NCBI GenBank assembly: GCA_020440645.1
Contig: JAGRNR010000009.1
Coordinates: forward strand, 5,092 to 69,091
Length of the DNA: 64,000 nucleotides
Source of the DNA: a bacterium
Lineage (GTDB): Bacteria; 4484-113; JAFGCY01
Reading direction: 5' to 3'
Shown: one piece after another, positions 1-64,000 of the stretch
How the letters are laid out: each line of letters starts with the position of its first letter
Position numbering within the stretch: the stretch's first letter is position 1
The notes under the pieces: model-generated
Told to the model about the DNA's origin: nothing
The model's input: only the letters and a program-made list of their open reading frames with translations
Database searches by the model: none
Program-made: the position numbers and the translations under genes

Positions 1-1580
1 ACATAGACGAACTGGTGGTACATCGAGGCCGGGGCCACGCCGATGAACTGGCCCTTCAGGCCCTGCGGATGGTGCGGGGCTGAGTAGAGCTGGGTCATGC
101 CTAGCATGCTGCCGCCGGTGCTGCCGATGCTGCCATTGCACCATTCCTGCGTGTTGAGCCAGTCAAATGTGTCAACGCCGTCGCGCGGCTCAAGCATGTC
201 CTCCCCTTCCAGCGGGATGGACAGGTTGCCCTCGCTTTCATAGCGGCCACGCATGTCCTGTGTCACCAGTGCGTAGCCGGCATTGTTCATCTCCTCCGCC
301 AGCGGCAGGTAGACCGAGGGGTCCTTGCCATAGGGTGTGCGGACCAGCATCACCGGCCAGGGCCCGCTGCCGGACTGCGGCAGGTAGACATGCGTTGACA
401 GGCGGACTCCATCCGACATCCGCACCTTGTAGGCCGCAGGGCGCATCTGCTGCACCGGTTCCACATAGACCACGCGGCTCGCCACATTGGCAAGCCCATT
501 GCCGTCAGTCACGCGCACGCTGACCCGCCAGGCCCCACTGCCGCCGAAACTGTGGTCCACCGTCGGCGTTGCTCCGGTGGCAGTCTCAAAACTGCCGTTG
601 CCATCCAGGTCCCAGTCGTAGGCCGCGATCCCGGCCTCCGCACTGCTGCCGGATGCATCGAAGCGCCACTCACCGGGTGCCGCGAGGCTCAGTTCAGACG
701 GCAGCTCGCTCCCGTCCAGCATCACACCCGGCCCACCGGCGGAGACACTGGCAGGATTGCCAGCATCCCCCGCTGTCCCGCTCAGTTCGTCAAAGGGCCG
801 GACGCGGAAGCTGTACTGCCCGGCCTGTGGCACCTGCAGCTCGAAGTAATAGCGCACCGGCCGGTAGGGGTCCGCCACCTGGCTGCCCTCGGGGAAGGCG
901 GCGCTGCGCCAGACCGTGAACGGCATGCTGTCGTCAACCGGGTTTGGCAACTGGCTGAAGCCGGACTCGCCGGGCTGCTGCCATTCAATGACATATGCGC
1001 TGATGCGGGAATGCCAGTTCTCCGCAATCACCTGCACGTCAGCTTCGGAGATGGTCCCGTCCCGGTTGGCATCAACCCGCGCCATCCGCCAGTTGGCAGC
1101 TCCACTGTCCGCCGGCGGGATGTCACGGCCCTGGTCATCCCACCAGTAGCCCTGCGGCCAGCCCTGCTCGCCGTGGTATACCCGCGGGTCACGGTAGTCG
1201 ACGGACTTCGAGTGGTGCGCCTCGAGCGCGTCCAGGTCCGCCTTGTCAACGGTGCCGCTCAGGTCGGCGTCACCGGCCAGCACCTCCGTCCAGGACAGCA
1301 GCAGCGTATAGCCCGAACCGTCAGCGCGGGTCTGCTCCGCCACCATGTCAAACACACTCGCATGCGGGGCCGTCGGCGCGGCATGCTCCACGGACAAGGG
1401 CTCCAGCCCCAGCCTCGAGAACTCCGCATCCAGCCGCGACTCAAGCTCGCGGCGGACATCGGGGGGTGTCGGGTCAGGCGTGTTGCCAACGGGGGCAGCG
1501 CTGCCGCCACCGCAGGAGGCAGTTGCCAGGCACAGCAGTCCCGTGGCCAGCAGGCCAAGTCTGTATTTGTTTGCTTCCAT
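1..1580 (-). CDS. Secreted S15-family peptidase / CocE-NonD hydrolase (X-Pro dipeptidyl-peptidase-like) with PKD-like and Ca-binding (dockerin-like) segments. Partial: the C-terminus lies beyond the window start.
   Basis: Minus-strand frame is open from position 1 to an ATG at 1578-1580 (MEANKYRLGLLATGLLCLATASCGG, lipoprotein-type signal). Translation shows DxNxDGxIxxxD-like Ca-binding segments, a PKD-like stretch (YDWDLDGNGSFE...VSVRVTDGNG) and then VRLSTHVYLP...PWPVMLVRTPYGKD...GYALVTQDMRGRYESEG...GSIGSTGGSMLG, typical of the CocE/NonD S15 hydrolase fold. It is absent from the ORF track because no stop falls inside the window. Confidence 0.7.
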   Translation of the reverse strand, partial: MEANKYRLGLLATGLLCLATASCGGGSAAPVGNTPDPTPPDVRRELESRLDAEFSRLGLEPLSVEHAAPTAPHASVFDMVAEQTRADGSGYTLLLSWTEVLAGDADLSGTVDKADLDALEAHHSKSVDYRDPRVYHGEQGWPQGYWWDDQGRDIPPADSGAANWRMARVDANRDGTISEADVQVIAENWHSRISAYVIEWQQPGESGFSQLPNPVDDSMPFTVWRSAAFPEGSQVADPYRPVRYYFELQVPQAGQYSFRVRPFDELSGTAGDAGNPASVSAGGPGVMLDGSELPSELSLAAPGEWRFDASGSSAEAGIAAYDWDLDGNGSFETATGATPTVDHSFGGSGAWRVSVRVTDGNGLANVASRVVYVEPVQQMRPAAYKVRMSDGVRLSTHVYLPQSGSGPWPVMLVRTPYGKDPSVYLPLAEEMNNAGYALVTQDMRGRYESEGNLSIPLEGEDMLEPRDGVDTFDWLNTQEWCNGSIGSTGGSMLGMTQLYSAPHHPQGLKGQFIGVAPASMYHQFVY

Positions 1581-1627
1581 TCCGCTCGTCCAGCCTTCCG
1601 ATCTATTCCGCCTGCCGGCGGGCCATC

Positions 1628-3922
1628 CTAGTCATCCATGCCCAGCAGCTTCACGGTCTCCCGCGGGCCGGGCACATTGAGCCCTGTTTCCAGCAGCACG
1701 GCGATGCAGTCAACACTGCCCCCGCGCAACGCCCGGGCCAGCAGCTCCTGCTGCCGCTCCGGCGAAAGCTCCGTTCCTTCCTGCCCGGCCAGTGCGGCCA
1801 GCAGGTCACTGCGGTCAAGGTCGATGCAGCAGGCCATCGCGCCCAGCAGCGCATCCGGCGTTGACAATTCAGCCACCTGCGCGACCAGCTCGCGCTCAAC
1901 CCCGGGCCAGCACACGATCGTGCCCAGCAGGTCCGGCAGCATGTCGTCCCGGCCGGTCCAGGCGTCCGACAGCCCCGGATGCTCCGGGTTGTAGATCGCC
2001 AGCAGCACCTTCAGCACCGCCTGGTTCTGGCGGGAGCGCTCGGCATCCGGCATGAGCTCCGTGCCGGCAGCCCGTCCCTGGGTGGCGAAGTAGTCCAGCC
2101 CGCGGCCGGGGTCGGCCCCGAGCTGCAGCAGGTAGCGTACGTTGTCAATCCGGCCGGCACTGCAGGCGCTCACAAGCGCCGTCATCCCGGCGGAGCTGCG
2201 GCGCTCGACCGGCGTGCCGTAATCCAGCAGGGCCTGCAGGAAGCGGCGGTCCTCCAGCTTGGCGGCTTCCATCAGCGCCTGGTCCTGGGCCTCCTCCAGC
2301 CAGTGCTGGTCATGGGGCAGCACGCTGAACAGGAATTCCAGCAGGTCGAGGTTCTGGCGCTTGACGGCCACCGTCAGCGAACTGTCAACGGTCAGGTTCT
2401 CACTGATCAGCAGTTCCTGGTCAAAGAATGCCTTGCCTAGCTCGCTGTCCATTCCAAGCATTACAAGTGCCTGCATCAGCGGGGCCCGCCCGCTGGCAAT
2501 CACCGCCTTGAGCGCAGCCTTGTTGCCAGCCTGCCCGGCCAGCAGCATGCCCTTCTCCAGTTCGCGGTTGGCCTGCTCTTCAGTCAGTCCGAGCTTCGCC
2601 ACCGCATCATTGAATTCGGCGACTCGGCCGAGGGCCACGAGTGCCACCGGCTGCGGGGACTGCGCCTTCGCCAGCCAGGCCGTTGCCAGTTCATCACGGC
2701 CGTTGAGGATCGCGATGTGCAGCGCACTGCGGGACAGGAAGTTCTCATGCAGCGGGTCAATCCCGAGCTGGCTGAGCTCCTGCAGTTCCTTGTCACTGAG
2801 CAGGCCGTTGAGCAGCAGCAGGTTCAGTGCATTGTTGCCATCGCCGTCAGTGGCATTCAGGTCGAGACCCATGCGCCTCAGCATCTGGAAGTAGCGCAGG
2901 TCGTCAATTGCGGTGCAGACCGCGTATTCCTCGCCGGTCAGCTGGTCCAGTTCCTTCAGGCGCTCATCCAGCAGGCCCTTCAGCGCGCCTTCGCGTTGCA
3001 GCTTCTCCAGCAATTCAGTTGTGGTCATCGCAAGTGCACGGCGCGACAGTTCCAGCCGGGCGGCCCCGAGCAGCGGGGCTCGCATCTCCAGGCTGCGGCG
3101 CTGGCCACGGTAGGCCCGGCAGATGGAGACCAGTGGCTGGCGCGATCCGGCCGCGGCATAACGTGCCACATCGAAGCCATTGCTGCTGAGCAGCTTGAGC
3201 TTCGCCGCGTCCGACAGGCAGGCCCCGAGCAGTTCATCTCCGGCGGAGCTGTAGTCCCAGTGTGTGCCCGCTTCCAGCAGGCGACTGAGCTGCTCCGTAC
3301 TGGCGACCGGCACGATCCGGCTTATGAATGCAGTCCATTCCGCCGGGTCCGTGCTGGGCTTGCCCACTTCGAGCAGGCGGCCGAGCAGCTCAGGGTCAAT
3401 TCCTCCCGGCCGCTGCAGCATTTCGCCGGCCACGCCACTGCCGAGTAGCGCTCCACGCCCGGCCAGCAGTGCAGCCATGCCGTCGTTCCCGCTGTGCAGA
3501 GCACTGACCAGCAAGCGGTCCAGCCGCAGCTGTTCGAGGGTGCGGGGATAGGAATCAAGCAGCGTCTCCACCGCGTCCGCATTGTCCAGGACGACGGCGA
3601 GGCTAAGCAGGTCGGCCCCGAGCAGTTCAGTATCCGCAGTTACCGTTCCATTCAGGCAGTCCTCACGGAATGCCGGCGACCAGGCAAGGAAACCATCGAG
3701 CATGCTGCGCTCAGATGCGTCCAGATCCAGGCTTCCGGCACTGCCTATTTGCGCCTGCAGTACGTATGAGAGTCCATTGCCCCTGTCCGCGAGGTCGAGC
3801 TGGCCGATATGGGCCACTTCGGACTGGGACTCGCTGTACTGCGCTGCCAGGGAATTGCCGGCAGCAATAATTACCATGACGCAGGAAAGCAGTAACATGC
3901 GCAAAATCGCATGTCTTTGCAT
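1628..3922 (-). CDS. Ankyrin-repeat protein with N-terminal signal peptide
   Basis: ORF 1628..4021. Likely start is the internal M at 3922 (MQRHAILRMLLLSCVMVIIAAGNSLAAQ, a signal-peptide-like segment). Many tandem repeats of about 33 aa with the pattern G.D.N..D..G.TAL..A...G....V..LL..GA. Confidence 0.8.
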   Translation of the reverse strand: MQRHAILRMLLLSCVMVIIAAGNSLAAQYSESQSEVAHIGQLDLADRGNGLSYVLQAQIGSAGSLDLDASERSMLDGFLAWSPAFREDCLNGTVTADTELLGADLLSLAVVLDNADAVETLLDSYPRTLEQLRLDRLLVSALHSGNDGMAALLAGRGALLGSGVAGEMLQRPGGIDPELLGRLLEVGKPSTDPAEWTAFISRIVPVASTEQLSRLLEAGTHWDYSSAGDELLGACLSDAAKLKLLSSNGFDVARYAAAGSRQPLVSICRAYRGQRRSLEMRAPLLGAARLELSRRALAMTTTELLEKLQREGALKGLLDERLKELDQLTGEEYAVCTAIDDLRYFQMLRRMGLDLNATDGDGNNALNLLLLNGLLSDKELQELSQLGIDPLHENFLSRSALHIAILNGRDELATAWLAKAQSPQPVALVALGRVAEFNDAVAKLGLTEEQANRELEKGMLLAGQAGNKAALKAVIASGRAPLMQALVMLGMDSELGKAFFDQELLISENLTVDSSLTVAVKRQNLDLLEFLFSVLPHDQHWLEEAQDQALMEAAKLEDRRFLQALLDYGTPVERRSSAGMTALVSACSAGRIDNVRYLLQLGADPGRGLDYFATQGRAAGTELMPDAERSRQNQAVLKVLLAIYNPEHPGLSDAWTGRDDMLPDLLGTIVCWPGVERELVAQVAELSTPDALLGAMACCIDLDRSDLLAALAGQEGTELSPERQQELLARALRGGSVDCIAVLLETGLNVPGPRETVKLLGMDD

Positions 3923-4170
3923 CACATCAGCATTATTACCGGAAATTCTAGGGATGAAACCTAATGCGCATTTACACCCGCCATGGATGTTGATTTTCCC
4001 AACATTTAACTTCTGCCCCATCGCAAACCCGGAATTAACCGGTCTGATGAGAATGTAATGTGTCGAGCGCTGGTATGGTCTATTGGACCGTGTAACTCCC
4101 TTCCGGAGCTTTATCGCTAACAGGCATGCAATATGCCGTGGTGCTGATGCAACCTGCTCGTCAGGCTTGA

Positions 4171-4911
4171 ATGAAAATGCTTAGCTATTCCAGGGCCCAA
4201 TGGTACGTGGATCTGATGGATCCAATGGCGGAAGCCCTCAACCAGCTTGATGTGGATCGATTCAATGAATTGCGCGCCCGTGCACTTGCAATCATCTCCA
4301 CTGAGGAAATGGACCGTGACATGGCCGATGCCATCGACATTGTCGTTTCCTACCTGGGTTTCCTGCGCCATGTGGCGTTCCGTGAGAATGGTGAGGCTGA
4401 ACGGGATTACCCGCAGGCTCGTGAAAGGCTGCTGCGCCGGACCCACGGCCCGGAAAGCGACCTGACCCGCCGGCGCTATTACCTGCAGTTGCGCATCATC
4501 GCGGACAACATGAAGCTCGAGCCGCTGCAGATCAATGAGTTCCGCAGCCTGTTCTCAGACCTGGACTTCCATGAGATGCATACCGAGCAATGGTATTTCG
4601 CATCGAATTTCGCCTTCCGGCACAAGGACCTCGAAACCATCTCGCGGGCCTACGAACAGTTCCTGCTGTATCGCGACGAGCACGACAATGAGCTGTTCCA
4701 GTGGGTGCGCCTGAGCGTGATGTACCGCCTGCTCAGGCAGGAGGTCCAGCCGCGGCACATTGAAAAGCTGCTGCTGAGCATCCGCACCTCGGCGAATGCG
4801 CGCGAGGTGCGCTCGCTGCTGCTGCCTGAGATCGAGCGCCAGCAGTTGATGACCCCCGAGCTAGAAGCGCTGCTGGAGCGGACCCAGGACCAGCTGGACA
4901 TGTCCCGCTGA
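4171..4911 (+). CDS. Hypothetical protein (246 aa, soluble, helical/acidic)
   Basis: Clean ORF with coding-like composition. No recognisable motif. Preceded by an AT-rich divergent intergenic region (3923..4170). Confidence 0.55.
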   Translation: MKMLSYSRAQWYVDLMDPMAEALNQLDVDRFNELRARALAIISTEEMDRDMADAIDIVVSYLGFLRHVAFRENGEAERDYPQARERLLRRTHGPESDLTRRRYYLQLRIIADNMKLEPLQINEFRSLFSDLDFHEMHTEQWYFASNFAFRHKDLETISRAYEQFLLYRDEHDNELFQWVRLSVMYRLLRQEVQPRHIEKLLLSIRTSANAREVRSLLLPEIERQQLMTPELEALLERTQDQLDMSR

Positions 4912-5020
4912 TTTCCCACAGCCCAGCGTGCTTTGAAACAATCATGCCTGACTGGGATATGATTAATGAGAGGCAGGGACGGACCGCAGATCCCCTGCCG
5001 GCGGGCCGGTCTGGGTAGGC

Positions 5021-6244
5021 ATGATCATCTTCGAAGTCATTCGCATGGCACTGCGCGGTGTGCGCGCCAATCTGCTGCGTTCAATGCTCACCACACTCGG
5101 CATCGCCGTCGGCGTGGGCTGCGTCGTGACGCTGATCGCCTACAGCGCTGGCAACACCAAGCAGCTGCTTGACCAGTTCAGCGGCTTCGGCACCAAGTCG
5201 ATGACCGTCTCGCTGGACAACTTCAACGGCAGCACCGCCATGCGGCTTGACCTCGAAGATGCCGCGGCCCTGCGCCGGGAGATCCCGGTGCTCGAAGTGG
5301 CGGCTGCGGTGATGTTCTTCAGCAATGTCGACCTCGACCTCAACGGCGCGGTCAAGACCGGCGTCACCCTCACCGCCGTCGAACCGCAGTATTTCAAGGC
5401 CCGCACCTTCGAGCTCTCCAGCGGGCACTACTTCAACCAGAATGACAACCTCTCACTGGCTCCGCTGGCGGTGATCGGTGCCAACGTGAAGGACGAGCTG
5501 TTCATGAACCTCGACCCGGTCGGACAGCAGCTGCTGATCCAGGGCAAGCCCTTCACCGTGATCGGCGTGATGGCACGGCGTGACGAGGGCCGCCACGGCG
5601 GCAGCAATGACGAGGTGCTGATCCCGCCCCATACCGCAATCGTCGAGTTCCCGACGATGGACCCGATGGTCAACATTGACATCGAGGTCAAGGACGAGAA
5701 GTACCTTGAGTTCGCGAAGACCCGCGTGACCGAAGTGCTCGAGGGCCGCCACCCGGAAATCGTGCTCGCCAAGAACGAGCGCTGGAGCCCGCTCAACGTC
5801 TGGATGTTCAACGACTGGCTGAAGCGCCGCACAGCCGCTGCCAACTCGATGTCGCGCTTCCTGCTGGTGATCGGCCTGCTGTGCCTGACCATCGGCGCCG
5901 TCGGTGTGATGAACATCATGCTCGTGGCGGTCGAGGAGCGCACGCTGGAGATCGGCCTGCGCAAGGCGCTCGGTGCCACCCGGGCGGGGATCATCGGCCA
6001 GTTCCTGAGTGAGGCGCTGATCGTCTGCCTCAGCGGCGGGGCGATCGGGCTCGGCGTTGCCATCGTGGCCTGCGCCAAGATGGCGGCGATGCCCGAGGAT
6101 GCCAACGTACCCGATCCGCTGCTCACGCAGAACCTGATGATCGGCTCGATCCTCGTTTCACTGGTGATCGCACTGGCGGCCGGCACCTGGCCCGCCGTGC
6201 TCGCATCCTCCACGGACCCGATCGAGTCCCTGTCCTACGAGTAA
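5021..6244 (+). CDS. ABC transporter permease, FtsX/MacB/LolE family
   Basis: N-terminal TM (LRSMLTTLGIAVGVGCVVTLIAY), large periplasmic domain, and a C-terminal FtsX-type 3-TM bundle (LLVIGLLCLTIGAVGVMNIMLVAVEERTLEIGLRKALGA...). Canonical architecture. Confidence 0.85.
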   Translation: MIIFEVIRMALRGVRANLLRSMLTTLGIAVGVGCVVTLIAYSAGNTKQLLDQFSGFGTKSMTVSLDNFNGSTAMRLDLEDAAALRREIPVLEVAAAVMFFSNVDLDLNGAVKTGVTLTAVEPQYFKARTFELSSGHYFNQNDNLSLAPLAVIGANVKDELFMNLDPVGQQLLIQGKPFTVIGVMARRDEGRHGGSNDEVLIPPHTAIVEFPTMDPMVNIDIEVKDEKYLEFAKTRVTEVLEGRHPEIVLAKNERWSPLNVWMFNDWLKRRTAAANSMSRFLLVIGLLCLTIGAVGVMNIMLVAVEERTLEIGLRKALGATRAGIIGQFLSEALIVCLSGGAIGLGVAIVACAKMAAMPEDANVPDPLLTQNLMIGSILVSLVIALAAGTWPAVLASSTDPIESLSYE

Positions 6245-6247
6245 GCC

Positions 6248-7495
6248 ATGTCCACCATCGAGATCATGCTGGCCTGCGTCAAGTCCATCTCCGCGAGGTG
6301 GAACCGCAGCCTGCTGACCGTGCTCGGCGTGGTGGTCGGGGTCGGCACCGTGGTGCTGCTGCTGGCATACGGTGCCGGGCAGAAGGCCGAGCTGCTGGCA
6401 CGCTATGAGGACTGGGGCGCCAATGAGATCCGCGTCAACATCCGCGGGCGCTGGGGCCGTGGCAACTGGATGTCCGAGCGCGAACGCCTGACACCCGGCG
6501 ACCTGGACGCCATCCTGAAGGACTGCGGTGCGGTCTCGCGCGCCGAGCCCTCCGTTGACACCGAAACCACCGTCCGCCTTGGCTCATATGAGCTGGAGGA
6601 GGTCGAGGTGCTCGGTGTCGGCCCTGACTACTTCGACATCCTTGGCGAGGAACTGGTCACCGGCGAAGCCTTCGGCGCCGAGGAGAACGTGCTGCGCGAG
6701 AGGGTCTGCATCATCAACACCACGATGCAGAAGGAGCTGTTCTTCGGCGCCCCGGCGCTCGGGCAGTTCATTGACATTGCCGGCCGGCGCTTCCGCATCG
6801 TCGGCACGATTGACTACGAGGAGGGCCGCCGCGCTGAGCCGACGGCCTTCATGCCCTACCTGACCTTCACGGACCGCACCTTCATCAACCAGCGCGGGCT
6901 CGGTGAGATCGTTGCCAGCGCCGTCAGCAGCAAGCATGTGAAGCTGGCGGCCCAGCAGATCGAGGAGCTGATGTACCTGCGCCACCCGCGCATCGAGAAG
7001 CCGGATGAAAGCGAGATCCGTGGCTGGTGGGACAAGCCGATCCGCGTGATGTACTCCGAGGAGCTGCGCAGCCAGCGAGAGGCCACCGCCGACAGTTTCG
7101 GCCAGTTCCTCGCGGTGATCGGCTTCCTCTCGCTGCTGATCGGCGGCGTCGGTGTGATGAACATCATGCTCGTGACGGTGCACCAGCGCACCGCGGAGAT
7201 CGGCCTGCGCAAGGCGCTCGGGGCCAAGCGCGAGGACATCCTGCGCCAGTTCCTCGCTGAAGCGGTGCTGATCAGCTTCAGCGGCGGGCTGATCGGGCTC
7301 GGGGCCGCCTGGATGGGCGCGAAGATCCTTGCCAACATGCCGGAGGATGCCCAGGTGCCGGACCCGGTGATCTCACCGCTGATCATCTTCATCGCCTTTG
7401 CGGTGACAGTCGGCACCGGCGTGTTCTTCGGCTACTACCCGGCCTGGCAGGCCTCACGCCTCGACCCGATCGAGGCCCTGCGCAGCAGCCGCTGA
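6248..7495 (+). CDS. ABC transporter permease, FtsX/MacB/LolE family (second tandem copy)
   Basis: Same architecture as the previous gene (…FLAVIGFLSLLIGGVGVMNIMLVTVHQRTAEIGLRKALGA…). Begins 4 nt after the upstream stop. No ABC ATPase gene is adjacent. Confidence 0.85.
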   Translation: MSTIEIMLACVKSISARWNRSLLTVLGVVVGVGTVVLLLAYGAGQKAELLARYEDWGANEIRVNIRGRWGRGNWMSERERLTPGDLDAILKDCGAVSRAEPSVDTETTVRLGSYELEEVEVLGVGPDYFDILGEELVTGEAFGAEENVLRERVCIINTTMQKELFFGAPALGQFIDIAGRRFRIVGTIDYEEGRRAEPTAFMPYLTFTDRTFINQRGLGEIVASAVSSKHVKLAAQQIEELMYLRHPRIEKPDESEIRGWWDKPIRVMYSEELRSQREATADSFGQFLAVIGFLSLLIGGVGVMNIMLVTVHQRTAEIGLRKALGAKREDILRQFLAEAVLISFSGGLIGLGAAWMGAKILANMPEDAQVPDPVISPLIIFIAFAVTVGTGVFFGYYPAWQASRLDPIEALRSSR

Positions 7496-7511
7496 ATACC
7501 ACCCTGCTTGC

Positions 7512-8879
7512 CTAGCCGTCCCCGCTGTCCATTCCCGCCTCATTCTCTCCGCGGCTGGCCTGCTCCGGCGCACTGGGCCGCCTGAGCGGCTGGGGCAGGT
7601 CGGAGGATCCACCACGGCGTAGCTCCTGCGGGATGTCGGACGGTCCGTCCATCTTGTGCAGGTACAGCGACTGGCTCGGGAAGGCGAAGTCAACGCCGAT
7701 CTCGGCAAACAGGTCCATGATGCGCAGCATCAGGTCCTCGCGGATGATCAGGTAGTCCGCCCAGACAGCCGTATTGGCAAAGCAGTACACGAGGATATCC
7801 AGCGAGCTGGCACCGAAGTCGGTGAAGTGCACCAGATGGAAGCGCTGGTCGATGCCGCTGTGCTTTTCGATGATGTCGCGAATGCCATCCACGGCCTTGC
7901 GCAGCCTGGTGGCATCCGCGTCATAGGTGATGCCGATCGTCAGGTTGATGCGGCGCATGTCGCGCACGCTGAAGTTCTGGATGTTCTCGTTGGTGACGAT
8001 CTTGTTCGGCACGCTGACAACGGTCTTGTCAAAGCAGCGGATGCGCGTGGAGCGGATGCCGATCTCCTCCACGTCGCCCTCCACGCCGGCCATCTTGATC
8101 CAGTCCCCGCGCTTGAACGGGCGGTCCATGAAGATCATGAAGCTGCCGAAGATGTTGGCAACGGTGTCCTGCGCGGCGAAGGCCAGCGCCAGGCCGCCGA
8201 TGCCGACACCGGCCAGCACTGCGGTGATGTCCCCGCCCCAGCTCTGCACGCAGGTCAGGATCACCAGCAGGATGATCAGCACCTTGGCGGTGTCGCGGAT
8301 CATCGGGATGAACTGCCCGTCCAGTACGCTCGTGCTGTCCGGCCGCTCCTTCTGGCTCAGCCAGCTCAGCGCGACCTCGACGACGCGGAACAGGATCATG
8401 CCGACGTTGACGATCAGCCAGGTTGTCAGCAGCGACCACACGATCGCATTCGCGCGGCCGGGCAGGTCGATGAAGGCGAAGGCCAGGAACAGGCCCCAGA
8501 TCATCACGAAGGTGCCGATCTGCTTGCGCAGTGCGGCCAGGACCCGGTCGTCATACTTCGTCTCGGTACGTTCAACGATCGGCTTCAGGTAGCGGTCCAT
8601 CACCTTCTTCGCGATCTGGCTGATGAACAGTGCCAGCAGCAGGAAGAATGCCGCGGCCAGCAGCCCGAAGGCGTTGAGGCCGAAGACGGTGGTGTTGTTG
8701 AGCTGCCTGTAGGTGCTGGTCACGTTGGCGCCCAGCACGCGTTCTATCAGTTCGTTGGTCTTCTGGCGGGTTTCCTGGCGAGCGCTGTCCGAATCCGGCA
8801 CCAGCAGCGGTATCTGTGCCTGGCCCTCCTGCGAGTCCGCCTGTGCGTTGTCAGTGCTCTGCTGGAGAAGTAGGAGCAT
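7512..8879 (-). CDS. Mechanosensitive ion channel, MscS family
   Basis: ORF 7512..9119. Multiple TM helices followed by an MscS beta-domain (…GDWIKMAGVEGDVEEIGIRSTRIRCFDKTVVSVPNKIVTNENIQNF…). Start placed at the internal Met at 8879 (MLLLLQQSTDN…) to avoid overlapping the divergent deoC start at 8941. Upstream Met codons at 9119 and 8948 are possible but would overlap deoC. Confidence 0.75.
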   Translation of the reverse strand: MLLLLQQSTDNAQADSQEGQAQIPLLVPDSDSARQETRQKTNELIERVLGANVTSTYRQLNNTTVFGLNAFGLLAAAFFLLLALFISQIAKKVMDRYLKPIVERTETKYDDRVLAALRKQIGTFVMIWGLFLAFAFIDLPGRANAIVWSLLTTWLIVNVGMILFRVVEVALSWLSQKERPDSTSVLDGQFIPMIRDTAKVLIILLVILTCVQSWGGDITAVLAGVGIGGLALAFAAQDTVANIFGSFMIFMDRPFKRGDWIKMAGVEGDVEEIGIRSTRIRCFDKTVVSVPNKIVTNENIQNFSVRDMRRINLTIGITYDADATRLRKAVDGIRDIIEKHSGIDQRFHLVHFTDFGASSLDILVYCFANTAVWADYLIIREDLMLRIMDLFAEIGVDFAFPSQSLYLHKMDGPSDIPQELRRGGSSDLPQPLRRPSAPEQASRGENEAGMDSGDG

Positions 8880-8940
8880 GCGGCCATTATACAGTCGGTA
8901 TTTCTGGCAGCGCTGCTGCGGCAGGCCATACAATGTCAAC

Positions 8941-9612
8941 ATGTTCATGCGACCGCCCGCTGATGCTGCATTGCACACGAGGCTTGACCAGGCATTCCTC
9001 AAGGCCGACCCGGCTGCCACGGTGGAGGCCCTGCGTGCCCAGGTGGAATTGGCAACACGCCTGCAGCTGCGCAGCCTGTGCGTGCCGCCGCTGCTGGCCG
9101 GCACGGTGAAGAAGCACAACCCGCAGCTCAGGGTATCGACCGTGGTGGCCTATCCGCTCGGGCTGGAAAGCGCCAGCTGCAAGTACTTCTCGATCGAGGA
9201 ACTGATGGAGCAGGGCATTGACGAGTTCGACGTCGTGCTGGACCTGTTCGCGCTCGTGAATGGCAACATGGCGAAGCTGGCGGCCGAGGCCGGCAAGCTC
9301 GGCACGCTCTGCCGCCGCCAGCAGCGGATGCTGAAGGTGATCATCGAAACCCCGATCCTCAATGAGGCTCGCATCACTGAAGTGGTACACGTGCTGCGCG
9401 ATGCCCCGGTGGACTGCGTCAAGACCAGCACCGGCTACGGCCGCGATGCCACGAAAGTCGAACATGTGGAGCTGATCCGCCGGGAACTGGGCGACGACAG
9501 GCTCGTGAAATGCAGCGGCGGAGTGCGCAGCAGGGAGGATGCCCTGCGGATGGTGGATGCCGGTGCGGACATCATCGGCACCAGCAGCGCCGAGGCGATC
9601 CTCGCTTCCTAG
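8941..9612 (+). CDS. deoC: Deoxyribose-phosphate aldolase
   Basis: Translation from ATG 8941: MFMRPPADAALHTRLDQAFLKADPAAT…VKTSTGYG…KCSGGVRS…. This is the DeoC/LacD aldolase fold with the Schiff-base Lys region (CVKTSTGY), about 224 aa. The ORF-track entry 8713..9612 extends upstream in the same frame. Confidence 0.85.
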   Translation: MFMRPPADAALHTRLDQAFLKADPAATVEALRAQVELATRLQLRSLCVPPLLAGTVKKHNPQLRVSTVVAYPLGLESASCKYFSIEELMEQGIDEFDVVLDLFALVNGNMAKLAAEAGKLGTLCRRQQRMLKVIIETPILNEARITEVVHVLRDAPVDCVKTSTGYGRDATKVEHVELIRRELGDDRLVKCSGGVRSREDALRMVDAGADIIGTSSAEAILAS

Positions 9613-10070
9613 ACCCCGATCTCCTCGCGGTCCATGCCGACCTGCTCCATCAGCGGGAATGCCATCCAGTACAGCAGGCAGGTGAATACGGCAGCGACGC
9701 TGCTCATCACCCCGGCCGGCCAGCGGTGGAAGTCATTGCTGAAGGTGAAGTACAGCCACATCCCGCCCAGGATCAGGCAGACAACGCCGGCGATTGCGAG
9801 GAAGCGGCTCGTGCCGCTGCTTTCCAGCGTGAACTGCCAGCGTTCATGGTCGCTCGTATCCATGTCCCAGTAGACCACGCCCAGCAGCAGCTGGTAGATT
9901 CCGCCGAGCACCAGCGCCCAGCTGCACATGTAGCTGAAGCCGATGATGCCGTGGTTGAAGCCCTTGAAGATCACCACCGTGTCGGCGGCGTCAATCCAGG
10001 GCAGGCGCGGCCCATTGACCAGCACGAATGCCGTGCAGACTATCGCAGCTATCAGGTAGAGGCTTCGCAT
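9609..10070 (-). CDS. Hypothetical integral membrane protein (4 TM, 153 aa)
   Basis: Hydrophobic helices (LYLIAAIVCTAFVLV; IIGFSYMCSWALVLGGIYQLLLGVVYW; FLAIAGVVCLILGGMWLYFTF; VMSSVAAVFTCLLYWMAF). No recognisable family. Its stop overlaps the deoC stop (convergent). Confidence 0.5.
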   Translation of the reverse strand: MRSLYLIAAIVCTAFVLVNGPRLPWIDAADTVVIFKGFNHGIIGFSYMCSWALVLGGIYQLLLGVVYWDMDTSDHERWQFTLESSGTSRFLAIAGVVCLILGGMWLYFTFSNDFHRWPAGVMSSVAAVFTCLLYWMAFPLMEQVGMDREEIGV

Positions 10071-10116
10071 CCCGTTTGATTCTATCCCGGAATCCGCTTG
10101 AATTCCGTGACACTAT

Positions 10117-11271
10117 TCAGACATTGTCCATGCCCACGGTGTTCCCGCCGCCCGGTCCAAGCGCATCCAGCCAGTCACAGAAAGCCTCCAGCTCCTGCAC
10201 GCTGATCTCATGGCCCCCATCAAAGCTGAAGCGGGTCACGGGGCAGCCCTGTTCCTCGAGGAAGTCCGCCAGCATCTCGCTTTCAGCCGGCTTCACGGCG
10301 CTGTCGCGCAGGCCATGCCCCGAGAACACCGGAAAATCGAGTTCGCGGCGCGGCAGTTCGTCATTCACCGCGAGCGTGGTGCTGAAGCAGGCCAGCGCGT
10401 CATACTGCCCGCTGCGGGTCAGGGCGCAGTAGCTCGCCAGCATCCCGCCCTGGCTGAAGCCGGCCAGCACCACAGGGCCGATGCGGAAATGCTCTCGCAT
10501 CCTGGCAACCACATTGCCGACGTACTCCGCATTCTGTTCGAGGTACTGCAGGCGCAGCTCATCGCTGAGGCTGCCCGGCCACCAGATGCGCGAGTCCTGG
10601 TGGTCGCTGAACACCGGGTAGGCCGCCGCCGGGGCCGCCATGATGTAGTCCCTGTGCGGCATCTGCTGGCGCCAGGCAGCGATGTTCTCCGGCGTACCGG
10701 TTGCCCCGTGCAGCATCACCACGAGCGTGTATTCGCGCTCGCTGTCAAAGTCTTCCGGCAGGAAGTAGCGCACGCTGCCCATGCTGCCCATCGGCACTAG
10801 CAGCGTCTCACCCATCTGCTCGCGGTAGCGCAGCTCACGGCTGCGCAGCACCTCGGCCGCCATCCGGAAGCTGTAGTCCTCGCGCACGTTGTCAAAGCGC
10901 GGGTCGTCAATCCGGGCACTGATGTTGCGCAGCCCGGCCTCCTGTGCGAGGCGCAGTGCATCCGATGCCAGGCTGGCCCGCCCGAGCTGGCCATAGCAGC
11001 CAGCCAGGCGCAGCAGCACCTCGAAATTCGAGGCATCGGACTGCAGGGCCGCGATGTAGCAGGCCGCAGCCTGTTCCAGTTCGCCCTGGTTCTCATGCTG
11101 CAGGCCCATCAGCACATAACTGGCCCGGTCGTTGTCCAGTACGGTGAGCGCATCCCCGGCCAGCGGGTCAATCTCATCCGGGCTCAGGTATTCCCACTGC
11201 GCGTGTGCCACCGACAGTGACAGCAGTGCGGCAAGCAGGGCCAGCATGGCAATCCGGTGGATCATCTTCAT
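10117..11271 (-). CDS. Secreted TPR-repeat / alpha-beta hydrolase (phospholipase-carboxylesterase type) protein
   Basis: ORF 10117..11295. Likely start at MKMIHRIAMLALLAALLSLSVAHA (signal peptide). N-terminal TPR-like helices, then an esterase core with the nucleophile elbow GFSQGG and a downstream His (FSGHGLRD). Confidence 0.7.
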   Translation of the reverse strand: MKMIHRIAMLALLAALLSLSVAHAQWEYLSPDEIDPLAGDALTVLDNDRASYVLMGLQHENQGELEQAAACYIAALQSDASNFEVLLRLAGCYGQLGRASLASDALRLAQEAGLRNISARIDDPRFDNVREDYSFRMAAEVLRSRELRYREQMGETLLVPMGSMGSVRYFLPEDFDSEREYTLVVMLHGATGTPENIAAWRQQMPHRDYIMAAPAAAYPVFSDHQDSRIWWPGSLSDELRLQYLEQNAEYVGNVVARMREHFRIGPVVLAGFSQGGMLASYCALTRSGQYDALACFSTTLAVNDELPRRELDFPVFSGHGLRDSAVKPAESEMLADFLEEQGCPVTRFSFDGGHEISVQELEAFCDWLDALGPGGGNTVGMDNV

Positions 11272-11311
11272 TTCCTCCACTCCCCCCTGGAGCATTATGA
11301 CAGCCGCAGCT

Positions 11312-12352
11312 TCAGTGGCGTGACCCGAGCTCTGACAGGATCTGCTTCAGGTCCGCCAGGCAACGCTGCTGCCCCGCCGGGCTGCGTCCGTCCACCTTGC
11401 GCACCAGGTCAAACCACGAGTAGGCCAGCACGTTGTCAGCCCCGGCATTGAAGCCGGCCTGCACCATCGCGCGCATCTGCTCGAGCGTCGGGAAGCTGGC
11501 GGAATTGCTGCCCTTGCCGTACATCCGCCAGTCGAAGCTCTGGAACACGAGGATCAGCGGCTGCGATGGCTTGCGCAGCTCATTGGCGCGGCGCACCAGT
11601 GCGTCCACCTCGTAGCTGATCGCCTCGATGCTGTGGCCATCATCCAGCCAATGCGCACCGACGGGGTAGCAGTCCACCATCACCCAGTCGCAGCAGTCGC
11701 GGATCATGCTGCGCATGCTCTGCTCGAACTGCTCATCATGCTGGAGGTAGTCCGGGGTGCCGTGCGGATAGTTGCGGCTATCAAAGCGCCGGTTCATCTC
11801 ATGGCGGTCCGGCAGCTGGTTCCAGACGCAGATCTGCGGCCGGTCGGGGTCGATGCGGCGGATGCTCTGGTACAGGTCGCGCATCTGCCCAAGCGACAGG
11901 CTGTATTTCTCCGTGCCGTCCACCCCGCTGAGCATCGGCAGGATCTCATCATGCACATACCAGGCCCCGATCTGCTCCTCGTTGCGCAGGGCCTCGACCT
12001 CAGCCAGCGCCCTGGCAACCTGTACGGAGGATGTGCGCGGGGTAGCACCTTCGAGGGCATTGAACAGGCTGTAGCCGATGCTGATCCCCTCGCGCCTGGC
12101 AATCGCCATGTAGGCATCGAAGTTGTCACGGTCGGCCGGGCCTTCCGGCCACTGCAGCGCGTAGTCAATCACGAAATTGACACCGCTGTCGGACAGCTCG
12201 CTGAACTGCTCGTTCACCTGAAGCAGGTTCCAGCAGCCCATCGAGATGTAACAGCCCACGAGCCGGTTGGGGTCTGGTGTGCTGTTGGCAGCCAGCGCCC
12301 TGCCACCGTTCAGGCAGGCGATCAGGATCAGGCTGGCCATCAGGGTCCTCAT
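11312..12352 (-). CDS. Secreted putative polysaccharide glycoside hydrolase (TIM-barrel; GH114/GH153-like, family uncertain)
   Basis: Signal peptide (MRTLMASLILIACLNGGRALA). About 320 aa periplasmic domain with alternating hydrophobic/acidic beta-alpha pattern. Stop overlaps the start of the downstream deacetylase by 4 nt (operon). Family assignment rests on context and composition, not a definitive motif. Confidence 0.45.
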   Translation of the reverse strand: MRTLMASLILIACLNGGRALAANSTPDPNRLVGCYISMGCWNLLQVNEQFSELSDSGVNFVIDYALQWPEGPADRDNFDAYMAIARREGISIGYSLFNALEGATPRTSSVQVARALAEVEALRNEEQIGAWYVHDEILPMLSGVDGTEKYSLSLGQMRDLYQSIRRIDPDRPQICVWNQLPDRHEMNRRFDSRNYPHGTPDYLQHDEQFEQSMRSMIRDCCDWVMVDCYPVGAHWLDDGHSIEAISYEVDALVRRANELRKPSQPLILVFQSFDWRMYGKGSNSASFPTLEQMRAMVQAGFNAGADNVLAYSWFDLVRKVDGRSPAGQQRCLADLKQILSELGSRH

Positions 12353-13452
12353 TGCTTTTGGTTGAGCTTGCGCATCACGACTTCAGTGGTGCCGGTCGGG
12401 ATGTTGGCAATCAGCATGTCGCCGCTGCGGCGCACAGAGCTGACCGGCTTGCCGTCGGCCAGCACCTCGGCCTGCTCCCAGTCAGCCGGGACGGCGCACT
12501 GCACGGAGATCACGTCCCAGTAGTTCTGGTAGTCCGGCAGCTGGCTGATCTTCGCAATCATGTAGTCCTTATCGAAATCAAGCAGTTCCAAGGTGAACTG
12601 CCGGCTCTCCAGCATGTAGCGGGCCACATTCCTGATCGGGGCCACCCAGACACGGTCCCCGAAAGATGCGAGGTACTCGTAATGTTCGACGAAGTCGTTG
12701 TAGGGGCGCGGACTCCAGCCCACACCGGGCTCGCCCGCCTCACCGATGCCGTGGCACTGCTCGATCATCCAGCCCTGCTTGCTGATGGCAAGGTCCGTCG
12801 TGCTGTTCCACATCCACATTGGCAGGATGTCCTGGTTGGCCCAGCTGTAGAGGTGCATCAGCGGCGGGTTGGCGGAGCAGTTGCGCTGGGCGATGTCCTC
12901 CCTCTCCTGCGGGCCACTGCGGGCGAACATGTATCCGAACTCAGCAGCGGTGTGGAAATTGCCGTAGTGGTACTGCTCATAGGGGTAGATCAGGGTATCC
13001 ACCTGGTCCAGGCCCTCGATGTTATCGAGCAGGAACCGGTGGCAGGTGCCGATCTCATCGCGCACCACTTCCTCGCTGCTTTCCGCCATGTTGAGGTGCG
13101 TCTTCGAATGGTTGGCGATCTCATGCCCATCGTCGAAGGCTTGCTGCAGCTGTTCCTTCCAGCCCTTGCGCTTGACGATGGTGGTGGAGACGATGCCGAG
13201 CGTGACCTTCCAGCCGTACTTGTCCCACAGCGGCATGCCCCGCTCCCAGTGGTCCAGCGAGCCGTCGTCGAAGGTCAGGCTGACCGCACCCTCCGCGCCG
13301 TTGTACCAGCGGCAGATTTCCGGCTTCGGGCGCCATCGCTCATCAGTCTGGGGCACCTGGTCCTTCTGCGGGATCACGATGATGTCTCCCTGGGCCAGCG
13401 CAGTGCCGCCCAGCAGCAGCATCAGCAGTAAAAGGGATAGTGTCTGTCTCAT
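12349..13452 (-). CDS. Polysaccharide deacetylase (carbohydrate esterase family 4, NodB homology domain), secreted
   Basis: Signal peptide (MRQTLSLLLLMLLLGGTALAQG). NodB motifs TFDDG (LTFDDGSLDHW) and HEIANHSKTH (His-His metal site). Confidence 0.8.
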   Translation of the reverse strand: MRQTLSLLLLMLLLGGTALAQGDIIVIPQKDQVPQTDERWRPKPEICRWYNGAEGAVSLTFDDGSLDHWERGMPLWDKYGWKVTLGIVSTTIVKRKGWKEQLQQAFDDGHEIANHSKTHLNMAESSEEVVRDEIGTCHRFLLDNIEGLDQVDTLIYPYEQYHYGNFHTAAEFGYMFARSGPQEREDIAQRNCSANPPLMHLYSWANQDILPMWMWNSTTDLAISKQGWMIEQCHGIGEAGEPGVGWSPRPYNDFVEHYEYLASFGDRVWVAPIRNVARYMLESRQFTLELLDFDKDYMIAKISQLPDYQNYWDVISVQCAVPADWEQAEVLADGKPVSSVRRSGDMLIANIPTGTTEVVMRKLNQKQ

Positions 13453-13530
13453 AGGCGTTGTCGGCTGGAGATTCTACCCGCGGACAGCCGTCCGCGCTTC
13501 AAATATGGATGGACTCGAAGCTAATTCCGT

Positions 13531-15027
13531 TCAGCGGAAGGGGTAAACAGGCACCTTGATCGGTGAGATCAGGTCGGCTTCCTTGCGCAGGATATTCGTC
13601 ACCACCGGGTAGGAACTGTGCCAGAACGGGAAACCGGTCGAACCCTGCACCTCTCGGCCGTAGAAGCTGCGGTTGATCTGCAGCGTAAGCTTGGTGTCCG
13701 CCGGGCCCATTGCCTTGCCGAACTCGGTCATCTCGCCTGCCATGTAGTAACTGTTGTAGTGGGTTTCCTTGCGCACGATGGCCGGGATTACCAGCGGCAG
13801 GTCGTGTCGGCGCATCTTGTCCTTGCCACTGTCGGTCAGCTTGAATTCGAAGTCCGCGAGGATCTGGACGGAAGGATCCGGACGAACGGTCACCACATCA
13901 AACCAGTAGGTGAAGGTGCTCGGGCGGCTGCCCTGCATCACGTCCATTTCCATGTAGTCGGTACGGGGCACGAACAACATGCCGCCCGGTGCCACGTCAT
14001 CCGCGTCCGTCAGCACGAAGAATTCGTCCTCGCCATCCTTGCACAGCAGGTAACCGGAGCCGGTCAGGTCCCAGTCCTTTCCATGCTTTTGCTTGTACAG
14101 CTCAAACAGCCACCAGGGCACATCAGTGACATCGCCGAAGTCCACGAAGTAACGACCGATCCAGTGGGTCCAGTCCACCCCGAAGATCTCTTCAAGCCGG
14201 TCCCGCAGTTCCTCATCCGTCGGGGATGCCAGGGTATTGAATTCAGCACAGATCGTGCGCCCACCCTGGTCGAGGAAGCCCTCGATTGCGGTGATCTCCT
14301 CAGGTTTCATGCCTCCGTAGATCTTCGGTGAGTAGATCGTATGTGCGATGTTATCGCCCCAATAGTCGCTGCGGAACTGCCAGTAGTCAGCGCTGTAGAC
14401 GCCATAGCTGTCACAGATGTAAAGCAGGTCACGGTCCGCAAGATCGGCGGAGTCGATGTAATCAAATCGCCAATGTACATCATTCTTGAGGCGGGCATCC
14501 TCCGCGGGATTGCTGCTGCTTGGCACCGGCCCGACGAAGTTCGGGTTGAATTCCTGCGAGAACATCGCGTTTTCCTGCTCAGGGGGCGCAAGGATCCTGT
14601 CATCCGGCGGCGGGTAGAAGCCGGTGTAGTCCAGGTCCTCCGCATAGAAGCGGTTGTCGGTCTGCTTGGTCGGGTCGACGAACTTGTTATTGGTCAGCAG
14701 CCAGAACAGGCCGCGGTGTTCGCGGTAGTCCTGGAACGGCACCGTCTTGTCCACGATCATCATCTTGAGCGGGATGTCCGGCGTACGCTCCCAGAACAGG
14801 TGCGGAATCAGCACGCAAAGGTAGATGATCAGCGCCAGGATCAGGATCGTGTGCAGGCGCCGGCTCGTGATGAAGGCCACAAGAAAGGGCTTCTTGCGCG
14901 GCTTGCCGATGCCTTCAGCTTCGCGCCGGTGGCGGGCCTTGCGGTCCGGCGGCGGCACGAGCGTGGCAGTGGCCGTTCCACCCGGCTGCTGCTCCTCCTG
15001 GTTGTCTCCCTTAATCAGGTCACTCAT
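13531..15027 (-). CDS. Membrane-anchored hypothetical protein (N-terminal TM, large extracytoplasmic domain) within the exopolysaccharide operon
   Basis: 498 aa. Basic, Pro-rich N-terminus, one TM (LHTILILALIIYLCVLIPHLFW), then a Trp/Tyr/Asp-rich soluble domain with no recognisable family. Sits between the GT2 synthase and the deacetylase. Confidence 0.6.
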   Translation of the reverse strand: MSDLIKGDNQEEQQPGGTATATLVPPPDRKARHRREAEGIGKPRKKPFLVAFITSRRLHTILILALIIYLCVLIPHLFWERTPDIPLKMMIVDKTVPFQDYREHRGLFWLLTNNKFVDPTKQTDNRFYAEDLDYTGFYPPPDDRILAPPEQENAMFSQEFNPNFVGPVPSSSNPAEDARLKNDVHWRFDYIDSADLADRDLLYICDSYGVYSADYWQFRSDYWGDNIAHTIYSPKIYGGMKPEEITAIEGFLDQGGRTICAEFNTLASPTDEELRDRLEEIFGVDWTHWIGRYFVDFGDVTDVPWWLFELYKQKHGKDWDLTGSGYLLCKDGEDEFFVLTDADDVAPGGMLFVPRTDYMEMDVMQGSRPSTFTYWFDVVTVRPDPSVQILADFEFKLTDSGKDKMRRHDLPLVIPAIVRKETHYNSYYMAGEMTEFGKAMGPADTKLTLQINRSFYGREVQGSTGFPFWHSSYPVVTNILRKEADLISPIKVPVYPFR

Positions 15028-15050
15028 ATCCAGTCACTTGCTCCCGTGGA

Positions 15051-16490
15051 TCAGGATCCTGCGGTACGGAATCCACCGCGCCGGATCGCACCCCACAGCT
15101 TGCGGAAGCCGCCGAGGTACTCAAGCATGGCCTGCAGGCGCCAGATCGCATTGATCTGGCGGAAGCCGAAGTTGTACAGGAAGCCGCCCCAGAGCAGCTT
15201 GAACAGGTCGGATGTCCGCTGGTAGCGGTGGAAGCTGAGCTCCTCCACGAGCACCGTGATCACGGTGAACATGAAGCCCAGTGACATGCTCAGCAGGATG
15301 AACATCAGCATCCATTCCAGCGAGAGCACACCGGCCCACCAGAAGATCACGATCAGCACGTAGCCGAACAGCTCGACGATGCAGCCCAGCATCTCGAATA
15401 TAAGGTAATAGGGCATGCCGAACATGCCCAGTGCGCCGAAGCGCGGGTTGAACATCATTTCGCCGTTGTAGCGCAGGCTGTCCACCAGGCCCTTCTGCCA
15501 GCGGCGGCGCTGGCCGGCGAGGCTCTTCATGTCCTCCGGCACCTCGGTCCAGCAGACCGGGTCCGGGTTGAAGAACATCTTGAATTCCTGCCGCTTCTTC
15601 TTGAAGATGCGGTTGAGGCGCACCACCAGCTCCATGTCCTCGCCGATGGTGTCCTCGCGATAGCCGCCGACCTCGATCACGGACTCCTTGTGGAACATCC
15701 CGAAGGCACCGGAGATCAGCAGCACCACACCCATCTGGGCGAAGGCGATGCGGCTGGAGAGGAATGTCATCAGGTACTCGACCGTCTGGGCCAGTGCCAG
15801 CCAGTTGGTGGCGATGTTCACTTCCTTGACGCGGCCGTAGTCCACCACGCAGTTGTTCGCCACGCGGATCACACCGCCGACGGCGATCATCGTGTCCGGA
15901 TGCTCAATGAAGGGACGCATCGTCTTCAGCAGGGCGTCGGAGTCGAGGATCGAATCCGCGTCCAGCGTACAGAAGTAGGGGTACTGGCTGACGTTGATGC
16001 CCACGTTGAGCGCACTGCTCTTGCCGCCGTTGGGCTTGTCCACCACCACGAGGTTAGGGTGCATGCGGCTTTCGTAGATCGCCTTGACCGGCTCGGTCTC
16101 GATCTTGCGCTGGTAGATCTTGCTCACCGGCACGAGGTCGAAGGCCTCAATCAGCACCTGCATGGTGTTGTCCTTCGAGCCGTCGTTGACCACGATCACC
16201 TCGAACTGCGGGTAATGCAGGGTCAGGAGCGAGCGCACCGACTCCATGATCACCTTCTCCTCGTTGTAGGCGGGACAGAGGATGCTCACGGGCTTGGTCA
16301 GCGATGTCTTGAACAGGGCGTGCAGGTCCACCACATTCACATAGTGGCGGTAGCGGCCGAGGTTCATGATGCCGATCAGGAAGAATGCAATATACGAAAT
16401 GATCAGGCCGAGGGTGTACAGGATGAAGAACCCCGAGAGCCAGAGGATAACGATGATCGCATAGCTGTTATCAAGGTCATAGCCAAACAT
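15051..16490 (-). CDS. Processive family-2 glycosyltransferase, PgaC/IcaA/NodC-like polysaccharide synthase
   Basis: N-terminal TM helices, then a GT-A domain (VIVVNDGSKDNT…TLDADSILD…) and the TED-like and Q-R-R-R-W signatures (TIGEDMELVVRL…LAGQRRRWQKG), followed by C-terminal TM helices. This is the canonical processive beta-glycosyltransferase layout. Confidence 0.85.
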   Translation of the reverse strand: MFGYDLDNSYAIIVILWLSGFFILYTLGLIISYIAFFLIGIMNLGRYRHYVNVVDLHALFKTSLTKPVSILCPAYNEEKVIMESVRSLLTLHYPQFEVIVVNDGSKDNTMQVLIEAFDLVPVSKIYQRKIETEPVKAIYESRMHPNLVVVDKPNGGKSSALNVGINVSQYPYFCTLDADSILDSDALLKTMRPFIEHPDTMIAVGGVIRVANNCVVDYGRVKEVNIATNWLALAQTVEYLMTFLSSRIAFAQMGVVLLISGAFGMFHKESVIEVGGYREDTIGEDMELVVRLNRIFKKKRQEFKMFFNPDPVCWTEVPEDMKSLAGQRRRWQKGLVDSLRYNGEMMFNPRFGALGMFGMPYYLIFEMLGCIVELFGYVLIVIFWWAGVLSLEWMLMFILLSMSLGFMFTVITVLVEELSFHRYQRTSDLFKLLWGGFLYNFGFRQINAIWRLQAMLEYLGGFRKLWGAIRRGGFRTAGS

Positions 16491-17629
16491 CAGTTATCAC
16501 CCTCCGTGTCACGGCTTCCCGGCAGCTCCCGCTCCCGGCTCGGGGTGGCGGCGGATTCAAGCTGCTCTTCCCCGAAGAAGCGGCTGAGGTTACCGTTGGA
16601 CCGCTCGAGCTGGTAATTGGCCACATCCCTGGCGAAGTCATCATCATCACGCCGGGCCTGGTGCAGGATCTCACCACCTCTGCGTCCATAGGCCGCCAGT
16701 GACTGGGCTGCGTTGCGGCGTACCCAGTAGCTCGGGTCGGACAGCGCATCCCGCAGGATCGGCAGGCCGTCCTTGACCTGCATGGTGCCCAGTGCCTTGA
16801 CGGCCTGGGCCCGGATCTCCCAGGAACGGTCCTTGGAAAGCCGCAGGAACTCGGGGATGCTGCGCGGGGAGGCGATCTTGCCCATCGACTTGATGGTGCG
16901 GATCACCTTTTCCTTATGGGAAGAGCGCAGCACCTCATGCAGCTGGTCCACCAGCCGGTATTCCTGCAGGTCGCCGACAAGGTCAATCGCCATCAGCTTG
17001 GACTCAAGGGCGAAATCCTGGTGCTCCAGCATCTGCTTGAGGGGGACAATGGCCTGGCCGCGCATCTTCTGCACAATTTCCACCAGGCGGGTGGTTTCCA
17101 TCAGTTCGGGCCGGTTGAGGATGCTCAATAGAGCGGTGCCGGCCTCGGGCGTACCAATCATTCCCATGCTGCGCGCGGCGGTGAAGCGTACTTCCATCCG
17201 CTTGTCGCGCAGGTTGTTTGACAGGATCGGCACCGTTTCCTTGAGTCCGTAGATGCCAAGCTGCATCGCGGCGATGTCACGGATGCGCCAGTCCCAGTTA
17301 TTGAGACGGCGGGCGGTGCGGTTGAGCAGTTTCAGGCGGTCAGCGAGGGTCAGGAGCTTCTTGCGCTCCGAGCCTGTCAGCTGGCGCAGCATCCCGAGGA
17401 TCATCTCCTCAGCGAGGTCGACGTGGTTGCCGATGCTGGAGATCATTTCCTCAATGGAGCTGTCACCGCTGAGGTAACGGGCGAACACGGGCAGGAGCTC
17501 GGCGCGGCGGTTGCTGGCCCATGTGTTGTGGCTGGCCGACATCATCCGCTGAACGACGATGATCAGGAACAGCAGCGCTGAGTTGAGGAAAATTCCCGCA
17601 ACCAGATATTGCACGCTGTCAGCAAACAT
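16490..17629 (-). CDS. HEAT/PBS-lyase repeat membrane protein
   Basis: N-terminal TM (YLVAGIFLNSALLFLIIVV) followed by repeated HEAT-like units (…WRIRDIAAMQLGIYG…VRFTAARSMGMIG…WEIRAQAVKALG…YWVRRNAAQSLAAYG…). Its TGA overlaps the ATG of the GT2 gene (ATGA, 16488-16492). Confidence 0.7.
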   Translation of the reverse strand: MFADSVQYLVAGIFLNSALLFLIIVVQRMMSASHNTWASNRRAELLPVFARYLSGDSSIEEMISSIGNHVDLAEEMILGMLRQLTGSERKKLLTLADRLKLLNRTARRLNNWDWRIRDIAAMQLGIYGLKETVPILSNNLRDKRMEVRFTAARSMGMIGTPEAGTALLSILNRPELMETTRLVEIVQKMRGQAIVPLKQMLEHQDFALESKLMAIDLVGDLQEYRLVDQLHEVLRSSHKEKVIRTIKSMGKIASPRSIPEFLRLSKDRSWEIRAQAVKALGTMQVKDGLPILRDALSDPSYWVRRNAAQSLAAYGRRGGEILHQARRDDDDFARDVANYQLERSNGNLSRFFGEEQLESAATPSRERELPGSRDTEGDN

Positions 17630-17697
17630 TGGTTAACCCCGCTCCGATCCTTTCTTTTTCCGGGCGATGCCCCGCCCGTCACTCCAACATTAGTACG

Positions 17698-18111
17698 TCA
17701 GCCTGCCTGTGCAGTACCTCTGACATGCTTCAGGGCGTTGTACAGTCTCGCAATCAGCACGTTGATGCTGAACGGGATGGTGACGTAGTCGACGCATCCC
17801 AGCCGGAACGCATTGAGAATGTCATCCTCATCCTCCCGGGCGCTGATCACGATCATCGCCCCGGGTTCGTTGACCTTCTCACGCTGCTGGATCTCCCTCA
17901 TCACCTGAAATCCATCCAATTTCTGGATGAGGATATCTATCAACAACAGGTCAAAGGTTTCCCGCTCCATCTGGTCGAGCGCTTCAATGCCGTCAACGGC
18001 CCGACTGACCCTGAAGCCCTGCCGTTCCAGCTTGTATGACAGAATGCCAAACAGACTGTCATCCTCGAGTACGACAAGGATCTTCGGGTTGGAGACTGGG
18101 GTAGAATCCAT
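17698..18111 (-). CDS. Single-domain response regulator (CheY-like receiver)
   Basis: ORF 17698..18171. Likely start MDSTPVSNPKILVVLEDD (acidic pocket DD), phospho-acceptor Asp in LLLIDILIQKLDG, conserved T/S region (IVISARED) and K region. First gene after an AT-rich promoter region. Confidence 0.75.
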   Translation of the reverse strand: MDSTPVSNPKILVVLEDDSLFGILSYKLERQGFRVSRAVDGIEALDQMERETFDLLLIDILIQKLDGFQVMREIQQREKVNEPGAMIVISAREDEDDILNAFRLGCVDYVTIPFSINVLIARLYNALKHVRGTAQAG

Positions 18112-18342
18112 TCCCAAAATCACCTTTCGATAGTATGTGCCCTGATTTGAGCGACTGATTCTACCACACACATATTTATATGTGAAACGATTTGATTGTA
18201 CATAATGTAATCTTAGTTTAACTAAAGTTTAATAATAGACAATATGAACAGTCAGTTTTCCCTGACTGTCAACACTAAGTGCAAGCACCTTGTTAATACA
18301 TGGTTTATCATTCTGGCAATACTCTGCTGCGCGGAGGAGCAC
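18112..18342. promoter_or_regulatory. AT-rich divergent intergenic promoter region between the EPS operon (minus) and the large glycoside hydrolase (plus)
   Basis: Local GC drops sharply (…ttatatgtgaaacgatttgattgtacataatgtaatcttagtttaactaaagtttaataatagacaatatgaac…) against a ~64% GC background. Flanked by divergently oriented gene starts. Confidence 0.5.
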
Positions 18343-20775
18343 GTGTCTCACACAACCCGGAACTTGAAACTTGTCGCAATTGCGTTGACAATTTGCATGC
18401 TTGCTGCGACTGAATCTCAGGCAGCACCTGATGTGCCAACACGTGCCGGCGAGAACTTCCTCGAGATCCGCCAGCCGGATGGAAGCTACAAACCGATCTT
18501 CGTGAAGGGTATGAGCCTGTCTGCGGCACTTCCCGGCAAGCACCCCAGTGAATTCCCACACGACGAGCAACTCTTCCGGGACTGGCTGAAGAAACTGGCG
18601 GACATGAACTGCAATGTGATCCGCCTTTATACAATTCTGCCGCCCGAAGTCTATCGCGCCCTGCGCTACCACAACACCACCTATCCGGACCAGACCATCT
18701 GGCTGATCCAGGGCTGCTGGGTCACTCCGCCGACGGACCCCGACTACGATTTCTGGGGCCAGAAGTTCAACGATGAAGTTGAGCTGAACTCGCGCCATGC
18801 AGTAGACCTGGTCTATGGAAATGCGAACTTTGATGACAGGCCGGGCTGGACGGGCGGCCGCTATGACGCGGATGTGTCCCCCTGGCTGCTGGCCTGGCTG
18901 TGGGGCCGCGAGTGGGAACCCGATGACATCGAGCGCTTCCACGAGCTGACCAACCGCCGCGAGTACAAGGGCCGCTACATCAGCGCGATCGATAAGCAGC
19001 CGATTGACTGCTGGCTGGCCAAGATGTGCGATTACGCCGTTTCCTACGAAATGGACCAGTACAACAAGCAGCACCCGATCACCTACAGCTCATGGCCGGT
19101 GACTGACCCGATGGAGCATGTCAGCGAGAGCAAGCTGTCCGTCAACTCGGCCGAGAATGAGGGCCGCGTGGACATCTTCAGCAGTGACACGATCCAGATG
19201 ACCGTGAAGGACTTCACCGTCTCGCCGGACTTCAAGGCCGGTGTGTATGCCTCATACCATATTTATCCTTACTGGCCCGACTTCTTCGACAATGAGGTCG
19301 AGTACAGCCTGTGCAAGGACCGCTTCGGGGTCAGCAACTACTACGGTTACCTGACCCACCTGAAGGAGCATTACGGCACGATGCCGCTGCTGGTTGCCGA
19401 GTATGGCCTGCCCAATGGTCCGATGCCGGCGCACAAGCAGAAGCAGGGCCTGCACCACGGCGGCCACTCCGAGGAGGAAGTGATTGACGGCATGGAACGG
19501 CTGACCTATGACATCTGGGACAGCGGCTGCGCCGGTGCGATCGTGTTCGCCTGGATCGATGAGTGGTTCAAGAAGACCTGGATCTGGGCTGATTTCTATG
19601 ACCCCTGGGATGACCGCCGGCTTTGGTACAACCAGTATGACCCGGAGGAGAACTACGGCATGATCGCCCTGCTGCCCGGCGAGGGTGGCCCGAACAACAC
19701 GCTCAGCGGCAATGACGCTGAGTGGGAGGATGTCAGCGTCCTGCCCGGCGATTCGGTGGCCGTCGCTGACAACGCCCCGGTGATCACGAGCGTCAAGGCG
19801 ATGCATGATGAAGGCTGGTTCCACCTGCGCATCCGGCTGGACAACTTTGATGACTGGGACTTCGACAAGACGGAGCTGAGCATCGGTTACGACATCCTCG
19901 ACAGGCTGGGTGGCAACTTCGCCTGGCCCGGCCCGCTGAAGTTCCTCAGTGACAGCGGCCTGGAGACCGTAGTGCAGATCAAGAGCGGCCAGGCCTACAT
20001 GTACCAGACCGAGACCTGGCGCTTCTGGCGACCCTTCAATGATGAGGTGTCCAAGTCCATCTCGCTCGGTGAGGCCAAGCCGCACTACCTGCAGATGGAG
20101 GAGAACCGCTGGAGCTGGTTCGAGCCCTGGGTGGAAACCAACATCTACCGGCTCGGGCGTGACGGGACCTTCTTCCCGTCCCAGTCCTTCAAGCTCAACC
20201 CGCTGCCGCGCGGCACCCTGATCGAGGGCCAGCCGCGATACACCCAGCAGGCAATCTGGAACTCCGACCCCGATAGCAAGGTAGTGGAGATCCGCATGCC
20301 CTGGATCCTGCTCGGTTTCGTCGGCCCGCACCAGCGTCGCGTGTTGCAAAGCGATATCGACGAGCCCTCGAAGAATTCAAGTGTGGTGACTGATGGCATC
20401 GGCGTGGGACTGGCGATGTCCAGCGCGCGCGGTGATGCGCTTGCGGTCTGGCCCGGCATGGATGTCTATGACGCGGACGACCCAAACAGCATCCTCAGCT
20501 CACAGTTCGACGGCTGGAACCGCATCCTGACCAGCAAGAGCGGGATCTACACCTGGGACGAGTGGGGCGTGGAGGATATCCGGTACCACGGACGCATCAA
20601 GCCGATCTATTACGCGATGCGTGACCTGTTCGGAAGCATTGAACAGGTGCGACCACTTTGGAAGGATGGGCCGCAGCGCCAGCCGGTTCCGGATGGCACG
20701 GAGATGCCGGAGACGCCTCCGCTGGCTGAGCCCCTCAAGATCGACCACGCGGCGATCCTGCGCCAGCAGAACTGA
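18343..20775 (+). CDS. Large secreted glycoside hydrolase-like protein (TIM-barrel, clan GH-A-like; family unresolved)
   Basis: ORF-track entry 18244..20775 starts in low-GC, non-coding-looking sequence. A GTG at 18343 preceded by GGAGGAG (18334-18340) gives M/VSHTTRNLKLVAIALTICMLAATESQA|AP, a textbook signal peptide. A TTG at 18364 is an alternative. The body has (beta/alpha)-barrel-like features with candidate catalytic Glu in LLVAEYGLPNG and an NEG segment. Confidence 0.6.
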   Translation: MSHTTRNLKLVAIALTICMLAATESQAAPDVPTRAGENFLEIRQPDGSYKPIFVKGMSLSAALPGKHPSEFPHDEQLFRDWLKKLADMNCNVIRLYTILPPEVYRALRYHNTTYPDQTIWLIQGCWVTPPTDPDYDFWGQKFNDEVELNSRHAVDLVYGNANFDDRPGWTGGRYDADVSPWLLAWLWGREWEPDDIERFHELTNRREYKGRYISAIDKQPIDCWLAKMCDYAVSYEMDQYNKQHPITYSSWPVTDPMEHVSESKLSVNSAENEGRVDIFSSDTIQMTVKDFTVSPDFKAGVYASYHIYPYWPDFFDNEVEYSLCKDRFGVSNYYGYLTHLKEHYGTMPLLVAEYGLPNGPMPAHKQKQGLHHGGHSEEEVIDGMERLTYDIWDSGCAGAIVFAWIDEWFKKTWIWADFYDPWDDRRLWYNQYDPEENYGMIALLPGEGGPNNTLSGNDAEWEDVSVLPGDSVAVADNAPVITSVKAMHDEGWFHLRIRLDNFDDWDFDKTELSIGYDILDRLGGNFAWPGPLKFLSDSGLETVVQIKSGQAYMYQTETWRFWRPFNDEVSKSISLGEAKPHYLQMEENRWSWFEPWVETNIYRLGRDGTFFPSQSFKLNPLPRGTLIEGQPRYTQQAIWNSDPDSKVVEIRMPWILLGFVGPHQRRVLQSDIDEPSKNSSVVTDGIGVGLAMSSARGDALAVWPGMDVYDADDPNSILSSQFDGWNRILTSKSGIYTWDEWGVEDIRYHGRIKPIYYAMRDLFGSIEQVRPLWKDGPQRQPVPDGTEMPETPPLAEPLKIDHAAILRQQN

Positions 20776-21024
20776 CCGTTGTCAATTCCAGGTTAAGCAA
20801 TGTGCCGGAGCAATCCGGCACGGGAATGCGCGCACGGCCGGCGCCGGTCAAATCCGCATCTAATCAGAGCAAGTGGCGCCAGTTGCTGAAGAACACGTAC
20901 CAGCAGCCGTTAAATATCCCAGCAACCACGACCGCGATCAGGATGTAGAGCAGGGTATCCCTGGCTATCCGCATCCGATCAGTATAGTCCATCGGGCAGC
21001 TCGAGCCGGCTGCCGGAAGGTGTC

Positions 21025-21825
21025 GTGGAATCCACGGGATGGCTCACGGCAATGGATATTGCAAGCCTTGTAGGAGTGCTGATCTGCTTCGGCGGAGTGT
21101 TTGCAGGCTTCTCGATCGAGGGCGGGTCACCGACGCAGCTGATGGCTATCAGCGCTGCATGCATCGTGTTCGGCGGAGCCGGCGGGGCCACGATGGTGGC
21201 CTTCCCGCTGTCTACCTCGATCAACCTCTGGAAGGTGATCATGCAGTGCTTCATGCGCCCCAAGGTCGACCCGATCCCGGTGATCAAGAAGTTTGTCGAG
21301 TTCTCCGAGAAGGTGCGCCGCGAGGGCCTGCTTGTGCTGGAAGAGGATGCCAACAACGAAAGCGACCCCTTCCTGCGCAACGGCCTGCAGCTGGTGATCG
21401 ATGGCAATGACACCGAACTCGTGAAGGACATCCTGCATACGGACATCAAGTTCGTGGAGGAGCGCCACCACGTCGGCCAGGCCTACCTGCAGACGATGGC
21501 GGGCTTCACGCCGACCTTCGGGATCGTGGGCACCGTGATGGGCCTCGTGCTGGTGCTGTCAAACCTCTCCGACCCCGGCAGCCTCGGCCCGATGGTGGCG
21601 GCGGCATTCATCGCCACGCTCTATGGGGTGGGCAGTGCCAACGCCCTTTTCCTGCCATGGGCCTCCAAGCTGAAGATTGCCAGCAAGGAGGAGGTGCTCG
21701 TGCGCGAGATCATGGTGGAGGGCATCCTCTCGATCCAGGCCGGTGACAACCCGCGCATCGTGCAGGAGAAGCTCGCGGCATTCCTGCCGCCCAAGGAGCG
21801 TTCCCACGTCAAGCAGGAAGGCTGA
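21025..21825 (+). CDS. motA: Flagellar motor stator protein MotA (MotA/TolQ/ExbB family proton channel)
   Basis: Four TM helices in 2+2 arrangement with a large cytoplasmic loop. TM3-4 region …AGFTPTFGIVGTVMGLV…AAAFIATLYGVGSANALFLPWASKLK… is typical of MotA. Followed directly by motB. Confidence 0.75.
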   Translation: MESTGWLTAMDIASLVGVLICFGGVFAGFSIEGGSPTQLMAISAACIVFGGAGGATMVAFPLSTSINLWKVIMQCFMRPKVDPIPVIKKFVEFSEKVRREGLLVLEEDANNESDPFLRNGLQLVIDGNDTELVKDILHTDIKFVEERHHVGQAYLQTMAGFTPTFGIVGTVMGLVLVLSNLSDPGSLGPMVAAAFIATLYGVGSANALFLPWASKLKIASKEEVLVREIMVEGILSIQAGDNPRIVQEKLAAFLPPKERSHVKQEG

Positions 21826-21851
21826 CGGGGAAGCCCCGCGAGGAGTGATAC

Positions 21852-22784
21852 GTGTACATACCACAGGCACCACAAGGCAATGAAGGCGGCGATGAGCGCT
21901 GGCTGATCAGCTATGCTGACATGATCACGCTGCTCACCGTCGTGTTCATCATCCTGTTCTCGATGTCCAACATCGAGATGGAGAAGTTCAAGGCCCTCGC
22001 CGAGAGCATGACGGACGGCATGGGTGCCAACCGCAAGAGCACCACACTTGACCCCGAGCAGAGCATCGGGGAGGACGCCAGCACGACACCGATTGACATC
22101 GGCACGATCAGTGGCGGCGAGTCGCCCTCGATCCTGTTCCCCGAGCACCAGACCCCGATCCAGATCTTCCGCTTCCGCCGCATCATGGAGGGCGAGAACG
22201 GGGATGAGGGACTGCTGGAGAAGCTGCGCGACATCCTTGACAACGAAGCCCGCCGGGAAGGCGAGCAGATCATGCAGGAATTCGGGCACGACGAACGCGT
22301 CAGCATGCGCTTCACGGAACGCGGCATCGTGCTGACCTTCCTTGACGACCAGCTGATGTTCGACAGCGGCAGCGCCGACATGAAGCCGGGATTCCGTAAT
22401 GTGCTGGCAGCCCTCGGCTCGGAGCTGAACCGCCTGCCGAACTCGGTCGAGGTGCTGGGCCACACGGATGACCGGCCGATTGCCAGTGCCCGCTACCCCA
22501 GCAACTGGGAACTGTCAGCCGCACGCGCGGCAAGCGTTGCCAGGCTACTGATCGCCAATGGATTCCCGCGGGACAAGGTCAGCGTGGCCGGCTATGCCGA
22601 CACCCATCCGCTGGCGGGCAACGACAGCGTGCATGGGCGGGCCGCCAACCGCCGGGTGGAAATCGTGATCCTGCGGGGCTATAACGAACCGGCCGCGGAT
22701 GACACGGAGGAACCGGCCCAGCCGCTAGTCGGGCCACAGCCCAGCCCGGGCATGCCGGTGCACAGCCTGGGGGCGGGACACTGA
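21852..22784 (+). CDS. motB: Flagellar motor protein MotB (OmpA-like peptidoglycan-binding stator subunit)
   Basis: N-terminal WLISYADMITLLTVVFIILF (MotB TM with the conserved Asp) and a C-terminal OmpA-like domain (LGHTDDRPIASARYPSNWELSAARAASVARLL…NRRVEIVIL). Confidence 0.8.
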   Translation: MYIPQAPQGNEGGDERWLISYADMITLLTVVFIILFSMSNIEMEKFKALAESMTDGMGANRKSTTLDPEQSIGEDASTTPIDIGTISGGESPSILFPEHQTPIQIFRFRRIMEGENGDEGLLEKLRDILDNEARREGEQIMQEFGHDERVSMRFTERGIVLTFLDDQLMFDSGSADMKPGFRNVLAALGSELNRLPNSVEVLGHTDDRPIASARYPSNWELSAARAASVARLLIANGFPRDKVSVAGYADTHPLAGNDSVHGRAANRRVEIVILRGYNEPAADDTEEPAQPLVGPQPSPGMPVHSLGAGH

Positions 22785-22785
22785 G

Positions 22786-23097
22786 ATGGAGGATGCATGG
22801 TACAGCAGGAACTGGTTCAGGCTGGTAGTCCTGCTGCTGCCGGTCTGCCTGGTCGTGCTGCTGGCCTGGGGCTGCCCAGGCGGGGAAGGCACCGGGTTTG
22901 GCCAGAATTTCATGGACGTTGCCAGTACCGGGCACAGCACGATTGACGACTACCGCTACGTGGCGGACAGCAGCCGGCACCTGTACTGGCCTAACACGCC
23001 GAAGTACCGCAACCGGATCAGGAGAGAGGACCGCGTGTACATCCTTGACTATGACACGCTCAAGGAGTTCCACGGCTACAAGCCGGGAGAGAAATAG
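22786..23097 (+). CDS. Hypothetical small membrane protein (103 aa)
   Basis: Starts 2 nt after the motB stop. One TM (FRLVVLLLPVCLVVLLAWGC). No family recognised. Confidence 0.4.
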   Translation: MEDAWYSRNWFRLVVLLLPVCLVVLLAWGCPGGEGTGFGQNFMDVASTGHSTIDDYRYVADSSRHLYWPNTPKYRNRIRREDRVYILDYDTLKEFHGYKPGEK

Positions 23098-23165
23098 GAC
23101 ACAAGTTCGAAAACTGCAGGTTATAGATACTGTTGAGTTGAACCCCCGAAGAGAGGGATTTTTAT

Positions 23166-24071
23166 ATGGCTGACAATCAGGCAATTGACGTTGATGAGGT
23201 GCAGGAAAGCAAGCCTGCCAAGAAGGTCCGCAAGGCTGCGGGCGGAGGCGCAAAGCCGCCGCTGATGATGATCGTCTCACTGGCGGTCGCGGTGGCAGCC
23301 ATCGCCTTCAGCGCACTGCTGTTCATGCAGCTAAACGGGCTGAAGGCAAAGCTGGAGGACAGCGGCACACTGGCAGTGCCCGGCGAGGAGGATGCGATGC
23401 ACGCCGACGACGGGCATGGAGAGCACGGGGATTCCCCCGACAACTTCGTGATCCCGGCGGAGGGCGTGCTGTACGAGCTCGGCGAGTTCAAGACCAACAC
23501 CGCTGACAACGAGTTCGTGCAGATGAACGTGATCCTCGAGATTGACAGCCTCTACGACCGCCATGAATGGGAGGTCTACGAGGCGATGATGGAGAAGTAC
23601 GACAGCGGCGTGCAGCTCTACCGCAACTACCAACTCGGCCTTGACGAGGAGGGCAACCCGAAGGACGGGGGCAAGGGCGGACATGCCGCCCTGCCACCGG
23701 AGGATGTCCAGCAGTTGGACCCGGCGCCGGCCGATGGCCCGGTGGAGGTTGTCACTGCAGCGGCGGGCAGCACGGACGGGGTGGAGGTGGTGCCGGCGAT
23801 GCACGGCGCCCCGAAGGAGGCCCCGCCGCCGGAGATGCCGGAGCTGCCGGAGAAGCCGCGCTCGATCATGGAGATCCGCCTGATGGAGAATGAATCGCGC
23901 ATCCGTGACATGATCATCGACGAGATCGCGCGCACGGTGTCCGACGACTTCATCCGCCCGAGCGGCAAGGACCTGTTCAAGGACAACATCCGCATCAAGA
24001 TCAATGACATCATCGGCGAGCAGTACGGCCGGGTGACCGAGGTGCTGCTGCCCAACATCGTCAGTTCATAG
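23166..24071 (+). CDS. fliL: FliL-like flagellar basal-body-associated protein (unusually long, with an acidic/Pro-rich insertion)
   Basis: N-terminal TM (LMMIVSLAVAVAAIAFSALLFM). FliL-like core FVQMNVILEIDS… and C-terminal …RIKINDIIGEQYGRVTEVLLPNIVSS, matching the FliL C-terminal signature. About 120 extra residues (Gly/Pro/Glu/Asp-rich) lie between the halves. Confidence 0.6.
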   Translation: MADNQAIDVDEVQESKPAKKVRKAAGGGAKPPLMMIVSLAVAVAAIAFSALLFMQLNGLKAKLEDSGTLAVPGEEDAMHADDGHGEHGDSPDNFVIPAEGVLYELGEFKTNTADNEFVQMNVILEIDSLYDRHEWEVYEAMMEKYDSGVQLYRNYQLGLDEEGNPKDGGKGGHAALPPEDVQQLDPAPADGPVEVVTAAAGSTDGVEVVPAMHGAPKEAPPPEMPELPEKPRSIMEIRLMENESRIRDMIIDEIARTVSDDFIRPSGKDLFKDNIRIKINDIIGEQYGRVTEVLLPNIVSS

Positions 24072-24082
24072 GAGGGCCTGCG

Positions 24083-25750
24083 ATGAGGGGAAGGAGCCTG
24101 TGGGCTGCACTGGCGGCCCTCGCGCTTGCGCTGGCCGGTTGCGGCGGCGGTGCACGCTACATACAGTTCAGTCCGCAGGAGCAGACCGTCACCAGGCTGC
24201 AGAGTGACGGTGGGCGGATCACGGCGATCATCCAGCCGGGCACCCTGGCTGACGACGTGGAGATCGCGCTGCGTGACCGCAGCGAGGGCGACCGCGGACT
24301 GCCCGGAGTGGAGGGCCGCAGCCTGGCAATCTCCTTCGAGATCAGCGGCAGCATGCCGGCCCCGCCGGTAGAGACAGCTGATGATGGCAGTGCAGCGGTT
24401 TCCGCGGTACAGGGACGCTTCATCCCGGTCGAGCTGAGTGGCAGCATTGAGATCGAACTGGCGCTGGCCAGCGCCTGGCCGCTGGCAACGCCGCTCGATG
24501 TGCAGTCGTGGAATGAGTCCAGCCAGCGCTACGAGGAGGCCGGCCTGTCCGCCAGCCTGGCGGAAGGCGGCCTGAGCCTGAGCTTCAGCATCACGAACTT
24601 CGGGCGCTATGCACTGTACGGCCCGCTGCCGGTGGAGTATCCGCTGGCGGCACCACCGGCACCACGGTTATCTGCCGCATCCACGCAGCTGCGCGGCCTC
24701 GAATGGGACAGCGTGCCTGGTGCGGCGGGCTTCAACCTGTACCGCAGTGCGGCCGGAGAGGAATCCTTCAGCAAGCTCAATGAGGAACTGCTGCAGGCCG
24801 GCAGCCATACGGACATCCTGCCTACAGCCGGTGGATATGAGTACGCACTCAGCGTGCTGCGTGACAACGGCATCGAAAGTGAGTTGTCAGCCGTGCTGGC
24901 CAGTCCGGCGGTGGACTTCGACCTGCTGCGCGAGTTCATGAGCCCGCAACTTGATGCACCGGGCAGCCTGCTGTTTGATGCTGCCAACCGGCGCCTGCTG
25001 GTCTGCGACGAAGCGGATCCGGCCCTGTTGGCCTTCGATGAGGAGGGCCACCTGCTGCGCCGCATAGACAAACTGGGCAGTGCCGCAATGCGTGAGCCGG
25101 CAGCGCTGGCAATCGACCCCGGCACCGGCGAGGTGTACCTCTGTGACAATGGCTACAGCCAGGTGTTCCGGCTCAACAGCCAGCTTGACTTCCGCTCCAA
25201 GTTCGGCGCGGGTGGCAATAGCCCGGCCGAGTTCGATGTACTGAGTGGCATCTGCTGCGATGGCGAACGGATCGTGACTCTGGACAGCGGACGCAACCTG
25301 CTTTCGACTTTCACCCCGCTTGGCGTCTACCTGGACGCGCCATTGGATCCGCTGGATGCACAGCTTGCGTTGGCCGGGGCATCCGGCATCCTGCTCATGC
25401 CCGATGGCGGCATGGTGCTGGCCGATACTGGCAATGACCGTGTGCTGCTGCTCGACAGTGAGTTCGCCGCTTCCGCCGAACTGGCCCGCCCTGCCGGCAA
25501 CGGAACACTCACTGCGCCACGCGCTGTGGTGGCTGATGTATTCGGCCGCCTGTTCGTCAGCGAACCTTCGATGGGACGGGTGAGCGTGTTTGACAGCAGC
25601 GGGGAGTACAGCTTCCAGTTCGGCAGCGATGGCCTGCTCAATGTGGAGTTCGGTGCCGCAGGTCCGACGGGGCTGGCCTATGACCCGGCGACGGGCTACC
25701 TGTATGTCAGCGACCCCTCGGCTGGGCGGATCGCGGTGTTCGCCAGCTAG
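24083..25750 (+). CDS. NHL-repeat (six-bladed beta-propeller) lipoprotein
   Basis: Lipobox LALALAGCGGG. C-terminal half contains repeated NHL-like units (…GEVYLCDNGYSQVFRLN…; GMVLADTGNDRVLLLDS; GRLFVSEPSMGRVSVFDS; GYLYVSDPSAGRIAVFAS). Confidence 0.7.
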   Translation: MRGRSLWAALAALALALAGCGGGARYIQFSPQEQTVTRLQSDGGRITAIIQPGTLADDVEIALRDRSEGDRGLPGVEGRSLAISFEISGSMPAPPVETADDGSAAVSAVQGRFIPVELSGSIEIELALASAWPLATPLDVQSWNESSQRYEEAGLSASLAEGGLSLSFSITNFGRYALYGPLPVEYPLAAPPAPRLSAASTQLRGLEWDSVPGAAGFNLYRSAAGEESFSKLNEELLQAGSHTDILPTAGGYEYALSVLRDNGIESELSAVLASPAVDFDLLREFMSPQLDAPGSLLFDAANRRLLVCDEADPALLAFDEEGHLLRRIDKLGSAAMREPAALAIDPGTGEVYLCDNGYSQVFRLNSQLDFRSKFGAGGNSPAEFDVLSGICCDGERIVTLDSGRNLLSTFTPLGVYLDAPLDPLDAQLALAGASGILLMPDGGMVLADTGNDRVLLLDSEFAASAELARPAGNGTLTAPRAVVADVFGRLFVSEPSMGRVSVFDSSGEYSFQFGSDGLLNVEFGAAGPTGLAYDPATGYLYVSDPSAGRIAVFAS

Positions 25751-27348
25751 AGCCGGCAGTCCAGCAGCAGCACGGTGATGTTGTCTGGCCCGCCGGCTGC
25801 ATTGGCGGCGTCCACCAGCGCCTGGGCCGTGACAGCCAGGCTGGCCTGCGCATTGGCGGCCAGCACGGCGGCGATCTCAGAGTCGCGCAGCGCATCACTC
25901 AGCCCGTCACTGCAGATGAGCAGGCGTTCGCAGGGGCCGGGGCGGAAGCTGTAGACATCGGCCTGGATCTCCAGCCCGTCGCCACCGAGGCAGCGAGTGA
26001 TCACGTTCTTGCGCGGATGGTCGAAGGCCTCATCCTCGCTCACGCTGCCGTTGTCAACCAGCTCCTGCACGAAGCTGTGGTCACGGGTGATGCGCTTCAG
26101 CGACTGCGCCGTGACCAGGTAGCAGCGGCTGTCCCCGACATTGAACACCGCCGAGCTGGCGGTCGTGTCACTGCTGAGCGTGCTGCCGGAGCCGAGCATC
26201 ACGAAGCCGCACAAGGTGGTGCCCATCCCGGCCAGCGCGGCATCGATCGCCGAGCGCTCGATCAGGGCACGGTTGATGCCGGGGATGATCGTGGCCAGCT
26301 GCATTGGCAGCACGCCGGTGTCCTGCGTCCTGGTGCTGGGTGCCGTCAGCGCGGCCTGCAGCTGCTGGCGCAGCATGGCCAGCGCAAGCGAACTGGCGAT
26401 CTCCCCGCTTTCATGACCCCCCATCCCGTCGGCCACGGCGGCGATGCTCAGCGAACTGCCGATTGCACTGTGCTGGCGCATGTCCAGCATCAGCCAGGCG
26501 TCTTCATTGTGCTGGCGCCGCATGCCGTTGTCAGTGGTGGCATGGCCCTCGAGCCTGATCCGGTGCAGGCAGCGCTGGATCTCGCTTGCCAGCATGCCGA
26601 GGCTCAGGCCAGCATTATTCTGCAGGCCGTCCAGCAGCCTGTCCAGTTCAGTCGCGATGTTTGCGGCGGGCAGCAGTTTCGGTGCCGCCAGCAGGCTGTC
26701 AACGAGCGGCCTGAGCAGGGTGACGATCTCCGAGGCGTCCGTCGGCTCTCCGGGCTGCAGTTCGCCAAAGCCCGTGAAGCGCAGTTGCCAGCCTGCCGGA
26801 GCGGTGTCCAGCCTGCGGCAGAAGCCCAGCGCATCCGCATTCAGCCGCCAGCCAAGTCCGCCGGCCTCGCAGCGCGCGAAACCTGTCGCCAGGTCATGCA
26901 TTGCATTCAGGATGTCAAGTACGCGCACGCGCAGCTGGCCGGACTCGATGCCCGCGGAGAATTCGCGGAAGCCCAGGTCCACCGGCTCGAGCGCGGCACT
27001 GAGTACAGCCGTGTCGTCAGCCAGCAGGTCACGCAGGCCGAACATTGCACCGCCCTCCAGCAGGATGCCGGGCAGTGCGTCAGCGACTGCACCGCCCTGC
27101 TCCAGCACCAGCTTGAGGAATCCGTCGGCAGCGTCCCCGGTTCCGATGCTGACGCGCTCCAGGCGCATGCCGTCCCAGCGCTGGATGGTCTCGCTCTCCT
27201 CGCGGTAGCTTGCGACATTGATCAGCGGGTCCGTCGGGTCGTCATCGGCAGGCATGGACGGAGCGGCAGCCGCGGCATCATGTGCAGCGGCCTGCTGGGC
27301 CGGCTCCTCATCTTCCCTGCGCCTGAACGGGTTCCACGACATCTGCAT
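25747..27348 (-). CDS. PP2C-family Ser/Thr protein phosphatase with a ~270 aa N-terminal domain of unknown function
   Basis: C-terminal half: RRQHNEDAW…AAVADGMGGHESGEIAS…GTTL…FNVGDSRCYL…TRDHSF…ITRCLGG…CSDGLSD (PP2C motifs 1-11, metal-binding Asp residues). N-terminal half has no recognisable family. Confidence 0.8.
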   Translation of the reverse strand: MQMSWNPFRRREDEEPAQQAAAHDAAAAAPSMPADDDPTDPLINVASYREESETIQRWDGMRLERVSIGTGDAADGFLKLVLEQGGAVADALPGILLEGGAMFGLRDLLADDTAVLSAALEPVDLGFREFSAGIESGQLRVRVLDILNAMHDLATGFARCEAGGLGWRLNADALGFCRRLDTAPAGWQLRFTGFGELQPGEPTDASEIVTLLRPLVDSLLAAPKLLPAANIATELDRLLDGLQNNAGLSLGMLASEIQRCLHRIRLEGHATTDNGMRRQHNEDAWLMLDMRQHSAIGSSLSIAAVADGMGGHESGEIASSLALAMLRQQLQAALTAPSTRTQDTGVLPMQLATIIPGINRALIERSAIDAALAGMGTTLCGFVMLGSGSTLSSDTTASSAVFNVGDSRCYLVTAQSLKRITRDHSFVQELVDNGSVSEDEAFDHPRKNVITRCLGGDGLEIQADVYSFRPGPCERLLICSDGLSDALRDSEIAAVLAANAQASLAVTAQALVDAANAAGGPDNITVLLLDCRL

Positions 27349-27395
27349 TCTGCTCCGGGCCGCTAGCGGCCAGCCACACGGAGTATACTTCCCGC

Positions 27396-28061
27396 GTGCC
27401 CCTATATTACTTGACAGTGCTGGCGCTCGCCGGGTTCCTGAGTGGATCCCTGCCCTTCGGCTGGCTTGTGGCGCGGCTCGGGGGCATGGACATCCGCAAG
27501 CATGGCAGCGGCAACATCGGCATGACCAATGTCTGGCGCGTGATGGGCTGGAAAGCGGGCCTGACTGTGCTGCTGCTGGACGTGGCCAAGGGCCTGCTGC
27601 CCGTGCTGCTGGCCGGGCGCCTGATGGACACCGTCAACCCACCGGGGCTGACGATCAGTGGCCGCGCCTGGCTGCTGCTGATCACCGGGCTGGCCGCGAT
27701 CCTCGGGCATACATTCACGCCCTGGCTGAAGTTCAGGGGCGGCAAGGGTGTCGCCACCAGCCTCGGTGTGCTGATCGCGCTCTACCAGTTATGGGTGTTG
27801 GCGCCGCTTGGCGTATTCCTGCTGGCGCTGGCAATCACGCGCATGGTGAGTGTCGGCAGCATCCTCGCCGCACTGAGTGTGGGCATCCTTGCGGTGGCCG
27901 TGCCGGCACTCAGGCCCTACATGGCGTTTGGCATCCCAGTGGCTCTGCTCGTGATCTGGACGCACCGCAGCAACATCCGCCGCATCCTCGACGGCACGGA
28001 AAGCCGCGTCGGCAGCGGGAAGAAAAAGCCCGCAGCGGAGTCAACCCAGGCGGATCAGTAG
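27396..28061 (+). CDS. plsY: Glycerol-3-phosphate acyltransferase PlsY (acyl-phosphate dependent)
   Basis: MPLYYLTVLALAGFLSGSLPFGWLVARLGG…DIRKHGSGNIGMTNVWRV…LLLDVAKG…ILGHTFTPWLKFRGGKGVAT. These are the conserved PlsY motifs. 221 aa. Confidence 0.85.
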   Translation: MPLYYLTVLALAGFLSGSLPFGWLVARLGGMDIRKHGSGNIGMTNVWRVMGWKAGLTVLLLDVAKGLLPVLLAGRLMDTVNPPGLTISGRAWLLLITGLAAILGHTFTPWLKFRGGKGVATSLGVLIALYQLWVLAPLGVFLLALAITRMVSVGSILAALSVGILAVAVPALRPYMAFGIPVALLVIWTHRSNIRRILDGTESRVGSGKKKPAAESTQADQ

Positions 28062-29755
28062 ATCCCGGCGGAGTGGATCGAATCCAGCATTGCCGAATAG
28101 CCCGCTGACATATGCATCAGCCAGTTCGGATAGATGCCGAGGAAGATGATCGCAGCGCCGAGTGGCAACAGCACGATGGCCTCACGCAGCGGCACACGGC
28201 CCTTCGCCGACTCCGGTGCATCCCCCGGCAGCGTGCGCTGCAGCAGGCTGATCATGTACACCGCGCTCGTCAGCACGCCGATCACCGCCAGGGCCGAGAG
28301 GATCTGCAAAAGCAGGCTGCCGTCGATGCTGCCAACCAGCACCGTCTGCCAGCCCGGCCCGTTCTCGAACGCGCCCATTAAGCTGTACAGCTCGCCCCAG
28401 AAGCCGGCCAGCGCCGGGAAGCCCATGCCGGCGAAGGCCGCCAGCGAAAGCATGCCCGCCAGGAGCGGGGCCGCGCTGCCCAGCCCAGCGATCTCATGCA
28501 CGTTGCGTGTGCCGTAGCGCCGCTCGATGCTGTCCGCCAGCAGGAACAGCGTGGTGATGATCACGCCGTGGCCCACCATGTGGTAGATCGCGCCGGTCGT
28601 TGCCAGCGGGTTCATTGCGCTGCAGCCGAGGATGATGAAGCCCATGTGGCTGATCGAGCTGTAGGCGATCATGCGCTTGATGTCGGTCTGTACCAGCGTG
28701 ACAGCCGCGCCCCAGACGATGCCGATCACCGCCAGCGTGGCAACCACCGGGCCGATCGCGTAACCCTGGTCCGGCAGCGCCCAGTACAGCACGCGCAGGA
28801 ATGCGTATGTCCCGCTCTTGAGCATCACCGCCGCGAGGATCACCGACATTTCCGCCGGGGCCTGGGTATGGGCCGGCGGCAGCCAGGTGTGCAGCGGGAA
28901 CAGCGGTGCCTTGACGGCGAAGGCCACGAGGAAGCCGAGGAAGATCCACATCCTCAGCCAGGGCACGACATCCGTATAGCCCTCGTTCAGCAGGAAGGTT
29001 GCCAGGTTCGGGATCTGGAAGCTGTAAACGCCGGCGCTGATCACCTTGCAGATGATGAGCGACATCAGCATGAACACCGAGCCGGCCATGGTGTACACGA
29101 AGAAGCGGATCGCGGCGCGCGCCGCCTTCTCGCGGTCCTTGCCCCAGCCGCCGATCAGCACGTACATCGGGATCAGCATCCATTCCCAGAACAGGTAGAG
29201 CAGCACGAAGTCCAGCGCCACGAAGGAGCCGATCAGGCCGACCTGCATGAACAGGGTCAGCGCGAGGAATTCCTTCACCCGCTCCGTGCGGTACCAGCCC
29301 CAGATGATGATCAGTGGCAACAGCGCACAGGTCATCAGCACCAGTGGCAATGACAGGCCGTCGATGCCGACGTCGTAGTGCACGCTGAAGCTGCGGCTCT
29401 CGCCGATCTTGATCGCCATCCATTCGATGTCCTGGCGGTACTGGAAGCCCGGGAACTCCGCCTGGAAGGGCGTGTACTGCCCGAGCGGCTTCAGGTCCTG
29501 CACGTTCTGCGAAGTGTCCGTGTATCCGGCGTAGGGCCGCCAGCTGGTTGCACTTTCGGGCAGCCCGGTCAGCAGCAGCACCGCAAACAGCAGGCTGAGC
29601 AGCGAGAACACCAGGGCCACGATCTTGATTGGCAGGATCTTCTTCTTCGGGATCAGGCAGACCAGCAGGCAGCCGACCAGCGGGGCCAGCATCATCTGGG
29701 TGATGGGGTTGCTGATCCACGAGATGAAGCCTATGAAACTCTGCGTCTGGTCCAA
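28055..29755 (-). CDS. Complex I antiporter-like subunit, NuoM/ND4-like (Mrp-type)
   Basis: 566 aa, about 14 TM. NuoM/NuoN/MrpD-type signatures (…PLHTWLPPAHTQAPAEMSVILAAVMLKSGTYAFLRV…; …WGAAVTLVQTDIKRMIAYSSISHMGFI…). Starts 1 nt after the nuoL-like stop. Convergent 7-nt overlap with plsY. Confidence 0.8.
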   Translation of the reverse strand: MDQTQSFIGFISWISNPITQMMLAPLVGCLLVCLIPKKKILPIKIVALVFSLLSLLFAVLLLTGLPESATSWRPYAGYTDTSQNVQDLKPLGQYTPFQAEFPGFQYRQDIEWMAIKIGESRSFSVHYDVGIDGLSLPLVLMTCALLPLIIIWGWYRTERVKEFLALTLFMQVGLIGSFVALDFVLLYLFWEWMLIPMYVLIGGWGKDREKAARAAIRFFVYTMAGSVFMLMSLIICKVISAGVYSFQIPNLATFLLNEGYTDVVPWLRMWIFLGFLVAFAVKAPLFPLHTWLPPAHTQAPAEMSVILAAVMLKSGTYAFLRVLYWALPDQGYAIGPVVATLAVIGIVWGAAVTLVQTDIKRMIAYSSISHMGFIILGCSAMNPLATTGAIYHMVGHGVIITTLFLLADSIERRYGTRNVHEIAGLGSAAPLLAGMLSLAAFAGMGFPALAGFWGELYSLMGAFENGPGWQTVLVGSIDGSLLLQILSALAVIGVLTSAVYMISLLQRTLPGDAPESAKGRVPLREAIVLLPLGAAIIFLGIYPNWLMHMSAGYSAMLDSIHSAGIY

Positions 29756-31918
29756 CTACTCGTACCTCCCGAGGAAGCTCTGAATGATGCGCCGCAGTGT
29801 CTCGTTGAGCGGGAAGGAGACGACAATGCACATCAGCACGGCACCCAACAGCAGCACGAACATGTAGTTCTGGATCTGCCCGTTCTGCCAGTAGCGGCCG
29901 TGCAGCCGCTTGATGATCCACCAGATCTCGCAGCACCACCAGCGGATGCCGTCGACGAAGTGCAGGTCAAGCCAGGCACTGGCATTGGCCAGCCCACGGC
30001 CGCCGCGCCCGATGCGCGTTGACAGCCAGTCGATCAGGCGGATGTCTGAAATGCCTGCAAGAATTGCGAGGAACTCGCCGAAGCCGCCCACCAGTCCCGT
30101 GAAGAAGGGCTTCAAGTACAGCCCCTCGCGGAAGAATCCGGTCACGCCTGTCAAGAGCGGGGTCGGGCTGGCCAGCCCGCGCTCCGAGGCGGAGACGAAT
30201 CCAAGCACTGCGCCGGCCAGCACCAGCACGACCGAGAGGCCGGCGGCCAGTGGTTCGAAGTTGCCTGCCCATTGCAGGTCGTGCAGCCGGCCCTCGAAAT
30301 AGGCGCGGTAGGATGGCCAGAAGGCGGCGATGCCGATGCTGCCGATGAGCGCCAGCAGGATGGAAATCACAGTCGGTCCGGCCCAGCCATTGCCTGCGGA
30401 CGCTTGCTCCGCCAGGCCATTGGCAGCCTCCTTGCCGGGGGAAGGCATCAGCCCGCTCAGCAGGCGCGCACAGTAGGCTGCGGTAAAGGGAATCGATGCG
30501 ATCAGCAGCAGCGCTCCGGCCTGCCAGTAACCCGGCATGGCGGGCATTGTGCTTGCCAGTGCGTTGCCACCGTAGTCCTGTCCGGCGCGGGACAGCAGCG
30601 CGGAGAGGATCTGGTCCTTGCCGAAGTAGCCCGCCAGCCCGATCACACCGGCCAGGCTCAGGCCGGCCGGCAGCAGGGCCAGCCAGAACAGCTGTCCGCT
30701 GGCGGGGGACTGCCTAAGGTCGTCAAAACTCGGTTCGTCGTCATTATGTGTTGCCTGGGCCTCATGCCAGCGCGCCACCACAATGCCGACCGCAAGGAAC
30801 AGCGCGGCCTTGAACCAGGCATGTGCCAGCAGCTGGAATCGCGCGGCCTCCATCGCCAGCGCCCCGCTGCCCATCACGCACAGCCCAAGCTGGCTGACCG
30901 TGCTCCAGGCCAGCAGCTTCTTCGGCTGCTGCTGGCAACAGGCCACGATCGAGCCCATGAGCATCGTCAGGCCGCCGAGCATCACCGCCCAGGCCAGCGG
31001 GGCCACGTACCAGCCGGGGTTGCCACTGTCCGCCTGCACCGGCACGACAGTTCGCCCGAACAGCAGGTCACTGGCCAACAGCGGCCCGGCCGCCACCAGA
31101 GTTGCACTGTGCAGCAGGGCACTGACCGGGGCCGGGGCCACCATCGCATCCGGCAGCCAGAATGACAGCGGCAGGAGTGCTGCCTTGCCGAGCACGGCCA
31201 GCAGGACTAATAGTCCGGCCACGATCATCCAGTTCACGGCGGACAGCTGGTCCGGTACATGCTGTGCCACCCAGCCGATGCTGACCTGGCTGAGCTGCAC
31301 CATGTGCACACCGAAGCGGCCGAAGCCGAACATGAAGATGAAGATCGCGAACAGCAGCCCGAAGTCCGTGGCGCGCGTCGTCCAGAAGGCCTGGCGCGCT
31401 GCCCGGTTGGCCTCCGGCGTGCCCTTGTGGCGGATCAGCAGGTAGCCGGCGAGGCCCATCATTTCCCAGGCGATGTACAGCAGGATCAAAGTGTCACTGA
31501 CGAGGAACAGCAGCATTGAGCCGCAGAAGAATGTCAGCAGCGCATGGAATTGCGCGGCCTTCGGGTCAGCGCGCCGCTCGCGGATTGCATACAGCAACAC
31601 CGCCACGCCGATCAGGCAGGTTGTCAGGATGAACAGCACCTGCGTGTAGTCCGCGCGCAGGGCCAGCGGGATCGGCGGGAAGGCGCGGATCTCCGTGGTG
31701 TAGCCGCTGATCCAGTTGACCATCCATACCGCGCGGCCGGTCTCGGCATCCAGTCCCGCATTGACGGCGAGCGCCATCCCGGCACTGGCCACAAGCGACA
31801 GCACGCCGAGCAGGGCCGTGACGACGGCCGGCACACGGCGCATGAGCAGGCCCGCCCCCGCCGCCAGCAGCGGCAGAAGCGCGATCAGCGGCAGCAGTCC
31901 CTGCATCTCAGGCACCAC
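29756..31918 (-). CDS. Complex I antiporter-like subunit, NuoL/ND5-like
   Basis: 720 aa. N-terminal NuoL signatures (…LFLVSDTLILLYIAWEMMGLAGYLLIRHKGTPEANRAARQAFWTTRATDFGLLFAIF…), a long polytopic body and a C-terminal region consistent with the NuoL lateral helix plus a final TM. Confidence 0.8.
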   Translation of the reverse strand: MVPEMQGLLPLIALLPLLAAGAGLLMRRVPAVVTALLGVLSLVASAGMALAVNAGLDAETGRAVWMVNWISGYTTEIRAFPPIPLALRADYTQVLFILTTCLIGVAVLLYAIRERRADPKAAQFHALLTFFCGSMLLFLVSDTLILLYIAWEMMGLAGYLLIRHKGTPEANRAARQAFWTTRATDFGLLFAIFIFMFGFGRFGVHMVQLSQVSIGWVAQHVPDQLSAVNWMIVAGLLVLLAVLGKAALLPLSFWLPDAMVAPAPVSALLHSATLVAAGPLLASDLLFGRTVVPVQADSGNPGWYVAPLAWAVMLGGLTMLMGSIVACCQQQPKKLLAWSTVSQLGLCVMGSGALAMEAARFQLLAHAWFKAALFLAVGIVVARWHEAQATHNDDEPSFDDLRQSPASGQLFWLALLPAGLSLAGVIGLAGYFGKDQILSALLSRAGQDYGGNALASTMPAMPGYWQAGALLLIASIPFTAAYCARLLSGLMPSPGKEAANGLAEQASAGNGWAGPTVISILLALIGSIGIAAFWPSYRAYFEGRLHDLQWAGNFEPLAAGLSVVLVLAGAVLGFVSASERGLASPTPLLTGVTGFFREGLYLKPFFTGLVGGFGEFLAILAGISDIRLIDWLSTRIGRGGRGLANASAWLDLHFVDGIRWWCCEIWWIIKRLHGRYWQNGQIQNYMFVLLLGAVLMCIVVSFPLNETLRRIIQSFLGRYE

Positions 31919-31953
31919 CCACCTCCTGCTGTGTCGTCGTCATCTGCAAGTCG

Positions 31954-32439
31954 TCAATCCTTCATCAGGTTGGCATCATCAAGCATGATGCTCTTCTTCA
32001 TGCGGTAGAAGGCGATGATGATCGCCAGCCCGACCGCAGCCTCAGCCGCAGCAACGATGATCACGAATATCGAGAACACCTGGCCCATGTTCGTCATCAC
32101 GGATTCCTCCGCGGTGAACGAGGCCAGGGTGGATTTCGGTCCGTAGTAGAAGTTGAACGCGCTCATGTTGATGTTGACGGCGTTGAGCATCAGCTCCAGC
32201 GCCAGCAGCATCCCGATCGCATTGCGCCGCGCGATCACGCCGTACAGCCCGAGGCAGAAGATGAACGCGCTGAGCACGAAGTACTGGTGGTAGTCCACGT
32301 TGGTGAACCACACCATCGGCGTGTCGCCACTTGAGGCGAACCACTGGCGCGAGGCGAACTCGATCGCCTGGATGATCGGCGCCAGGCCCTCGCTCGCCAG
32401 CGAGCCACCCTCGGACTGTTGCAGCAGCAGCAGTAACAT
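31954..32439 (-). CDS. NuoK/ND4L-like subunit
   Basis: ORF 31954..32652. Homology to NuoK begins at the internal Met at 32316 (MVWFTNVDYHQYFVLSAFIFCLGLYGVIARRN… ~ E. coli [27 protein letters not shown]; …GQVFSIFVIIVAAAEAAVGLAII… ~ [23 protein letters not shown]). An in-frame Met at 32439 whose ATG overlaps the nuoJ-like TGA (ATGA) would add a 41-aa non-hydrophobic N-extension. The start is therefore either 32439 or 32316. Confidence 0.7.
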   Translation of the reverse strand: MLLLLLQQSEGGSLASEGLAPIIQAIEFASRQWFASSGDTPMVWFTNVDYHQYFVLSAFIFCLGLYGVIARRNAIGMLLALELMLNAVNINMSAFNFYYGPKSTLASFTAEESVMTNMGQVFSIFVIIVAAAEAAVGLAIIIAFYRMKKSIMLDDANLMKD

Positions 32440-33485
32440 CAGTCCTTCCTCACCAGGATGATCGCGCCGAGCATCGCCATGAGCAGGAGCACGCTGGCCA
32501 CTTCGAAGGGAAGTGTGTACGTTGCCATCAGCGACCAGCCGATGGCCTGGGTATTGCTTGTCAGTACTGCCGCACTGGGCGGGAACTCGGTGTTCTGCGG
32601 GAACTGCATGAACATCCCGACGAGCGCCATGAAGCCGAACAGCATCGTGCACAAAAGCGCGGCCCAGGGGCTCAGGTCAGTGTTCTGCCTGAGCTCGGTG
32701 CCGATGATGTTCTGGCTGACCATGATGCCGAACAGGAACAGCACCATGATGCCGCCGATGTAGATGATCACCTGCACCATCGCGAGGAACTCAGCGTTGA
32801 GCAGGATGAAGTAGCCGGCCACGCCGAACAGCGAAAGGATCAGCATCAGCGCGGAGTGGAACACGTTGCGCATCGTTACGCAACCGATGCCGCCGCCGAC
32901 CACGCCCGCCGTGAACAGCCAGAAGAAGAAGTTCAGCAGCCTGAGCGCGGGCACGCTGAGTGCCAGCATGCCCCAGAAGAAGGCGATGAAGCCAACGACT
33001 GTGAGGATTGCCAGCAGGCGCCGGTGGTCATGGAAGCGGTGCAGCGAAAGCTGCACGCAGGCGATCGTGCCGCCGACCAGCCCGAGGATCAGCATATTTG
33101 AAAGGTTGACAACCAGCGGCTGGAACAGCAGGGAGCTGATCACGAACACCGCCAGGCCAGCGCTGGCTGCCACCCGCAGCAGTCCGGCCTCCGCCGGCAG
33201 GCGGTTGAACAGCATCAGGTTCAGCAGGTAGAAGCCGGCGAGCATGCTGGCGCCCACCAGGATGCGTGCGTCCAGCTGCAAGGCCGCGGACCAGTCCAGT
33301 TTTCCACCCAGCGCTGCCAGCGGGGCGGCCAGCAGCGCCACAAGCACCGCGATCCCGGCCGTTGCCAGCAGCTGGCGGAAGATGCCGTCCAGCCGGTTGA
33401 CGAGCAGTCCGGCGGCCGCCAGCAACGCGGCCAGCAGGGCCACATTGCGCAGCAGCATAAGGGCGGCGGGCAGGCTGGTTTCCAT
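32439..33485 (-). CDS. NuoJ/ND6-like subunit with a ~165 aa N-terminal polytopic extension
   Basis: The C-terminal ~180 aa align with NuoJ (TMRNVFHSALMLILSLFGVAGYFILLNAEFLAMVQVIIYIGGIMVLFLF… ~ E. coli THTNPVHALLYLIISLLAISGVFFSLGAYFAGALEIIVYAGAIMVLFVF; C-terminal …YTLPFEVASVLLLMAMLGAIILV). Canonical NuoJ is about 170-200 aa; this protein is 348 aa with 4-5 extra N-terminal TM helices. Confidence 0.7.
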   Translation of the reverse strand: METSLPAALMLLRNVALLAALLAAAGLLVNRLDGIFRQLLATAGIAVLVALLAAPLAALGGKLDWSAALQLDARILVGASMLAGFYLLNLMLFNRLPAEAGLLRVAASAGLAVFVISSLLFQPLVVNLSNMLILGLVGGTIACVQLSLHRFHDHRRLLAILTVVGFIAFFWGMLALSVPALRLLNFFFWLFTAGVVGGGIGCVTMRNVFHSALMLILSLFGVAGYFILLNAEFLAMVQVIIYIGGIMVLFLFGIMVSQNIIGTELRQNTDLSPWAALLCTMLFGFMALVGMFMQFPQNTEFPPSAAVLTSNTQAIGWSLMATYTLPFEVASVLLLMAMLGAIILVRKD

Positions 33486-34480
33486 CAGGAACTCACCTCC
33501 CCGCGTGGCCGCCTGAGCGGCAGCACCAGCGCCTCGCGATTGGCAACCGGCATCGCCCAGCGCTCCTCGAACACGACGAGCGGGGTGCCGTCCGCGCGCT
33601 TCAGTTCGCCCAGCGCGGGATCATGGTCATAGCGTCCGAGGTCAACGAACAGCACCGTCGGCTGCCCGGGGGCCTGCGCGATTGCACCGCTGCCATCGGC
33701 GGCGATGATGCGCAGCGCTTCCTCCTCAGTCAGTGAGTCGACATTCAAGAGCGGCACGCCGCGGTAGGCCGCCGGCAGCTTCGGCCGGCTGCGCGGATAG
33801 TCCTCGGTGAAGGGCTCGCTCGAAGCCATCCGGGCGGTCTCGCGGAAGCCGGTCAGCACGGAGGTGCCGTAGCGGTGCACGCGGTTGCTGAAGAACCAGA
33901 ATTGGCTGAAGCCGGTTGCAAGGTAGCTCAGGTTGAGCACGAACACCAGGAACCAGAACAGCGCCCAGAGCATGAAGTAGCCGAGCTGGAACTTGAACAC
34001 GGGGAGGCTGCCGGTCTCGCGCCAGATGGCGAAGCCCTCGCCGCTGAGCAGAAGCGTCAGGTTCGGCGTGTCGGCAATGCCCTTCACGCTCATCTTCGGG
34101 TGGATGCGGTCCAGCGGGTCGAATTCCACGATGAAGAAGAACAGGATGATCACGAACAGCAGCAGACGCCAGAGCGTGAAGTCGCGCACCATCCAGCGGC
34201 TGTACTTCACAAGCGCGCCGGATGCCCACCAGAAGAAGCCGAGAATCGCCGGCAGGGCCAGCAGCAGGCCGCTAGCAGTGAACCACATCAGAGAGTACTG
34301 CTCGGAGGGCTGCTTGGAGGCATAGTCGTCAAACAGCGCGCCGTATTTCGTGTAGACGAACACCAACGTGAACCAGGACACGGCGATGAAGCCATAGAAC
34401 TTGAACCAGTCCATCGCGGTGTAGCCGAACCAGCGCTTCGGCAGCGGATGGTGGATTGTCAGGTCATGCCCGTCAGGCAT
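33485..34480 (-). CDS. Hypothetical polytopic membrane protein encoded inside the nuo-like operon (occupies the NuoI position)
   Basis: ORF 33485..34561. Start placed at MPDGHD… (ATG 34478-34480), which overlaps the TGA of the upstream gene (ATGCCTGA). Several TM helices (WFKFYGFIAVSWFTLVFVY; MWFTASGLLLALPAILGFFWWA; LWRLLLFVIILFFFIVEF; LGYFMLWALFWFLVFVLNLSYLA) plus a ~130 aa soluble C-terminal domain. No Cys-rich ferredoxin motifs (not NuoI). Its TGA overlaps the nuoJ-like ATG (33483-33487). Confidence 0.5.
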   Translation of the reverse strand: MPDGHDLTIHHPLPKRWFGYTAMDWFKFYGFIAVSWFTLVFVYTKYGALFDDYASKQPSEQYSLMWFTASGLLLALPAILGFFWWASGALVKYSRWMVRDFTLWRLLLFVIILFFFIVEFDPLDRIHPKMSVKGIADTPNLTLLLSGEGFAIWRETGSLPVFKFQLGYFMLWALFWFLVFVLNLSYLATGFSQFWFFSNRVHRYGTSVLTGFRETARMASSEPFTEDYPRSRPKLPAAYRGVPLLNVDSLTEEEALRIIAADGSGAIAQAPGQPTVLFVDLGRYDHDPALGELKRADGTPLVVFEERWAMPVANREALVLPLRRPRGEVSS

Positions 34481-34943
34481 GCTGCACCTCCTCCACCGTT
34501 TCCGGCTCGTTGGCAGCACTGCCGCCCGCTCCTGCTGCGGCGATGTTGCGCAGCTGGGCATGGTGCCCGGGCGCCGTCACCACGAACCAGTAGAGGAAGC
34601 CGGGCAGCAACAGCAGCACCGGCCGCAGTGTGAACTGCAGTTCGTACTGCAGCCACAGCGAATACAGGCAGCCGCAGGCCGCGAAGCTCCACAGCAGGGA
34701 AGCGATGCCGGGCCGCCGCCTGAACCAGGGGTTGATCCAGGCCGCATTGCGCGCCGGCGTCAGCGGCAGCACCGCCAGCAGCAGGCCGATTGCCAGCAGG
34801 GCCAGCGGGCCGAACCACTGCGTTGTCAGCACGGGTGCCACTCCAAGCACGATGCGCAGGTACAGGCCCCAGGCCCCGGCGGCCACGAGCAGCAGCTCTC
34901 CGAGGAGATGCAGCAGGTTCTGGCTGGTTGACAGCATCCTCAT
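34473..34943 (-). CDS. Hypothetical small membrane protein (4 TM) encoded inside the nuo-like operon
   Basis: ORF 34473..35042. Start placed at the internal Met MRMLSTSQNLLHLLGELLLVAAGAWGLYL… whose ATG (34941-34943) overlaps the TGA of the nuoH-like gene (34940-34942). About 156 aa. No family recognised. Confidence 0.5.
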   Translation of the reverse strand: MRMLSTSQNLLHLLGELLLVAAGAWGLYLRIVLGVAPVLTTQWFGPLALLAIGLLLAVLPLTPARNAAWINPWFRRRPGIASLLWSFAACGCLYSLWLQYELQFTLRPVLLLLPGFLYWFVVTAPGHHAQLRNIAAAGAGGSAANEPETVEEVQHA

Positions 34944-36715
34944 CCGGTCCAGCTCACCTCCCGGCGGGGCTGCGGATGTCGGCGCTGCACGAACAGGATG
35001 CGCCAGGCCATCAGGAGGATGAACAGGCCGAAGAACAGGCACAGCACGTTGTAGCCCCAGAAGAAGGCCTTCTCGGGGACTGTCATCACCGCCAGTGCTT
35101 CAGCTGTTGTCAGCGTCTGGTACTGGGTGACGCGCTGCAGGGCGGTCACGTCGACATCGGAGACGGCCAGCTGGTTCGCGCTGAACCAGGGATGGCGGTT
35201 GACGACGCCGAGCGCGGTGGCCGCCATCACGACCACGCTGGCCGGCAGCAGGAACTTCCAGGAGAAGAACATGATCTGGTCCACGCGGATGCGCGGCATC
35301 GTGGAGCGCGCCCATATGAAGAAGAAGCACACGGCGTAGGTCTTCAGCAGGAACCAGAACAGGCTCGTCAGCCACAATCCGTCGGGGCCGAGGAACATCG
35401 GGCCCTTCCAGCCGCCGAAGAAGCAGACGGTCATGATCGCGCTGACGATGAACACGTTGGAGTACTCGGCGACATAGAACAGCGCGAAGCGCATCCCGCT
35501 GTACTCCACCAGGTAGCCGCCCAAGAGCTCGTTCTGCGCTTCCGGCAGGTCAAAGGGCGGGCGGTTGGTCTCGGCAAGGCTGACAACGAGGTAGATGATG
35601 AAGGCCGGGAACAGCGGCAGGATGCCCCAGGTCATCGTCTGGCGCTGCACGATCTCCGTCAGGTTCAGCGAACCGGCAAAGATGGCAACGCACAGCAGGC
35701 TCATCAGCATCGGGATTTCGTAGGTCAGCAGCATCGCGGCCTCGCGCATCGCGCCGACCAGTGCATATTTGTTGTTGGAGGCGTAGCCGGACATGATCAC
35801 GGCCACGAGGAACATCGCAAAGTCGGCGATGATCAGGAGCAGGCCGACATTCAGGTCCTGGATCATGTAGTAGATGATCTGCCCGTCGACAGCCGCCACG
35901 CCGAACGGGATCACCACCCAGCTCAGGAGCGCCGGCAGGTAGACGAGGATCGGCGCGATCAGGTACAGCAGCTTGTCAGCGCTGAGCGGAACGGTGTCTT
36001 CCTTGAAGAAGATCTTGATCGTGTCGTAGAAGCCCTGGCGCCAGTAGTAGCGCAGCATGTAGCTCATGTAGAGCACGAAGGCGACCACGGTGCACAGCAC
36101 GGTGAGCTGCGGCAAAAACGGGATGTGCGCCTTCGGGATGAAGCCCAGCAGGAGAGCGACGAGCATGCCACCGCAGGACGCGAGGGATGGCCAGGCCAGC
36201 AGTGACAGCAGCGTTGCCAGGAAGCGCCAGACGGAGGTCTGCGCGGCCTGCATCCGGCCGAGCGCTGGCAGGATCATCAAGCGGTTGATCAGCCCCATCA
36301 TGCCCACGGCGAAGAACAGGATGATCCAGCCGCCGAACTGTTGCCAGCCGGCGGTGCCGCCGGTCCAGTAGTTGATGCCGTACAGCAGCGCGGGCAGGCC
36401 GATCAGCACGCCGATCTGCAGGAAGATCCGCCGGAAGCGCTGCGGGGTGACCTCGCCGTACTCCTGCGGGCCGCGGCGGCCCTGCATGCGCGCCATCAGG
36501 CGGCGTTCCCAGACCTGCAGGCCGATGGTGATCATCAGCTCCAGGAGGAAGATCAGCAGGAGCGCCGTCACCAACATGATGCCGTTGGCAACCTCCGGGC
36601 TGAAGCGCAGGCCGGGCAGCGGCTCGGTGTTGAGCCAGGCGCGCATCGCCTCCCAGACGGTGCGGGCCTCGTCCATGTCGTAGCGCTGCTGCAGGATTGC
36701 CAGCATCGGGAGCAT
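34940..36715 (-). CDS. NuoH/ND1-like subunit with a ~150 aa polytopic insertion and a ~80 aa C-terminal extension
   Basis: ORF 34940..36793. Start placed at MLPMLAILQQ… whose ATG overlaps the nuoD-like TGA at 36715. NuoH motifs are present (…VWERRLMARMQGRRGP…; …DTIKIFFKEDTVP…; …ASNNKYALVGAMREAAMLLTYEI…; …RPPFDLPEAQNELLGGYLVEYSGMRFALFYVAEY…; …RIRVDQIMFFSWKFLLP…). About 150 residues with about 4 TM lie between the RRGP and IKIFFKED motifs, where E. coli NuoH has about 15 residues. Confidence 0.75.
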   Translation of the reverse strand: MLPMLAILQQRYDMDEARTVWEAMRAWLNTEPLPGLRFSPEVANGIMLVTALLLIFLLELMITIGLQVWERRLMARMQGRRGPQEYGEVTPQRFRRIFLQIGVLIGLPALLYGINYWTGGTAGWQQFGGWIILFFAVGMMGLINRLMILPALGRMQAAQTSVWRFLATLLSLLAWPSLASCGGMLVALLLGFIPKAHIPFLPQLTVLCTVVAFVLYMSYMLRYYWRQGFYDTIKIFFKEDTVPLSADKLLYLIAPILVYLPALLSWVVIPFGVAAVDGQIIYYMIQDLNVGLLLIIADFAMFLVAVIMSGYASNNKYALVGAMREAAMLLTYEIPMLMSLLCVAIFAGSLNLTEIVQRQTMTWGILPLFPAFIIYLVVSLAETNRPPFDLPEAQNELLGGYLVEYSGMRFALFYVAEYSNVFIVSAIMTVCFFGGWKGPMFLGPDGLWLTSLFWFLLKTYAVCFFFIWARSTMPRIRVDQIMFFSWKFLLPASVVVMAATALGVVNRHPWFSANQLAVSDVDVTALQRVTQYQTLTTAEALAVMTVPEKAFFWGYNVLCLFFGLFILLMAWRILFVQRRHPQPRREVSWTG

Positions 36716-37869
36716 CACTTGTCGACCTCCCCGATCATGATGTCGAGGCTGCCGTAGATCACGAACAGGTCCGCCAGCAGGTAGCCGCGGCACAGCTCGT
36801 CCAGCAGGAACAGGTGGTACAGGCTCGGCGCACGCAGGTGCATGCGGCTCGGGCGGTTGCTGCCGTCGCTGACGAGTGTCAGGCCGAGCTCGCCGCGCGG
36901 GCTCTCGACCGCCGTGTAGACCTCGCCGCGTGAGACCTGCATCGCAGCGAAGTCTGGGCTGACATCCGCCGCCCGCAGCTCGCCGTTGTCAATGTAAGCC
37001 AGGCAGTGCTCAATGATGCGCAGGCTCTCGCGCATCTCGACGAAGCGCACGCGGTAGCGGTCCAGCACATCGCCATACTCGCCGGTCGGCACATGCAGCT
37101 CCAGCTCGCCGTACATCGCATAGGGCTGGTCGCGGCGCAGGTCATGCGCGATCCCGCTGCCGCGCAGCACGGGCCCGGTGGCACCGTGCTCGAAGGCGAA
37201 CTCGGGCTCGAGCGTGCCGATCAGCTCGCTGCGGTTGACCCAGATCGCGTTGTCAGAGAAGAAGTCCTCGTATTCATCCAGCCGGCCCTGGAACCACAGG
37301 CAGAATGCCCGCACATGGCCGCTGAAGTCCTCCGGCGGGGCAGTGCGCACGCCGCCGGGCACGATCCAGCCGTGGTGGTGGCGGTGCCCGCTGAGCATCT
37401 CCAGCAGGTCGAGCAGCATCTCGCGCTCGCGCAGCGAGATGAAGATCGGGGTGTAGGCGCCGGCCTCCAGGCCGAGGTTGCCAAACCAGAACAGGTGGTT
37501 GCCGATCCGGCTCAGCTCCAGCACAAGGGTGCGCAGCCACTGCGCACGGGCCGGAACCGTGATCCCCTCGATGCGCTCGATGGCGTCCGCCACCAGCCAG
37601 TCCGCATTGCTGCCGGCCAGCCACTCGCAGCGGGACAACAGCCCCGCCGCCTGGGCGTAGTTGCGCTGGGTCACCAGCTGCTCCACGCCGCGGTGCATGA
37701 AGCCGACCTCCGGCGTGATGCGCTCGATCAGCTCGCCGTCCGCCTGTACCCGCAGTTCCAGCGGGCTCGGCAGGCTCGGATGCTGCGGGCCGACGGAGTA
37801 GACCAGCTTCTCGGTCAGCAGCGGGTCGCGGCGGATCTCGACACGGCGATCAGAGCTGCGCGTCATCAA
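36715..37869 (-). CDS. NuoD (49 kDa)-like subunit lacking quinone-site His/Tyr and any NiFe-binding cysteines
   Basis: GPQHPSLPSPLELRV… (canonical GPQHP.AHGV), …GFMHRGVEQL…, …RIGNHLFWFGN…, and C-terminal …YGSLDIMIGEVDK (complex-I-type ending, no CxxC). 384 aa. Overlaps the nuoC stop by ~20 nt. Confidence 0.85.
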   Translation of the reverse strand: MMTRSSDRRVEIRRDPLLTEKLVYSVGPQHPSLPSPLELRVQADGELIERITPEVGFMHRGVEQLVTQRNYAQAAGLLSRCEWLAGSNADWLVADAIERIEGITVPARAQWLRTLVLELSRIGNHLFWFGNLGLEAGAYTPIFISLREREMLLDLLEMLSGHRHHHGWIVPGGVRTAPPEDFSGHVRAFCLWFQGRLDEYEDFFSDNAIWVNRSELIGTLEPEFAFEHGATGPVLRGSGIAHDLRRDQPYAMYGELELHVPTGEYGDVLDRYRVRFVEMRESLRIIEHCLAYIDNGELRAADVSPDFAAMQVSRGEVYTAVESPRGELGLTLVSDGSNRPSRMHLRAPSLYHLFLLDELCRGYLLADLFVIYGSLDIMIGEVDK

Positions 37870-38434
37870 GCACCTCCCGCATCGCCGCGTCCGCGCGCTG
37901 TTTCAGCACGTTTTCAGCGTAGTTCTCATGTGAGGCAGCCCTGAACTCCCGCCTGAGCGGGAAGCCCTGCAGCTGCGGGTCGAGGATCAGGCCAATGAGG
38001 TTAGGGTTGCCGGCGAAGGGGATGCCGAAGAACTCGAAGATCTCGCGCTCCATCAGCTCCGTGGCCCGCCAGATCAGGCTCAGGCTGGGGTGCACGCTCT
38101 GCCCGGCATAGGCCGGCGCGGCCTCGCTGTCCTCCCCGCCCGGATCCGTTGCCGGGGGATTGCCCTCCAGCAGGGTGAATTTCCATTTCAGTGTGAGGCT
38201 GACGTCATGCCGCCTGCCGTGCCTGAGCGTCAGGTAGAGGTGGAAGTCCGGCCCGCCGAGGTGGTTGGCGGTCATGTTCAGCGCACGGATGAAGCCGATG
38301 TTCTTCAGCTGGCGGCAGACCAGCGGCAGCTGGCCGCTGTCCGTCAGGATCGCCCAGCCGCGGGCGGGGTCCAGCAGCAGCACATCACCGCAGTCCTCAC
38401 GGATCTGACCGGCAAGCTCATCAGGGAGCACCAA
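37850..38434 (-). CDS. NuoC (30 kDa)-like subunit
   Basis: …ELMEREIFEFFGIPFAGNPNLIGLILDPQLQGFPLRREF… matches the NuoC signature (E.E..E.FGI.F.GHP.L.R.L…G.PLRKDF). 194 aa. First gene after an AT-rich intergenic region. Confidence 0.8.
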   Translation of the reverse strand: MVLPDELAGQIREDCGDVLLLDPARGWAILTDSGQLPLVCRQLKNIGFIRALNMTANHLGGPDFHLYLTLRHGRRHDVSLTLKWKFTLLEGNPPATDPGGEDSEAAPAYAGQSVHPSLSLIWRATELMEREIFEFFGIPFAGNPNLIGLILDPQLQGFPLRREFRAASHENYAENVLKQRADAAMREVLDDAQL

Positions 38435-38656
38435 GTCCTCCCCATCCTGGCTGGATTACGGCAATCGGCATACAGGTATAAACGATCAAAAGCCCCACAG
38501 CGTTACCTTATACATACAAAATGCAAAGGCTTTTGTAATTCTAGCCGATGGGGCAGCGCTGATCACCGCCTGCAGGCAATTGGTTGAAGGGCGTGTGGGT
38601 CTGCCAGCCCAATTGTTAACAGCGGGAAAATCAAAGTAAAGTCCCGATTCAATTAG
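38435..38656. promoter_or_regulatory. AT-rich divergent intergenic region (promoters for the nuoC-led operon and the sensor-kinase unit)
   Basis: Low-GC stretch (…gtataaacgatcaaaagcc…ttatacatacaaaatgcaaaggcttttgtaattctag…gggaaaatcaaagtaaagtcccgattcaattagttgattcattatcttgcgag…) between divergent gene starts. Confidence 0.45.
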
Positions 38657-39025
38657 TTGATTCATTATCTTGCGAGCCTGGATAATTTCTATAATTCAAA
38701 TCGTCAGACCCAGTCTGTACCGGTTGAATTCAAGATTCCAGGTCAAGGCATGCCACAGCAGCATGAATTAATTACTGCAATCCTCGGACTTGGCGTGTTG
38801 TTGCTGATGATCGTGCAACGCCGCCAGCTGCGGCTCATCCCTGACTACCGCTGGCTGTTCCTCTCCTACTGCCTGATCCTGCTGGCCTGGCTGCTGACCA
38901 TTGCGGAAGATTACTGGCTGCCGGTCTACATGAACCTGCTGGAGCATATCTGTTACCTGGCCAGCGCAGCGCTGGTCGCCTGGTGGACACAGAAGTTCCT
39001 CAGAAGGGAAGCGCCACAGCAATGA
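38657..39025 (+). CDS. Small membrane protein (2-3 TM), translationally coupled to the downstream sensor kinase
   Basis: 122 aa. TM segments (LITAILGLGVLLLMIV; WLFLSYCLILLAWLLTIA; ICYLASAALVAWW). Its TGA (39023-39025) overlaps the ATG (39022-39024) of the next gene (caATGAgc). Confidence 0.5.
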   Translation: MIHYLASLDNFYNSNRQTQSVPVEFKIPGQGMPQQHELITAILGLGVLLLMIVQRRQLRLIPDYRWLFLSYCLILLAWLLTIAEDYWLPVYMNLLEHICYLASAALVAWWTQKFLRREAPQQ

Positions 39026-40836
39026 GCATGCTGCTGACGGTGTTTGACCTGCTGAGCCTGCTGGCCGTGCTGTCTGCACTGTGGCTGGCGGCAGCCAGGC
39101 GGATTGCCGGCCTGCGGCGTGACTACCTGTGGTGCCTGATCATCCTGCTGGTGGTGCTGGGTCTCAACTTCCTCAGCAACCTGCTGGACAACAGCGGGCT
39201 GAGCCCCTGGCTGGAGCGCTTCGAGGACTACCCCGGACTGCTGCAGCCGGTGTTCTGGGGCATCCTCCTGATGAGCCTGGTGCAGGACCGCGCCCTGCGC
39301 CGCACCGAGCTCTCTGAACAGCGGCTGCGCGGCCTGCTGGACGCGATGCGTGACGGGGTTGCCACTATTGACCCGGGTGGCGTGTTCCGCTTTGCCAACC
39401 CGGCGGCCGCGGAAATCCTCGGGGTTGCCCACGGCAGCCTTAGCGGCCGCAGTCTGGACGAGTTCTGGCTGGCTACCGAATCGCATACTTGCCGGATGCT
39501 GCCACATTCCCCGGGCCAGGATTACAGCGCCTACGAATGCGGCATCCGCCATGGCAGCGGCGACAGCCTCGTGCTGCTGCTGCAGGTCTCGCCGATCCCG
39601 GGCCAGCCCCGCCAGCGCCTGCTGTTCATGCATGATGTGACCCCGCTGCGCCGGGCCGAGCACAGCCTGCAGCAGGCCCAGGCCCAGCTCGGACAGGCCC
39701 AGCGGCTGGAGGCGATCGGCACGCTGGCCAGCGGCATCGCCCATGACTTCAACAACATCCTGTTCGCGATTTCCGGCAACAGCCAGATCGCGCTGGATAC
39801 TGAGGGACTGACCGTCGATGCGCGGGAGAGCCTGCGCGAGATCGACACCGCCAGCCGCCGCGCCTCCGACCTGGTGGCGCAGATCCTCAACTTCAGCCGC
39901 AGCGAGAAGAGCCGGACACGGGACCTGTTGCCACTTCCGGTTGTCAAGGAAGTGCTGCGCCTGCTGCGCTCCACCGTGCCGCCGCAGGTCAGCATCCAGC
40001 TCAGCCATGACGAATCGACGTGCCGGATCCATGCCGACCCGACCGACCTGCACCAGCTGCTGATGAACCTCTGCACCAATGCGATCCAGGAGATGGCGGT
40101 GGAGGGCGGGACGCTGCGGGTCCGGTTGGAGTGCAGCAATCCACCGCCGACACTGGCCGAGCGGGGAATGCTGCAGCCTAAACCACACCTGATGCTCAAG
40201 GTCAGTGACACGGGGGGCGGTATTCCACCGGATGCGCTGCCGCACATCTTCGAGCCCTTCTTCACGACCAAGCCAAGCGGTGAGGGCACCGGTCTAGGGC
40301 TGTTCGTTGTCAGCGGGATCGTCAAGCGCCTGCAGGGACAGATCGAGATTGACAGCGAACCGGGCCATGGCAGCAGCTTCACGGTCTGGCTGCCGCTGTC
40401 CAGCGGGGCCGCTGATGCCGACGATGCCGGGCCGGGGCAGGCCACCGGCCGCGGCCGGGGCCGGCTGCTGGTGGTTGACGACGAGCCGGCGGTCAACCGG
40501 GTGCTGGCGCTGATGCTCGGCCAGCTCGGCTACAAGGTGACAACCTATAGCGACAGCTACCGCGCGCTCAGTGAGTTCCAGACCAACCCGGAGCAGTACG
40601 ACCTGCTGCTGTGCGACATCTCGATGCCGGGCCTGCGCGGCGATGAACTGGTGAAGCGGATACGCTCCGTTCGCCCAGGCCTGCCGGTGGTGCTGTGCTC
40701 CGGCAATCCGGATGTTCTGCCTCCGGGCAGTGCAACTGAACTGGGTGTGCATGCAGTGCTTAAGAAACCGGTTGACAAGCCACAGCTGGCGGATTGCATC
40801 GCCGAGGCACTTGGCAGTAACCGTGCACAGGCCTGA
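39022..40836 (+). CDS. Hybrid sensor histidine kinase (TM sensor, PAS, HisKA, HATPase_c, C-terminal receiver)
   Basis: ORF 38983..40836. Start placed at MSMLLTVFDLL… (ATGA coupling). Two or three TM helices, PAS-like region (LLDAMRDGVATIDPGGVFRFANPAAAEILG…), H-box (LEAIGTLASGIAHDFNNIL), N/G boxes (LMNLCTNAIQEM…; DTGGGIP…FEPFFTTKPSGEGTGLGL) and a receiver (RLLVVDDEPAVNRVLALMLGQLGYKV…DLLLCDISMPGLRG). Confidence 0.85.
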   Translation: MSMLLTVFDLLSLLAVLSALWLAAARRIAGLRRDYLWCLIILLVVLGLNFLSNLLDNSGLSPWLERFEDYPGLLQPVFWGILLMSLVQDRALRRTELSEQRLRGLLDAMRDGVATIDPGGVFRFANPAAAEILGVAHGSLSGRSLDEFWLATESHTCRMLPHSPGQDYSAYECGIRHGSGDSLVLLLQVSPIPGQPRQRLLFMHDVTPLRRAEHSLQQAQAQLGQAQRLEAIGTLASGIAHDFNNILFAISGNSQIALDTEGLTVDARESLREIDTASRRASDLVAQILNFSRSEKSRTRDLLPLPVVKEVLRLLRSTVPPQVSIQLSHDESTCRIHADPTDLHQLLMNLCTNAIQEMAVEGGTLRVRLECSNPPPTLAERGMLQPKPHLMLKVSDTGGGIPPDALPHIFEPFFTTKPSGEGTGLGLFVVSGIVKRLQGQIEIDSEPGHGSSFTVWLPLSSGAADADDAGPGQATGRGRGRLLVVDDEPAVNRVLALMLGQLGYKVTTYSDSYRALSEFQTNPEQYDLLLCDISMPGLRGDELVKRIRSVRPGLPVVLCSGNPDVLPPGSATELGVHAVLKKPVDKPQLADCIAEALGSNRAQA

Positions 40837-40884
40837 CGGGCGGGCGCGTCAGTGCTTTGTGATATACATGGGGAGGAGGCAGGC

Positions 40885-41250
40885 ATGGCGAAGAAGAAGT
40901 TCGAGGATGTGGACCCGCAGGTGCTGGCGGCCTACATGAAGATGATCGGGGGCGTTGAAGGGGTCGAGGCCAAGGGGGCCGCCGCGCCGTACACCTCCCT
41001 GAATGGCAATATGTACTCCAGTATCTCGAAGTTCAACGAGATCGGCCTGCGGCTGGCGAAGGATGAGCGCGAGGCCTTCCTCGAGAAGTACGACACCCGG
41101 CTCTACCACTCCATCCCCGGATATGTGCAGCGGGAGTATGTCACCGTGCCGCCTGCACTGTTTGGCAACACACGCACTCTGCGCAGCTGGTTCCGGAAGT
41201 CCTACGACTACGTCTCATCACTGCCGGCGAAGCCCACGAAGAAGAAGTAG
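40885..41250 (+). CDS. Small soluble protein, possibly TfoX N-terminal-domain-like
   Basis: ORF 40852..41250. Likely start MAKKKFEDV…. Pattern …MIGGVEGV…LNGNMYSSIS…IGLRL…EREAFLEKY…REYVTVPPALFGNTRTLRSWFRKSYDYVSSL is loosely reminiscent of TfoX_N. Low confidence in the family. Confidence 0.4.
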   Translation: MAKKKFEDVDPQVLAAYMKMIGGVEGVEAKGAAAPYTSLNGNMYSSISKFNEIGLRLAKDEREAFLEKYDTRLYHSIPGYVQREYVTVPPALFGNTRTLRSWFRKSYDYVSSLPAKPTKKK

Positions 41251-41741
41251 CGGGAAGGATTTCGGCGCTCGCTTGTCGGCAGTAGCGGGCGCGCTTGGCG
41301 ACGCCATGGAGTGATTGCCGCGAAGCAATGAGTGATGGTGTGTTGGTCTGCAGACCAACAGGGCCCTGTGGCTCTCAAGAGCCACACTCCGCCGCGTGCG
41401 CGCAGCCACGCGGAAAGCCCCTCTGCAATGAGCAATGCGGAGCAAGCAATGAGCCCGACGACACTCATTGCCAGACTCTGCGGCTCTGCGTTCACCAATA
41501 TCGCTCCACCCCAGCCGCATTGCCAACCAAGTGCAGGCTAGCCTCAGCCCAGTCAAACTGGAGAATTGTCAACACAGAGCCACCGAGCGCACAGAGTTTT
41601 CTGATCAGCTCCAGTCCCCGCATTTCCCTGACTTCGCTGCATCCCCTCCCAATCGCGGCTGGGCCGCGCCGGTTCTTCCGGTAACCCTGACCCTTGTTCT
41701 TCAGGTTGACTGATTCACTGGGAAATCCGAGACGAGCCAGT
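41251..41741. other. ~490 bp non-coding spacer rich in palindromes/hairpins and a repeated CAATGAG heptamer
   Basis: Perfect 20-bp palindrome TGTTGGTCTGCAGACCAACA (~41338-41357). Adjacent 8+2+8 palindrome GTGGCTCT-CA-AGAGCCAC. CAATGAG occurs 3 times (…gcgaagcaatgagtgatgg…, …tctgcaatgagcaatgcgg…, …gcaagcaatgagcccgacgacactcattgcc…), the last forming a hairpin with CTCATTG. No ORF of significant length with coding character. Confidence 0.5.
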
Positions 41742-42539
41742 CTATGAATACAGAAGATCCTCAAAATCCTCCGTCAGCTCTCCATGGAAAGTAGGGTAGT
41801 CAACCCTCCGGACATTGCGCCGCCATGGTCGCGGCCCCAGCTCGCTGCTTGTAAGCAGCTTGAGGTGAAGCGGATCGACATCTGTTGCCAGGCTGCATTC
41901 CGATCCGATGATCCCGTCTTTGTCCATGAAGTCCGTGTTTGGCCAGATATTGAAACTGCGACCGGATGACGTCCGGATCGAAGTCGGATTGAAGCCCATG
42001 GCAATCTCCATGGCATTGTAGCTTTCCCTGCGGATATCCAGCGGCAGGGCAAACCTTGACTGCTCAACATGCGCTGCATCCGACAATGCAGACTCTCCCT
42101 TTTGCCATTCGGGAAGGGGCATCGAGGCACTCAGGATGACAAAGGCCTTCTCTTGCCAGACGCCCGCATGATCCCTGACACAGCATGGGAACATCAGCCA
42201 CTTCATCCGCCGTTGAAACGCCGCGAATCCCACGCTGCCAATGTTCAGCAGCAGTTCCGCAAGCACTTTCGCCGGTTTCTCCATACCGGCATCCCAGGAC
42301 CTGGCCTTATCCAGGCAGCCTGCCGGAATTCTGAGCAGAAATCCCGATGCATGATCGAGATACCAGTCGGCATTGCATCTGGTGCAGATGTGCAGGATTC
42401 CGCGTTGCCAGCTTTCCCTGCGGATGATGAGCTTGTGCAGTTTGAAGTATGGGGTTTCCTCCCGGACACTTGCAGGAGGATCAGGATCCCAGGGGAGTGA
42501 TTCCCTGACCTGACAAGGGCAGCTGGCCTTGATACTCAT
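41742..42539 (-). CDS. Hypothetical Cys-rich protein (N-terminal CxC…CxxC zinc-ribbon-like motif), third gene of the nuoA-nuoB-like operon. Lower GC than surroundings.
   Basis: 265 aa. MSIKASCPCQV…ICTRCNADW…MFPCCVRDH…. GC visibly lower (about mid-50s %) than the flanking ~65% DNA. Starts 20 nt after the nuoB-like stop on the same strand. Confidence 0.5.
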   Translation of the reverse strand: MSIKASCPCQVRESLPWDPDPPASVREETPYFKLHKLIIRRESWQRGILHICTRCNADWYLDHASGFLLRIPAGCLDKARSWDAGMEKPAKVLAELLLNIGSVGFAAFQRRMKWLMFPCCVRDHAGVWQEKAFVILSASMPLPEWQKGESALSDAAHVEQSRFALPLDIRRESYNAMEIAMGFNPTSIRTSSGRSFNIWPNTDFMDKDGIIGSECSLATDVDPLHLKLLTSSELGPRPWRRNVRRVDYPTFHGELTEDFEDLLYS

Positions 42540-42558
42540 GGTTCATGGTAATGCGATC

Positions 42559-43011
42559 CTACCGCCACGCAAACCGCTCATCCAGCGCACCCGAGAGGAT
42601 GCGCTCCCGGAGCGCGATGATGCCGTCGATCAGCTGCTCGGGCCGCGGCGGGTCGCCCGGCACATAGATGTCCACTGGTACGATGCGGTCCACTCCCCCG
42701 TCCACCGCATAGCTGCCGTCGAAGGGCGCGCCGCTGATCGCCCCCGCGCCAAACGCCATCACGAAGGCCGGGTCGGCCATCGAGGCATGCAGCCGGCGGA
42801 TCACCGGGGCCATCTTGTTGTTGACGACGCCGGCCACGATCAAAAGGTCCACCTGGCGCGGGCTGGGGCGCATCACCTCAGAGCCGAAGCGCGCGATGTC
42901 ATAGCGCGGCGAGATCGCGCTGAACAGTTCCAGCGTGGCGTAGTCCAGTCCGAGCATCAGCGGCCACAGGGAATGGGCACTGGCCTCGCGGATGAGGTCC
43001 TTCAGACCCAT
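42559..43011 (-). CDS. NuoB (PSST/20 kDa)-like subunit in which all four cysteine ligands of Fe-S cluster N2 are replaced
   Basis: …HSLWPLMLGLDYATLELFSA… (canonical …WP..FGL[A/S]CC..EMM…); …VDLLIVAGVVNNKMAPVIRRL…; …VMAFGAGAISGAPFDGSY… (canonical MG.CA.[S/N]GG…); …IVPVDIYVPGDPPRPEQL… (canonical PGCPP). Overall NuoB fold signatures are intact (ARFG.E..R.SPRQ.D; KMAP; PVD.Y.PG.PPRPE). 150 aa. Overlaps nuoA by 10 nt. Confidence 0.8.
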   Translation of the reverse strand: MGLKDLIREASAHSLWPLMLGLDYATLELFSAISPRYDIARFGSEVMRPSPRQVDLLIVAGVVNNKMAPVIRRLHASMADPAFVMAFGAGAISGAPFDGSYAVDGGVDRIVPVDIYVPGDPPRPEQLIDGIIALRERILSGALDERFAWR

Positions 43012-43400
43012 TCCAGCGCTCCCTTGCGGTAGGCATAGGCCCAGCCGACGAGCAGGATGCCGAGGAACACGAACATCTCGCCCAGTGAGGCGGCCCCGAT
43101 CGGCGTGAAGGTGATGTCGTCATTGCCGAACACCAGCAGCCGGAAAGCGGTGGCCCAGGGGAAGATGAACATGATGTCCACGTCGAACATGAGGAACACG
43201 ATCGCGAGGATGTAGAAGCGGATGTTGAAGCGCACCAGCGCATCGCCGGTGGCCTGCGCGCCGGATTCATAGCTCAGGCGCTTGAGGAAGTTCGGCCGCC
43301 GCGGACGCCACAGGTTCAGGAAAGCGAATGCCAGCCCGATCAGCACCGCCCCGCCCAGCAGGAAGAGTGCCACCCAGTTGTACTGTCCAACGGTGTTCAT
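43002..43400 (-). CDS. NuoA/ND3-like subunit
   Basis: …LSYESGAQATGDALVRFNIRFYILAIVFLMFDVDIMFIFPWAT…YRKGALEWV matches NuoA (YECG…F.[IV]RFY…A..F..FDVE..F..PWA; C-terminal KGALEW). 132 aa, 3 TM. Confidence 0.8.
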   Translation of the reverse strand: MNTVGQYNWVALFLLGGAVLIGLAFAFLNLWRPRRPNFLKRLSYESGAQATGDALVRFNIRFYILAIVFLMFDVDIMFIFPWATAFRLLVFGNDDITFTPIGAASLGEMFVFLGILLVGWAYAYRKGALEWV

Positions 43401-43453
43401 GTCTCACTTGCGGCAGCAGGCCGCTCCCTGATTATAGGCCAGAGCGGGCAGGC

Positions 43454-45553
43454 CTAGTTCACGGTGATGAACTTGTAGGCGATGCCCGTTTCCCCGAGCG
43501 AATCCGTCACCCGCACGGCAAGTGTGTAGAATCCGGGTGAGTTGAGGGTAGTGTTGATCGTGCTGTTCTCGAAGGTGGCTTCGAAGAAGCCGTCACCGTC
43601 CAGGTCATAGTCATAGATAACCGACAGCCCGTCCTCATCGTCCGAGCTCAGGCTGGCATCCAGCATTACCAGCACCGGTGCAAACCCAGTGTCCGGTGAT
43701 CCAGTCAGCACGGCGTTGGGCGGATGGTTCTCCAGACAGGTCAGCTTGTAGGCGCCCGGGCCGGTCTCGATGGCGGAACCGGGCACGAACACCTTCAGGT
43801 AGTAGCGCCCGGCGGCCGGCAGGCTGAAGTTGATGTATTCACGGTCCACGTTGTCAATCGATTCAATCAACGGAACGACCAGGTCTGACTCATGGTACAG
43901 AGCCAGTGAAAGGTCGACCGTCGCCGAACTGAAGTCCACCCAGAAGCTGGCGGTGGTGGCCCGGTCGGCATCGATCGCGTACCAGTCCTCGGTGTCGCTG
44001 CCGCCGACGCTAGCACTCCAGTCGCGGATATGCTTCGCGTAGTTGAGGAAACCGCCGAGGCTGTCCGCCTCCGTCTCGGCATTGTTGGGCTCAGTCTCCT
44101 GCGGGTCCACCCCGTTTGACACGATCACCTTCAGGCTGGCGGTGGCCTCCCGCTCACCACTGTCGGTGATGCGCACCGTTGGCGTGAATTCGCCGGGCAG
44201 CGTGTAGGTGATGTCACCACCGGGGTTCAGGCCGAGGTCATAGTCAAACGTGCCGTCACCCTCGAAGTCCCATTCGTACTTGACGATGTCATTGTCGGGG
44301 TCCACGAGGCCGCTGGTGTCGATGTAACGGATGATTCCGTTCTGCAGGCAGTAGTAGTCGATGCTCAGTTCAGCAGTGGGCGGGTTCTCACCGCTGATCG
44401 GCGTGATCGTGACATCCGTCGTGGCCGTGGCACTTTCCCCGAAGAAATCGATCACCATCACCCCGACGGTGAAGGTGCCGGCCTCGATGAATTCGCGGTA
44501 GGCGAAGGGGACCGGGGTCTGCAGCTCATGGAACCCGTCGTCGTCAAGGTCCCAGCGGTAATTGACGATGCCGCCATCCGGGTCCATGCTGTTGAAGGCG
44601 TCAAAGTTGATGGCCTGGGGCAGCGGACCGCCGTTCGGCAAGGCCACGATGTCCGCGATCGGTGGCAGGTTGCCCGGTTCACCGGTCACATTGATCGTGG
44701 CGGTGGCTTCGCCGGTGCCACCTTCGTTATCAACCACGCGCAGGGTGCAGGTGAAGGTGCCGACATGGTCGTAGTCGTGGCTGGGGGTCGGCCCGAGGTC
44801 ACCGGGTGTGAAGTAGATTGGGTCCTCGAATGACCAGTGGTACTCGGCGATCGTGCCATCCAGGTCGGAGCTGGCGGAGCCGTCAAACCCTGTGGTGAAG
44901 AAGTACTGGCCGCTGTCCTGGGCCACGGTGAAGCTGGCGGTCGGGGCGAAGTTGCCACCGAGCCGCACACGGGTCAGCTCGAAGCTGCCGCTGCCGGTCA
45001 GCAACACGCAGCAGTAGATCGCGTCGAAGTTCGAGAAATAGCCGTCCAGCGAGCCGAAGTCGAAGTGGTCATCGTCATTGCCAAGCTGCCATTTCCAGCG
45101 GCCGCTGCCGTAATCCGTGATGCCGACGTAGTACTCGCCGGAGTCCGGGCGCACGCCCCACTGCAGGTCGACCTGAGCCTCCCTTGCGAATCCCGGCAGG
45201 TGGTAACCGTAGATGCCCCAGCTCACATCCAGCTTCGGCGGGTTGGCGGCGGGGTCCCAGTCCGGGGCCATCAGCAGGCTGTCCCCGAACACGATCGCAT
45301 TCTCGCGGCTGCCGGGCGTGATGATCTCCGCACCCTTGCGGATGTAGTCCGCCGGTGTATCACTGAAGCTGCGCCCAACGGCGGGCAGCTCGGCCGGGGC
45401 TGGAAGCTGGGCAAGCAGGTCCTGCGGCAGTTCAACCGGACCGGACTGGCGCTCAGGCGTGGCAGCCTTTTCCTGCAGGTTGGCAGCGCCGGATGAACAG
45501 GCTGCCAGGCAGAATAGGCAGCCTGCCAGCAGAAGGGCAAATGAAGCACGCAT
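43454..45553 (-). CDS. Lipoprotein of a tandem paralogous family: conserved N-terminal domain, PKD repeats, C-terminal PPC (pre-peptidase C-terminal) domain
   Basis: Lipobox LLAGCLFCLAACSSG. Family N-domain (…SFSDTPADYIRKG…LLMAPDWDPAANPP…VSWGIYGYHLPGF…). Several PKD-like units (…YHWSFEDPIYF…; …YRWDLDDDGFHE…; …YEWDFEGDGTFD…; …YDYDLDGDGFFE…). PPC-like segment (ETEPNN…DWYAID…GRYYLKVF…GAYKLT). Confidence 0.8.
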   Translation of the reverse strand: MRASFALLLAGCLFCLAACSSGAANLQEKAATPERQSGPVELPQDLLAQLPAPAELPAVGRSFSDTPADYIRKGAEIITPGSRENAIVFGDSLLMAPDWDPAANPPKLDVSWGIYGYHLPGFAREAQVDLQWGVRPDSGEYYVGITDYGSGRWKWQLGNDDDHFDFGSLDGYFSNFDAIYCCVLLTGSGSFELTRVRLGGNFAPTASFTVAQDSGQYFFTTGFDGSASSDLDGTIAEYHWSFEDPIYFTPGDLGPTPSHDYDHVGTFTCTLRVVDNEGGTGEATATINVTGEPGNLPPIADIVALPNGGPLPQAINFDAFNSMDPDGGIVNYRWDLDDDGFHELQTPVPFAYREFIEAGTFTVGVMVIDFFGESATATTDVTITPISGENPPTAELSIDYYCLQNGIIRYIDTSGLVDPDNDIVKYEWDFEGDGTFDYDLGLNPGGDITYTLPGEFTPTVRITDSGEREATASLKVIVSNGVDPQETEPNNAETEADSLGGFLNYAKHIRDWSASVGGSDTEDWYAIDADRATTASFWVDFSSATVDLSLALYHESDLVVPLIESIDNVDREYINFSLPAAGRYYLKVFVPGSAIETGPGAYKLTCLENHPPNAVLTGSPDTGFAPVLVMLDASLSSDDEDGLSVIYDYDLDGDGFFEATFENSTINTTLNSPGFYTLAVRVTDSLGETGIAYKFITVN

Positions 45554-45675
45554 CTTTATTCCTCACTGCGCCCGGATACTCTCCAGCAAGCTGGAGGGGC
45601 AGCACAGAATTCTAACTGAAAGAATCACCAAACTGAGCTTCGCGGCAAGCAGGTCCCAGCTACCCCTGGCACGGT

Positions 45676-47790
45676 TCAAATGGGTAAGGCAGTTACTATG
45701 ACGAAGTCTGTATCCGCGAGGCCCCACTCATCGATTACGCGCACGCTGACGACGATTGCACCGGGTACTGTGATCTGCGTGTCATAGGTGGGCTGGAACT
45801 GGCCGGTCACTTCAAAGATCCCGTCACCGTCGACATCAAACTGGTATTCAGTGATGTAGCCCATCTCAACTGTGCTGGCAGATGCATCCAGCGAAATGTC
45901 AAATGGAACCGACCCAACGAGCGGATCAGCGGACAAAGCGGCGTGCGGGCCGTCATAGTTGCGGCAGCGGAATGTGTAGTCACCGGGGCCCTTCGCCAGT
46001 GCTGAGGGATCTATGCTCACACGGATCAGGTACTGGCCGGCGGAGGGCAGCACGAACTTGAGGATTTCACTATCCAAGATGCCGTGTGCGCTGGCCAATG
46101 GGTTGTCGGTGTCGCCGGCGGAATACAGGTCCAGGCGCATGTCTATCTCGCTGCGGAGGAAATCCGCGACGAACGCCACTGGACCGCTGCGGTCGGATTC
46201 GAAGGAGTACCAGTCCGCGCTGTCGCCGCCGCCCTCATCCAGTGAGCCCTTCCAGTTGCAGATCCCCTTGGAGTAGTTCATGAAGCCGGTGAACTCCTCG
46301 GCCTCGCCCGGGGTACCGTTGGGTTCAGTTTCAGCCAAGCCGGAATTCGGCCCGATCCGCAGCGGTATGCTGGCAACGTCTGTCCGGCCGCCGCTGTCCG
46401 TCACGCGGAATGTCGCGTTGAAAGTCTGCCCTGTCTGGGCATAGGTCGCAACGAATTCCTCACCGGGGGCGAAAGAATAATCGAATATGCCATCACCCTC
46501 CAGGTCCGTCTCGAACGAGACGATGTCATTGTCGGGGTCGCTGCTCTCGCTCCAGTCTATCCTGAAGGCACCCGGTGAGTTGAAGCTGTAGTCGGACTTG
46601 ACGACGATGGTCGGCGGCTCAGTACCATCAACCGGGTCAATCACCACCGTGGTTGAGGCGGTGCTAAAGCTGCCCTGGTTGTCAATCGCCATCACGGACA
46701 CCTCATAGCTGCCGGGTACGGCGAAGAACCACTTCTGCACGGCACTGCCAAAAACCTCGAAATGCCCGTCTCCGTCGAAGTCGAAACGGTAGCCGGCTAT
46801 CGAGCCGTCCGTGTCGCTGCTGCCGCTGCAGTCGAAGTTGATCCACTGCGGGACCGGTCCACCGCTGGTGTCAGGCACGATCGAGGCAAGCGGTGCAGCG
46901 TTGCCATCCACCAGGGCGACCGAAATCGGGATGCTGAGCTCGGCGGTGGCTCCCTCATTGTCCGTCAGGCGCAGTGTGCAGGTGTACTCGCCCGCGTGGT
47001 CGTAAGTCCAGAAAACCACCGGGGCCGGGTACCGGAAATCCGTGTAGACCGGATCCTCCATTGACCATTCGTAGCCTGCAATGCTGCCGTCCGGATCGTG
47101 GCAACCCGAGGCGTCGAACTGGACCTCCAGAGAGCCTGTTCCACTGGTCTGGTTCGGGATCAGGCTGGCCACGGGCGGCAGGTTCTCCCCCAGACGCAGC
47201 CGGCTGAGATTGAAGTTGCCCTTGTCCGCGACCAGGATGGTGAAATAGATGTCGCCATTCCCGGAGAAGTAGCCGTCAAGGCTACCGAAATCAATGATGT
47301 CCTGATCCGTGCCCTGGAACCATTGCCAGCGATTGCTGCTGAAGTCGCTGACACCGATGTAGTGGCGCGCTCCGTCCGGCCTGGGGCCTTCCCACAGTAC
47401 CTGCAGTTCCGGCTGGCGCTGGAAATCAGTGATGTTGAAACCTTAAATCGCCCAGCTCAGCTCACGTGTCGGCGGCTCGGCCACGGGCTCGTAATCAGCA
47501 ACCATCACAAGCATGTTCCCGACAATGCTCGCATTGGCGAATGCATCAGGCTGATAAGTCTGATATCCATCCCGCAGGAAGTCCTCCGGGACATTGCTGG
47601 CGCTGCGCTGCTGCTGAGGCAGGCTGTCCAGTCCCGGCAGCCCGTCAGCCAGCGAGGGACTGAGCTGTACAGCCTCAGCCTGCGCGGAAACGGGCAGGTC
47701 AGCCGCCTGCTCCGGATGGGCCGGCTGGCTGCTGCATGAAGCCGCGAGCAGCAGGCAGCCTGCGCACGCGATGGCGAGAAGAGCTTTCAT
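45676..47790 (-). pseudogene. Paralog of the PKD/PPC lipoprotein family interrupted by a single in-frame TAA (Tyr codon position). Candidate pseudogene or sequencing error.
   Basis: ORFs 47443..47790 (signal peptide + N-domain start, ends …LSWAI*) and 45676..47172 are in the same frame. Reading through the TAA at 47443-47445 gives …LSWAI*GFNITDFQRQPELQVLWEGPRPDG…LRLGENLPPVASLIPNQTSGTG…, colinear with paralogs (…LSWGIYGFNIADY…). Only one stop separates the two parts. Confidence 0.7.
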
Positions 47791-47903
47791 CTTTATTCCT
47801 TGAACCTGCCTGGTTCCTTATGGCAGTGCAGGAGGCTGGGAAAATTCTACTCGATCAGTCTCAATCATTGACTTTCCCAGTAAAGCAATCCGCCAGCGAT
47901 CAT

Positions 47904-49997
47904 TCAGGGGGCGATGCCCGTCACTGTCACCGTGGCGATTGACTCCATTCCCAGCATGTCCTGTACCTTGACGCCGAGCTCCTGCGGTCCTTCCCAGCTG
48001 ACGGTGCCAGTACCGAGCCATCCGCCGGGCTCGCTCTCGAAGATCCCGTCGCCATCCATGTCAAAGAAGTAGATCAGGCCCTCCAGGTAACGGTCATAGC
48101 TGCGGCCCGCGTTGAGCACAACCTCGGTCCCCGTCTCCACTACCGTTGCGGAGGCCGTGACAAAAGCCACCGGCTTGGAGGGGTCCCAGAAGTCCAGCTT
48201 GTAGCCGCTGTCCTGCCCGGCCTCGCCTGCCTGCTTCGTGAACACGCGCAGGAAGTAGTCCCCCGGCGCCGTAATGAGAACGGACATAAACTCGTTGTCG
48301 GTATCCGAGTAGCTGAAGAACAGCGGGTTCACCAGGTCAAGAGGGCTGTACATCTCAATGTCCATGTCCATGAAACTGTGCGTGAAGATCAGGTTGAACC
48401 ACAGCTGGCCGTTGTGCGCGGCATGGATCACATACCAGTCCTCGGTATCCTCAGCGAACTTGAGCTGGCCGGGAAAGTCGCGCACCCGCACACACTCGTT
48501 GCCAAAACTGCCCAGGCTGATCGCCGTCTCCGGGCTGTCATTCGGTTCTACCTCCGGCTGGCCGGAGAATGGCGTGACCATCACTGGACAGGTTGCCGTG
48601 TCACTGCGTCCGCCGCTGTCAGTGACCCTCACGGCGACGTTGAACACGCCGCCATCCTGGGAATAGGTCACGTTATTCACGGGATCGAGCCCTGAATCAA
48701 CGTCGAACGTGCCGTCACCCTCGAAGTCCCATTCGTACTTCACGATGTCATTGTCAGGGTCATAGGATCCCTGTGCGGTGAAGTACCGTGCACCCGCAGT
48801 GTTGTCATACCAGTAGACGGCCTCCAGCTTTGCCACCGGAGGCTCCGTGCCCTCCACGGGCAGCACCTCGATCTGCATCGTGGCCGTGTCGACGGCACCG
48901 AACTCATCAATCACCATCACGCTGGGGTTGTAGGTGCCGGCTGCGATGTACAGAGCCTTGAACACCGGGCTGCCAAAAGTGAACTGCTCGAAGTACCCGT
49001 CCTCGTCAATGTCCCAGCGGAATGTCATGAAACCGTTCTCCGGATCCGTGCTGTCCTGTGCATTGAGCGTGACGGAAAGCGGAACCAGGCCGGATACCAC
49101 ATCAGATTCAGAGTAGATATCGGCCACAGGCGGGTCATTGCCAGGCACGGCGGTGACGCTGATCGGAATGACAAATTCCGTCATTCCGCCTTCGAGGTCA
49201 TGCGCCCTGCCTATGCAGTCGTACTCGCCGACATGGTCATACTCCCAGTACAGGAACGGACCGGCGGGCTCGAAGATCGGCCCACCCTCGGCGGACCATT
49301 CAAAGAAGGTCAGAGTGCCATCCGGATCGTAGCTGGCTGAGGCATCGATGTTGACCGTCAGCTTGCCCTGGCCGCTGTCGTTGTCAATCGTGTAGTCGAT
49401 CACGGGCGGGAAGTTGCCGCCGAGGCGCAGCCTGCTGAAGGTGAACTGGCCCTCCGTTGCCAGCAGCACCACCACATACAGGTCGCCGTTGGCAGAGAAA
49501 TAGTCAGCCAGCCCCGGGAAGTCCACGGTCCCGTCCGCCGTACCCTGGCGCCACTGCCAGTGTCCGCTGGAGTAATCACTGACCCCGATGTAGATGCCGG
49601 AGCTGGCGGGCGCAGTGCCATTCCACTTTGCCTGGATCTCCGTGCCGCGCTGGTAGTCTGCGATGTTGAAACCGTAGATCCCCCAGCTCAGTCCATGCAT
49701 CGGCGGGTCGCCCTGCGGATCATAGGTCGGGCTCATCGAGAGCTTGTCACCGGTCACCTCGGCATTCATCTTCGCCGATACCTTGTAGATGTCGGCTCCC
49801 GTGCGGATGCAGGCTTCCGGCGTATTGCTGGTACTGCGCTGCATGGCAGGCAGGGCAGAAATGGCCGGCAGCTGCGATTCAAGCTGCGGCAGGACAGCGT
49901 CGCCTGCCGGTTGGTTTACCTGGCCGCCACTTCCGCTGGAGCAGGCTGCCAGCAGCAGCATCGCTCCGGCCAGCAGGCCACTGAGCTGTCTGAACAT
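47904..49997 (-). CDS. Lipoprotein of the same tandem family (N-domain + PKD repeats + PPC domain)
   Basis: Lipobox LLLAACSSGSGG. …RSTSNTPEACIRTG…LSWGIYGFNIADYQRG…. Repeated …F.WD.DEDGYFE…/…YEWDFEGDGTFD… PKD units. C-terminal …EPNDSPETAISLG…DWYVIHAAHNG…GDYFLRVF… PPC-like domain. Confidence 0.8.
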   Translation of the reverse strand: MFRQLSGLLAGAMLLLAACSSGSGGQVNQPAGDAVLPQLESQLPAISALPAMQRSTSNTPEACIRTGADIYKVSAKMNAEVTGDKLSMSPTYDPQGDPPMHGLSWGIYGFNIADYQRGTEIQAKWNGTAPASSGIYIGVSDYSSGHWQWRQGTADGTVDFPGLADYFSANGDLYVVVLLATEGQFTFSRLRLGGNFPPVIDYTIDNDSGQGKLTVNIDASASYDPDGTLTFFEWSAEGGPIFEPAGPFLYWEYDHVGEYDCIGRAHDLEGGMTEFVIPISVTAVPGNDPPVADIYSESDVVSGLVPLSVTLNAQDSTDPENGFMTFRWDIDEDGYFEQFTFGSPVFKALYIAAGTYNPSVMVIDEFGAVDTATMQIEVLPVEGTEPPVAKLEAVYWYDNTAGARYFTAQGSYDPDNDIVKYEWDFEGDGTFDVDSGLDPVNNVTYSQDGGVFNVAVRVTDSGGRSDTATCPVMVTPFSGQPEVEPNDSPETAISLGSFGNECVRVRDFPGQLKFAEDTEDWYVIHAAHNGQLWFNLIFTHSFMDMDIEMYSPLDLVNPLFFSYSDTDNEFMSVLITAPGDYFLRVFTKQAGEAGQDSGYKLDFWDPSKPVAFVTASATVVETGTEVVLNAGRSYDRYLEGLIYFFDMDGDGIFESEPGGWLGTGTVSWEGPQELGVKVQDMLGMESIATVTVTGIAP

Positions 49998-50091
49998 GCG
50001 CTTGTCCTCGCACTTTACCGGGTTCCGTCCGCACAGATTCTAACCCAGGACAAACCAGGACAAGCAGTTGCATCGCAGTCCGGCCTGCAGC

Positions 50092-52914
50092 CTAGGCTTC
50101 CGGCAGGACCTCCATCATGTAGTCCTGCTCGAGCTTCGGGTTCGAGCTGGCCCACACGTAGGCATTGATGTAGTAGGTACCGGGCGCGGTGAAGTTGTAC
50201 GTGATCGACTCGTTGTCAGTGGTGCTTGTCGATGAGCCGATCTGGGACGTGCCGTCGGTGTCATACAGCTTCAGGTCGAGGTCGGACAGCGCATCGGTGA
50301 AGTACATGTTGATCACATAGCTGCCCGGTGTCACGATCTGGATCTTCATCCAGTCCGACTCGTCGCCATCCAGCGGCCCGTCCGGCCCGAGGTTGCCGAA
50401 CCAGCCGGTGAAGTCCGTGCCGGGGAACATGTTGCCGGTCAGGTAGTCGTCATTGTCCTCAACCTCGTCGTAGGTCAGGCTGACCGAGATATCCACCGAG
50501 TCGGTGCCACTGGCACCGTACTGGTCCGTCACGCGCACCATCGCGCTGACTGTGCCGGCCGAGTAGTAGGTATGGGTCACGAAGGGGTCGGTGGTGGTCT
50601 CGTCCCAGGTGCCGTCTCCGTTGTAGTCCCACTCGAACTTCGTCAGGTCATGCCCGTCCGGGTCGGTGCTGCCGCTGGCATCGAAGTCCACCACAAGCGG
50701 GGCCTCGCCACTCAGCGGGCTGGCGGTCAGGACCACATTCGGGTTGCCGTTGATCGAGTTGACGTTTACGGTCTTCGTCACCTTGCCACCCTGGTCGTCG
50801 GTCACGCGCACCTTGACCGCCACCGTGCCGGAAACCGTCATGTCGCCCATGAAGACTGAGGTCGTGCCGGTGTCCTGCTCGAAGCTGCCGTTGCCATCGA
50901 CGTCCCACTCGTACTTGGTGATCGTGCCGTCCGGGTCGTAGCTGCCCGTCGCATCCAGCGTGACCGGGAAGGGCACGTTGCCACTGAGCGGGCTGACGTT
51001 GAAGGTGACCACCGGCAGGCGGTTCACGCTGGCATCGAAGGTGTAGTCCGCCGGACCGCGGTCAGTCGCGCTGGCGTAGATGTAGATCCGGATGAAGTAG
51101 GTGCCGGTCTTGTCAGCCGGGATCGAGTAGCTGATCGACTCCGTGTTGCCCGTGCCGGTGGAGGATGCCACCGAGGTGCTCAGGTCGGATTCATGGAACA
51201 GGCGGATGTCAATGTCAGCCTCGGCATCGATGAAGGCCAGGTTCAGCTGCACCTCCAGTGGCTCGGGTGCCGCGAACACAAGCCAGTCCTCCTCGCTGCC
51301 GTCATAGCCGCCCACTCCGAGGTTGCCACGCCAGCCCTGGATGCCCTTCGCATAGCCGCCATAGCCCGGCAGCTGGTCAGCGGAAGCGCTGTCGTCATTC
51401 GCCTCGGTCTCGTGGTAGTTGCCGGCGCTGTCAACGATGAGCGTGGCCTGGAAGGTGTCATTCAGGCCGCCGCTGTCGGTCACGCGCAGGACCGGGGTGT
51501 AGGTGCCGATGCCGGGGTAGGTATGCTGGGCAGTGGCCGTGCCGCCGTTGTCAAGCTCGTAGGTTCCGTCACCGTCCCAGTCGAACTCGTACTTGACGAT
51601 GTCGTCGTCCGGGTCAGTAGAGACGGAGGCGTCGAAGTTGAACACGCCGTCATCGGTGCGGAAGCCGTAGTCCACCAGCATCAGTGCGTCCGGCGGGCTC
51701 TGCACCCCGACCTCCATCACCTCGATCAGCAGGTTGTCAGTCGCCGTGCTGCCGAGGTCGTCAGTCACGCGAAGCTTGATGTCGTAGCTGCCTGGATCGT
51801 TGAACGTTGTCGATGTGCTGTCGACCACGCCGGTGTCCTTCTCGAAGCTGCCGTTGCCGTCGAGGTCCCATTCGTACTTGACGATCGTGCCGTCCGGGTC
51901 GGAGCTGCCTGTGCCGTTGAACAGCACGGTGAGCGGTGCGGAACCGGTGGTCTTGTTGGCGCCGAGCACCGCCGTCGGCGGGTCGTTGTCAATGACAGGG
52001 GTGACGCTGACAACGGTCTCCGCGATGCGCTGGGCGCCCTCATTGTCAGTCAGCTGCACGCGCACGAGGAAGTTGCCTGTCTGGTTGTAGACATGCTGCG
52101 TGGTCTGGTCGGTACCGGGGGCACCGAAGCCGTCACCGGTGAAGTCCCATTCGAAGCTTGTGATGTCGCCGTCGATGTCATAGCTCGCACTGGCGTCGAA
52201 GTTGACGGTCAGCGGCACGGTGCCGCTGGTCGTGTCAGCCTGCAGGTCCGCCACCGGTGCGATGTTGTCACCGAGGCGCAGCTGGCCGAGGCTGTAGCTG
52301 CCCTGCCCGGTCAGCACCACGGCGATGTACAGGGTGTCCGTCGGGGAGAAGAAGTCCGCCAGGTTGCCGAAGTCCATCGCCGTGCCGGCGGCCGGTCCCT
52401 GGAACCACTGCCAGCGGCCGGCATCGAAGTTGCTGATGCCGATGAAGTAGTTGCCGGCGGGCGGCGTGGTGCCATCCCACCACAGCTGCAGGGTGCCGGG
52501 GCTGACATAGCCGGTCAGGCCGAAGCCGTAGACCGCCCAGGCCAGGTCGCTGGTGGGCGGGTTGGCGGTGCGCACCCAGTCCGGCGTCATCACGAGGAAA
52601 TCCCCGTCCACACTGGAGAAGGACTTCATTTCCGGCGTGATCAGCTGCGAACCAAAGCGGATGAAGTCCTCCGGCGCATTGCTCGAGCTGCGCTCGACGG
52701 CCGGCAGGTCTGAAAGGTCCGGCACCCCGTCCATGGCCACGGTGATCTCCGGCGCGGGCTTGGCATGTTCGATGCTGTATTCGAGGACCGGCTGTTCCTC
52801 ATTGAACTCGAACTTCTCGCGCTTGAAGAGTACCTGGTCTCCGCCCGACCCGCCTCCGCAGGAGGTGAGCAGGATTGAGACGGCGATGGCCCAGACATAT
52901 AGTGCATTTCTCAT
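50092..52914 (-). CDS. Largest member (940 aa) of the tandem lipoprotein family (N-domain + about 6 PKD repeats + PPC domain)
   Basis: Lipobox ILLTSCGGGSGG. …RSSSNAPEDFIRFG…FLVMTPDWVRTANPP…LAWAVYGFGLTGY…. Numerous …YEWD.DGNGSFE…/…FEWDYNGDGTWD… PKD-like units. Two PPC-like segments (…ETEANDDSASADQL…DWLVFAA…GTYFIRIY…; …VEDNDDYLTGN…DWMKIQI…GTYYINAY…). Confidence 0.8.
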   Translation of the reverse strand: MRNALYVWAIAVSILLTSCGGGSGGDQVLFKREKFEFNEEQPVLEYSIEHAKPAPEITVAMDGVPDLSDLPAVERSSSNAPEDFIRFGSQLITPEMKSFSSVDGDFLVMTPDWVRTANPPTSDLAWAVYGFGLTGYVSPGTLQLWWDGTTPPAGNYFIGISNFDAGRWQWFQGPAAGTAMDFGNLADFFSPTDTLYIAVVLTGQGSYSLGQLRLGDNIAPVADLQADTTSGTVPLTVNFDASASYDIDGDITSFEWDFTGDGFGAPGTDQTTQHVYNQTGNFLVRVQLTDNEGAQRIAETVVSVTPVIDNDPPTAVLGANKTTGSAPLTVLFNGTGSSDPDGTIVKYEWDLDGNGSFEKDTGVVDSTSTTFNDPGSYDIKLRVTDDLGSTATDNLLIEVMEVGVQSPPDALMLVDYGFRTDDGVFNFDASVSTDPDDDIVKYEFDWDGDGTYELDNGGTATAQHTYPGIGTYTPVLRVTDSGGLNDTFQATLIVDSAGNYHETEANDDSASADQLPGYGGYAKGIQGWRGNLGVGGYDGSEEDWLVFAAPEPLEVQLNLAFIDAEADIDIRLFHESDLSTSVASSTGTGNTESISYSIPADKTGTYFIRIYIYASATDRGPADYTFDASVNRLPVVTFNVSPLSGNVPFPVTLDATGSYDPDGTITKYEWDVDGNGSFEQDTGTTSVFMGDMTVSGTVAVKVRVTDDQGGKVTKTVNVNSINGNPNVVLTASPLSGEAPLVVDFDASGSTDPDGHDLTKFEWDYNGDGTWDETTTDPFVTHTYYSAGTVSAMVRVTDQYGASGTDSVDISVSLTYDEVEDNDDYLTGNMFPGTDFTGWFGNLGPDGPLDGDESDWMKIQIVTPGSYVINMYFTDALSDLDLKLYDTDGTSQIGSSTSTTDNESITYNFTAPGTYYINAYVWASSNPKLEQDYMMEVLPEA

Positions 52915-53103
52915 GAGGAATTCCTCTGGTTTCAGCGTGGAATACGGGTAAACATGCTGATTTTACCGGATTTTATGGTGACACATGTGAAAGATTAATT
53001 GTGTACCGCCGGTCGGTTTCATCTCAATTTGAAGTACCCTTGAAATTGTGGAAGAATTGTAAGAGGGCAGGCAAGCATGCCTGTCCGGCTGGCTGGACAA
53101 GCA

Positions 53104-56100
53104 ATGAAACGAAGCATCTTCACTCCTATGATCCTGTTTGTGCTGCTGATTGGCGCATGCGCCTCACAGCAGCAGCTCAGTGCTGAACCGGGTGCAGGCG
53201 GCACTACGGTGTTCGATAACGACGCAGGCAGCCCGGGCCTCGTGGATGACCCCGGCATGCTGGCCCTGCCCGGTGAGCCGGGCAACCTGGCCGGACTGCG
53301 CAATGTCGCGGACCCGGAGGCTGAGCTGGAACTGCCGCGGCGCACGGCGCGGGCCGGGCAGGACTTTGCCGCCAACCGCCTGGTGGTGGTCTGGGAGAAC
53401 CAGCCGGACCCGGCGGTGCAGCAGCAGTACATGGGCGGCGGCCCGCAGGCGGACCTCAGGCGGGCGACGGACAACCATCCGCTGGTGGACCACCCCTTCT
53501 ACCGCCGTGTCAGCCACAACTTCGCCCAGCACTACGGCCTCAGTGAGTTCGGCCGGGTGTTCTACAAGGATGTCAACTTCACTGCATATGAAGTGCCCGG
53601 CCTGACGGATGTCAGCCAGCTGGACGCGCTGATGCAGAAGCTGCTCAGCGAGAACCGGGGCCTCGTGCGCGAGGTGAACTACGACTTCTACGTGGACATC
53701 AGCCAGACGGTGGAAACTGAGCCGGTGCCGCTTGATCAGGAGCGCATCCAGCAGGTCATCCAGTCCTCTCCGGCTGCACCACAGCGCATGCGTGAGCAGA
53801 ACCGCAGCACGAGCGCTGCCCCGAATGACCCGATGCACCTGAACCTGAGCGGCAGCGACGGCGGCACCTGGGCAAACTGGCGCATCGGTGCGGTCGACGG
53901 CCAGGCCTGGGACAGCGGGGTGGGCAGCCATGACGTGGTGGTGGCGGTGGTGGACACCGGTGTGCGCTACACGCATGAGGACCTCGCTGACAACGCGATC
54001 GAGCCCGCCGCGGAATTCCCGTACAACGAACCGGGCATCCTGACGGACGTGATCAACAAGGACAACGACCCGTTTGACGACCACGGCCACGGCACCTACT
54101 GCTCCGGCATCGTCGGCGCCGTTGGCAACAACGGGCTCGGGCTGGCCGGTGCCAACCAGCAGGTCAGCATCCTGCCGGTCAAGGTGCTCAGCGGCGGCGG
54201 CAGCGGCAGCGAGACCCAGGTGGCGGAAGGCATGCTGCTGGCGGACTACCTCGGGGCGGACATCATCAGCATGTCGCTCGGCGGGGATTTCCCGGACCGC
54301 ATCATGCAGCTGGCCGCCAAGCAGTGCGACAGTGACGGAGTGCTGGTGGTGGTGGCCGCCGGCAACAACAACTGGGGCGGGCTGTTCTACCCGGCCTACT
54401 ACCCGGAATGCCTCGGGGTCGGTGCGACCACACTTGTCAACGACTCCAATGACCAGGACTTCAGCCAGGTGGACGGCGAGATCCCGACGGCTGACCGGTA
54501 CGACGCGCGCGCCAACTTCTCCAACTACGGCAGCTGGGTGGACATCGCTGCCCCCGGCGTGCAGGTGCGCTCGACATCAAACGGCTCGGACACTTCATAC
54601 GGCGCAAGTGGTGCCGGCACCAGCTTCGCCTGTCCCTACGTGGCCGGCTGCGCAGCGCTGCTGTGGGCGCATATGGGGCCGGACAAAAGCAACCATGAGG
54701 TGCGCGGCATGCTGCAGGGCAGTGCCACCGTGATGGACCACCTCAACAACGGTGCCAACCCGCGCGGCTTCATTGACAACGACACCAACGGCACGGTGCG
54801 CTTCGTGAACGTCTGGGAGGCGATCAAGCTGTACGATGCCGGGCCCTATGAAGCGCCGGCTGTCAGCTGGACCAGCCCGCTGGAGGGAGCGAGCGTCAGC
54901 GGCCTGACCGACCTGCAGCTGGAGATCACGGGCGGCAGCGGCAACATCCTAAAGGTGTCCTTTGAGACCCCGACGCGGCACCTCGGCACGGTGACCGAGG
55001 AGACTGGCGGCTTCTGGCAACTGAGCTGGGACAGCGCGTTTGAGTTCAACGGCGGGCAGACCATCACGGCGACGGTGACGGACGACGTCGGGCACATCAT
55101 CAGCCTGCCGCTGCATGTCAACTGTGACAATGCGCACATCGTGCCGGAGTGGCAGGAGGGCTTCGACGGCCTGGCGGATGACACGCTGCCGGCGGGCTGG
55201 TCCGTGCTGGATGGCAACGCCGGTACCAACAACACCATCTGGGGCGCTGACAACTCAGATGGTGGCGATGCCTCCCCTTCGATGCACTCCAGCGGCAGCA
55301 CGGGGAACTACGCCCCCAACAGCAATGACTGGCTGTATGCGCCGGTGATCGACCTGACAGGCGTTGCCAGCGCCTCGCTCGAGTTCAACTACCTGCACCG
55401 GATGGCCAATGACGGCGGTTTCCTGTTCATCACGGCGGATGACGAGACCTACGCCGGCGACGGATTCTTCGGCGGTGGCAACCCGGACTGGGACAGCTAC
55501 AGCTTTGACCTGACGCCGTTTTGCGGCGCGGAAGTGCGCATCTTCTGGGTGATCGACTGCAATGGCGGCAACCAGGCCGGCGGGATGTGGATTGACGACG
55601 TGCACATCACCGTGCCGGAGGGCACGCCGCCGACCGTCAGCATAGACAGCCCGCTGGCCAATGCCAGCGTGGACGGCATCGTGGACGTGCAGCTGACCCT
55701 GAGCGATGATACGGTGGCGGTCGAACTGATCGGCCTGCCGGTCAGTGCCCCGCCGCTGCTGTTTGACAGCATCCCGGACAACGACCCCGAGAACCCGACG
55801 AAGACATTCACGGCCACATGGGACAGCCGCCAGACCGGCACCGGAAATGTGCTGCTGCGCGCGCGGGCCTATGATGATGAAAGTGACAACGGCGGGCTGG
55901 ATGACCTGGCGGCCGAGGACAGCGTGGTGCTGGACGTGACAAACCCCGTGGCCGGCCCCGGCTGGCTGGAGGACTTCGAGGATGTGGTGGACCTCGGCGG
56001 GACTGACAACGGCCAGCCGGATGGTGCGTGGTTCCGTATCGGCGCTGACCCGGTGCGCTGGCGTACGGGCCTGCAGGCCCCCTGGCGCGGCCTGGGCCAC

Positions 56101-56775
56101 GCCTACTTCGGCCCTGATGGCGGCGGAGACTATGGCAACGATGAACTGGGCTGGCTGTACAGTCCGCTGATTGATCTGGCTGCTGCGGCCCGCCCGCGGA
56201 TCCGCCTGCAGCACAGCCTCGACGTGGACGCTGCCAATGCCGACCGTGCAGTGGTCTACATGGTGCGTTATAACGGCAGTGAGGTGCTGGAAGCCAACCT
56301 GTTTGAACAGCGCAATGACACTGCTGGTTACCAGCCGCTGCTGTTCAACCTTGACGGGATGTCCCAGCAGCCCTTCCGCCTGCTGTTCCTGTTCGACTCC
56401 GATGGCAACAGCCAGGCCGGCAGCGGCTGGAGCCTGGATGACATAGAGGTAATGGATGCTGATCCCTTCCTGCTAGGCCTGACTCAGCCGCGCGGCTATC
56501 CCGGCCAGACGGTGGTGCTCAATGGCAGCAACTTTGGGGTGCTGCAGGAGGACAGCTTCGTCAGCTTCCGCAGTGAGGGTGGCGGCAGCACGCTTGCAAC
56601 AGTCAGCTCATGGAGCAATACGGAAATCAGCGTGGTCGTGCCGCCGGATGCTGATAGTGGCGATGTGTTCGTGACCGTGCTGGGCTTTGAAAGCAATGCG
56701 CGCCACTTCAGCCGGCTGCTGGACCCGACTGAGCTGACCGGCATCGGACAGTTCAGCCTGTCTGACGGCATCTGA
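53104..56775 (+). CDS. Giant secreted subtilisin-like serine peptidase (S8 family) with long C-terminal beta-domain extensions ending in an IPT/TIG-like domain
   Basis: ORF 53077..56775. Likely start MKRSIFTPMILFVLLIGACAS (lipoprotein signal). Catalytic triad motifs VAVVDTGVRYTHEDL (Asp), HGHGTYCSGIVGA (His), GTSFACPYVAGCAALL (Ser). About 700 C-terminal residues of beta-rich domains, last ~90 aa IPT/TIG-like (…GYPGQTVVLNGSNFG…VSFRSEGGGSTLATVSSWSNTEISVVVP…). Confidence 0.85.
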   Translation: MKRSIFTPMILFVLLIGACASQQQLSAEPGAGGTTVFDNDAGSPGLVDDPGMLALPGEPGNLAGLRNVADPEAELELPRRTARAGQDFAANRLVVVWENQPDPAVQQQYMGGGPQADLRRATDNHPLVDHPFYRRVSHNFAQHYGLSEFGRVFYKDVNFTAYEVPGLTDVSQLDALMQKLLSENRGLVREVNYDFYVDISQTVETEPVPLDQERIQQVIQSSPAAPQRMREQNRSTSAAPNDPMHLNLSGSDGGTWANWRIGAVDGQAWDSGVGSHDVVVAVVDTGVRYTHEDLADNAIEPAAEFPYNEPGILTDVINKDNDPFDDHGHGTYCSGIVGAVGNNGLGLAGANQQVSILPVKVLSGGGSGSETQVAEGMLLADYLGADIISMSLGGDFPDRIMQLAAKQCDSDGVLVVVAAGNNNWGGLFYPAYYPECLGVGATTLVNDSNDQDFSQVDGEIPTADRYDARANFSNYGSWVDIAAPGVQVRSTSNGSDTSYGASGAGTSFACPYVAGCAALLWAHMGPDKSNHEVRGMLQGSATVMDHLNNGANPRGFIDNDTNGTVRFVNVWEAIKLYDAGPYEAPAVSWTSPLEGASVSGLTDLQLEITGGSGNILKVSFETPTRHLGTVTEETGGFWQLSWDSAFEFNGGQTITATVTDDVGHIISLPLHVNCDNAHIVPEWQEGFDGLADDTLPAGWSVLDGNAGTNNTIWGADNSDGGDASPSMHSSGSTGNYAPNSNDWLYAPVIDLTGVASASLEFNYLHRMANDGGFLFITADDETYAGDGFFGGGNPDWDSYSFDLTPFCGAEVRIFWVIDCNGGNQAGGMWIDDVHITVPEGTPPTVSIDSPLANASVDGIVDVQLTLSDDTVAVELIGLPVSAPPLLFDSIPDNDPENPTKTFTATWDSRQTGTGNVLLRARAYDDESDNGGLDDLAAEDSVVLDVTNPVAGPGWLEDFEDVVDLGGTDNGQPDGAWFRIGADPVRWRTGLQAPWRGLGHAYFGPDGGGDYGNDELGWLYSPLIDLAAAARPRIRLQHSLDVDAANADRAVVYMVRYNGSEVLEANLFEQRNDTAGYQPLLFNLDGMSQQPFRLLFLFDSDGNSQAGSGWSLDDIEVMDADPFLLGLTQPRGYPGQTVVLNGSNFGVLQEDSFVSFRSEGGGSTLATVSSWSNTEISVVVPPDADSGDVFVTVLGFESNARHFSRLLDPTELTGIGQFSLSDGI

Positions 56776-57900
56776 TCACAGGCTGTCCGGGCCGAATGGG
56801 ACTACAGCATCGCCGTCAATCCAGTGCAGGCCATGCTCGCCGGTGCCCACCCAGGTCCGGCCCGCCTTGTCACGCTGGACCGTCATGGTGAATGCGCCAT
56901 TGCAGATCGGATACTTGTGCACCTTGCCGGCGGCGTACTGCCAGACTCCATCAGTGCCGCAGGCCAGCCACATCGTTCCGTCCGGATCCTGTGTGACTGA
57001 GGCAAAGTAACTGAAGTTGTCAGCATTGTCAGTGCCTGCATCCGGCAGGCCCGGCAGCTTGCTGTAGGCAAGCTGGCTGAATCCAGCTTCCAGCCTGGCT
57101 TCAGCGGAGAACTCAAAGCGCTGCCGCGTGTTACAGATCCAGAAGGCGCCATCCCGGTCCTCGAAGATGGAGCGCAGGCCGAAGTTTCCGCCAGCCGGGG
57201 TGTTCACCAGTTCGTCCTCGTACAGCCAGCTGAACTCCCGGCCATCCCAGCGGCAGGCTCCAAGCGAAGCCGTCCCGAACCAGACATTGCCAGCTCGGTC
57301 CCTGTAAATGGTGTAGACACCGGCCGGGTCATAGCCGAGGTTCGGGTTGCGCCTGCGGTAATCCTCCAGTCCGGGAGCCGGCGGCAGATGCAGGCTTATC
57401 AAGCTGTCGCCATCAAACAGGCAGGGATTGTTCCTCGCAGGGTCCAGGATCAGCCAGACCTGCTTGGGCCCTGGTTTGAGGGTGCCCCAGTCCTGGCCGT
57501 AGTCAACAGGTTCAAGCAGCGAGAAGTTCTGTCCATCGAAGCGTGAAAGGCCCCTAGTGGTGGTGATCAGCAGGCCGCCGGAGCCGTCGCCAGTGATGCC
57601 CCGCACATTGTTGCCAGCCAGGCCGTCGGCTTCCGTGTAGTTCGTGATTTCCTGCCCGGCGATCCGGAACAGGCCGCTTTCCGTGCAGCCCAGCCAGTAA
57701 ACGCCATCCGGGTCCTGGTGGATGCACCAGGCGCCCGATCCCACTTCATTGACAATCCGGCCCGGCTGGGAAACGCCTTCGCTGGCAACAGCCGGACTGG
57801 CCAGCGGGCGCTGAGCCCGGGCCAGCAGGTAAACGGATAAGACCAGCAGCAGTGGCAGGACGAGGCCAGCAATGCGCCAGGCTTGGGGTTTATTGGACAT
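56776..57900 (-). CDS. Membrane-anchored beta-propeller protein with two-component-regulator-propeller (Reg_prop)-like repeats
   Basis: ORF 56776..58209. Start placed at ATG 57898-57900 (MSNKPQAWRIAGLVLPLLLVLSVYLLA, signal/anchor). Repeated GxxW.GT units (GVYWLGCTESGLFRI; NVWFGTASLGACRW; AFWICN; TMWLACGTDGVWQY; RTWVGTGEHGLHWIDG). Confidence 0.6.
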   Translation of the reverse strand: MSNKPQAWRIAGLVLPLLLVLSVYLLARAQRPLASPAVASEGVSQPGRIVNEVGSGAWCIHQDPDGVYWLGCTESGLFRIAGQEITNYTEADGLAGNNVRGITGDGSGGLLITTTRGLSRFDGQNFSLLEPVDYGQDWGTLKPGPKQVWLILDPARNNPCLFDGDSLISLHLPPAPGLEDYRRRNPNLGYDPAGVYTIYRDRAGNVWFGTASLGACRWDGREFSWLYEDELVNTPAGGNFGLRSIFEDRDGAFWICNTRQRFEFSAEARLEAGFSQLAYSKLPGLPDAGTDNADNFSYFASVTQDPDGTMWLACGTDGVWQYAAGKVHKYPICNGAFTMTVQRDKAGRTWVGTGEHGLHWIDGDAVVPFGPDSL

Positions 57901-57977
57901 CACAGCGGATTGTATGCGCTGCTGGGTGATCAAGGTCTGGATTGGCATCCCAGTCTGGGCTGAAGTAGAATCTATGC

Positions 57978-60308
57978 ATGGGACAGAAACTTCTGAGCTG
58001 GCTTGCGCGGTGCAGCGCGCTAGCCCTTCTGCTCGCTGGCTGCAGCAATGACAGCGGCAATGCATGGAAACAGAGCGCACAGAATACTGCGAATGCCAGG
58101 CCACCCGTGGCGGGAGAGATCCGTTACCAGCCGCGCAGCATGGTTGAGATCGCCAGTCTGCTGGATGAGCTGCCTGTCCAGGACATGACTGAGGAGCAGC
58201 AGGATGCACTGGCCTTCATCCGCGCCACCGATGCAGATGACGTTGATGGGATCAGGCAGCTGCTTGCGGATGGCCGGGATGCCGCCGCGCAGGTTGGCGA
58301 TGTGACGGCGCTGCACTTCGCCGTACGCAATGGCAATAGCCGGATCATCAAACTGCTGCTGGATGCGGATGACAACCGCGACTACGGACTGCCCGGCGGT
58401 GACGAGCTGACGATGGAACTGGCCTGCCGGGGCATGGATGACAAGGTGCTGGCGGTACTTGTCGAGAATGGCCTGCAGATCAGTTATACGAATTCAGATG
58501 ACTGGAGAATCCAGGACCTGGATTATTCGTCCAACCCGCAGATGCTGGATTATCTGCTTGCAGACAGGCCTGAGGACTACGTCTTTGCCGAGATGATCAG
58601 GAAGGCCTGCTTCAGCTCCAACCCTGATTATCTGCGTCACATGCTGGTCCGCTTTGGCGACATCCGGAAGGAGCCGTTCATGTTTGACGATGCATTGCAC
58701 AACACAGAAATGATGCAGGTGATGATTGACAAGGGCCTTACGATTGAACTTCGGGAATCCAGCATGAAGTATGAGGACGATAAGAATCCACGAAACGTAG
58801 TGGGTAGCTTAGCGCTCAGTGAAGCATTGACGTCAATCATTTCTCCAGGGAAGTACCCCCGCGCCATCCCGGAGATTCCTGCACGCTCCTCAAGTGTTGC
58901 TGAGATACTGCAATTCCTGCATGCTAACGGTGCTCAGTTCGATGCAGCCGGTGAGAAGCATCAGCCCTGGGTCAACCAGATTCTAATGACACCAGACTTG
59001 GAAATCATGCTGTCAATGAAAGACCTTGGCTACGACATCATCGCCTGGGCGAAGCAGGATGACGGCTTTAGTGAATCTCTGGCCTACTTCTGCGGTGCCG
59101 TTGAATATGGGGAGCGGCATCCGGAACTGAGTGCTGCGGAAGTACTTGACCAGCTGCAGTCCCTGGGCATCGACATCAGGCAGGAAAGCATCGCCCTACA
59201 TCTGATGTTGACTTCCATGGAAGCCGGCAATGAGGAAATCATGGCTGAGCTGTTGAGCCGCGGTGTGCCTGTCAGTCTGGCCATGGCTGCTGCGATGGGC
59301 GACGTGGATTCTGTTGGCAAACTGTATGCAGCGGCCGGGGATACCGAGAGAACGAATGCGGCTGGCTACGCTGCCCGGTTTGGGCATTCTGATGTGTTCG
59401 AGCTGCTTGTCAGCCTAGGCGCGGAGATTGAATTGGCTGACATGCTGAGGATGGACAGGGCGGACCTGCTGGAGTCCGAGCTGGAATCCGGCCGGGATCC
59501 TGACGACCTGCTGGATGAGAGTCTGGCCGGGATCCCTCCACTGATGATGATCACGGATGAACCAGTATATGCAACAGCATTGCAGCAAGCCTGCGCCTCA
59601 AATGATGCATCTGTTGTCAGACTGTTGATTGAACATGGTGCCGCAGTGCAGCGGGACACTGAAAGCGGCACACTGCTGCCATTGCTTATGCGGATATGCA
59701 TGAAAGAGGATTCCGCTGCCGCGCTGGAAGTTCTACTTGATGATGGCATTCTCTCTTCGGCGGAAAGTTACGGCAAGGCCATCGACCATGCCTTCCTGTC
59801 CGGCAGTTTCGCCTGTGCAGCGCTGCTGATGGATCTTGCCCCGGCGGACTGGCAGGACTGGTCATTGTCCGATCCCGCTCGCAGCTATGCTGACAACTTC
59901 CCGGTAGCGGATGCAGGGCAGATCGATATACTCAAGGGCCTTGCAGCGGATGGCGGGCAGATGGACACGGTCAACCTCGGATTGCTGACGGAACTCAGCC
60001 AGTTAGCTGCCAACCATGATGCGTACAATGTCTATGGAGAGGCCCAGCCTGTCGCCAACATTCAGAATGTGCGCCTGTGGCTGGAAGCAGGGGCGGATCC
60101 TAATGCAAATGATGGCCCATCCAGCCCGCTGAATGACAGCAGCAATGGCGTAATGGAGCTTGCCGTGCGCAGTGGCAATGCGGAGCTGCTAAGCCTGCTT
60201 GTCGAATATGGCGGCTCTATGCCTCCCGCCAGCGAACTGGCGCCTTTGCTGCTGAAGGATTACCTACTCGGTGAGATCAGGCTGAGCTACGGTTCCCTGC
60301 AGTACTGA
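57978..60308 (+). CDS. Ankyrin-repeat lipoprotein (paralog-like to the gene at 1628..3922)
   Basis: Lipobox ALALLLAGCSNDSG. More than 10 ankyrin-like repeats (…GDVTALHFAVRNGNSRIIKLLLDA…; …NAAGYAARFGHSDVFELLVSLGAEI…; …PLNDSSNGVMELAVRSGNAELLSLLVEYG…). Both ankyrin ORFs begin with MGQKL in the ORF track. Confidence 0.8.
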   Translation: MGQKLLSWLARCSALALLLAGCSNDSGNAWKQSAQNTANARPPVAGEIRYQPRSMVEIASLLDELPVQDMTEEQQDALAFIRATDADDVDGIRQLLADGRDAAAQVGDVTALHFAVRNGNSRIIKLLLDADDNRDYGLPGGDELTMELACRGMDDKVLAVLVENGLQISYTNSDDWRIQDLDYSSNPQMLDYLLADRPEDYVFAEMIRKACFSSNPDYLRHMLVRFGDIRKEPFMFDDALHNTEMMQVMIDKGLTIELRESSMKYEDDKNPRNVVGSLALSEALTSIISPGKYPRAIPEIPARSSSVAEILQFLHANGAQFDAAGEKHQPWVNQILMTPDLEIMLSMKDLGYDIIAWAKQDDGFSESLAYFCGAVEYGERHPELSAAEVLDQLQSLGIDIRQESIALHLMLTSMEAGNEEIMAELLSRGVPVSLAMAAAMGDVDSVGKLYAAAGDTERTNAAGYAARFGHSDVFELLVSLGAEIELADMLRMDRADLLESELESGRDPDDLLDESLAGIPPLMMITDEPVYATALQQACASNDASVVRLLIEHGAAVQRDTESGTLLPLLMRICMKEDSAAALEVLLDDGILSSAESYGKAIDHAFLSGSFACAALLMDLAPADWQDWSLSDPARSYADNFPVADAGQIDILKGLAADGGQMDTVNLGLLTELSQLAANHDAYNVYGEAQPVANIQNVRLWLEAGADPNANDGPSSPLNDSSNGVMELAVRSGNAELLSLLVEYGGSMPPASELAPLLLKDYLLGEIRLSYGSLQY

Positions 60309-60317
60309 GCCTTTCGC

Positions 60318-60530
60318 CTAGTCTTCCTTCGCCGCTTCCAGCTTGCGCAGGCGGATGTCCATTTCCGCGATCTGCTCGCGCATCTGCAGCAGCAGGTCGG
60401 CGGCGTTCGAGATGCCCTCGCCGAGTTTCTGGCAGTAGTCCTTGATGCGTTCGATGTCGGCGCGCTGGCCCTCGAGGCTGTCCTCGCCGAGCTCGACGCC
60501 GTCCGGGTCCTTGTGGTCCTGTTCGCTCAT
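60318..60530 (-). CDS. Small acidic coiled-coil protein (70 aa)
   Basis: MSEQDHKDPDGVELGEDSLEGQRADIERIKDYCQKLGEGISNAADLLLQMREQIAEMDIRLRKLEAAKED. Heptad-like pattern. Family uncertain (SlyX/ZapB-like size class). Confidence 0.4.
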   Translation of the reverse strand: MSEQDHKDPDGVELGEDSLEGQRADIERIKDYCQKLGEGISNAADLLLQMREQIAEMDIRLRKLEAAKED

Positions 60531-60603
60531 ATGTGCTCCAGTGGCCGCCCGCCGCAGCGCGCACGACGGGCGGAGGGATAGGTTAGCAGACGCCCCGCCG
60601 GAC

Positions 60604-62457
60604 CTAGCCGCGGCCCTTCAGCTCAGCGCTGAGCGTGAGCTCTGCCCCGTCGCGCACCACCACGAGCTCCACCACATCGCCGGGCTTGTGCTCCTCCAGC
60701 GCGTAGGTGAAGTCGTAGATGTTGCGGATCACGGCGTCGCCAAGCTTCACCAGCCGGTCACCGGCCTGCAGGCCGGCCTCGCTTGCCGGGCTGTTCTGGC
60801 GAACTCCGGCCAGCAGCACACCGTCGCCACCGAGGTAGCTGTAATCCGGGATCGTGCCGAGGCTGACCTTGTAGCCGCGCCCGGTGTCCACCTCGCCGGA
60901 GCCCTGGCGGTTGATCTGCGGTGAGAGGTCCTCGGTGAAGGTCAGCTTGCCGTCCAGCGCGTTGAGTTCGTCAATCACGCCGCTGACAATCCCGACCACC
61001 TGCAGCGCCCCCTCGTAGTTCAGCAGGTCAGCGGTGTCCGCCGGGGTGTGGTACTGCTCGTGCAGGCCGGAGAAGAAATTCAGCACCGGCAGCTGCTTGG
61101 TGTAGAAGGCGGTGTAGTCACTGCCGCCCACGCCGTCGTCAAAGCGCTTGACTTCAAGCCCGCTGGCAGCGGAGGCACTGTCGAGGATGCCGGCCCATTC
61201 CTCCGCACTGCCCAGCCCCTGCACGGTGATCACCTGGTCCTTCACGCGGCCGATCATGTCCATGTTGAGCATCGCCACGCAGTTGTCGAGCGGCACCGTG
61301 GCATTGCGCACGTAGTGCAGCGAGCCGAGGATGCCGAGCTCCTCACCACTGAAGCAGATGAACAGGATGCTGCGGCGGCTGCCATGCTCGGAGAAGTGCC
61401 GCGCCAGTTCGAGCACGCCGGCGGTGCCGCTGGCGTTGTCATCCGCGCCGTGGTGGATCCGGTCATGCCAGTCCAGCGCGTTGAGTTCCTCAGGTGTGAG
61501 AGAGGTACGGGCCTCGCCATGGCCGAGGTGGTCATAATGCGCGCCGACCACGATGTACTCATCGGGCAGCTCGCTGCCGCGCAACAGGCCGACCACGTTG
61601 TCAGTCTTGCTGAAGGTGCGCTCGAGGTCAGTGTTGAGTTCCACCGTCAGGTAGCTCATGTCCAGGGTCTGCGGCATTAGCTCCGTATCCATTGTGTCCT
61701 GCATCTTCCCCAGGTCACCTTCCCAGAATGTCATCAGCTCCTGCAGGCGCCCGGCCTTGAGCTGCACCACCGGGATCGGCGCCTCGCCGTACACATCGCC
61801 GCTGCCAAGTTCCATCAGCGGGTCGCCCGGCTCCGCCAACCTATCATTCGGGCCGCTGACGACCACCAGCGCCGCGACCCCGTGGCGGTAGGCATTCTGC
61901 GCCTTGTAGCGCAGGTCGCCGTAATGTGACATCCGCCTGCCGGCAAACATCGCCTCGTCATCGGTCTGTGGCTCATGGCGCAGCACGGCGACGATCTTGC
62001 CCTTCACATCGAGGCCTTCGTAGTCGTCATAGCCGAAGTCCTCGGCGGTGATGCCGTAGCCTACGAAGATGATGCCGCTCGCGACCTGGCCGTCCGGGCA
62101 GAAGTGCAGCGGGGTCCAGTCCTTGCCGAGCTCCCATGCGGTGTTCTGGCCATGCGCGCCCCACTGGGCGGAGTTGCCATCCCCGAGCACCACGCCGCTG
62201 GTGAAGTCGAAGGGCTGCATGAAGCTGCCGTCAACACCGGCCGGTTCCAGCCCGCAGTCGATGAAGATGTCGGCGATGTAATGCGCCGCCTTTTCACCCC
62301 CGGGCGTGCCGCTCATGCGCCCTTCCAGCTCGTCGCTGGAGAGGTATTCGACTGCCTCGCGGTAGCGCAGCTCGTCGAAGGCGGCGGATGCACGGATGCT
62401 CGCCGCAAGCAGCAGCATCGTACACAGCAGGGTCAGCGCATTGAATGAAACTCGCAT
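60604..62457 (-). CDS. Secreted M28-family zinc aminopeptidase with PA domain and C-terminal PDZ domain
   Basis: ORF 60604..62484. Start placed at the Met at 62457 (MRVSFNALTLLCTMLLLAASIRASA signal) with GAGGT 7 nt upstream. M28 metal-site motifs (…VGAHYDHLGHG…; …HHGADDNASGTAGVLELA…; …FSGEELGILGS…). C-terminal PDZ-like domain (…GVLLAGVRQNSPASEAGLQAGDRLVKLGDAVIRNIYDF…GDVVELVVVRDG). Confidence 0.8.
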   Translation of the reverse strand: MRVSFNALTLLCTMLLLAASIRASAAFDELRYREAVEYLSSDELEGRMSGTPGGEKAAHYIADIFIDCGLEPAGVDGSFMQPFDFTSGVVLGDGNSAQWGAHGQNTAWELGKDWTPLHFCPDGQVASGIIFVGYGITAEDFGYDDYEGLDVKGKIVAVLRHEPQTDDEAMFAGRRMSHYGDLRYKAQNAYRHGVAALVVVSGPNDRLAEPGDPLMELGSGDVYGEAPIPVVQLKAGRLQELMTFWEGDLGKMQDTMDTELMPQTLDMSYLTVELNTDLERTFSKTDNVVGLLRGSELPDEYIVVGAHYDHLGHGEARTSLTPEELNALDWHDRIHHGADDNASGTAGVLELARHFSEHGSRRSILFICFSGEELGILGSLHYVRNATVPLDNCVAMLNMDMIGRVKDQVITVQGLGSAEEWAGILDSASAASGLEVKRFDDGVGGSDYTAFYTKQLPVLNFFSGLHEQYHTPADTADLLNYEGALQVVGIVSGVIDELNALDGKLTFTEDLSPQINRQGSGEVDTGRGYKVSLGTIPDYSYLGGDGVLLAGVRQNSPASEAGLQAGDRLVKLGDAVIRNIYDFTYALEEHKPGDVVELVVVRDGAELTLSAELKGRG

Positions 62458-62564
62458 AGCCATACCTCGGACCAGTTGGTCCACGGCTGCGATTATACAA
62501 TGCGCGCAAAGGCGGAAGGCCGATTCTGACTGAATGAATCGCTTATTCGTGAATCAATGGACGA

Positions 62565-62861
62565 TCACGCGACGGCTTCGCGGCCATCCGGCTGGAAGGC
62601 CCGCACCCCGGCCACACGCTCCAGGATGTTGCGGCAGAAGCATTCCACGAGCCAGTCCTCGCCCAGCTCGACATCCGCCTGCGACACCGTGAGCTGCGTG
62701 GATACGCGCGTCCAGCCGAGGTCTATCATCCAGCCGATGCGAAACTCCCCGCGCCGGCCATTGAAGGCCGCCCCGAGGCATTCGATGCGCTGGACCTCGA
62801 CGATTTCCTCAGTCATTACGGCACTTGTCTTTTGTGCCAGTTCCTCGAAAATTCCCAGCAT
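62565..62861 (-). CDS. Hypothetical small protein (98 aa)
   Basis: Clean ORF with coding-like composition. No motif recognised. Confidence 0.35.
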   Translation of the reverse strand: MLGIFEELAQKTSAVMTEEIVEVQRIECLGAAFNGRRGEFRIGWMIDLGWTRVSTQLTVSQADVELGEDWLVECFCRNILERVAGVRAFQPDGREAVA

Positions 62862-62948
62862 GCCAGCAGACTAGCACTGCCGGAGCTGACCGTTAATACT
62901 GTTCACCGGGGATTGGCCGGGATTTGGCAATAGTTCAACCCGGCGCGC

Positions 62949-63620
62949 TCAGGGACGCGGCTTGTCAACCGGCTGTCCACGGTCCGGGCCGGGATCGGCC
63001 TTCTGCTCGCGCGCTTCTGCTGCCGCAGTGGCCGCCATTTCCGCCTTGCCCAGCGGCTCAAGCGGCACTTTCGGGCTGTCAATCGTCAGACCGGTGCGCG
63101 CCTCGAAGGAAGCTTCATCCAGCCAGCGCAGCTGCCAGTCCACGGCGCCATTGAACTCCGGGGGCAGCGCCGGCGGGCCGCCGACGAACAGGATGCTCGT
63201 GATGCGGTCCTCGCTGCGCAGCGAGGCGTGGAAATCCTCCGGGCTTTCCTGCCCGGCGATATGCAGGCTGCCCTCCAGCTTGAGGCGCTCGCCGATATGC
63301 GTCATCTGCAGGAACAGGTTGCCATGCCCGGTCTGCTTCGCATTGGTGTGCACGATCCAGCCGCGGGACTCGAAGCCGTCCGTCGGGTCCATCGGCACGC
63401 TGACCAGGTGCCTGCCGTCCACATGCGGCAGGAGCAGGCCGAAGCCGGTGGTCATCTCACTGTCGTCGACGTATTCCTCGACGATGAACAGCTGGCTGCC
63501 GACCAGCTTGCCGTCCTCATCGAGGCCGGCCAGCTCGAAGTAGCCCTGCTCGGGGTACTCGCAGGAACACAGCCCGCACAGCAGCATCAGAATCGCAGTT
63601 GAAAGGATGAAAGCCCGCAC
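62949..63620 (-). CDS. Hypothetical lipoprotein (223 aa)
   Basis: Lipobox ILMLLCGLCSCEYPEQG. Soluble domain without recognisable family. Basic/Pro-rich C-terminal tail. Confidence 0.5.
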   Translation of the reverse strand: MRAFILSTAILMLLCGLCSCEYPEQGYFELAGLDEDGKLVGSQLFIVEEYVDDSEMTTGFGLLLPHVDGRHLVSVPMDPTDGFESRGWIVHTNAKQTGHGNLFLQMTHIGERLKLEGSLHIAGQESPEDFHASLRSEDRITSILFVGGPPALPPEFNGAVDWQLRWLDEASFEARTGLTIDSPKVPLEPLGKAEMAATAAAEAREQKADPGPDRGQPVDKPRP

Positions 63621-63673
63621 AGCGCGATTGTAACTCAGCGCCGACGGGCTTTCGGTTTTCGGTCAGTTTTTGC

Positions 63674-64000
63674 CTAGTTGTCGATCACCTTGCGTACATG
63701 CTCGACCCAGTACTTGGTGGGCAGGATGTCGCCGGTGTCCTCCAGGGCATACAGGTCAATCTTCAGCAGGTCGCCGGCGAGGATGTCATCCGGGTTGAGC
63801 TTGCCTTCGGTGTCATTGATCTTGTCCCGGAACTCAAAGGGCGTGAACTCGGTGAAGTAGACCACCACGTCATTGGGCAGCGGCTTCTCGGTCTCACCGA
63901 CTTCCACAATCGCATTCGTGAGGAAGATCAGGCCGTTTTGGCTGTCGAAACCGGTCACCGTACCCTCGATCTCGATCTCGGGGCGGCTTTCGTAGGCATC
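63674..64000 (-). CDS. Hypothetical protein, partial (N-terminus beyond window end)
   Basis: Minus-strand frame is open from 64000 down to the stop at 63674 (…DAYESRPEIEIEGTVTGFDSQNGLIFLTNAIVEVGETEKPLPNDVVVYFTEF…KYWVEHVRKVIDN). The ORF-track entry begins at an internal GTG. Confidence 0.4.
   Translation of the reverse strand, partial: DAYESRPEIEIEGTVTGFDSQNGLIFLTNAIVEVGETEKPLPNDVVVYFTEFTPFEFRDKINDTEGKLNPDDILAGDLLKIDLYALEDTGDILPTKYWVEHVRKVIDN

Follow-up and report, generated by a model that had tools for sequence, protein, structure and literature searches.

The window, a stretch of 64,000 nucleotides from a bacterium of the UBP7 lineage, carries seven co-directional open reading frames on its minus strand between 10117 and 18111 (Table 1). 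A sequence-only reading of this DNA had assigned domains to all seven, and those given to the receiver (REC), the HEAT-repeat protein, the glycosyltransferase (GT2), the 498-residue protein (X), the deacetylase (CE4) and the TPR-esterase (EST) stand. The label of 'secreted TIM-barrel hydrolase' for the 346-residue protein (P346) drew no support from Pfam, NCBIfam or PDB sequences, and has motif-level hints only. Although the genes within these limits are real, the span is incomplete, as the system also takes in the divergent gene for P843 and a gene for a small four-TM protein. The latter, called at the matching position and orientation in loci L004 and L090, is probably the last gene of the unit; the overlapping plus-strand ORF of 189 aa (9510-10079) was rejected as an antisense artefact.

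Table 1. Genes and features of the locus, with positions in the window
Feature	Position	Strand	Basis
Predicted four-TM protein, 153 aa	9609..10070	-	Translation; 46 nt downstream of esterase
EST, secreted N-terminal TPR + α/β-hydrolase carboxylesterase, 392 aa	10117..11295	-	Abhydrolase_2, 57.8 bits
P346, secreted or possibly lipoprotein, 346 aa, rare unnamed family	11312..12352	-	No family match
CE4 (NodB-type) secreted deacetylase, 367 aa	12349..13452	-	PF01522, 62 bits; signal peptide
X, bitopic membrane protein, 498 aa	13531..15027	-	One TM helix
GT2, processive-type polysaccharide synthase, 479 aa	15051..16490	-	Pfam GT2 families, motifs
HEAT-repeat membrane protein, 379 aa	16490..17629	-	HEAT_2, 110 bits
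REC, stand-alone receiver without output domain, 137 aa	17698..18111	-	PF00072, 68 bits
Divergent intergenic region, AT-rich	18112..18243	.	Promoter-like site for operon
P843, secreted, N-terminal clan GH-A (β/α)8 glycanase-like domain, 843 aa	18244..20775	+	Fold comparison

The CE4 and P346 genes share the 4-nt overlap noted earlier at 12349-12352 (ATGA), and 16 nt separate P346 from the esterase. At 16490, where an ATGA had been claimed, the HEAT stop and the GT2 start in fact share 1 nt in the sequence TGATG. Between the genes, the operon strand shows no terminator-like site, the single minus-strand match lying inside the GT2 ORF (16445-16431). Upstream of the plausible REC start codon (ATG at 18111), a promoter-like site, TTCACA-17-TAGAAT with an extended TG (18186..18158, minus strand), was located by consensus match only, in a scan that returned 3 sites versus 4.0 expected by chance; the intergenic region gave no Rfam match and no riboswitch. 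We infer that the operon is a single transcription unit. Since the order REC-HEAT-GT2(-X) recurs across phyla, the clustering is not due to chance.

GT2 matches the Pfam families PF00535, PF13641, PF13632 and Chitin_synth_2 (43 bits versus a cutoff of 27) and carries the motifs D103, D177-A-D179, G-E284-D285 and Q327RRRW331. The predicted topology has one or more TM segments at the N-terminus, then a GT-A domain in the cytoplasm, then a TM bundle at the C-terminus. The best NCBIfam model is TIGR03937 (PgaC_IcaA; 141.8 bits, E = 2.8e-41), and chitin synthase and NodC models also score. This top match, together with QRRRW, GED and the C-terminal TM bundle, bears out the earlier assignment to the processive PgaC/IcaA/NodC/chitin-synthase type; a Dpm1-like transferase identity was rejected on the same evidence. 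However, the score lies below the PgaC/IcaA equivalog cutoff of 422.3 bits. Identity to Escherichia coli PgaC is 24% over 372 aa, in a full-length alignment that pairs NDGS, DxD, ED and QxxRW, and in BLASTP against three E. coli synthases PgaC scored best (108 bits), ahead of BcsA (35.8 bits) and NfrB (28 bits, limited to the N-terminus). By these comparisons PgaC/IcaA is the nearest characterised family, of which GT2 is not itself a member. As PgaC/IcaA, chitin synthases and NodC are its closest characterised relatives, UDP-HexNAc would be the likeliest donor. A β-linked HexNAc polymer is a plausible product, while its identity as poly-β-1,6-GlcNAc (PNAG) is unproven. Homologues of GT2 number at least 5804 at E<=1e-20.

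On the control side, REC retains the acceptor Asp59. Alignment with REC homologues of related loci showed Ile (TIPF) at the place of the conserved β5 Lys, and the loss of this residue makes canonical phospho-switching doubtful in this organism. The HEAT protein has a single N-terminal TM helix (residues 8-26) and a predicted cytoplasmic HEAT solenoid. Members of its family lie directly 5' of GT2 in 68 of 84 non-redundant loci, and a REC-containing gene precedes HEAT-GT2 in 58 of the 84; both arrangements occur in addition in the two GT2-anchored loci, L095 and L096. Regulator variants upstream of HEAT include REC-GGDEF-REC, in Bacillaceae, and Hpt-REC, and a known GT2-Hpt fusion protein (P0165) joins a phosphorelay domain to the synthase itself. 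We propose that the HEAT protein is an adaptor or regulatory subunit of the synthase.

X has no match in Pfam or NCBIfam. It consists of a basic cytoplasmic N-terminal tail, a TM helix near residues 56-80, and a periplasmic region, rich in invariant Trp, that comprises a GATase1/ThuA-like domain and a β-sandwich. There is no invariant Cys and no catalytic cysteine. A GT2-X fusion protein (P0079) has a topology that fits an N-in/C-out orientation. Relatives were found in 506 GTDB species genomes, among them members of Bacillaceae, Clostridia, Acidobacteriota, Bacteroidota, Myxococcota and the UBP7 lineage of the window itself. We propose that X is a co-subunit of the synthase, taking up or guiding the polymer as it is made; X genes with no GT2 next to them occur in archaea, Sericytochromatia and some Acidobacteriota, which indicates that X does not partner a synthase in every case.

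The sequence-only reading had treated REC, the HEAT protein and X as oddities in an operon built on the logic of pga/ica systems (GT2, CE4 and glycoside hydrolase). Gene-neighbourhood comparison changes this picture. Conserved together are REC, the HEAT membrane protein and GT2, usually with X and P843; REC-HEAT-GT2 is kept in X-anchored loci of Bacillota, Bacteroidota and the window's lineage (UBP7 / 'Planctomycetales' MAGs), and also in L095 and L096. Priestia megaterium is one species with such a locus (L065), made up of REC-GGDEF, HEAT, GT2, X and P843. By tblastn across 88 loci, GT2 was detected in 74 and P843 in 59, versus one locus for CE4, four for P346 and two for EST. CE4, P346 and EST are clade-specific accessories, and the full set is also present in L090, which lies outside the 88. 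The broader view of a polysaccharide-synthase operon of non-canonical composition is supported. No description of the core unit, which occurs in hundreds of species, was found in the literature searched.

P843, the system's conserved glycanase, had been missed earlier. Its annotated start may lie about 25 codons too early. An invariant Glu pair is located at β4 and β7 of the barrel, and the C-terminal part comprises β-sandwich domains. The gene is syntenic in L004, L090 and L091 and lies directly 3' of X in Bacillaceae; P843 belongs to the system. Its best structural neighbours, the β-1,3-glucan-active families GH157, GH158, GH72 and GH17 together with GH5 mannanases, act on β-glucans or mannans and not on HexNAc polymers. 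It is therefore possible, if rather doubtful, that the same machine makes a neutral β-glucan- or β-mannan-type product (e.g. β-1,3 or mixed-linkage) from which CE4 and the esterase strip O-acyl rather than N-acetyl groups. Some CE4 enzymes are O-deacetylases, and an esterase recurs beside P843-type genes, as in a Gemmatimonadota locus where an esterase flanks a P843-TPR fusion gene. However, substrate is not predictable from clan GH-A similarity, GT2 is far closer to PgaC than to BcsA and scores on chitin synthase and NodC models, and the locus holds no O-acyltransferase gene.

Like P843, the three accessory proteins bear signal peptides or TM anchors. CE4 carries TFDDG (60-64), HSKTH (115-119) and YPY, and is extended at its C-terminus by about 130 aa. 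It occurs in L009, the genome of the window itself, and in L090, but L004, a close relative, lacks it; the L091 locus has another, different gene with a CE4 domain nearby. P346 may be a TIM-barrel glycosidase-like enzyme with H134-D135-E136, judging from local matches to the acid/base region of GH158 (E = 1.6) and to the β8 region of P843 (hhalign probability 8%), both weak. EST also matches Esterase (29 bits) and, weakly, TPR models, with the motifs GFSQG (279-283) and GGHE (360-363), and is conserved in L004 and L090. These proteins, along with the 153-aa gene product, might be unrelated neighbours of a functional REC-HEAT-GT2(-X) module, for example scavengers of external polymers; the best NCBIfam match of EST is an extracellular PHA depolymerase (38 bits, well under the cutoff of 150). 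The absence of CE4, P346 and EST from most loci and the rarity of the P346 family (15 clusters at E<=1e-10 among 1.84 billion representatives) are consistent with this. We nevertheless consider it unlikely, as accessory order and orientation are equal in L009, L004 and L090, whose X proteins are only 68-70% identical, and P346 homologues follow X in L004 and L090 and, directly, in the more distant L006. The close junctions from CE4 to EST, free of terminator-like sites, point the same way.

Several features recall PgaABCD/IcaADBC: a membrane GT2 with D, DxD, ED and QxxRW whose nearest characterised family is PgaC/IcaA, a secreted CE4 that keeps its metal and catalytic motifs in the window's clade, and a glycoside hydrolase tied to the locus. 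The invariant D-E pair of P346 might likewise recall substrate-assisted HexNAc-ases. A genuine PNAG system with separate deacetylase and hydrolase seems improbable all the same. Besides the subthreshold model score and the low identity to PgaC, BLASTP confirmed the reported lack of homologues of PgaA, PgaD and the PgaB-type fusion, and no IcaD homologue or GH153 domain is present; CE4 matches PgaB over only 28 aa, and the 153-aa protein has no similarity to PgaD. CE4 is outside the conserved core here, missing from L004 and nearly all other loci, and the barrel of the conserved hydrolase belongs to clan GH-A, not to GH153 or GH20. REC, HEAT, X and the GH-A glycanase have no pga/ica counterpart, and control is apparently exerted by REC/Hpt rather than by c-di-GMP binding to PgaCD.

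Other synthase-dependent systems show partial parallels. The plan of BcsA-BcsB-BcsZ recurs in a processive GT2, a periplasmic protein anchored by one TM helix with a possible chain-guiding role (X in place of BcsB), a secreted glycanase dedicated to the system (P843 in place of BcsZ) and regulatory input at the synthase. However, GT2 lacks a PilZ domain and scores poorly against BcsA, P843 is not GH8, X is GATase1-like without similarity to BcsB at the sequence level (BLASTP), and a BcsC-type porin is missing. In the Pel system, the synthase PelF is of family GT4 and acts with PelD, PelE and PelG; no sequence similarity to the Pel or fungal GAG modification enzymes PelA and Agd3 was detected, and X itself contains neither a deacetylase nor a hydrolase domain. 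The Bacillus subtilis ydaJKLMN genes encode, in order, a glycosyl hydrolase, a GGDEF protein, YdaL (569 aa), the GT2 YdaM (420 aa) and YdaN (703 aa), an order and sizes that differ from those seen here when compared by description. This c-di-GMP-dependent operon, with its GT2 YdaM, large membrane-associated YdaL and YdaN of unassigned function, glycosyl hydrolase YdaJ and degenerate GGDEF receptor YdaK, directs an EPS of undefined identity (PMC13274460, PMC5422440, PMC7064775). The shared plan is a GT2 with large membrane-associated proteins, a glycosyl hydrolase and an operon-encoded signalling protein, and in Bacillaceae a REC-GGDEF-REC gene lies ahead of our locus; the papers cited describe no HEAT protein in yda. 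The more recently described NfrB-NfrA-YbcH of E. coli is a c-di-GMP-activated GT2 secretion system (PMC8669469). It too places a GT2 synthase under post-translational control by a signalling domain, but the match to NfrB is marginal and the locus lacks an MshEN domain and homologues of NfrA and YbcH.

The organism looks diderm (MotB/OmpA, Lol-like MacB/FtsX), and no outer-membrane porin or exporter was found in the locus. This would suit a GT2 that makes a periplasmic or cell-wall glycan or a lipid-linked sugar, with X, whose fold is common to OST48/WBP1, acting in a glycosylation pathway. We regard such a role as very unlikely, since QRRRW, GED and the C-terminal TM bundle are hallmarks of processive membrane synthases, the system keeps a dedicated secreted glycanase of endo type, and monoderm Bacillaceae carry the same core.

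In the secretion mechanism that we propose, the inner-membrane GT2 would polymerise a β-linked polysaccharide from a UDP-sugar and pass the chain through its own TM channel. X, tethered beside it by one TM helix in what may be a physical complex, would present its non-catalytic GATase1-like and β-sandwich domain to the emerging chain, in a role comparable to that of BcsB or PgaD. The HEAT protein would be a membrane-tethered cytoplasmic scaffold coupling the synthase to the stand-alone receiver, so that a phosphorelay could switch polymer output; Bacillaceae would use a REC-GGDEF protein as the partner, adding c-di-GMP. P843 may be the cognate retaining β-glycanase that trims or releases the polymer, and in the window's clade CE4, P346, the TPR-esterase and the small four-TM protein may have been added for modification after export. 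Overall, the locus is likely to represent an undescribed variant of synthase-dependent exopolysaccharide secretion, whose genes most likely serve to make and trim a secreted sugar polymer, probably under phosphorelay control via the HEAT adaptor.

The region that the sequence-only reading had described as an exopolysaccharide operon does contain seven co-directional minus-strand ORFs, running from a stand-alone receiver (REC) gene to a TPR-esterase gene. That description was largely right but incomplete, since two genes of the locus had been missed: the divergently transcribed gene for P843 and the gene for a four-TM protein of 153 aa. The latter is overlapped on the opposite strand by a longer ORF of 189 aa (9510-10079, +), which we rejected as an antisense artefact because its composition (rich in Arg, Ala, His and Gln) is typical of such artefacts in high-GC DNA. 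It is the four-TM protein that is kept in relatives, a gene of this size being called at the matching place in two of them (L004 and L090).

Genes of the exopolysaccharide locus in window coordinates
Gene product	Position	Strand	Features
REC	17698-18111	-	PF00072, 68 bits; ATG at 18111 behind a GAAAGG-type ribosome-binding site
HEAT protein	16490-17629	-	379 aa; HEAT_2, 110 bits; single N-terminal TM helix
GT2	15051-16490	-	479 aa; PF00535, PF13641, PF13632, Chitin_synth_2; TM segments at both ends
X	13531-15027	-	498 aa; one TM helix behind a basic N-tail; no Pfam or NCBIfam match
CE4	12349-13452	-	PF01522, 62 bits; TFDDG and HSKTH motifs; signal peptide
P346	11312-12352	-	346 aa; signal peptide or possible lipobox; no family match
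TPR-esterase	10117-11295	-	TPR and Abhydrolase_2; GFSQG
Four-TM protein	9609-10070	-	153 aa; 46 nt downstream of the esterase gene
P843	18244-20775	+	843-aa secreted protein, divergent from the operon

The gene junctions are tight. CE4 and P346 share a 4-nt ATGA overlap, as had been claimed, and the ATGA reported for the HEAT/GT2 junction at 16490 proved to be a TGATG with a 1-nt overlap; the remaining intergenic gaps are 16-78 nt. A terminator scan of the region gave no operon-strand terminator-like site at any gene junction, the sole minus-strand match lying within the GT2 ORF (16445-16431), and a promoter-like site upstream of the REC gene matched 10/12 and has an extended -10 element; taken as a whole, the promoter and terminator scans performed at chance level. 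An Rfam scan detected no element or riboswitch upstream of the operon, and a c-di-GMP riboswitch was rejected on this ground.

Synthase-dependent exopolysaccharide systems are built around a membrane-embedded processive GT2 that combines D, DxD, ED and QxxRW motifs with a C-terminal TM bundle, and the window GT2 has all of these (D103, D177-A-D179, G-E284-D285 and Q327RRRW331). Its best NCBIfam model is the PgaC_IcaA equivalog (TIGR03937), which scores 141.8 bits (E 2.8e-41) against a cutoff of 422.3, followed by models for XrtG-associated GT2 (95 bits), NodC (38) and CelA (36). Among E. coli proteins, PgaC scores 108 bits, BcsA 35.8 and NfrB 28; identity to PgaC is 24% over 372 aa, with all catalytic motifs aligned. 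By these comparisons the GT2 is predicted to be a processive-type synthase, kin to HexNAc polymerases, and is not a PgaC/IcaA orthologue. Its family is very large, counting no fewer than 5804 members at E<=1e-20, with representatives in Gemmatimonadota, Chloroflexota, Acidobacteriota and Bacteroidota.

The proposal that the locus makes a PNAG-like polymer is only partly supported. In its favour, a CE4 domain of the NodB deacetylase type is present as described, with motifs at TFDDG 60-64, HSKTH 115-119 and YPY 156-158; motif inspection did not reveal an evident motif 3 Arg. Against it, the GT2 falls short of the PgaC/IcaA cutoff, and similarity to PgaA and PgaD was lacking. The absence of a PgaA-like porin was confirmed, no β-barrel candidate being found in the locus. 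For PgaD, BLASTP found no similarity for any compared locus protein, in a set that used PgaD rather than IcaD as reference and held the antisense ORF in place of the 153-aa four-TM protein, which is confined to the close clade. The CE4 shares one 28-aa match only with PgaB, and a GH153 domain is absent from it. Of the possible products, a polymer containing HexNAc is the likeliest candidate, with a roughly even chance; PNAG in particular is a reading that homology by itself is unlikely to establish. Tests for the defining components of pga/ica, bcs, pel and nfr did not find them, and the locus belongs to none of these systems, its mode of working being that of a synthase-dependent system.

To place the locus among its relatives, window proteins were compared by tblastn with 88 fetched loci. 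The GT2 was found in 74 and P843 in 59, as against four for P346, two for the esterase and a single one, the window's own genome, for CE4. ORF clustering of 84 non-redundant loci placed a HEAT-family gene directly before the GT2 in 68 and found a REC-containing gene in 58. Gene orders vary around this arrangement. REC, HEAT, GT2 and X follow one another in L005 and L006, which come from more distant 'Planctomycetales' or unclassified MAGs; Fictibacillus has REC-GGDEF-REC, HEAT, GT2 and X, and in other Bacillaceae a P843 homologue comes immediately after this core. A further locus reads Hpt-REC, HEAT, GT2, X, unknown, TPR, and two GT2-anchored loci, picked without the use of X, show REC-HEAT-GT2 and no X. 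From these orders and counts we take the core to be REC-HEAT-GT2, usually with X and P843. Two fusion proteins tie parts of the locus together: P0079 joins a GT2, a TM helix and an X ectodomain, and P0165 is a GT2 with a C-terminal Hpt domain.

Niabella departs from this pattern in having REC, HEAT, GT2, a sulfatase-family protein, TPR-YaiO and X. In N. drilacis (L002, 3735-11176) the genes between GT2 and X encode a 688-aa member of the PF00884 sulfatase/alkaline-phosphatase superfamily and a TPR-YaiO β-barrel, an insert that hints at phospho-substituent modification and an outer-membrane exporter, neither of which is in the window locus.

Closer to the window, L004 (X 68% identical) has every gene of the locus but CE4, and L090 (X 69%), fetched after the tblastn survey, has the full architecture including CE4. 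L091 (X 42%) keeps the divergent P843, REC, HEAT, GT2 and X, and has a different CE4-containing gene approximately 6 kb away. As CE4 is missing from L004 and from nearly all loci surveyed by tblastn, its role as a system-defining gene was rejected on synteny. It counts among the additions peculiar to the clade, together with P346, the esterase and the 153-aa protein. The GxSxG and GGHE motifs of the esterase are intact, and its best NCBIfam model, an extracellular PHA depolymerase, scores far below cutoff.

X is 98% and its neighbouring genes are 90-100% identical to CP060262.1, a complete MAG chromosome labelled 'Planctomycetales bacterium isolate HK-STAS-UBP7_A-1'. Flanking MotA/MotB(OmpA) and MacB/FtsX pairs suggest that the host cell is diderm. 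The MotA/MotB(OmpA) stator pair adjoins P843 in the window (21025-22784, +), in L004 (2292-4021) and in L090 (1250-2997), so that synteny of stator and polysaccharide locus is kept in all three close genomes; a FliL-like gene follows MotA/MotB in the relatives. Elsewhere in the window, two large ankyrin-repeat proteins of 797 and 776 aa are encoded at 1628-4021 (-) and 57978-60308 (+), the surroundings of the second showing a local GC dip (0.567 at 58-60 kb). Between 43454 and 56775, secreted proteins with multiple PKD domains (699, 697 and 940 aa) form a cluster beside a 1232-aa subtilase; two of them carry Sde0182_C cellulose-binding-like and PPC domains. A strong positive AT skew (0.15-0.19) at 28000-37000 coincides with minus-strand genes for membrane subunits of a nuo-type NADH:quinone oxidoreductase.

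Turning to X, a word-indexed protein search detected 102 homologues, and a peptide pattern (EFN..SPT) recovered relatives in 506 of 185,579 GTDB species genomes. Carriers of the pattern include many Bacillaceae (Priestia megaterium, Neobacillus, Metabacillus and Peribacillus), Cohnella, Clostridium, Acidobacteriota, Myxococcota, Sericytochromatia and archaea of the Methanofastidiosa and Thermococci; X relatives also occur in Bacteroidota according to the gene table. A tblastn search of plasmids gave one match, unannotated, on a Paenibacillus megaplasmid. X has a GATase1/ThuA-like fold, and a glutamine amidotransferase-type enzyme was considered for it. We rejected this because the homologue alignment contains no invariant cysteine, and hence no Cys-His-Glu triad of class I glutamine amidotransferases. 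The invariant residues are instead H104, D206, Y208, E262, N264, R292 and several Trp, and its fold likenesses include the middle domain of GH42 enzymes as well as OST48/WBP1 and IFT52 (GIFT domain). The evidence points away from an amidotransferase and towards a module that binds or handles carbohydrate. Its topology is probably N-in/C-out, judging from the basic N-tail and the GT2-X fusion architecture. Members of the family also stand among unrelated metabolic genes, with no neighbouring GT2, in archaea (L017, L033, L047 and L060; Methanofastidiosa and Thermococci), and do so too in some Acidobacteriota and in Sericytochromatia (L018, L029, L036 and L050); from their occurrence in these lineages, the family has a role beyond the synthase.

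A co-encoded glycoside hydrolase or lyase for the polymer is another feature of synthase-dependent systems, and the window locus has a predicted one in P843. This protein shows the features of clan GH-A, namely a (β/α)8 barrel with a Glu after β4 (acid/base) and a Glu on β7 (nucleophile), and with conservation of an Arg on β2, a His-x-Tyr motif on β6 and a Trp on β8. P843, P346 and X gave nothing significant when scanned against Pfam, NCBIfam and PADLOC; P843 and P346 have no Pfam match even at E<=10, no existing Pfam GH family fits them, and PDB searches with single sequences and a P346 profile were also without significant result. In Gemmatimonadota and Acidobacteriota, P843 homologues occur as fusions with TPR repeats (roughly 880-1000 aa; proteins P0246-P0342), and in one Gemmatimonadota locus (L089, 3811-13275) such a protein lies beside a PF00756 esterase and a histidine kinase/REC gene cluster, away from any GT2.

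The secreted TIM-barrel hydrolase of the sequence-only reading corresponds to P346, for which that assignment found no backing in Pfam, NCBIfam or significant PDB matches. P346 belongs to a very rare family, for which a search of 1.84 billion representatives yielded 15 clusters at E<=1e-10; H134-D135-E136, D222, D227-x-Y229 and Q271 are invariant in it. In a non-significant profile match (E 1.6), HDE lines up with GNE, the acid/base motif of a GH158 enzyme. P346 was rejected as a simple paralogue of P843, as neither BLASTP nor hhalign gave significant homology, the latter pairing the C-terminal helix-strand of P346 with α7-β8 of P843 at a probability of 8%. By analogy, we hypothesize that in a TIM barrel with D135/E136 at β4, Q271 would lie at β7 in the nucleophile position, and that a D-E pair lacking a nucleophile would fit substrate-assisted HexNAc-ases.

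Regulation sets the locus apart from synthase-dependent systems that carry PilZ, PgaCD, PelD, Alg44 or MshEN c-di-GMP receptors: Pfam and NCBIfam scans found no c-di-GMP receptor domain (PilZ, GGDEF I-site or MshEN) in any window protein. REC and HEAT proteins are there in its stead, and in the Bacillaceae locus examined (L001, Fictibacillus) REC-GGDEF-REC takes this position. The window REC retains the acceptor Asp59 and Ser90 and lacks the β5 Lys of canonical CheY-like receivers, which is replaced by Ile (TIPF, 111-114). TIPF is shared by the REC proteins of the window and of L004, its closest relative, alone, all other aligned loci having TKPF, and both proteins read DILIQKLDG where D-x-x-M-P-x-x-DG is usual. 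On these substitutions, the two may be phosphorylation-independent or atypical receivers.

A full-text literature search returned no description of a HEAT, GT2 and REC polysaccharide system, the one candidate paper with a mention of HEAT proving irrelevant; this absence is weak evidence given that most subscription journals lay outside the search. The closest conceptual analogue, likened by gene content as described rather than by sequence, is B. subtilis ydaJKLMN, in which a GT2 and a hydrolase are combined with two large membrane proteins of unknown function and a signalling protein encoded in the operon (PMC13274460, PMC5422440, PMC7064775). The locus exemplifies a widespread, apparently uncharacterised variant of synthase-dependent exopolysaccharide machinery, to which clade-specific modification enzymes have been added.

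How such a machine might work can be outlined. The GT2 would polymerise and translocate a β-linked polymer, and X, anchored beside it, would take the chain in the periplasm in a BcsB- or PgaD-like role, as gene adjacency and the GT2-X fusion suggest. The HEAT protein may be a membrane-tethered cytoplasmic solenoid joining synthase to receiver protein. Synthesis would be gated by phosphorelay signals, or by c-di-GMP in systems with a REC-GGDEF partner; HEAT-coupled gating is suggested by the REC-HEAT-GT2 order, a REC without DNA-binding output and the GT2-Hpt fusion. P843 would trim or release the polymer, which in the window clade may be deacetylated by CE4, cut by P346 and possibly de-O-acylated by the TPR-esterase.

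Few systems inform the understanding of synthase-dependent secretion, namely those for cellulose, alginate, PNAG and Pel and the more recent addition Nfr, and c-di-GMP switches on nearly all. As a tentative proposal, which we regard as possible rather than probable, REC-HEAT-GT2, usually with X and an unclassified GH-A glycanase, forms a distinct and widespread class absent from the searchable literature, in which a phosphorelay (stand-alone REC or GT2-fused Hpt) acts directly on the synthase complex with no c-di-GMP receptor domain, and whose polymer is not yet characterised. The module holds three protein families without a Pfam model (X, P843 and P346), and its signalling partner, a REC or Hpt phosphorelay element, is proposed to be tethered through the HEAT-repeat membrane protein. 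If true, this would amount to a new way of regulating the synthesis of biofilm matrix, a synthase co-subunit of new fold and a new glycoside hydrolase family, possibly with a new polymer. As the carriers of the module number in the hundreds of species and include Bacillaceae that can be cultured and manipulated genetically, among them Priestia megaterium (L065, NZ_CP058255.1, about 4.457-4.478 Mb), these questions would be open to model organisms and not just to the uncultured UBP7 bacterium from which the window derives.

Follow-up and report, generated by a model that had tools for sequence, protein, structure and literature searches.

A rare operon related to complex I that lacks the ligands of iron-sulfur clusters N2, N6a and N6b and of the quinone site

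The window analysed here is a 64 kb stretch of bacterial DNA (64,000 nucleotides), and its minus strand carries a set of genes homologous to those of complex I. Pfam was run on all window ORFs of at least 150 aa, and E. coli proteins were used as tblastn queries. Pfam places nuoC-D-H-x-x-J-K-L-M at 38434-28055 and nuoA-B at 43400-42559, in agreement with an earlier note on this DNA. The two genes between nuoH and nuoJ (34473-34943 and 33485-34480) have no Pfam matches. The features of the region are listed below.

43002..43400, minus strand: nuoA-like gene, 132 aa, no Cys (Pfam PF00507, E 1e-27)
42559..43011, minus strand: nuoB-like gene, 150 aa, no Cys (Pfam PF01058; alignment with T. thermophilus Nqo6)
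41742..42539, minus strand: 265-aa soluble protein with CxC...CxxC near the N-terminus (no Pfam match)
38983..40836, plus strand: hybrid sensor histidine kinase, PAS-HisKA-HATPase-REC (Pfam)
37850..38434, minus strand: nuoC-like gene, 194 aa (Pfam PF00329)
36715..37869, minus strand: nuoD-like gene, 384 aa (Pfam PF00346; PDB phmmer)
34940..36715, minus strand: nuoH-like gene, 591 aa (Pfam PF00146, E 3e-97)
34473..34943, minus strand: X150, 156 aa, about four TM helices by hydrophobicity (no Pfam match)
33485..34480, minus strand: NuoI homolog (I') with an N-terminal membrane domain, 331 aa, no Cys (hhalign, AF2, Foldseek, tblastn)
32439..33485, minus strand: nuoJ-like gene, 348 aa (Pfam PF00499 on residues 199-344)
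31954..32439, minus strand: nuoK-like gene, 161 aa, start refined (Pfam PF00420)
29756..31918, minus strand: nuoL-like gene, 720 aa (Pfam PF00361)
28055..29755, minus strand: nuoM-like gene, 566 aa, the last gene of the operon (Pfam PF00361, E 9e-69)
27396-28061, convergent, after nuoM: plsY (Pfam scan of window ORFs)

Neighbouring genes of the operon overlap or abut, and the overlap between nuoC and nuoD is 20 nt. The locus has the nuo gene order and the complex I-specific subunits NuoA, NuoC, NuoJ and NuoK. The earlier note had also reported that NuoE, NuoF, NuoG and NuoN are missing from the 64 kb, and this holds: neither Pfam on the ORFs of at least 150 aa nor tblastn with the E. coli proteins found NuoE, NuoF or NuoG in the window, and NuoN queries matched the L and M genes only (tblastn). 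The window therefore has two of the three antiporter-like subunits (NuoL, NuoM and NuoN), namely L and M. Related loci that reach the operon end, whether from the same clade, its sister type or a third lineage, all stop after M; a few loci are cut before this point.

The same note had described nuoA-nuoB and a Cys-rich protein as a separate block 4 kb upstream. This split is a lineage-specific local insertion. Distant relatives (L001, L014, L015, L016 and L017) have one contiguous A-B-C-D-H-(x)-I'-J-K-L-M operon, and the window has the same order, split after B. The sensor histidine kinase in the gap is missing at this position from the 98%-identical complete genome CP060262.1 (L012) and is present in L011; it is an intervening insertion and lies outside the complex. 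The Cys-rich protein after nuoB (41742-42539) has 8 Cys in 265 aa and is confined to the closest relatives, being 98% identical in L012, only 22% identical in L011 and missing from the other loci. It was considered as a substitute Fe-S subunit and rejected because it is not conserved beyond the closest relatives, and from this distribution it is probably not a core subunit. A promoter and terminator scan gave no more sites than expected by chance, among them a weak promoter-like site (38691-38664) upstream of nuoC.

NuoB normally carries the ligands of cluster N2. The window NuoB has no Cys at all, and all four N2 ligands are replaced (Cys-Cys by Asp-Tyr, one Cys by Gly and one by Asp). Aligned with T. 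thermophilus Nqo6 (E 6e-38), it reads GLDYATLE, GAGAISG and PGDPPRPE for GLACCAIE, GACASSG and PGCPPRPE. The same replacements occur in four distant relatives (L001, L002, L003 and L005). In NuoD, the quinone-site His is replaced (HPSLPSP for HPSTHGV), and the Tyr is replaced by Trp (SRCEW for DRxDY). All 39 NuoD proteins of the clade have the HPSLPSP and SRCEW signature and none of 76 canonical NuoD proteins does; HPSTHGV and DRxDY are present in 76/76 of the latter. NiFe-binding CxxC motifs are also missing from the window NuoD, but this is common to every NuoD and does not discriminate Ehr from complex I. An HRHHH stretch in NuoD was considered as a metal site and set aside as a weak lead, with only two of its His conserved in the clade.

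The earlier note had listed NuoI as absent from the window. It is present as NuoI', encoded at 33485-34480: this 331-aa product, one of the two membrane proteins that the note had called unknown, joins a membrane domain to a NuoI homolog without any cysteine. Comparison of its family profile with PDB sequences gave an E of only about 2 for NuoI chains, so profile-profile and fold comparisons were needed to identify it. In hhalign it matches canonical NuoI with E 7.5e-6 and 3.7e-5, and it matches the TM-fused, Fer4-containing NuoI of a related operon (L023) with a probability of 98.7% and E 2.5e-16. Its AF2 model has a pLDDT of 80, and the six best Foldseek PDB matches are all NuoI-family chains. 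Both CxxCxxCxxxCP motifs (N6a and N6b) are lost, with all eight cluster Cys replaced, and no cysteine occurs in NuoI' homologs across 26 sequences. NuoA, NuoB and NuoI' of the window have zero cysteine. The residues at the former cofactor sites are clade-specific, invariant and polar: Asp-Tyr and Asp in NuoB, His-His (His164-His165) and Cys-Glu-Trp in NuoD, and Asp and Ser in NuoI', where the conserved replacements read AAD-S and VDLG.

The charged residues are intact in NuoL, NuoM, NuoK, NuoH, NuoJ and NuoA, in antiporter-like subunits and E-channel alike. NuoL retains the TM5 Glu, TM7 Lys, TM8 His, TM11 Lys and TM12 Lys-Asp, and has a lateral helix of approximately canonical length; its best match is canonical NuoL. 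NuoM retains the TM5 Glu, TM7 Lys, TM8 Lys, His and TM12 Glu, and is 40% identical to canonical NuoM vs 27% to NuoN. NuoK retains both membrane Glu and has an N-terminal extension and a loop insertion (77-82% identity to distant clade members). NuoA retains the acidic FDVD motif in alignment (73-81% identity to distant clade members). The E-channel loop of NuoH, 27 residues between TM5 and TM6, is retained in alignment with clade members and one canonical NuoH. NuoH is extended at both termini, with one further TM helix in the C-terminal extension, and a membrane insertion interrupts its TM1-TM2 loop. NuoJ retains its conserved motifs in alignment with canonical sequences, behind an N-terminal membrane extension of about 190 aa that differs between lineages. 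X150 has orthologs at the same position in L003/L004, L006, L010-L013 and L015, and a 145-aa protein in L001 matches the L003 ortholog. It is missing from the L023 and L026 operons, and on this distribution it is specific to the cofactor-less clade. The extra TM segments were considered as a broken NuoN, but the NuoJ extension, the NuoH insertion, X150, the NuoI' membrane domain and lineage-specific small proteins have no similarity to NuoN, nor do they have mutual similarity between lineages.

The family is rare, with 43 clusters among 5.8 billion proteins, and record names of its lineages read UBP7 or 4484-113. Literature searches on these two names returned nothing on metabolism. The same operon was found in 14 loci, including a closed 4.1-Mb genome, with proteins 37-98% identical to those of the window and all eleven reading frames intact. 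The best-conserved subunits are K, A, the J core, D, B and H; between distant members, D is 58-69% and B 65-69% identical vs 37-45% for NuoL. By these comparisons the operon is under purifying selection. No oxidoreductase or other partner gene is common to the clade neighbourhoods.

Protein comparison places NuoD with complex I. Its best PDB matches are complex I chains (phmmer E 3e-84 to 49-kDa subunits), with bit scores of 287 for complex I, 212 for MBS, 154 for Mbh and 114 for FHL, and it is 42-44% identical to canonical NuoD and 28% to HycE. In a first NJ tree, with HycE as the only hydrogenase outgroup, it groups with NuoD against HycE with 100% bootstrap; a second NJ tree with different sampling gave the same grouping, with support values not read out. 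The two trees disagree on the exact position inside the complex I group, so the sister group was judged from shared architecture and per-subunit similarity instead.

Ehr complexes are Ech-hydrogenase-related complexes, near group 4 [NiFe] hydrogenases, and their operons resemble those of Ech (PMC7894505, PMC10284858, PMC4758237), being composed of EhrA-D, EhrL and EhrS (PMC7894505). Ehr complexes, for example Geobacter GSU0739-45, resemble the window complex in being membrane complexes of the complex I/hydrogenase superfamily with a large subunit that lacks catalytic metal ligands and with unknown function (PMC7894505, PMC10284858). However, the large subunits of Ehr fall with group 4 [NiFe] hydrogenases and the window NuoD with complex I (HycE, rather than an Ehr reference sequence, was compared), and Ehr operons are Ech-like, whereas the window has eleven genes in nuo order including NuoA, NuoC, NuoJ, NuoK and NuoI'. 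The 11-subunit complex I without NuoEFG, NUO11 (PMC4758237), is more similar, having A, B, C, D, H, I, J, K, L and M in nuo order and conserved proton-channel and E-channel residues. The window differs from it in lacking the N2, N6a and N6b ligands, the quinone His and Tyr, and NuoN, and in adding the N-terminal membrane domain of NuoI, X150 and extra TM helices in NuoH, NuoJ and NuoK.

A redox-competent type without NuoN (L023/L024/L025 and L020-L022) shares still more. Its ten homologous genes, A-B-C-D-H-I-J-K-L-M, come without NuoN or NuoEFG. Its 339-aa NuoI has the same N-terminal membrane domain, with Fer4 intact in L023; NuoL and NuoM are long; and insertions in NuoK, NuoA, NuoM and the NuoH C-terminus are common with the window. 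For A, H, J, K and D, the closest relative outside the clade is L023. In this type NuoB still has CCxxE...C...CP, NuoI its two CxxCxxCxxxCP motifs, and NuoD HPSTHGV and DRxDY, all lost in the window; the type has neither X150 nor the NuoH TM1-2 loop insertion, both present in the window. A NuoN-less redox-competent complex I with a membrane-fused NuoI is apparently undescribed, and literature searches found no published description of an Fe-S-free complex I. The sister-type loci come from other assemblies than those of the clade, and two have a lower GC content (54%). A protein search with sister-type NuoD gave no match, among the best 120 matches, on contigs carrying the clade system, which measure 2,695,884, 1,876,023 and 266,184 nt; with only the best matches covered, this does not argue that a second, canonical nuo operon is missing from those genomes.

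We are highly confident that A, B, C, D, H, X150, I', J, K, L and M, eleven proteins that would assemble into a membrane complex, derive from a rare form of complex I in which NuoE/F/G and NuoN were already missing and NuoI was already fused to a membrane domain. This lineage later lost all N2, N6a and N6b ligands and the quinone-site His and Tyr, and kept the full charged set of two antiporter-like subunits and the E-channel. The earlier note had proposed a cofactor-less machine descended from complex I with an unknown driving reaction, which the losses support, fixed as they are across a conserved clade (N2, both NuoI 4Fe-4S sites and the NuoD His and Tyr). Its assignment to the Ehr type finds no support in the subunit set, the gene order or the NuoD comparison, NuoD being closer to complex I than to Mbh or FHL. 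That note had named a phylogenetic position within bona fide complex I as grounds against its proposal; such a position is what we find for ancestry, but it does not turn the complex into a working NADH or quinone enzyme.

Complex I has been proposed to originate from an Mrp-like antiporter and a hydrogenase, and the conversion seen here is in effect the reverse. The relatives form a series from the fully redox-competent NuoN-less type, through a type with ligands for one cluster, to the ligand-free type, a stepwise record of a redox pump changing role. In complex I, the way in which quinone-site events power proton pumps as far as 200 Å distant is still debated. In the present complex evolution has removed the redox chemistry, and the junction and the pumps are kept and tightly conserved.

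The redox and quinone ligands are gone and the ion-pumping residues are kept, so the complex probably moves ions without electron transfer. Without an electron path, ion gradients are the sole remaining energy source. Mrp antiporters are seven-subunit MrpA-G sets that include MrpB, MrpE, MrpF and MrpG. Our leading, though tentative, reading is that the complex works like Mrp, as a redox-independent secondary cation/proton translocator; it falls somewhat short of even odds. Protons would pass through NuoL and NuoM, the conserved K/J/A/H junction would link their passage to that of a second ion (Na+ or K+), and the cofactor-free stub of B, C, D and I' would close or gate the former quinone chamber. 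Mrp is likewise multisubunit, with two NuoL/M-type subunits, a NuoK-type subunit and no redox cofactor. The window complex differs in its four-protein cytoplasmic arm (B, C, D and I') and in NuoH, NuoA and NuoJ. Mrp-specific subunits (MrpB, MrpE, MrpF and MrpG) had no Pfam match in any ORF of the locus, where only the shared PF00361 and PF00420 were found, and the likeness to Mrp would be functional only. This result and the invariant polar residues at the former cofactor sites count against an Mrp-like function. In deactive mammalian complex I, redox domain and ion-transfer domain are no longer coupled, and this form works as a Na+/H+ antiporter (PMC3464577). It is a precedent for antiport by the translocator, but there the disconnection is a reversible state of a full redox enzyme, whereas in the window it is genetic and permanent. 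If the complex is an antiporter, it shows which peripheral-arm parts the membrane arm needs to work; if not, it has a new function.

A further point against the Mrp-like reading is that conservation of the four peripheral-arm proteins is stronger than a passive plug would seem to require, which suggests that the former N2/quinone region still binds or does something. Possibly, though we consider it rather unlikely, the complex is an enzyme or transporter that is coupled to an ion gradient and whose chemistry is new and non-redox. In the former quinone/N2 chamber (B, D, H and I') it would bind a substrate, for example CO2/bicarbonate, a metal ion or a lipid-soluble molecule, whose conversion or movement would either be powered by the membrane arm or power it. 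In favour of this, conservation is highest in the junction and peripheral subunits, the cofactor ligands gave way to conserved polar rather than random residues, the chamber-lining NuoH loop gained TM helices, and X150 is a new subunit in this clade only. Set against this, a search of the subunits turned up neither a catalytic motif nor a family match, no substrate-related gene is common to the neighbourhoods, and the polar replacements may merely fill space left by the clusters. It is similarly doubtful, but conceivable, that this is a natural complex I machine without electron transfer, its conserved B/D/H/I' chamber rebuilt with Asp, Tyr, His and Trp in place of the Fe-S and quinone ligands and its ion flow through the membrane arm coupled to a non-redox event, in which, for example, a substrate or metal ion would be bound, converted or moved. 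Such coupling, if true, would define a new class of energy converter and provide a natural experiment on energy transmission at the complex I junction.

It is improbable that the complex is still a redox enzyme, with electrons passing through non-Cys-bound cofactors or a partner encoded elsewhere in the genome. The closest relatives, of the L023 type, have all Fe-S ligands and quinone residues, and in the third lineage, L026, four Cys are left, which would suffice for one 4Fe-4S cluster, with a gene for an FAD-dependent oxidoreductase two genes downstream. Against these, the window proteins NuoA, NuoB and NuoI' lack any Cys, no subunit has a conserved Cys/His cluster motif, the quinone head-group His and Tyr are gone in every clade member (39/39), and no oxidoreductase gene is conserved beside the operon. 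With N2, N6a and N6b all missing, the chamber has no wire to the cytoplasm. Decay of complex I into a non-functional remnant would fit the loss of all cofactor sites and of one antiporter-like subunit, but is very hard to credit. The eleven frames are intact in 14 loci even though protein identity has fallen as low as 37-80%, functional charged residues do not vary, conservation extends to the replacement residues, and the translationally coupled gene overlaps are retained.

Pfam scans confirmed the set of nuo genes and the positions that the earlier note had read from the sequence, all on the minus strand; gene starts were refined after the initial scans.

Genes of the nuo-like locus in the window
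28055-29755, minus strand, NuoM (Pfam)
29756-31918, minus strand, NuoL (Pfam)
31954-32439, minus strand, NuoK (Pfam)
32439-33485, minus strand, NuoJ (Pfam)
33485-34480, minus strand, I', 331 aa, between H and J (no Pfam match)
34473-34943, minus strand, X150, clade-specific membrane protein between H and J (no Pfam match)
34940-36715, minus strand, NuoH (Pfam)
36715-37869, minus strand, NuoD (Pfam)
37850-38434, minus strand, NuoC (Pfam)
42559-43011, minus strand, NuoB (Pfam)
43002-43400, minus strand, NuoA (Pfam)

Genes from nuoC to nuoM overlap or abut (nuoD and nuoH, for instance, meet at TGATG), and the operon ends with nuoM, followed by a convergent plsY. The reported lack of NuoE, NuoF, NuoG, and NuoN was borne out across the whole 64 kb by Pfam scans of all ORFs of at least 150 aa and by tblastn with E. 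coli proteins, in which NuoN queries matched only the L and M genes.

NuoI had also been listed as absent, which proved incorrect: NuoI is present in the window but degenerate, as the Cys-less homolog I'. A membrane domain forms the N-terminus of this protein, and the sequence after it, SVLTGFRET..PFT.DYP....LP..YRGVP, corresponds to the N-terminal part of NuoI; the protein aligns with canonical NuoI in hhalign (E 7.5e-6). In a longer alignment of 114 columns (E 3.7e-5), AAD-SGAI falls opposite ACPxxAI and VDLGRYDHDP opposite the second Cys motif, and all eight NuoI cysteines are replaced. The six best Foldseek PDB matches of its AlphaFold2 model (pLDDT 80) are NuoI-family chains (complex I TYKY/NDUFS8, HycF, NdhI, and an MBS subunit). 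The link that we regard as decisive is the hhalign match to the membrane-fused, Fer4-containing NuoI of 339 aa of the L023 type, a redox-competent relative (probability 98.7%, E 2.5e-16, 202 columns).

Cofactor sites are lost in NuoB and NuoD as well. NuoB has no cysteines, and the four N2 ligands of T. thermophilus Nqo6 are replaced by Asp-Tyr, Gly, and Asp, identically in four distant relatives; the inability of NuoB to bind N2, suggested earlier, is thus upheld. Both quinone head-group residues of NuoD are lost (HPSTHGV to HPSLPSP, DRxDY to SRCEW) in 39/39 NuoD sequences of the clade and 0/76 canonical ones. Because the N2, N6a, N6b, and quinone ligands are gone and A, B, and I' have no Cys, electron transfer through the arm is excluded, given what is currently known of complex I. 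Beside the would-be N2 position, NuoD of the window carries SGHRHHHGW (residues 160-166), in which the final two His, but no others, are conserved throughout the clade.

Judging from alignments, the defining residues of the proton paths have been retained. NuoL keeps the TM5 Glu, TM7 Lys, TM8 His, TM11 Lys, and TM12 Lys-Asp, and its lateral helix is of about canonical length; NuoM keeps Glu, Lys, Lys, His, and Glu. Both Glu of NuoK, the NuoH TM5-6 loop, and the NuoJ and NuoA motifs are also kept. The second antiporter-like subunit is of the M type (40% identity to NuoM vs. 27% to NuoN). TM helices have been added in H (N-terminal extension, TM1-2 loop insertion, and C-terminal extension), J, K, X150, and the membrane domain of I'. 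These segments were considered as pieces of NuoN, which was ruled out as they have no similarity to it.

NuoD searches recovered a discrete clade (identity of at least 56%), beyond which identity fell to 46% and 42% (canonical NuoD). In contigs and genomes of relatives, the order is A-B-(x)-C-D-(x)-H-X150-I'-J-K-L-M, and E, F, G, and N are never present in these operon contexts, both as far as each contig extends. Identity of distant members to the window's proteins is 77-82% for K, 73-81% for A, 63-70% for the J core, 58-69% for D, 65-69% for B, 58-61% for H, 50-55% for M, 44-50% for I', and 37-46% for L. The I' family is rare, with 43 clusters among 5.8 billion proteins, 27 matches among 1.84 billion representatives, and members in eight GTDB species genomes; its carriers are labeled UBP7, 4484-113, or "Planctomycetales bacterium."

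The earlier note had proposed the locus as a candidate of the Ehr type. Ehr complexes are Ech-hydrogenase-related, with large subunits close to group 4 hydrogenases and Ech-like operons (PMC7894505, PMC10284858, PMC4758237, PMC6349859). The locus has neither trait, so that proposal does not stand; it is a complex I derivative. NuoD of the window scores 287 bits against complex I structures, 212 against MBS, 154 against Mbh, and 114 against FHL. In two distance-based NJ trees rooted on E. coli HycE, the only hydrogenase outgroup, clade NuoD is monophyletic on a long stem and lies with complex I NuoD, with an unstable exact sister; the bootstrap support of 100% comes from one of the two trees.

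Architecture settles the relationship better than these trees. The group nearest the clade in one NJ tree (L020-L025; operon at L023:2693-12653) has A-B-C-D-H-I-J-K-L-M without NuoN or EFG, an intact N2 motif, the quinone His and Tyr, and a 339-aa NuoI with an N-terminal membrane domain and both Cys motifs. It shares insertions in NuoK, NuoA, NuoM, and the NuoH C-terminus with the clade and is its closest outside relative for A (52%), H (48%), J (56%), K (57%), and D (44%). This type is rare (about 25 NuoD clusters), and we found no published description of a NuoN-less, redox-competent complex I with membrane-fused NuoI. A third lineage (L026-L028; L026:6045-15753) has Cys-free NuoB (GLSEDALE, PGSPPRP), NuoD lacking both quinone-site residues (His and Tyr), and NuoI with exactly four Cys, one cluster's ligand set under the standard 2x[4Fe-4S] ferredoxin pattern. 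Together with the clade, these lineages make up a series that starts with full redox competence and ends with no cofactors. In L026, two same-strand genes lie downstream of nuoM, one for a secreted protein of 320 aa and one for an FAD-dependent oxidoreductase of the DAO family.

A non-exhaustive literature search found no description of an Fe-S-free complex I. With pumps and E-channel intact, the complex may, we suggest tentatively, perform Mrp-like ion translocation powered by ion gradients; antiport by the uncoupled membrane domain of deactive complex I is a precedent (PMC3464577). That the chamber has acquired a new, non-redox role is somewhat doubtful; in its favor are the high conservation of the arm and the conserved polar residues where cofactors once bound. 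Both readings are likelier than a cryptic redox role, which is improbable, as no partner gene conserved beside the operon was found in the neighborhoods compared, and than decay of the complex, which is very improbable.

A plus-strand hybrid sensor kinase and a TfoX_N-like ORF (38983-41250) separate nuoC from nuoB and the Cys-protein gene. CP060262.1 (L012), a closed genome with about 98% protein identity to the window, lacks the kinase at the same spot, so the kinase is a recent insertion or deletion polymorphism; since A-B-C-D are also contiguous in distant members, the two-block split noted earlier is a local insertion. The 265-aa Cys-containing protein occurs in the closest relatives only. 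Beyond nuoM, plsY and PP2C genes follow in L010-L012 as in the window, where these and an NHL-repeat gene separate nuoM from motA, motB, and a FliL-like gene (21025-24071, 4 kb away). These are flagellar stator genes, and the stator consumes ion-motive force. Directly upstream of nuoA are four consecutive minus-strand genes for apparently paralogous PKD/PPC-domain proteins (43454-52914; 699, 498, 697, and 940 aa), then a 1232-aa subtilase (53077-56775). Large ankyrin-repeat proteins, unusual in bacteria, are encoded at 1628-4021 and 57978-60308 (797 and 776 aa). Plus-strand AT skew is strongly positive (0.15-0.19) at 28001-36000. This stretch coincides exactly with the membrane-subunit genes, and minus-strand genes rich in T-containing codons for hydrophobic residues are expected to give such a skew.

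What the first reader, a model, noticed from the sequence alone, without database searches (positions are those of the whole stretch)
32439..33485. NuoJ-like subunit with a ~165-aa N-terminal multi-TM extension
The C-terminal ~180 aa align with E. coli NuoJ including the …Y(A/I)G(A/G)IMVLF(V/L)F… and …LPFE(L/V)AS(M/V)LLL(A/M)… motifs. The ORF encodes an additional 4-5 TM helices at the N-terminus (approx. 32975..33485). Combined with the NuoH insertion (of similar size), the membrane domain near the Q-module junction appears substantially enlarged relative to complex I.
Basis: seen in the sequence. Interest (0 to 1): 0.5.

Follow-up and report, generated by a model that had tools for sequence, protein, structure and literature searches.

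The report
NuoJ with six extra membrane helices
A complex-I membrane subunit (NuoJ) really does carry six extra membrane-spanning helices at its front end, and it sits in an uncultured-bacterial complex-I look-alike that has lost every iron-sulfur and quinone-binding residue while keeping its proton-pumping residues.

Summary
ORF 32439..33485(-) encodes a 348-aa NuoJ. Every NuoJ model and every solved NuoJ/ND6/NdhG matches it only from residue about 184.

The start is sound: GGAGGTGA sits 7-8 nt upstream, the ATG overlaps the upstream stop, no internal start has an RBS, and GC3 is 0.84-0.88.

The extension has two layers. A proximal hairpin (aa 122-183) occurs in the whole family of about 80 clusters, mostly 227 aa (omega 0.23). 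A distal four-helix part (aa 1-121) occurs in five 348-aa clusters only (omega 0.70).

The operon is nuoA-B-C-D-H-Y-X-J-K-L-M:
- NuoB has lost all four N2 cysteines.
- NuoD has lost the quinone His and Tyr.
- X is a membrane-anchored NuoI with no cysteine.
- NuoN is absent.
- NuoH/K/L/M keep their proton-path residues, and all genes are under purifying selection.

Sister operons that keep their Fe-S ligands have a normal 167-171-aa NuoJ.

Best reading: a peripheral structural helix accretion on a redox-dead complex-I derivative. Its function was not tested. I found no description of it in the literature.

The parts
33123..33485 (-). NuoJ distal N-terminal extension, aa 1-121: four predicted TM helices (two hairpins). 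Specific to the 348-aa clade.
   Evidence: KD peaks and AF2 helices. Present only in P0001-P0005. 55% identity and dN/dS 0.70 against L001, with no indels. GC3 0.88. SD plus TGATG coupling at codon 1.
32937..33122 (-). NuoJ proximal N-terminal extension, aa 122-183: one TM hairpin with a basic loop (HRFHDHRR). Present in the whole family.
   Evidence: Aligned in all 227-348-aa members. Invariant G135, F169, R182. 84% identity and dN/dS 0.23 against L001. Absent from the sister NuoJ of L082/L083/L087.
32439..32936 (-). Canonical five-TM NuoJ core, aa 184-348 plus stop.
   Evidence: Pfam PF00499 at 130.7 bits. PDB NuoJ/NdhG/ND6 matches. 96% identity and dN/dS 0.09 against L001. 55% identity to the 171-aa NuoJ of L083.
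33485..34480 (-). X = NuoI*: an N-terminal membrane domain, then the NuoI N-terminal arm, then a ferredoxin-like fold with no cysteine.
34473..34943 (-). Y: a 156-aa hydrophobic, apparently multi-TM protein of unknown family between nuoH and X.
   Evidence: ORF and gene calls. No Pfam or NCBIfam hit. Absent from the sister operons. dN/dS 0.49.
34940..36715 (-). NuoH-like (591 aa as called), with a roughly 138-aa 4-TM insertion in the TM1-TM2 loop plus N- and C-terminal extensions.
   Evidence: Pfam and NCBIfam NuoH. The PDB alignment splits at ORF aa 114/253. The insertion is absent in L082/L083/L087.
36715..37869 (-). NuoD* lacking the quinone-ligand His and Tyr, with a new His-rich loop GHRHHHGW.
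   Evidence: NCBIfam NuoD at 386 bits, above the 360 cut-off. PDB alignment. Family and sister alignments. dN/dS 0.16.
37850..38434 (-). NuoC-like.
   Evidence: Pfam Complex1_30kDa.
42559..43011 (-). NuoB* with all four cluster-N2 cysteines replaced (D, Y, G, D). The protein has no cysteine at all.
   Evidence: Alignment to T. thermophilus Nqo6. The replacements are conserved in L081 and L003. The cysteines are retained in L082/L083.
43002..43400 (-). NuoA-like.
   Evidence: NCBIfam NuoA hits.
31954..32439 (-). NuoK-like, 161 aa, with a roughly 50-aa N-terminal extension. Both conserved Glu are kept.
   Evidence: NCBIfam match from aa 47. Alignment shows ELMLNA and AAAEAA.
29756..31918 (-). 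NuoL-like antiporter subunit, with lateral-helix and TM16 region.
   Evidence: Pfam. Alignment to NdhF1 keeps the Glu, Lys, His, Lys and Lys-Asp positions and the C-terminal YxQNG motif.
28055..29755 (-). NuoM-like antiporter subunit, the last gene of the operon. No NuoN follows.
   Evidence: Pfam. Alignment to NuoM keeps the Glu, Lys, Lys and Glu positions. The next gene is plsY on the other strand.

Best explanation
The ORF is a real 348-aa NuoJ orthologue. Three extra TM hairpins (six helices, aa 1-183) precede the canonical five-helix core.

Shown:
- Helices are added in pairs in every length class of the family (2, 4, 4, 6). This would keep the NuoJ core in its normal orientation.
- The proximal hairpin (aa 122-183) is a conserved, family-defining addition.
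- The two distal hairpins (aa 1-121) are a recent, weakly constrained addition, specific to the clade that holds this window.
- The operon is an 11-gene Nuo-type operon, A-B*-C-D*-H-Y-I*-J-K-L-M. Its Q-module has lost the ligands of N2 and of both NuoI clusters, and the quinone His/Tyr. The charged residues of the NuoH/K/L/M proton paths are intact, and every gene is under purifying selection.

Inferred:
- The extension is a lipid-facing structural buttress or docking surface at the NuoH/A/J/K heel of the membrane arm.
- It probably packs with the other lineage-specific membrane additions: the NuoH TM1-2 loop insertion, subunit Y, and the NuoI* membrane anchor.
- It is probably not a new ion path or catalytic element.
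- The complex as a whole most likely works as a redox-independent ion-translocating machine, either Mrp-like antiport or pmf-coupled conformational work.
For: Gene and start:
- ORF, SD, TGATG coupling, no internal RBS, coding GC3.

Boundary of the NuoJ core at about aa 184:
- Pfam, NCBIfam, 17 PDB chains, GTDB NuoJ genes.

Six helices:
-.

Layered conservation:
- Identity and omega are 55%/0.70 (aa 1-121), 84%/0.23 (aa 122-183) and 96%/0.09 (core).
- The family alignment has no conserved intramembrane charge in the extension; the invariant residues are G135, F169 and R182.

Length classes:
- They add 2, 4, 4 and 6 TM.
- The 281-, 298-318- and 348-aa classes are each monophyletic and nested among 227-aa forms in an NJ tree.
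- Their extra helices show no consistent similarity to one another.

Context:
- The same A-B-C-D-H-Y-X-J-K-L-M order is contiguous in L081 and L003.
- N2 cysteine loss.
- NuoD His/Tyr loss.
- X = NuoI without cysteines.
- Proton-path residues kept.
- Omega 0.16-0.49 for all nine genes compared.
- Sister operons L082/L083 keep all Fe-S and quinone ligands, and have a 167-171-aa NuoJ, no Y and no NuoH insertion.
Against: - No structure of the assembly exists. Where the extension sits relative to NuoH, Y, NuoI* or NuoL is inferred, not shown.
- The AF2 model is a monomer, and its NuoJ core has low confidence (pLDDT 50-65).
- Omega 0.70 for aa 1-121 is close to neutral. Translation of that part rests on start-site, frame, length and composition arguments, not on peptides.
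- L087 has also lost its NuoB cysteines and NuoD ligands, yet has a 172-aa NuoJ and no Y. So the extension is not a necessary companion of cofactor loss.
- A canonical NuoB/NuoI encoded elsewhere in the genome cannot be excluded with a 64-kb window.
- The function of the whole complex is unknown.
Confidence: 0.6

Rival explanations
1. Annotation artefact. The real NuoJ starts at an internal codon near residue 122 or 173, and the upstream reading frame is an untranslated GC-rich spacer.
For: - aa 1-121 evolve almost neutrally (omega 0.70).
- Long spurious ORFs are common in 63% GC DNA.
- Most family members are only 227 aa.
Against: - The only SD is at codon 1, and its ATG overlaps the stop of X. 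No internal ATG or GTG has an RBS.
- GC3 of 0.88 and GC2 of 0.45 in this frame match the neighbouring genes.
- Five orthologous clusters keep exactly 348 aa. There is no indel or stop against L001 at dS 0.64.
- Loop charges and hydrophobic periodicity are conserved.
- A 363-nt spacer would be unique in an operon of otherwise overlapping genes.
Confidence: 0.04
2. The extension compensates for the missing NuoN. Its helices fill the NuoN-sized gap, or anchor the NuoL lateral helix and TM16 next to NuoJ/K.
For: - The operon has only two antiporter-like subunits.
- NuoL keeps a lateral-helix/TM16 region.
- The extra helices in NuoJ, Y, NuoI* and NuoH together number roughly as many as NuoN's 14.
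Against: - Sister operons L082/L083 and L087 also lack NuoN, yet have a canonical-length NuoJ (167-172 aa) and no Y.
- Helix number varies (2, 4, 6) within the family while the L and M lengths stay similar.
Confidence: 0.1
3. The extension, at least its conserved proximal hairpin, is a functional part of a new membrane module. Together with the NuoH loop insertion, Y and the NuoI* anchor, it would sit at the former quinone entry, for example as a substrate, lipid or ion conduit coupled to the antiporter subunits.
For: - The proximal hairpin, the NuoH TM1-2 loop insertion and Y are all present throughout this family and all absent from the sister operons.
- The proximal hairpin is well conserved (omega 0.23; invariant G135, F169, R182).
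- The NuoH insertion lies in the loop that lines the quinone entry in complex I (established knowledge).
Against: - There are no conserved intramembrane acidic or basic residues in the extension.
- The distal helices are variable and weakly constrained.
- There is no detectable homology to any transporter fold.
Confidence: 0.22
4. The operon is a decaying relic of complex I, and the extension is meaningless read-through into degenerating sequence.
For: All redox ligands are lost.
Against: - Omega is 0.16-0.49 for all genes, and NuoD* is the most conserved.
- The replacement residues are themselves conserved across members about 65-70% identical.
- About 80 NuoJ clusters and 43 X clusters have intact ORFs with coupled starts.
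- The proton-path residues are intact.
Confidence: 0.03

Closest known systems
Canonical NuoJ / ND6 / NdhG (Pfam PF00499) of respiratory and photosynthetic complex I
   Same: - aa 184-348 align over the full five-TM core, including the TM3 YxGGxMVLFLF motif and the C-terminal LPFExAS motif.
- The gene lies between the nuoI-like and nuoK genes.
   Different: - 183 extra N-terminal residues (six TM) have no counterpart in any solved chain. The chains start within 2-31 residues of the point where the match begins.
- It scores below every NCBIfam NuoJ equivalog cut-off, at best 111 against 154.
Uncharacterised sister operons found here (L082, L083/L084): nuoA-B-C-D-H-I-J-K-L-M with a membrane-anchored, Fe-S-bearing NuoI
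   Same: - Same gene order.
- Two antiporter-like subunits only.
- Same NuoI N-terminal membrane domain, NuoK N-extension and NuoH terminal extensions.
- NuoJ core 54-57% identical.
- The L083 locus shares flanking NHL and FliL genes with the window.
   Different: - The sister operons keep the N2 cysteines, the NuoD His/Tyr and 2x[4Fe-4S] in NuoI.
- Their NuoJ is 167-171 aa with no extension.
- They have no Y and no NuoH loop insertion.
11-subunit complex I without an N-module (Nuo11 / NDH-1 type; Moparthi & Hagerhall 2011, PMC3144371)
   Same: - Eleven genes.
- No NuoE/F/G in the operon.
- NuoA and NuoJ are present, which separates it from membrane-bound hydrogenases.
   Different: - NuoN is replaced in the count by the unrelated subunit Y.
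- All Q-module cofactor ligands are lost.
- NuoI is membrane-anchored.
- Extra helices are present in NuoH, J and K.
Ehr complexes (energy-converting hydrogenase-related; Marreiros et al. 2013, as summarised in PMC6349859 and PMC10284858)
   Same: Complex-I/hydrogenase relatives that have lost catalytic metal ligands and whose function is unknown.
   Different: - Ehr complexes branch with group 4 [NiFe] hydrogenases; membrane-bound hydrogenases in general do not appear to have NuoA or NuoJ.
- Here NuoD passes the NuoD equivalog cut-off, and NuoA and NuoJ are present.
Mrp-type cation/proton antiporter
   Same: A non-redox assembly of NuoL/M/K-like subunits. It is the most plausible functional analogy for a cofactor-free membrane arm (inference from established knowledge).
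   Different: Mrp has no NuoH, A, B, C, D or I homologues. All of these are present here and under purifying selection.

Membership tests
NuoJ / ND6 (PF00499 Oxidored_q3) | Pfam domain above the gathering score, covering the whole model | tested here: met
   130.7 bits against 33.2; profile positions 2-146 of 146, at aa 199-344.
NuoJ / ND6 (PF00499 Oxidored_q3) | Five-TM core with the conserved TM3 and C-terminal motifs, alignable to solved NuoJ chains | tested here: met
   phmmer hits to 17 solved chains, best E 5.6e-19, over aa 184-347. KD peaks and AF2 helices.
NuoJ / ND6 (PF00499 Oxidored_q3) | NCBIfam equivalog score (a named NuoJ orthologue) | tested here: not met
   Best score is 111.4 bits against a cut-off of 154. 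All 13 models fall below their cut-offs.
NuoJ / ND6 (PF00499 Oxidored_q3) | Gene position between nuoI and nuoK in a nuo operon | tested here: met
   X (NuoI-derived) lies upstream and NuoK downstream, both with overlapping start and stop codons.
Respiratory complex I (proton-pumping NADH/donor:quinone oxidoreductase) | NuoB with four Cys ligating cluster N2 | tested here: not met
   CC to DY, C to G, C to D against Nqo6. No cysteine in the protein.
Respiratory complex I (proton-pumping NADH/donor:quinone oxidoreductase) | NuoI with two CxxCxxCxxxCP motifs (N6a/N6b) | tested here: not met
   X is NuoI-derived but has no cysteine.
Respiratory complex I (proton-pumping NADH/donor:quinone oxidoreductase) | NuoD quinone-headgroup ligands (His of the beta1-beta2 loop, Tyr of the DY motif) | tested here: not met
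   GPQHPSLPSPLEL in place of GPQHPSTHGVLRL. CEWLAG in place of DYLS.
Respiratory complex I (proton-pumping NADH/donor:quinone oxidoreductase) | Three antiporter-like subunits NuoL, M and N | tested here: not met
   Only L-like and M-like subunits are present. The operon ends at plsY.
Respiratory complex I (proton-pumping NADH/donor:quinone oxidoreductase) | Membrane core NuoA, H, J, K with conserved E-channel and antiporter charged residues | tested here: met
Respiratory complex I (proton-pumping NADH/donor:quinone oxidoreductase) | Electron-input module (NuoEFG or equivalent) in the genome | not testable with these tools
   None in the 64-kb window. The rest of the genome was not available.
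Ehr / group-4 [NiFe]-hydrogenase-related complexes | Large subunit groups with group 4 hydrogenases; NuoA and NuoJ absent | tested here: not met
   NuoD equivalog NF004739 scores 386 against a cut-off of 360, while hydrogenase models reach only E 2.6e-4. NuoA and NuoJ are present.
Mrp antiporter | MrpA-G composition with no NuoH/B/C/D/I homologues | tested here: not met
   NuoH, B*, C, D* and I* are all present.

The most novel reading that the evidence does not exclude
The window encodes a complete Nuo-type complex-I descendant that has given up redox chemistry altogether: no N2, no NuoI clusters, no quinone ligands. It still keeps a conserved Q-module shell and intact proton-path residues.

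In this reading, the NuoJ extension, the NuoH loop insertion, subunit Y and the membrane-anchored NuoI* form a new membrane module at the former quinone entry. The machine would then use, or make, an ion gradient for a non-redox task such as antiport, transport or a vectorial reaction.

One speculative site for such a reaction is the new His/Asp-rich position where N2 used to be: NuoD GHRHHHGW together with the NuoB Asp residues.
Probability: 0.4. Interest if true: 0.8.

Novelty: new variant of a known kind. Interest (0 to 1): 0.62.

Why it matters
How quinone chemistry drives the distant proton pumps of complex I is still debated. This is a naturally occurring, widely sampled family: about 80 NuoJ clusters at 90% identity in metagenomes. 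It keeps the complex-I architecture and its proton-path residues under purifying selection, after deleting every redox ligand.

Close relatives keep their Fe-S ligands and have an ordinary NuoJ. That gives a before-and-after pair for asking three questions:
- What are the Q-module shell and the E-channel for when there is no electron transfer?
- What are the added helices on NuoJ, NuoH, Y and NuoI* for?
- Can the complex-I scaffold be repurposed?

The family also warns that automatic annotation ("NADH-quinone oxidoreductase subunit J") over-calls respiration in this lineage (UBP7 and relatives).

Tried and rejected
1. Searching the 184-aa extension alone in the 5.8-billion-protein index returned nothing, not even the protein itself. 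This is probably a composition or word-filter effect and is uninformative.

3. Origin by duplication:
- The proximal hairpin resembles NuoJ TM1-2 (GxVGGxIxCV), with z of 3-7 in the 348-aa clade. In the rest of the family z is mostly around 0 (range about -1 to 2.4).
- hhalign of family profiles is negative (E 0.6). The result is inconclusive and probably not a duplication.

4. There is no significant similarity of the extension to Y, the NuoI* membrane domain, the NuoH insertion, the NuoK extension or NuoA (z at most 3.2).

5. The extra hairpins of the 281- and 301/318-aa classes are not demonstrably homologous to aa 1-121. The apparent tandem repeat in P0064 is also not significant.

The UBP7 search returned only unrelated ubiquitin-protease and NMDA-receptor papers.

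7. The idea that cofactor loss and the NuoJ extension are strictly linked was rejected. L087 has lost its ligands but has a 172-aa NuoJ.
Full report
**Observation**

ORF 32439..33485 on the minus strand (ATG, 348 aa) is present as described. Independent assemblies of the same sequence carry the same gene calls:
- NuoH 591 aa
- Y 156 aa
- X 331 aa
- NuoJ 348 aa
- NuoK 161 aa
- NuoL 719 aa

Several comparisons place the start of the NuoJ-homologous part at about residue 184:
- Pfam Oxidored_q3 covers only aa 199-344 (130.7 bits).
- NCBIfam NuoJ models start at aa 183-188, all below their equivalog cut-offs.
- All 17 solved NuoJ/ND6/NdhG chains align from query aa 184-198, at chain residues 2-31.
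- Canonical NuoJ genes from GTDB genomes (Acidimicrobiia and others, about 40% identity) align from about aa 185.

Hydropathy gives six peaks before the five core helices. An AF2 model built on 23 family sequences gives six confident helices: 7-27, 30-59, 65-92, 97-121, 124-148 and 155-176, with pLDDT 80-90. The isolated NuoJ core is modelled less confidently.

**Is the extension translated?**

- Codon 1 is preceded by GGGGAGGTGA at 7-8 nt. Its ATG overlaps the stop of the upstream gene (TGATG).
- None of the 17 in-frame ATG/GTG codons up to residue 208 has a Shine-Dalgarno.
- GC3 is 0.88 for aa 1-121 and 0.84 for aa 122-183. Neighbouring genes have 0.87-0.92.
- Against the UBP7 MAG locus L001 the two genes align without a single indel over 348 codons.

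| Region | aa identity | dN/dS |
|---|---|---|
| aa 1-121 | 55% | 0.70 |
| aa 122-183 | 84% | 0.23 |
| core (aa 184-348) | 96% | 0.09 |

The distal part is clearly under weak constraint.

**Distribution**

The protein belongs to a family of about 80 clusters at 90% identity. Nearly all come from metagenomes and are annotated, where at all, as NuoJ of "bacterium". Length classes:

| Length | Clusters |
|---|---|
| 226-230 aa | 62 |
| 281 aa | 2 |
| 298-318 aa | 4 |
| 348 aa | 5 |

The 227-aa forms align to query aa 122-348. Their start abuts the stop of the upstream gene, so they are truly shorter.

Hydropathy counts 2, 4, 4 and 6 helices ahead of NuoJ TM1 in the four classes. The count is always even. 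This would keep the core orientation. N-terminus outside and C-terminus inside is my recollection of E. coli NuoJ topology work. It fits the basic loops at 149-156 and 206 and the C-terminal RKD.

An NJ tree of the core was rooted with the sister NuoJs. Each longer class is monophyletic and nested among 227-aa forms. Their extra helices show no consistent mutual similarity. N-terminal helix accretion therefore seems to have happened repeatedly on top of a shared two-helix addition.

**Context**

The gene sits in a Nuo-type operon. In L081 and L003 the operon is contiguous as nuoA-B-C-D-H-Y-X-J-K-L-M. In the window and in L001 it is split between B and C by about 4 kb that holds a hybrid histidine kinase.

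*NuoB.* All four cluster-N2 cysteines are replaced (CC to DY, C to G, C to D), and the protein has no cysteine. The replacements are conserved in L081 and L003.

*NuoD.* It passes the NuoD equivalog cut-off, but two ligands are gone:
- It lacks the beta1-beta2-loop His (GPQHPSLPSP in place of GPQHPSTHG).
- It lacks the quinone Tyr (CEWLAG in place of DYLS).
- It has gained a conserved His-rich loop, GHR(H/W)HHGW.

*X.* It has no Pfam or NCBIfam hit and no cysteine. Three independent lines identify it as a NuoI derivative:
- Profile-profile alignment to 56 NuoI sequences taken from canonical operons: E 1e-5, covering the G-x-x-T...PxT..YP...RG arm.
- An exhaustive HMMER search found only 27 clusters. 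Several have the same N-terminal membrane domain fused to a normal 2x CxxCxxCxxxCP NuoI.

*Y.* It is a 156-aa hydrophobic, apparently multi-TM protein with no detectable relatives.

*NuoH.* It has a roughly 138-aa, 4-TM insertion in its TM1-TM2 loop, plus terminal extensions.

*NuoK.* It has a roughly 50-aa N-terminal extension.

*Antiporter-like subunits.* There are only two, and no NuoN.

The charged residues of the proton paths are retained:
- NuoH: YE, AETNR, FDL, E..E, EYSG.
- NuoK: both Glu.
- NuoM: Glu, Lys, Lys, Glu.
- NuoL: Glu, Lys, His, Lys, Lys-Asp, plus the lateral-helix/TM16 region.

All nine genes compared with L001 are under purifying selection (omega 0.16-0.49), and NuoD* is the most constrained. 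This is a maintained machine, not a relic.

**Relatives that bracket the change**

*Operons L082 and L083/L084* are nuoA-B-C-D-H-I-J-K-L-M.
- They share with the window family the membrane-anchored NuoI, the NuoK extension, the NuoH terminal extensions and the absence of NuoN.
- They keep the NuoB cysteines, the NuoD His/Tyr and the eight NuoI cysteines.
- Their NuoJ is 167-171 aa, 55% identical to the window core and starting at the point where the window's core begins. They have no Y and no NuoH loop insertion.
- L083 shares flanking NHL and FliL genes with the window. The NHL proteins are 30% identical over 532 aa. The loci are therefore probably positional orthologues in distant relatives.

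*A third lineage, L087/L088.*
- It has also lost the NuoB cysteines (to S, E, G, S), the NuoD ligands and half of the NuoI cysteines.
- It has a 172-aa NuoJ and no Y.
- The three lineages are roughly equidistant, at 31-60% identity per subunit between lineages.

So the NuoJ extension is a trait of the window's family. It is not an obligatory consequence of either NuoN loss or cofactor loss.

**Interpretation**

The following are shown:
- a real six-helix, two-layer N-terminal extension;
- its family and clade distribution;
- the loss of all redox ligands;
- the retention of proton-path residues;
- purifying selection.

The role of the extension is inferred. The points that bear on it are these:
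- The extension has no conserved intramembrane charge.
- Helix number varies between clades.
- The distal helices evolve almost neutrally.
- No fold or sequence relative exists.

On this basis I read the extension as peripheral, lipid-facing scaffolding at the NuoH/A/J/K heel. The conserved proximal hairpin is the part most likely to make specific contacts with the other family-specific membrane additions.

A more functional role remains possible: part of a new conduit at the remodelled quinone entry. I give that about 0.2.

Two other readings are disfavoured:
- Compensation for NuoN is disfavoured by the sister operons.
- Misannotation and operon decay are disfavoured by the start-site, frame and selection data.

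What the whole complex does is unknown. I commit to a redox-independent ion-translocating role, either Mrp-like antiport or pmf-coupled work, as the most likely. The new His/Asp-rich site at the former N2 position is an untested lead.

**Comparison with known systems, and novelty**

- The protein is a member of the NuoJ/ND6 Pfam family, but not of any curated NuoJ equivalog.
- The assembly fails four defining features of respiratory complex I: N2, the NuoI clusters, the quinone ligands and three antiporter-like subunits.
- It is not an Ehr or hydrogenase-type complex, because NuoA and NuoJ are present and the large subunit is NuoD-type.
- It is not Mrp.
- I found no description of it in the searchable literature. 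That library is incomplete.

I rate it a new variant of a known kind. The NuoJ extension by itself is of moderate interest. The cofactor-free complex that carries it is the more surprising result.

Noticed in passing
window 42559-43011 (-), also L081 4604-5122 and L003 3571-4074: The NuoB homologue has no cysteine at all. The four cluster-N2 ligands are replaced by D, Y, G/S and D, and these replacements are conserved across the family.
   Followed up: yes
window 36715-37869 (-): The NuoD homologue lacks the quinone-ligand His and Tyr. It has a conserved His-rich loop, SGHR(H/W)HHGW, where canonical NuoD has SGAR(L/M)... next to the N2 site. Together with the NuoB Asp residues, this could be a new metal or proton site.
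   Followed up: partly
window 33485-34480 (-): The 'hypothetical protein' X is a NuoI derivative with an N-terminal membrane domain and no cysteine. Only 27 clusters at 50% identity match it among 1.84 billion representative proteins. Some distant relatives keep both 4Fe-4S motifs on the same membrane anchor.
   Followed up: yes
window 34473-34943 (-): Y is a 156-aa hydrophobic, apparently multi-TM ORF between nuoH and X. It has no family match, is conserved in position in L001, L003 and L081, and is absent from the Fe-S-bearing sister operons.
   Followed up: partly
window 34940-36715 (-), ORF aa 115-252: NuoH carries a roughly 138-aa, four-TM insertion in its TM1-TM2 loop, the region that lines the quinone entry in complex I. 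It also has N- and C-terminal extensions.
   Followed up: partly
window 38435-42558: The nuo-like operon is split between nuoB and nuoC by about 4 kb. The stretch holds a PAS-HisKA-HATPase-REC hybrid kinase (38983-40836, +), a TfoX_N-like ORF (40852-41250, +) and a 265-aa ORF with no family match (41742-42539, -). L001 upstream of nuoC has a 616-aa ORF of the size and orientation of the kinase and no called nuoA/B, which suggests the same split (not confirmed). In L081 and L003 the operon is contiguous.
   Followed up: partly
L087 6045-15753 and L088: A third related operon type, A-B-C-D-H-I'-J-K-L-M. NuoB has no cysteine (S, E, G, S at the ligand positions). NuoD His is replaced by W and Tyr by I. 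NuoI keeps only 4 cysteines. NuoJ is a normal 172 aa. Cofactor loss may have happened more than once in this wider clade.
   Followed up: partly
window 23166-25750 (+) and L083 18603-20931: An NHL-repeat protein (30% identity over 532 aa) and a FliL gene flank the nuo-like operon, in the same relative orientation, both in the window and in the Fe-S-bearing sister locus L083. This suggests a conserved chromosomal neighbourhood.
   Followed up: partly
window 31954-32439 (-): NuoK is 161 aa, with a roughly 50-aa N-terminal extension that the sister operons share (150-151 aa there). Its start overlaps the NuoJ stop (TGATG).
   Followed up: partly
window 21025-24071 (+); 43454-52914 (-); 53077-56775 (+): A MotA/MotB/FliL cluster lies downstream of the operon. 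Upstream lie four large secreted-type PKD-domain proteins (some with PPC domains) and a 1232-aa subtilase.
   Followed up: no
P0078 (434 aa, JGI): One database protein joins an X-like N-terminal part to a NuoJ core. It is most likely a frameshift or assembly fusion of the adjacent X and nuoJ genes, not a natural fusion.
   Followed up: no
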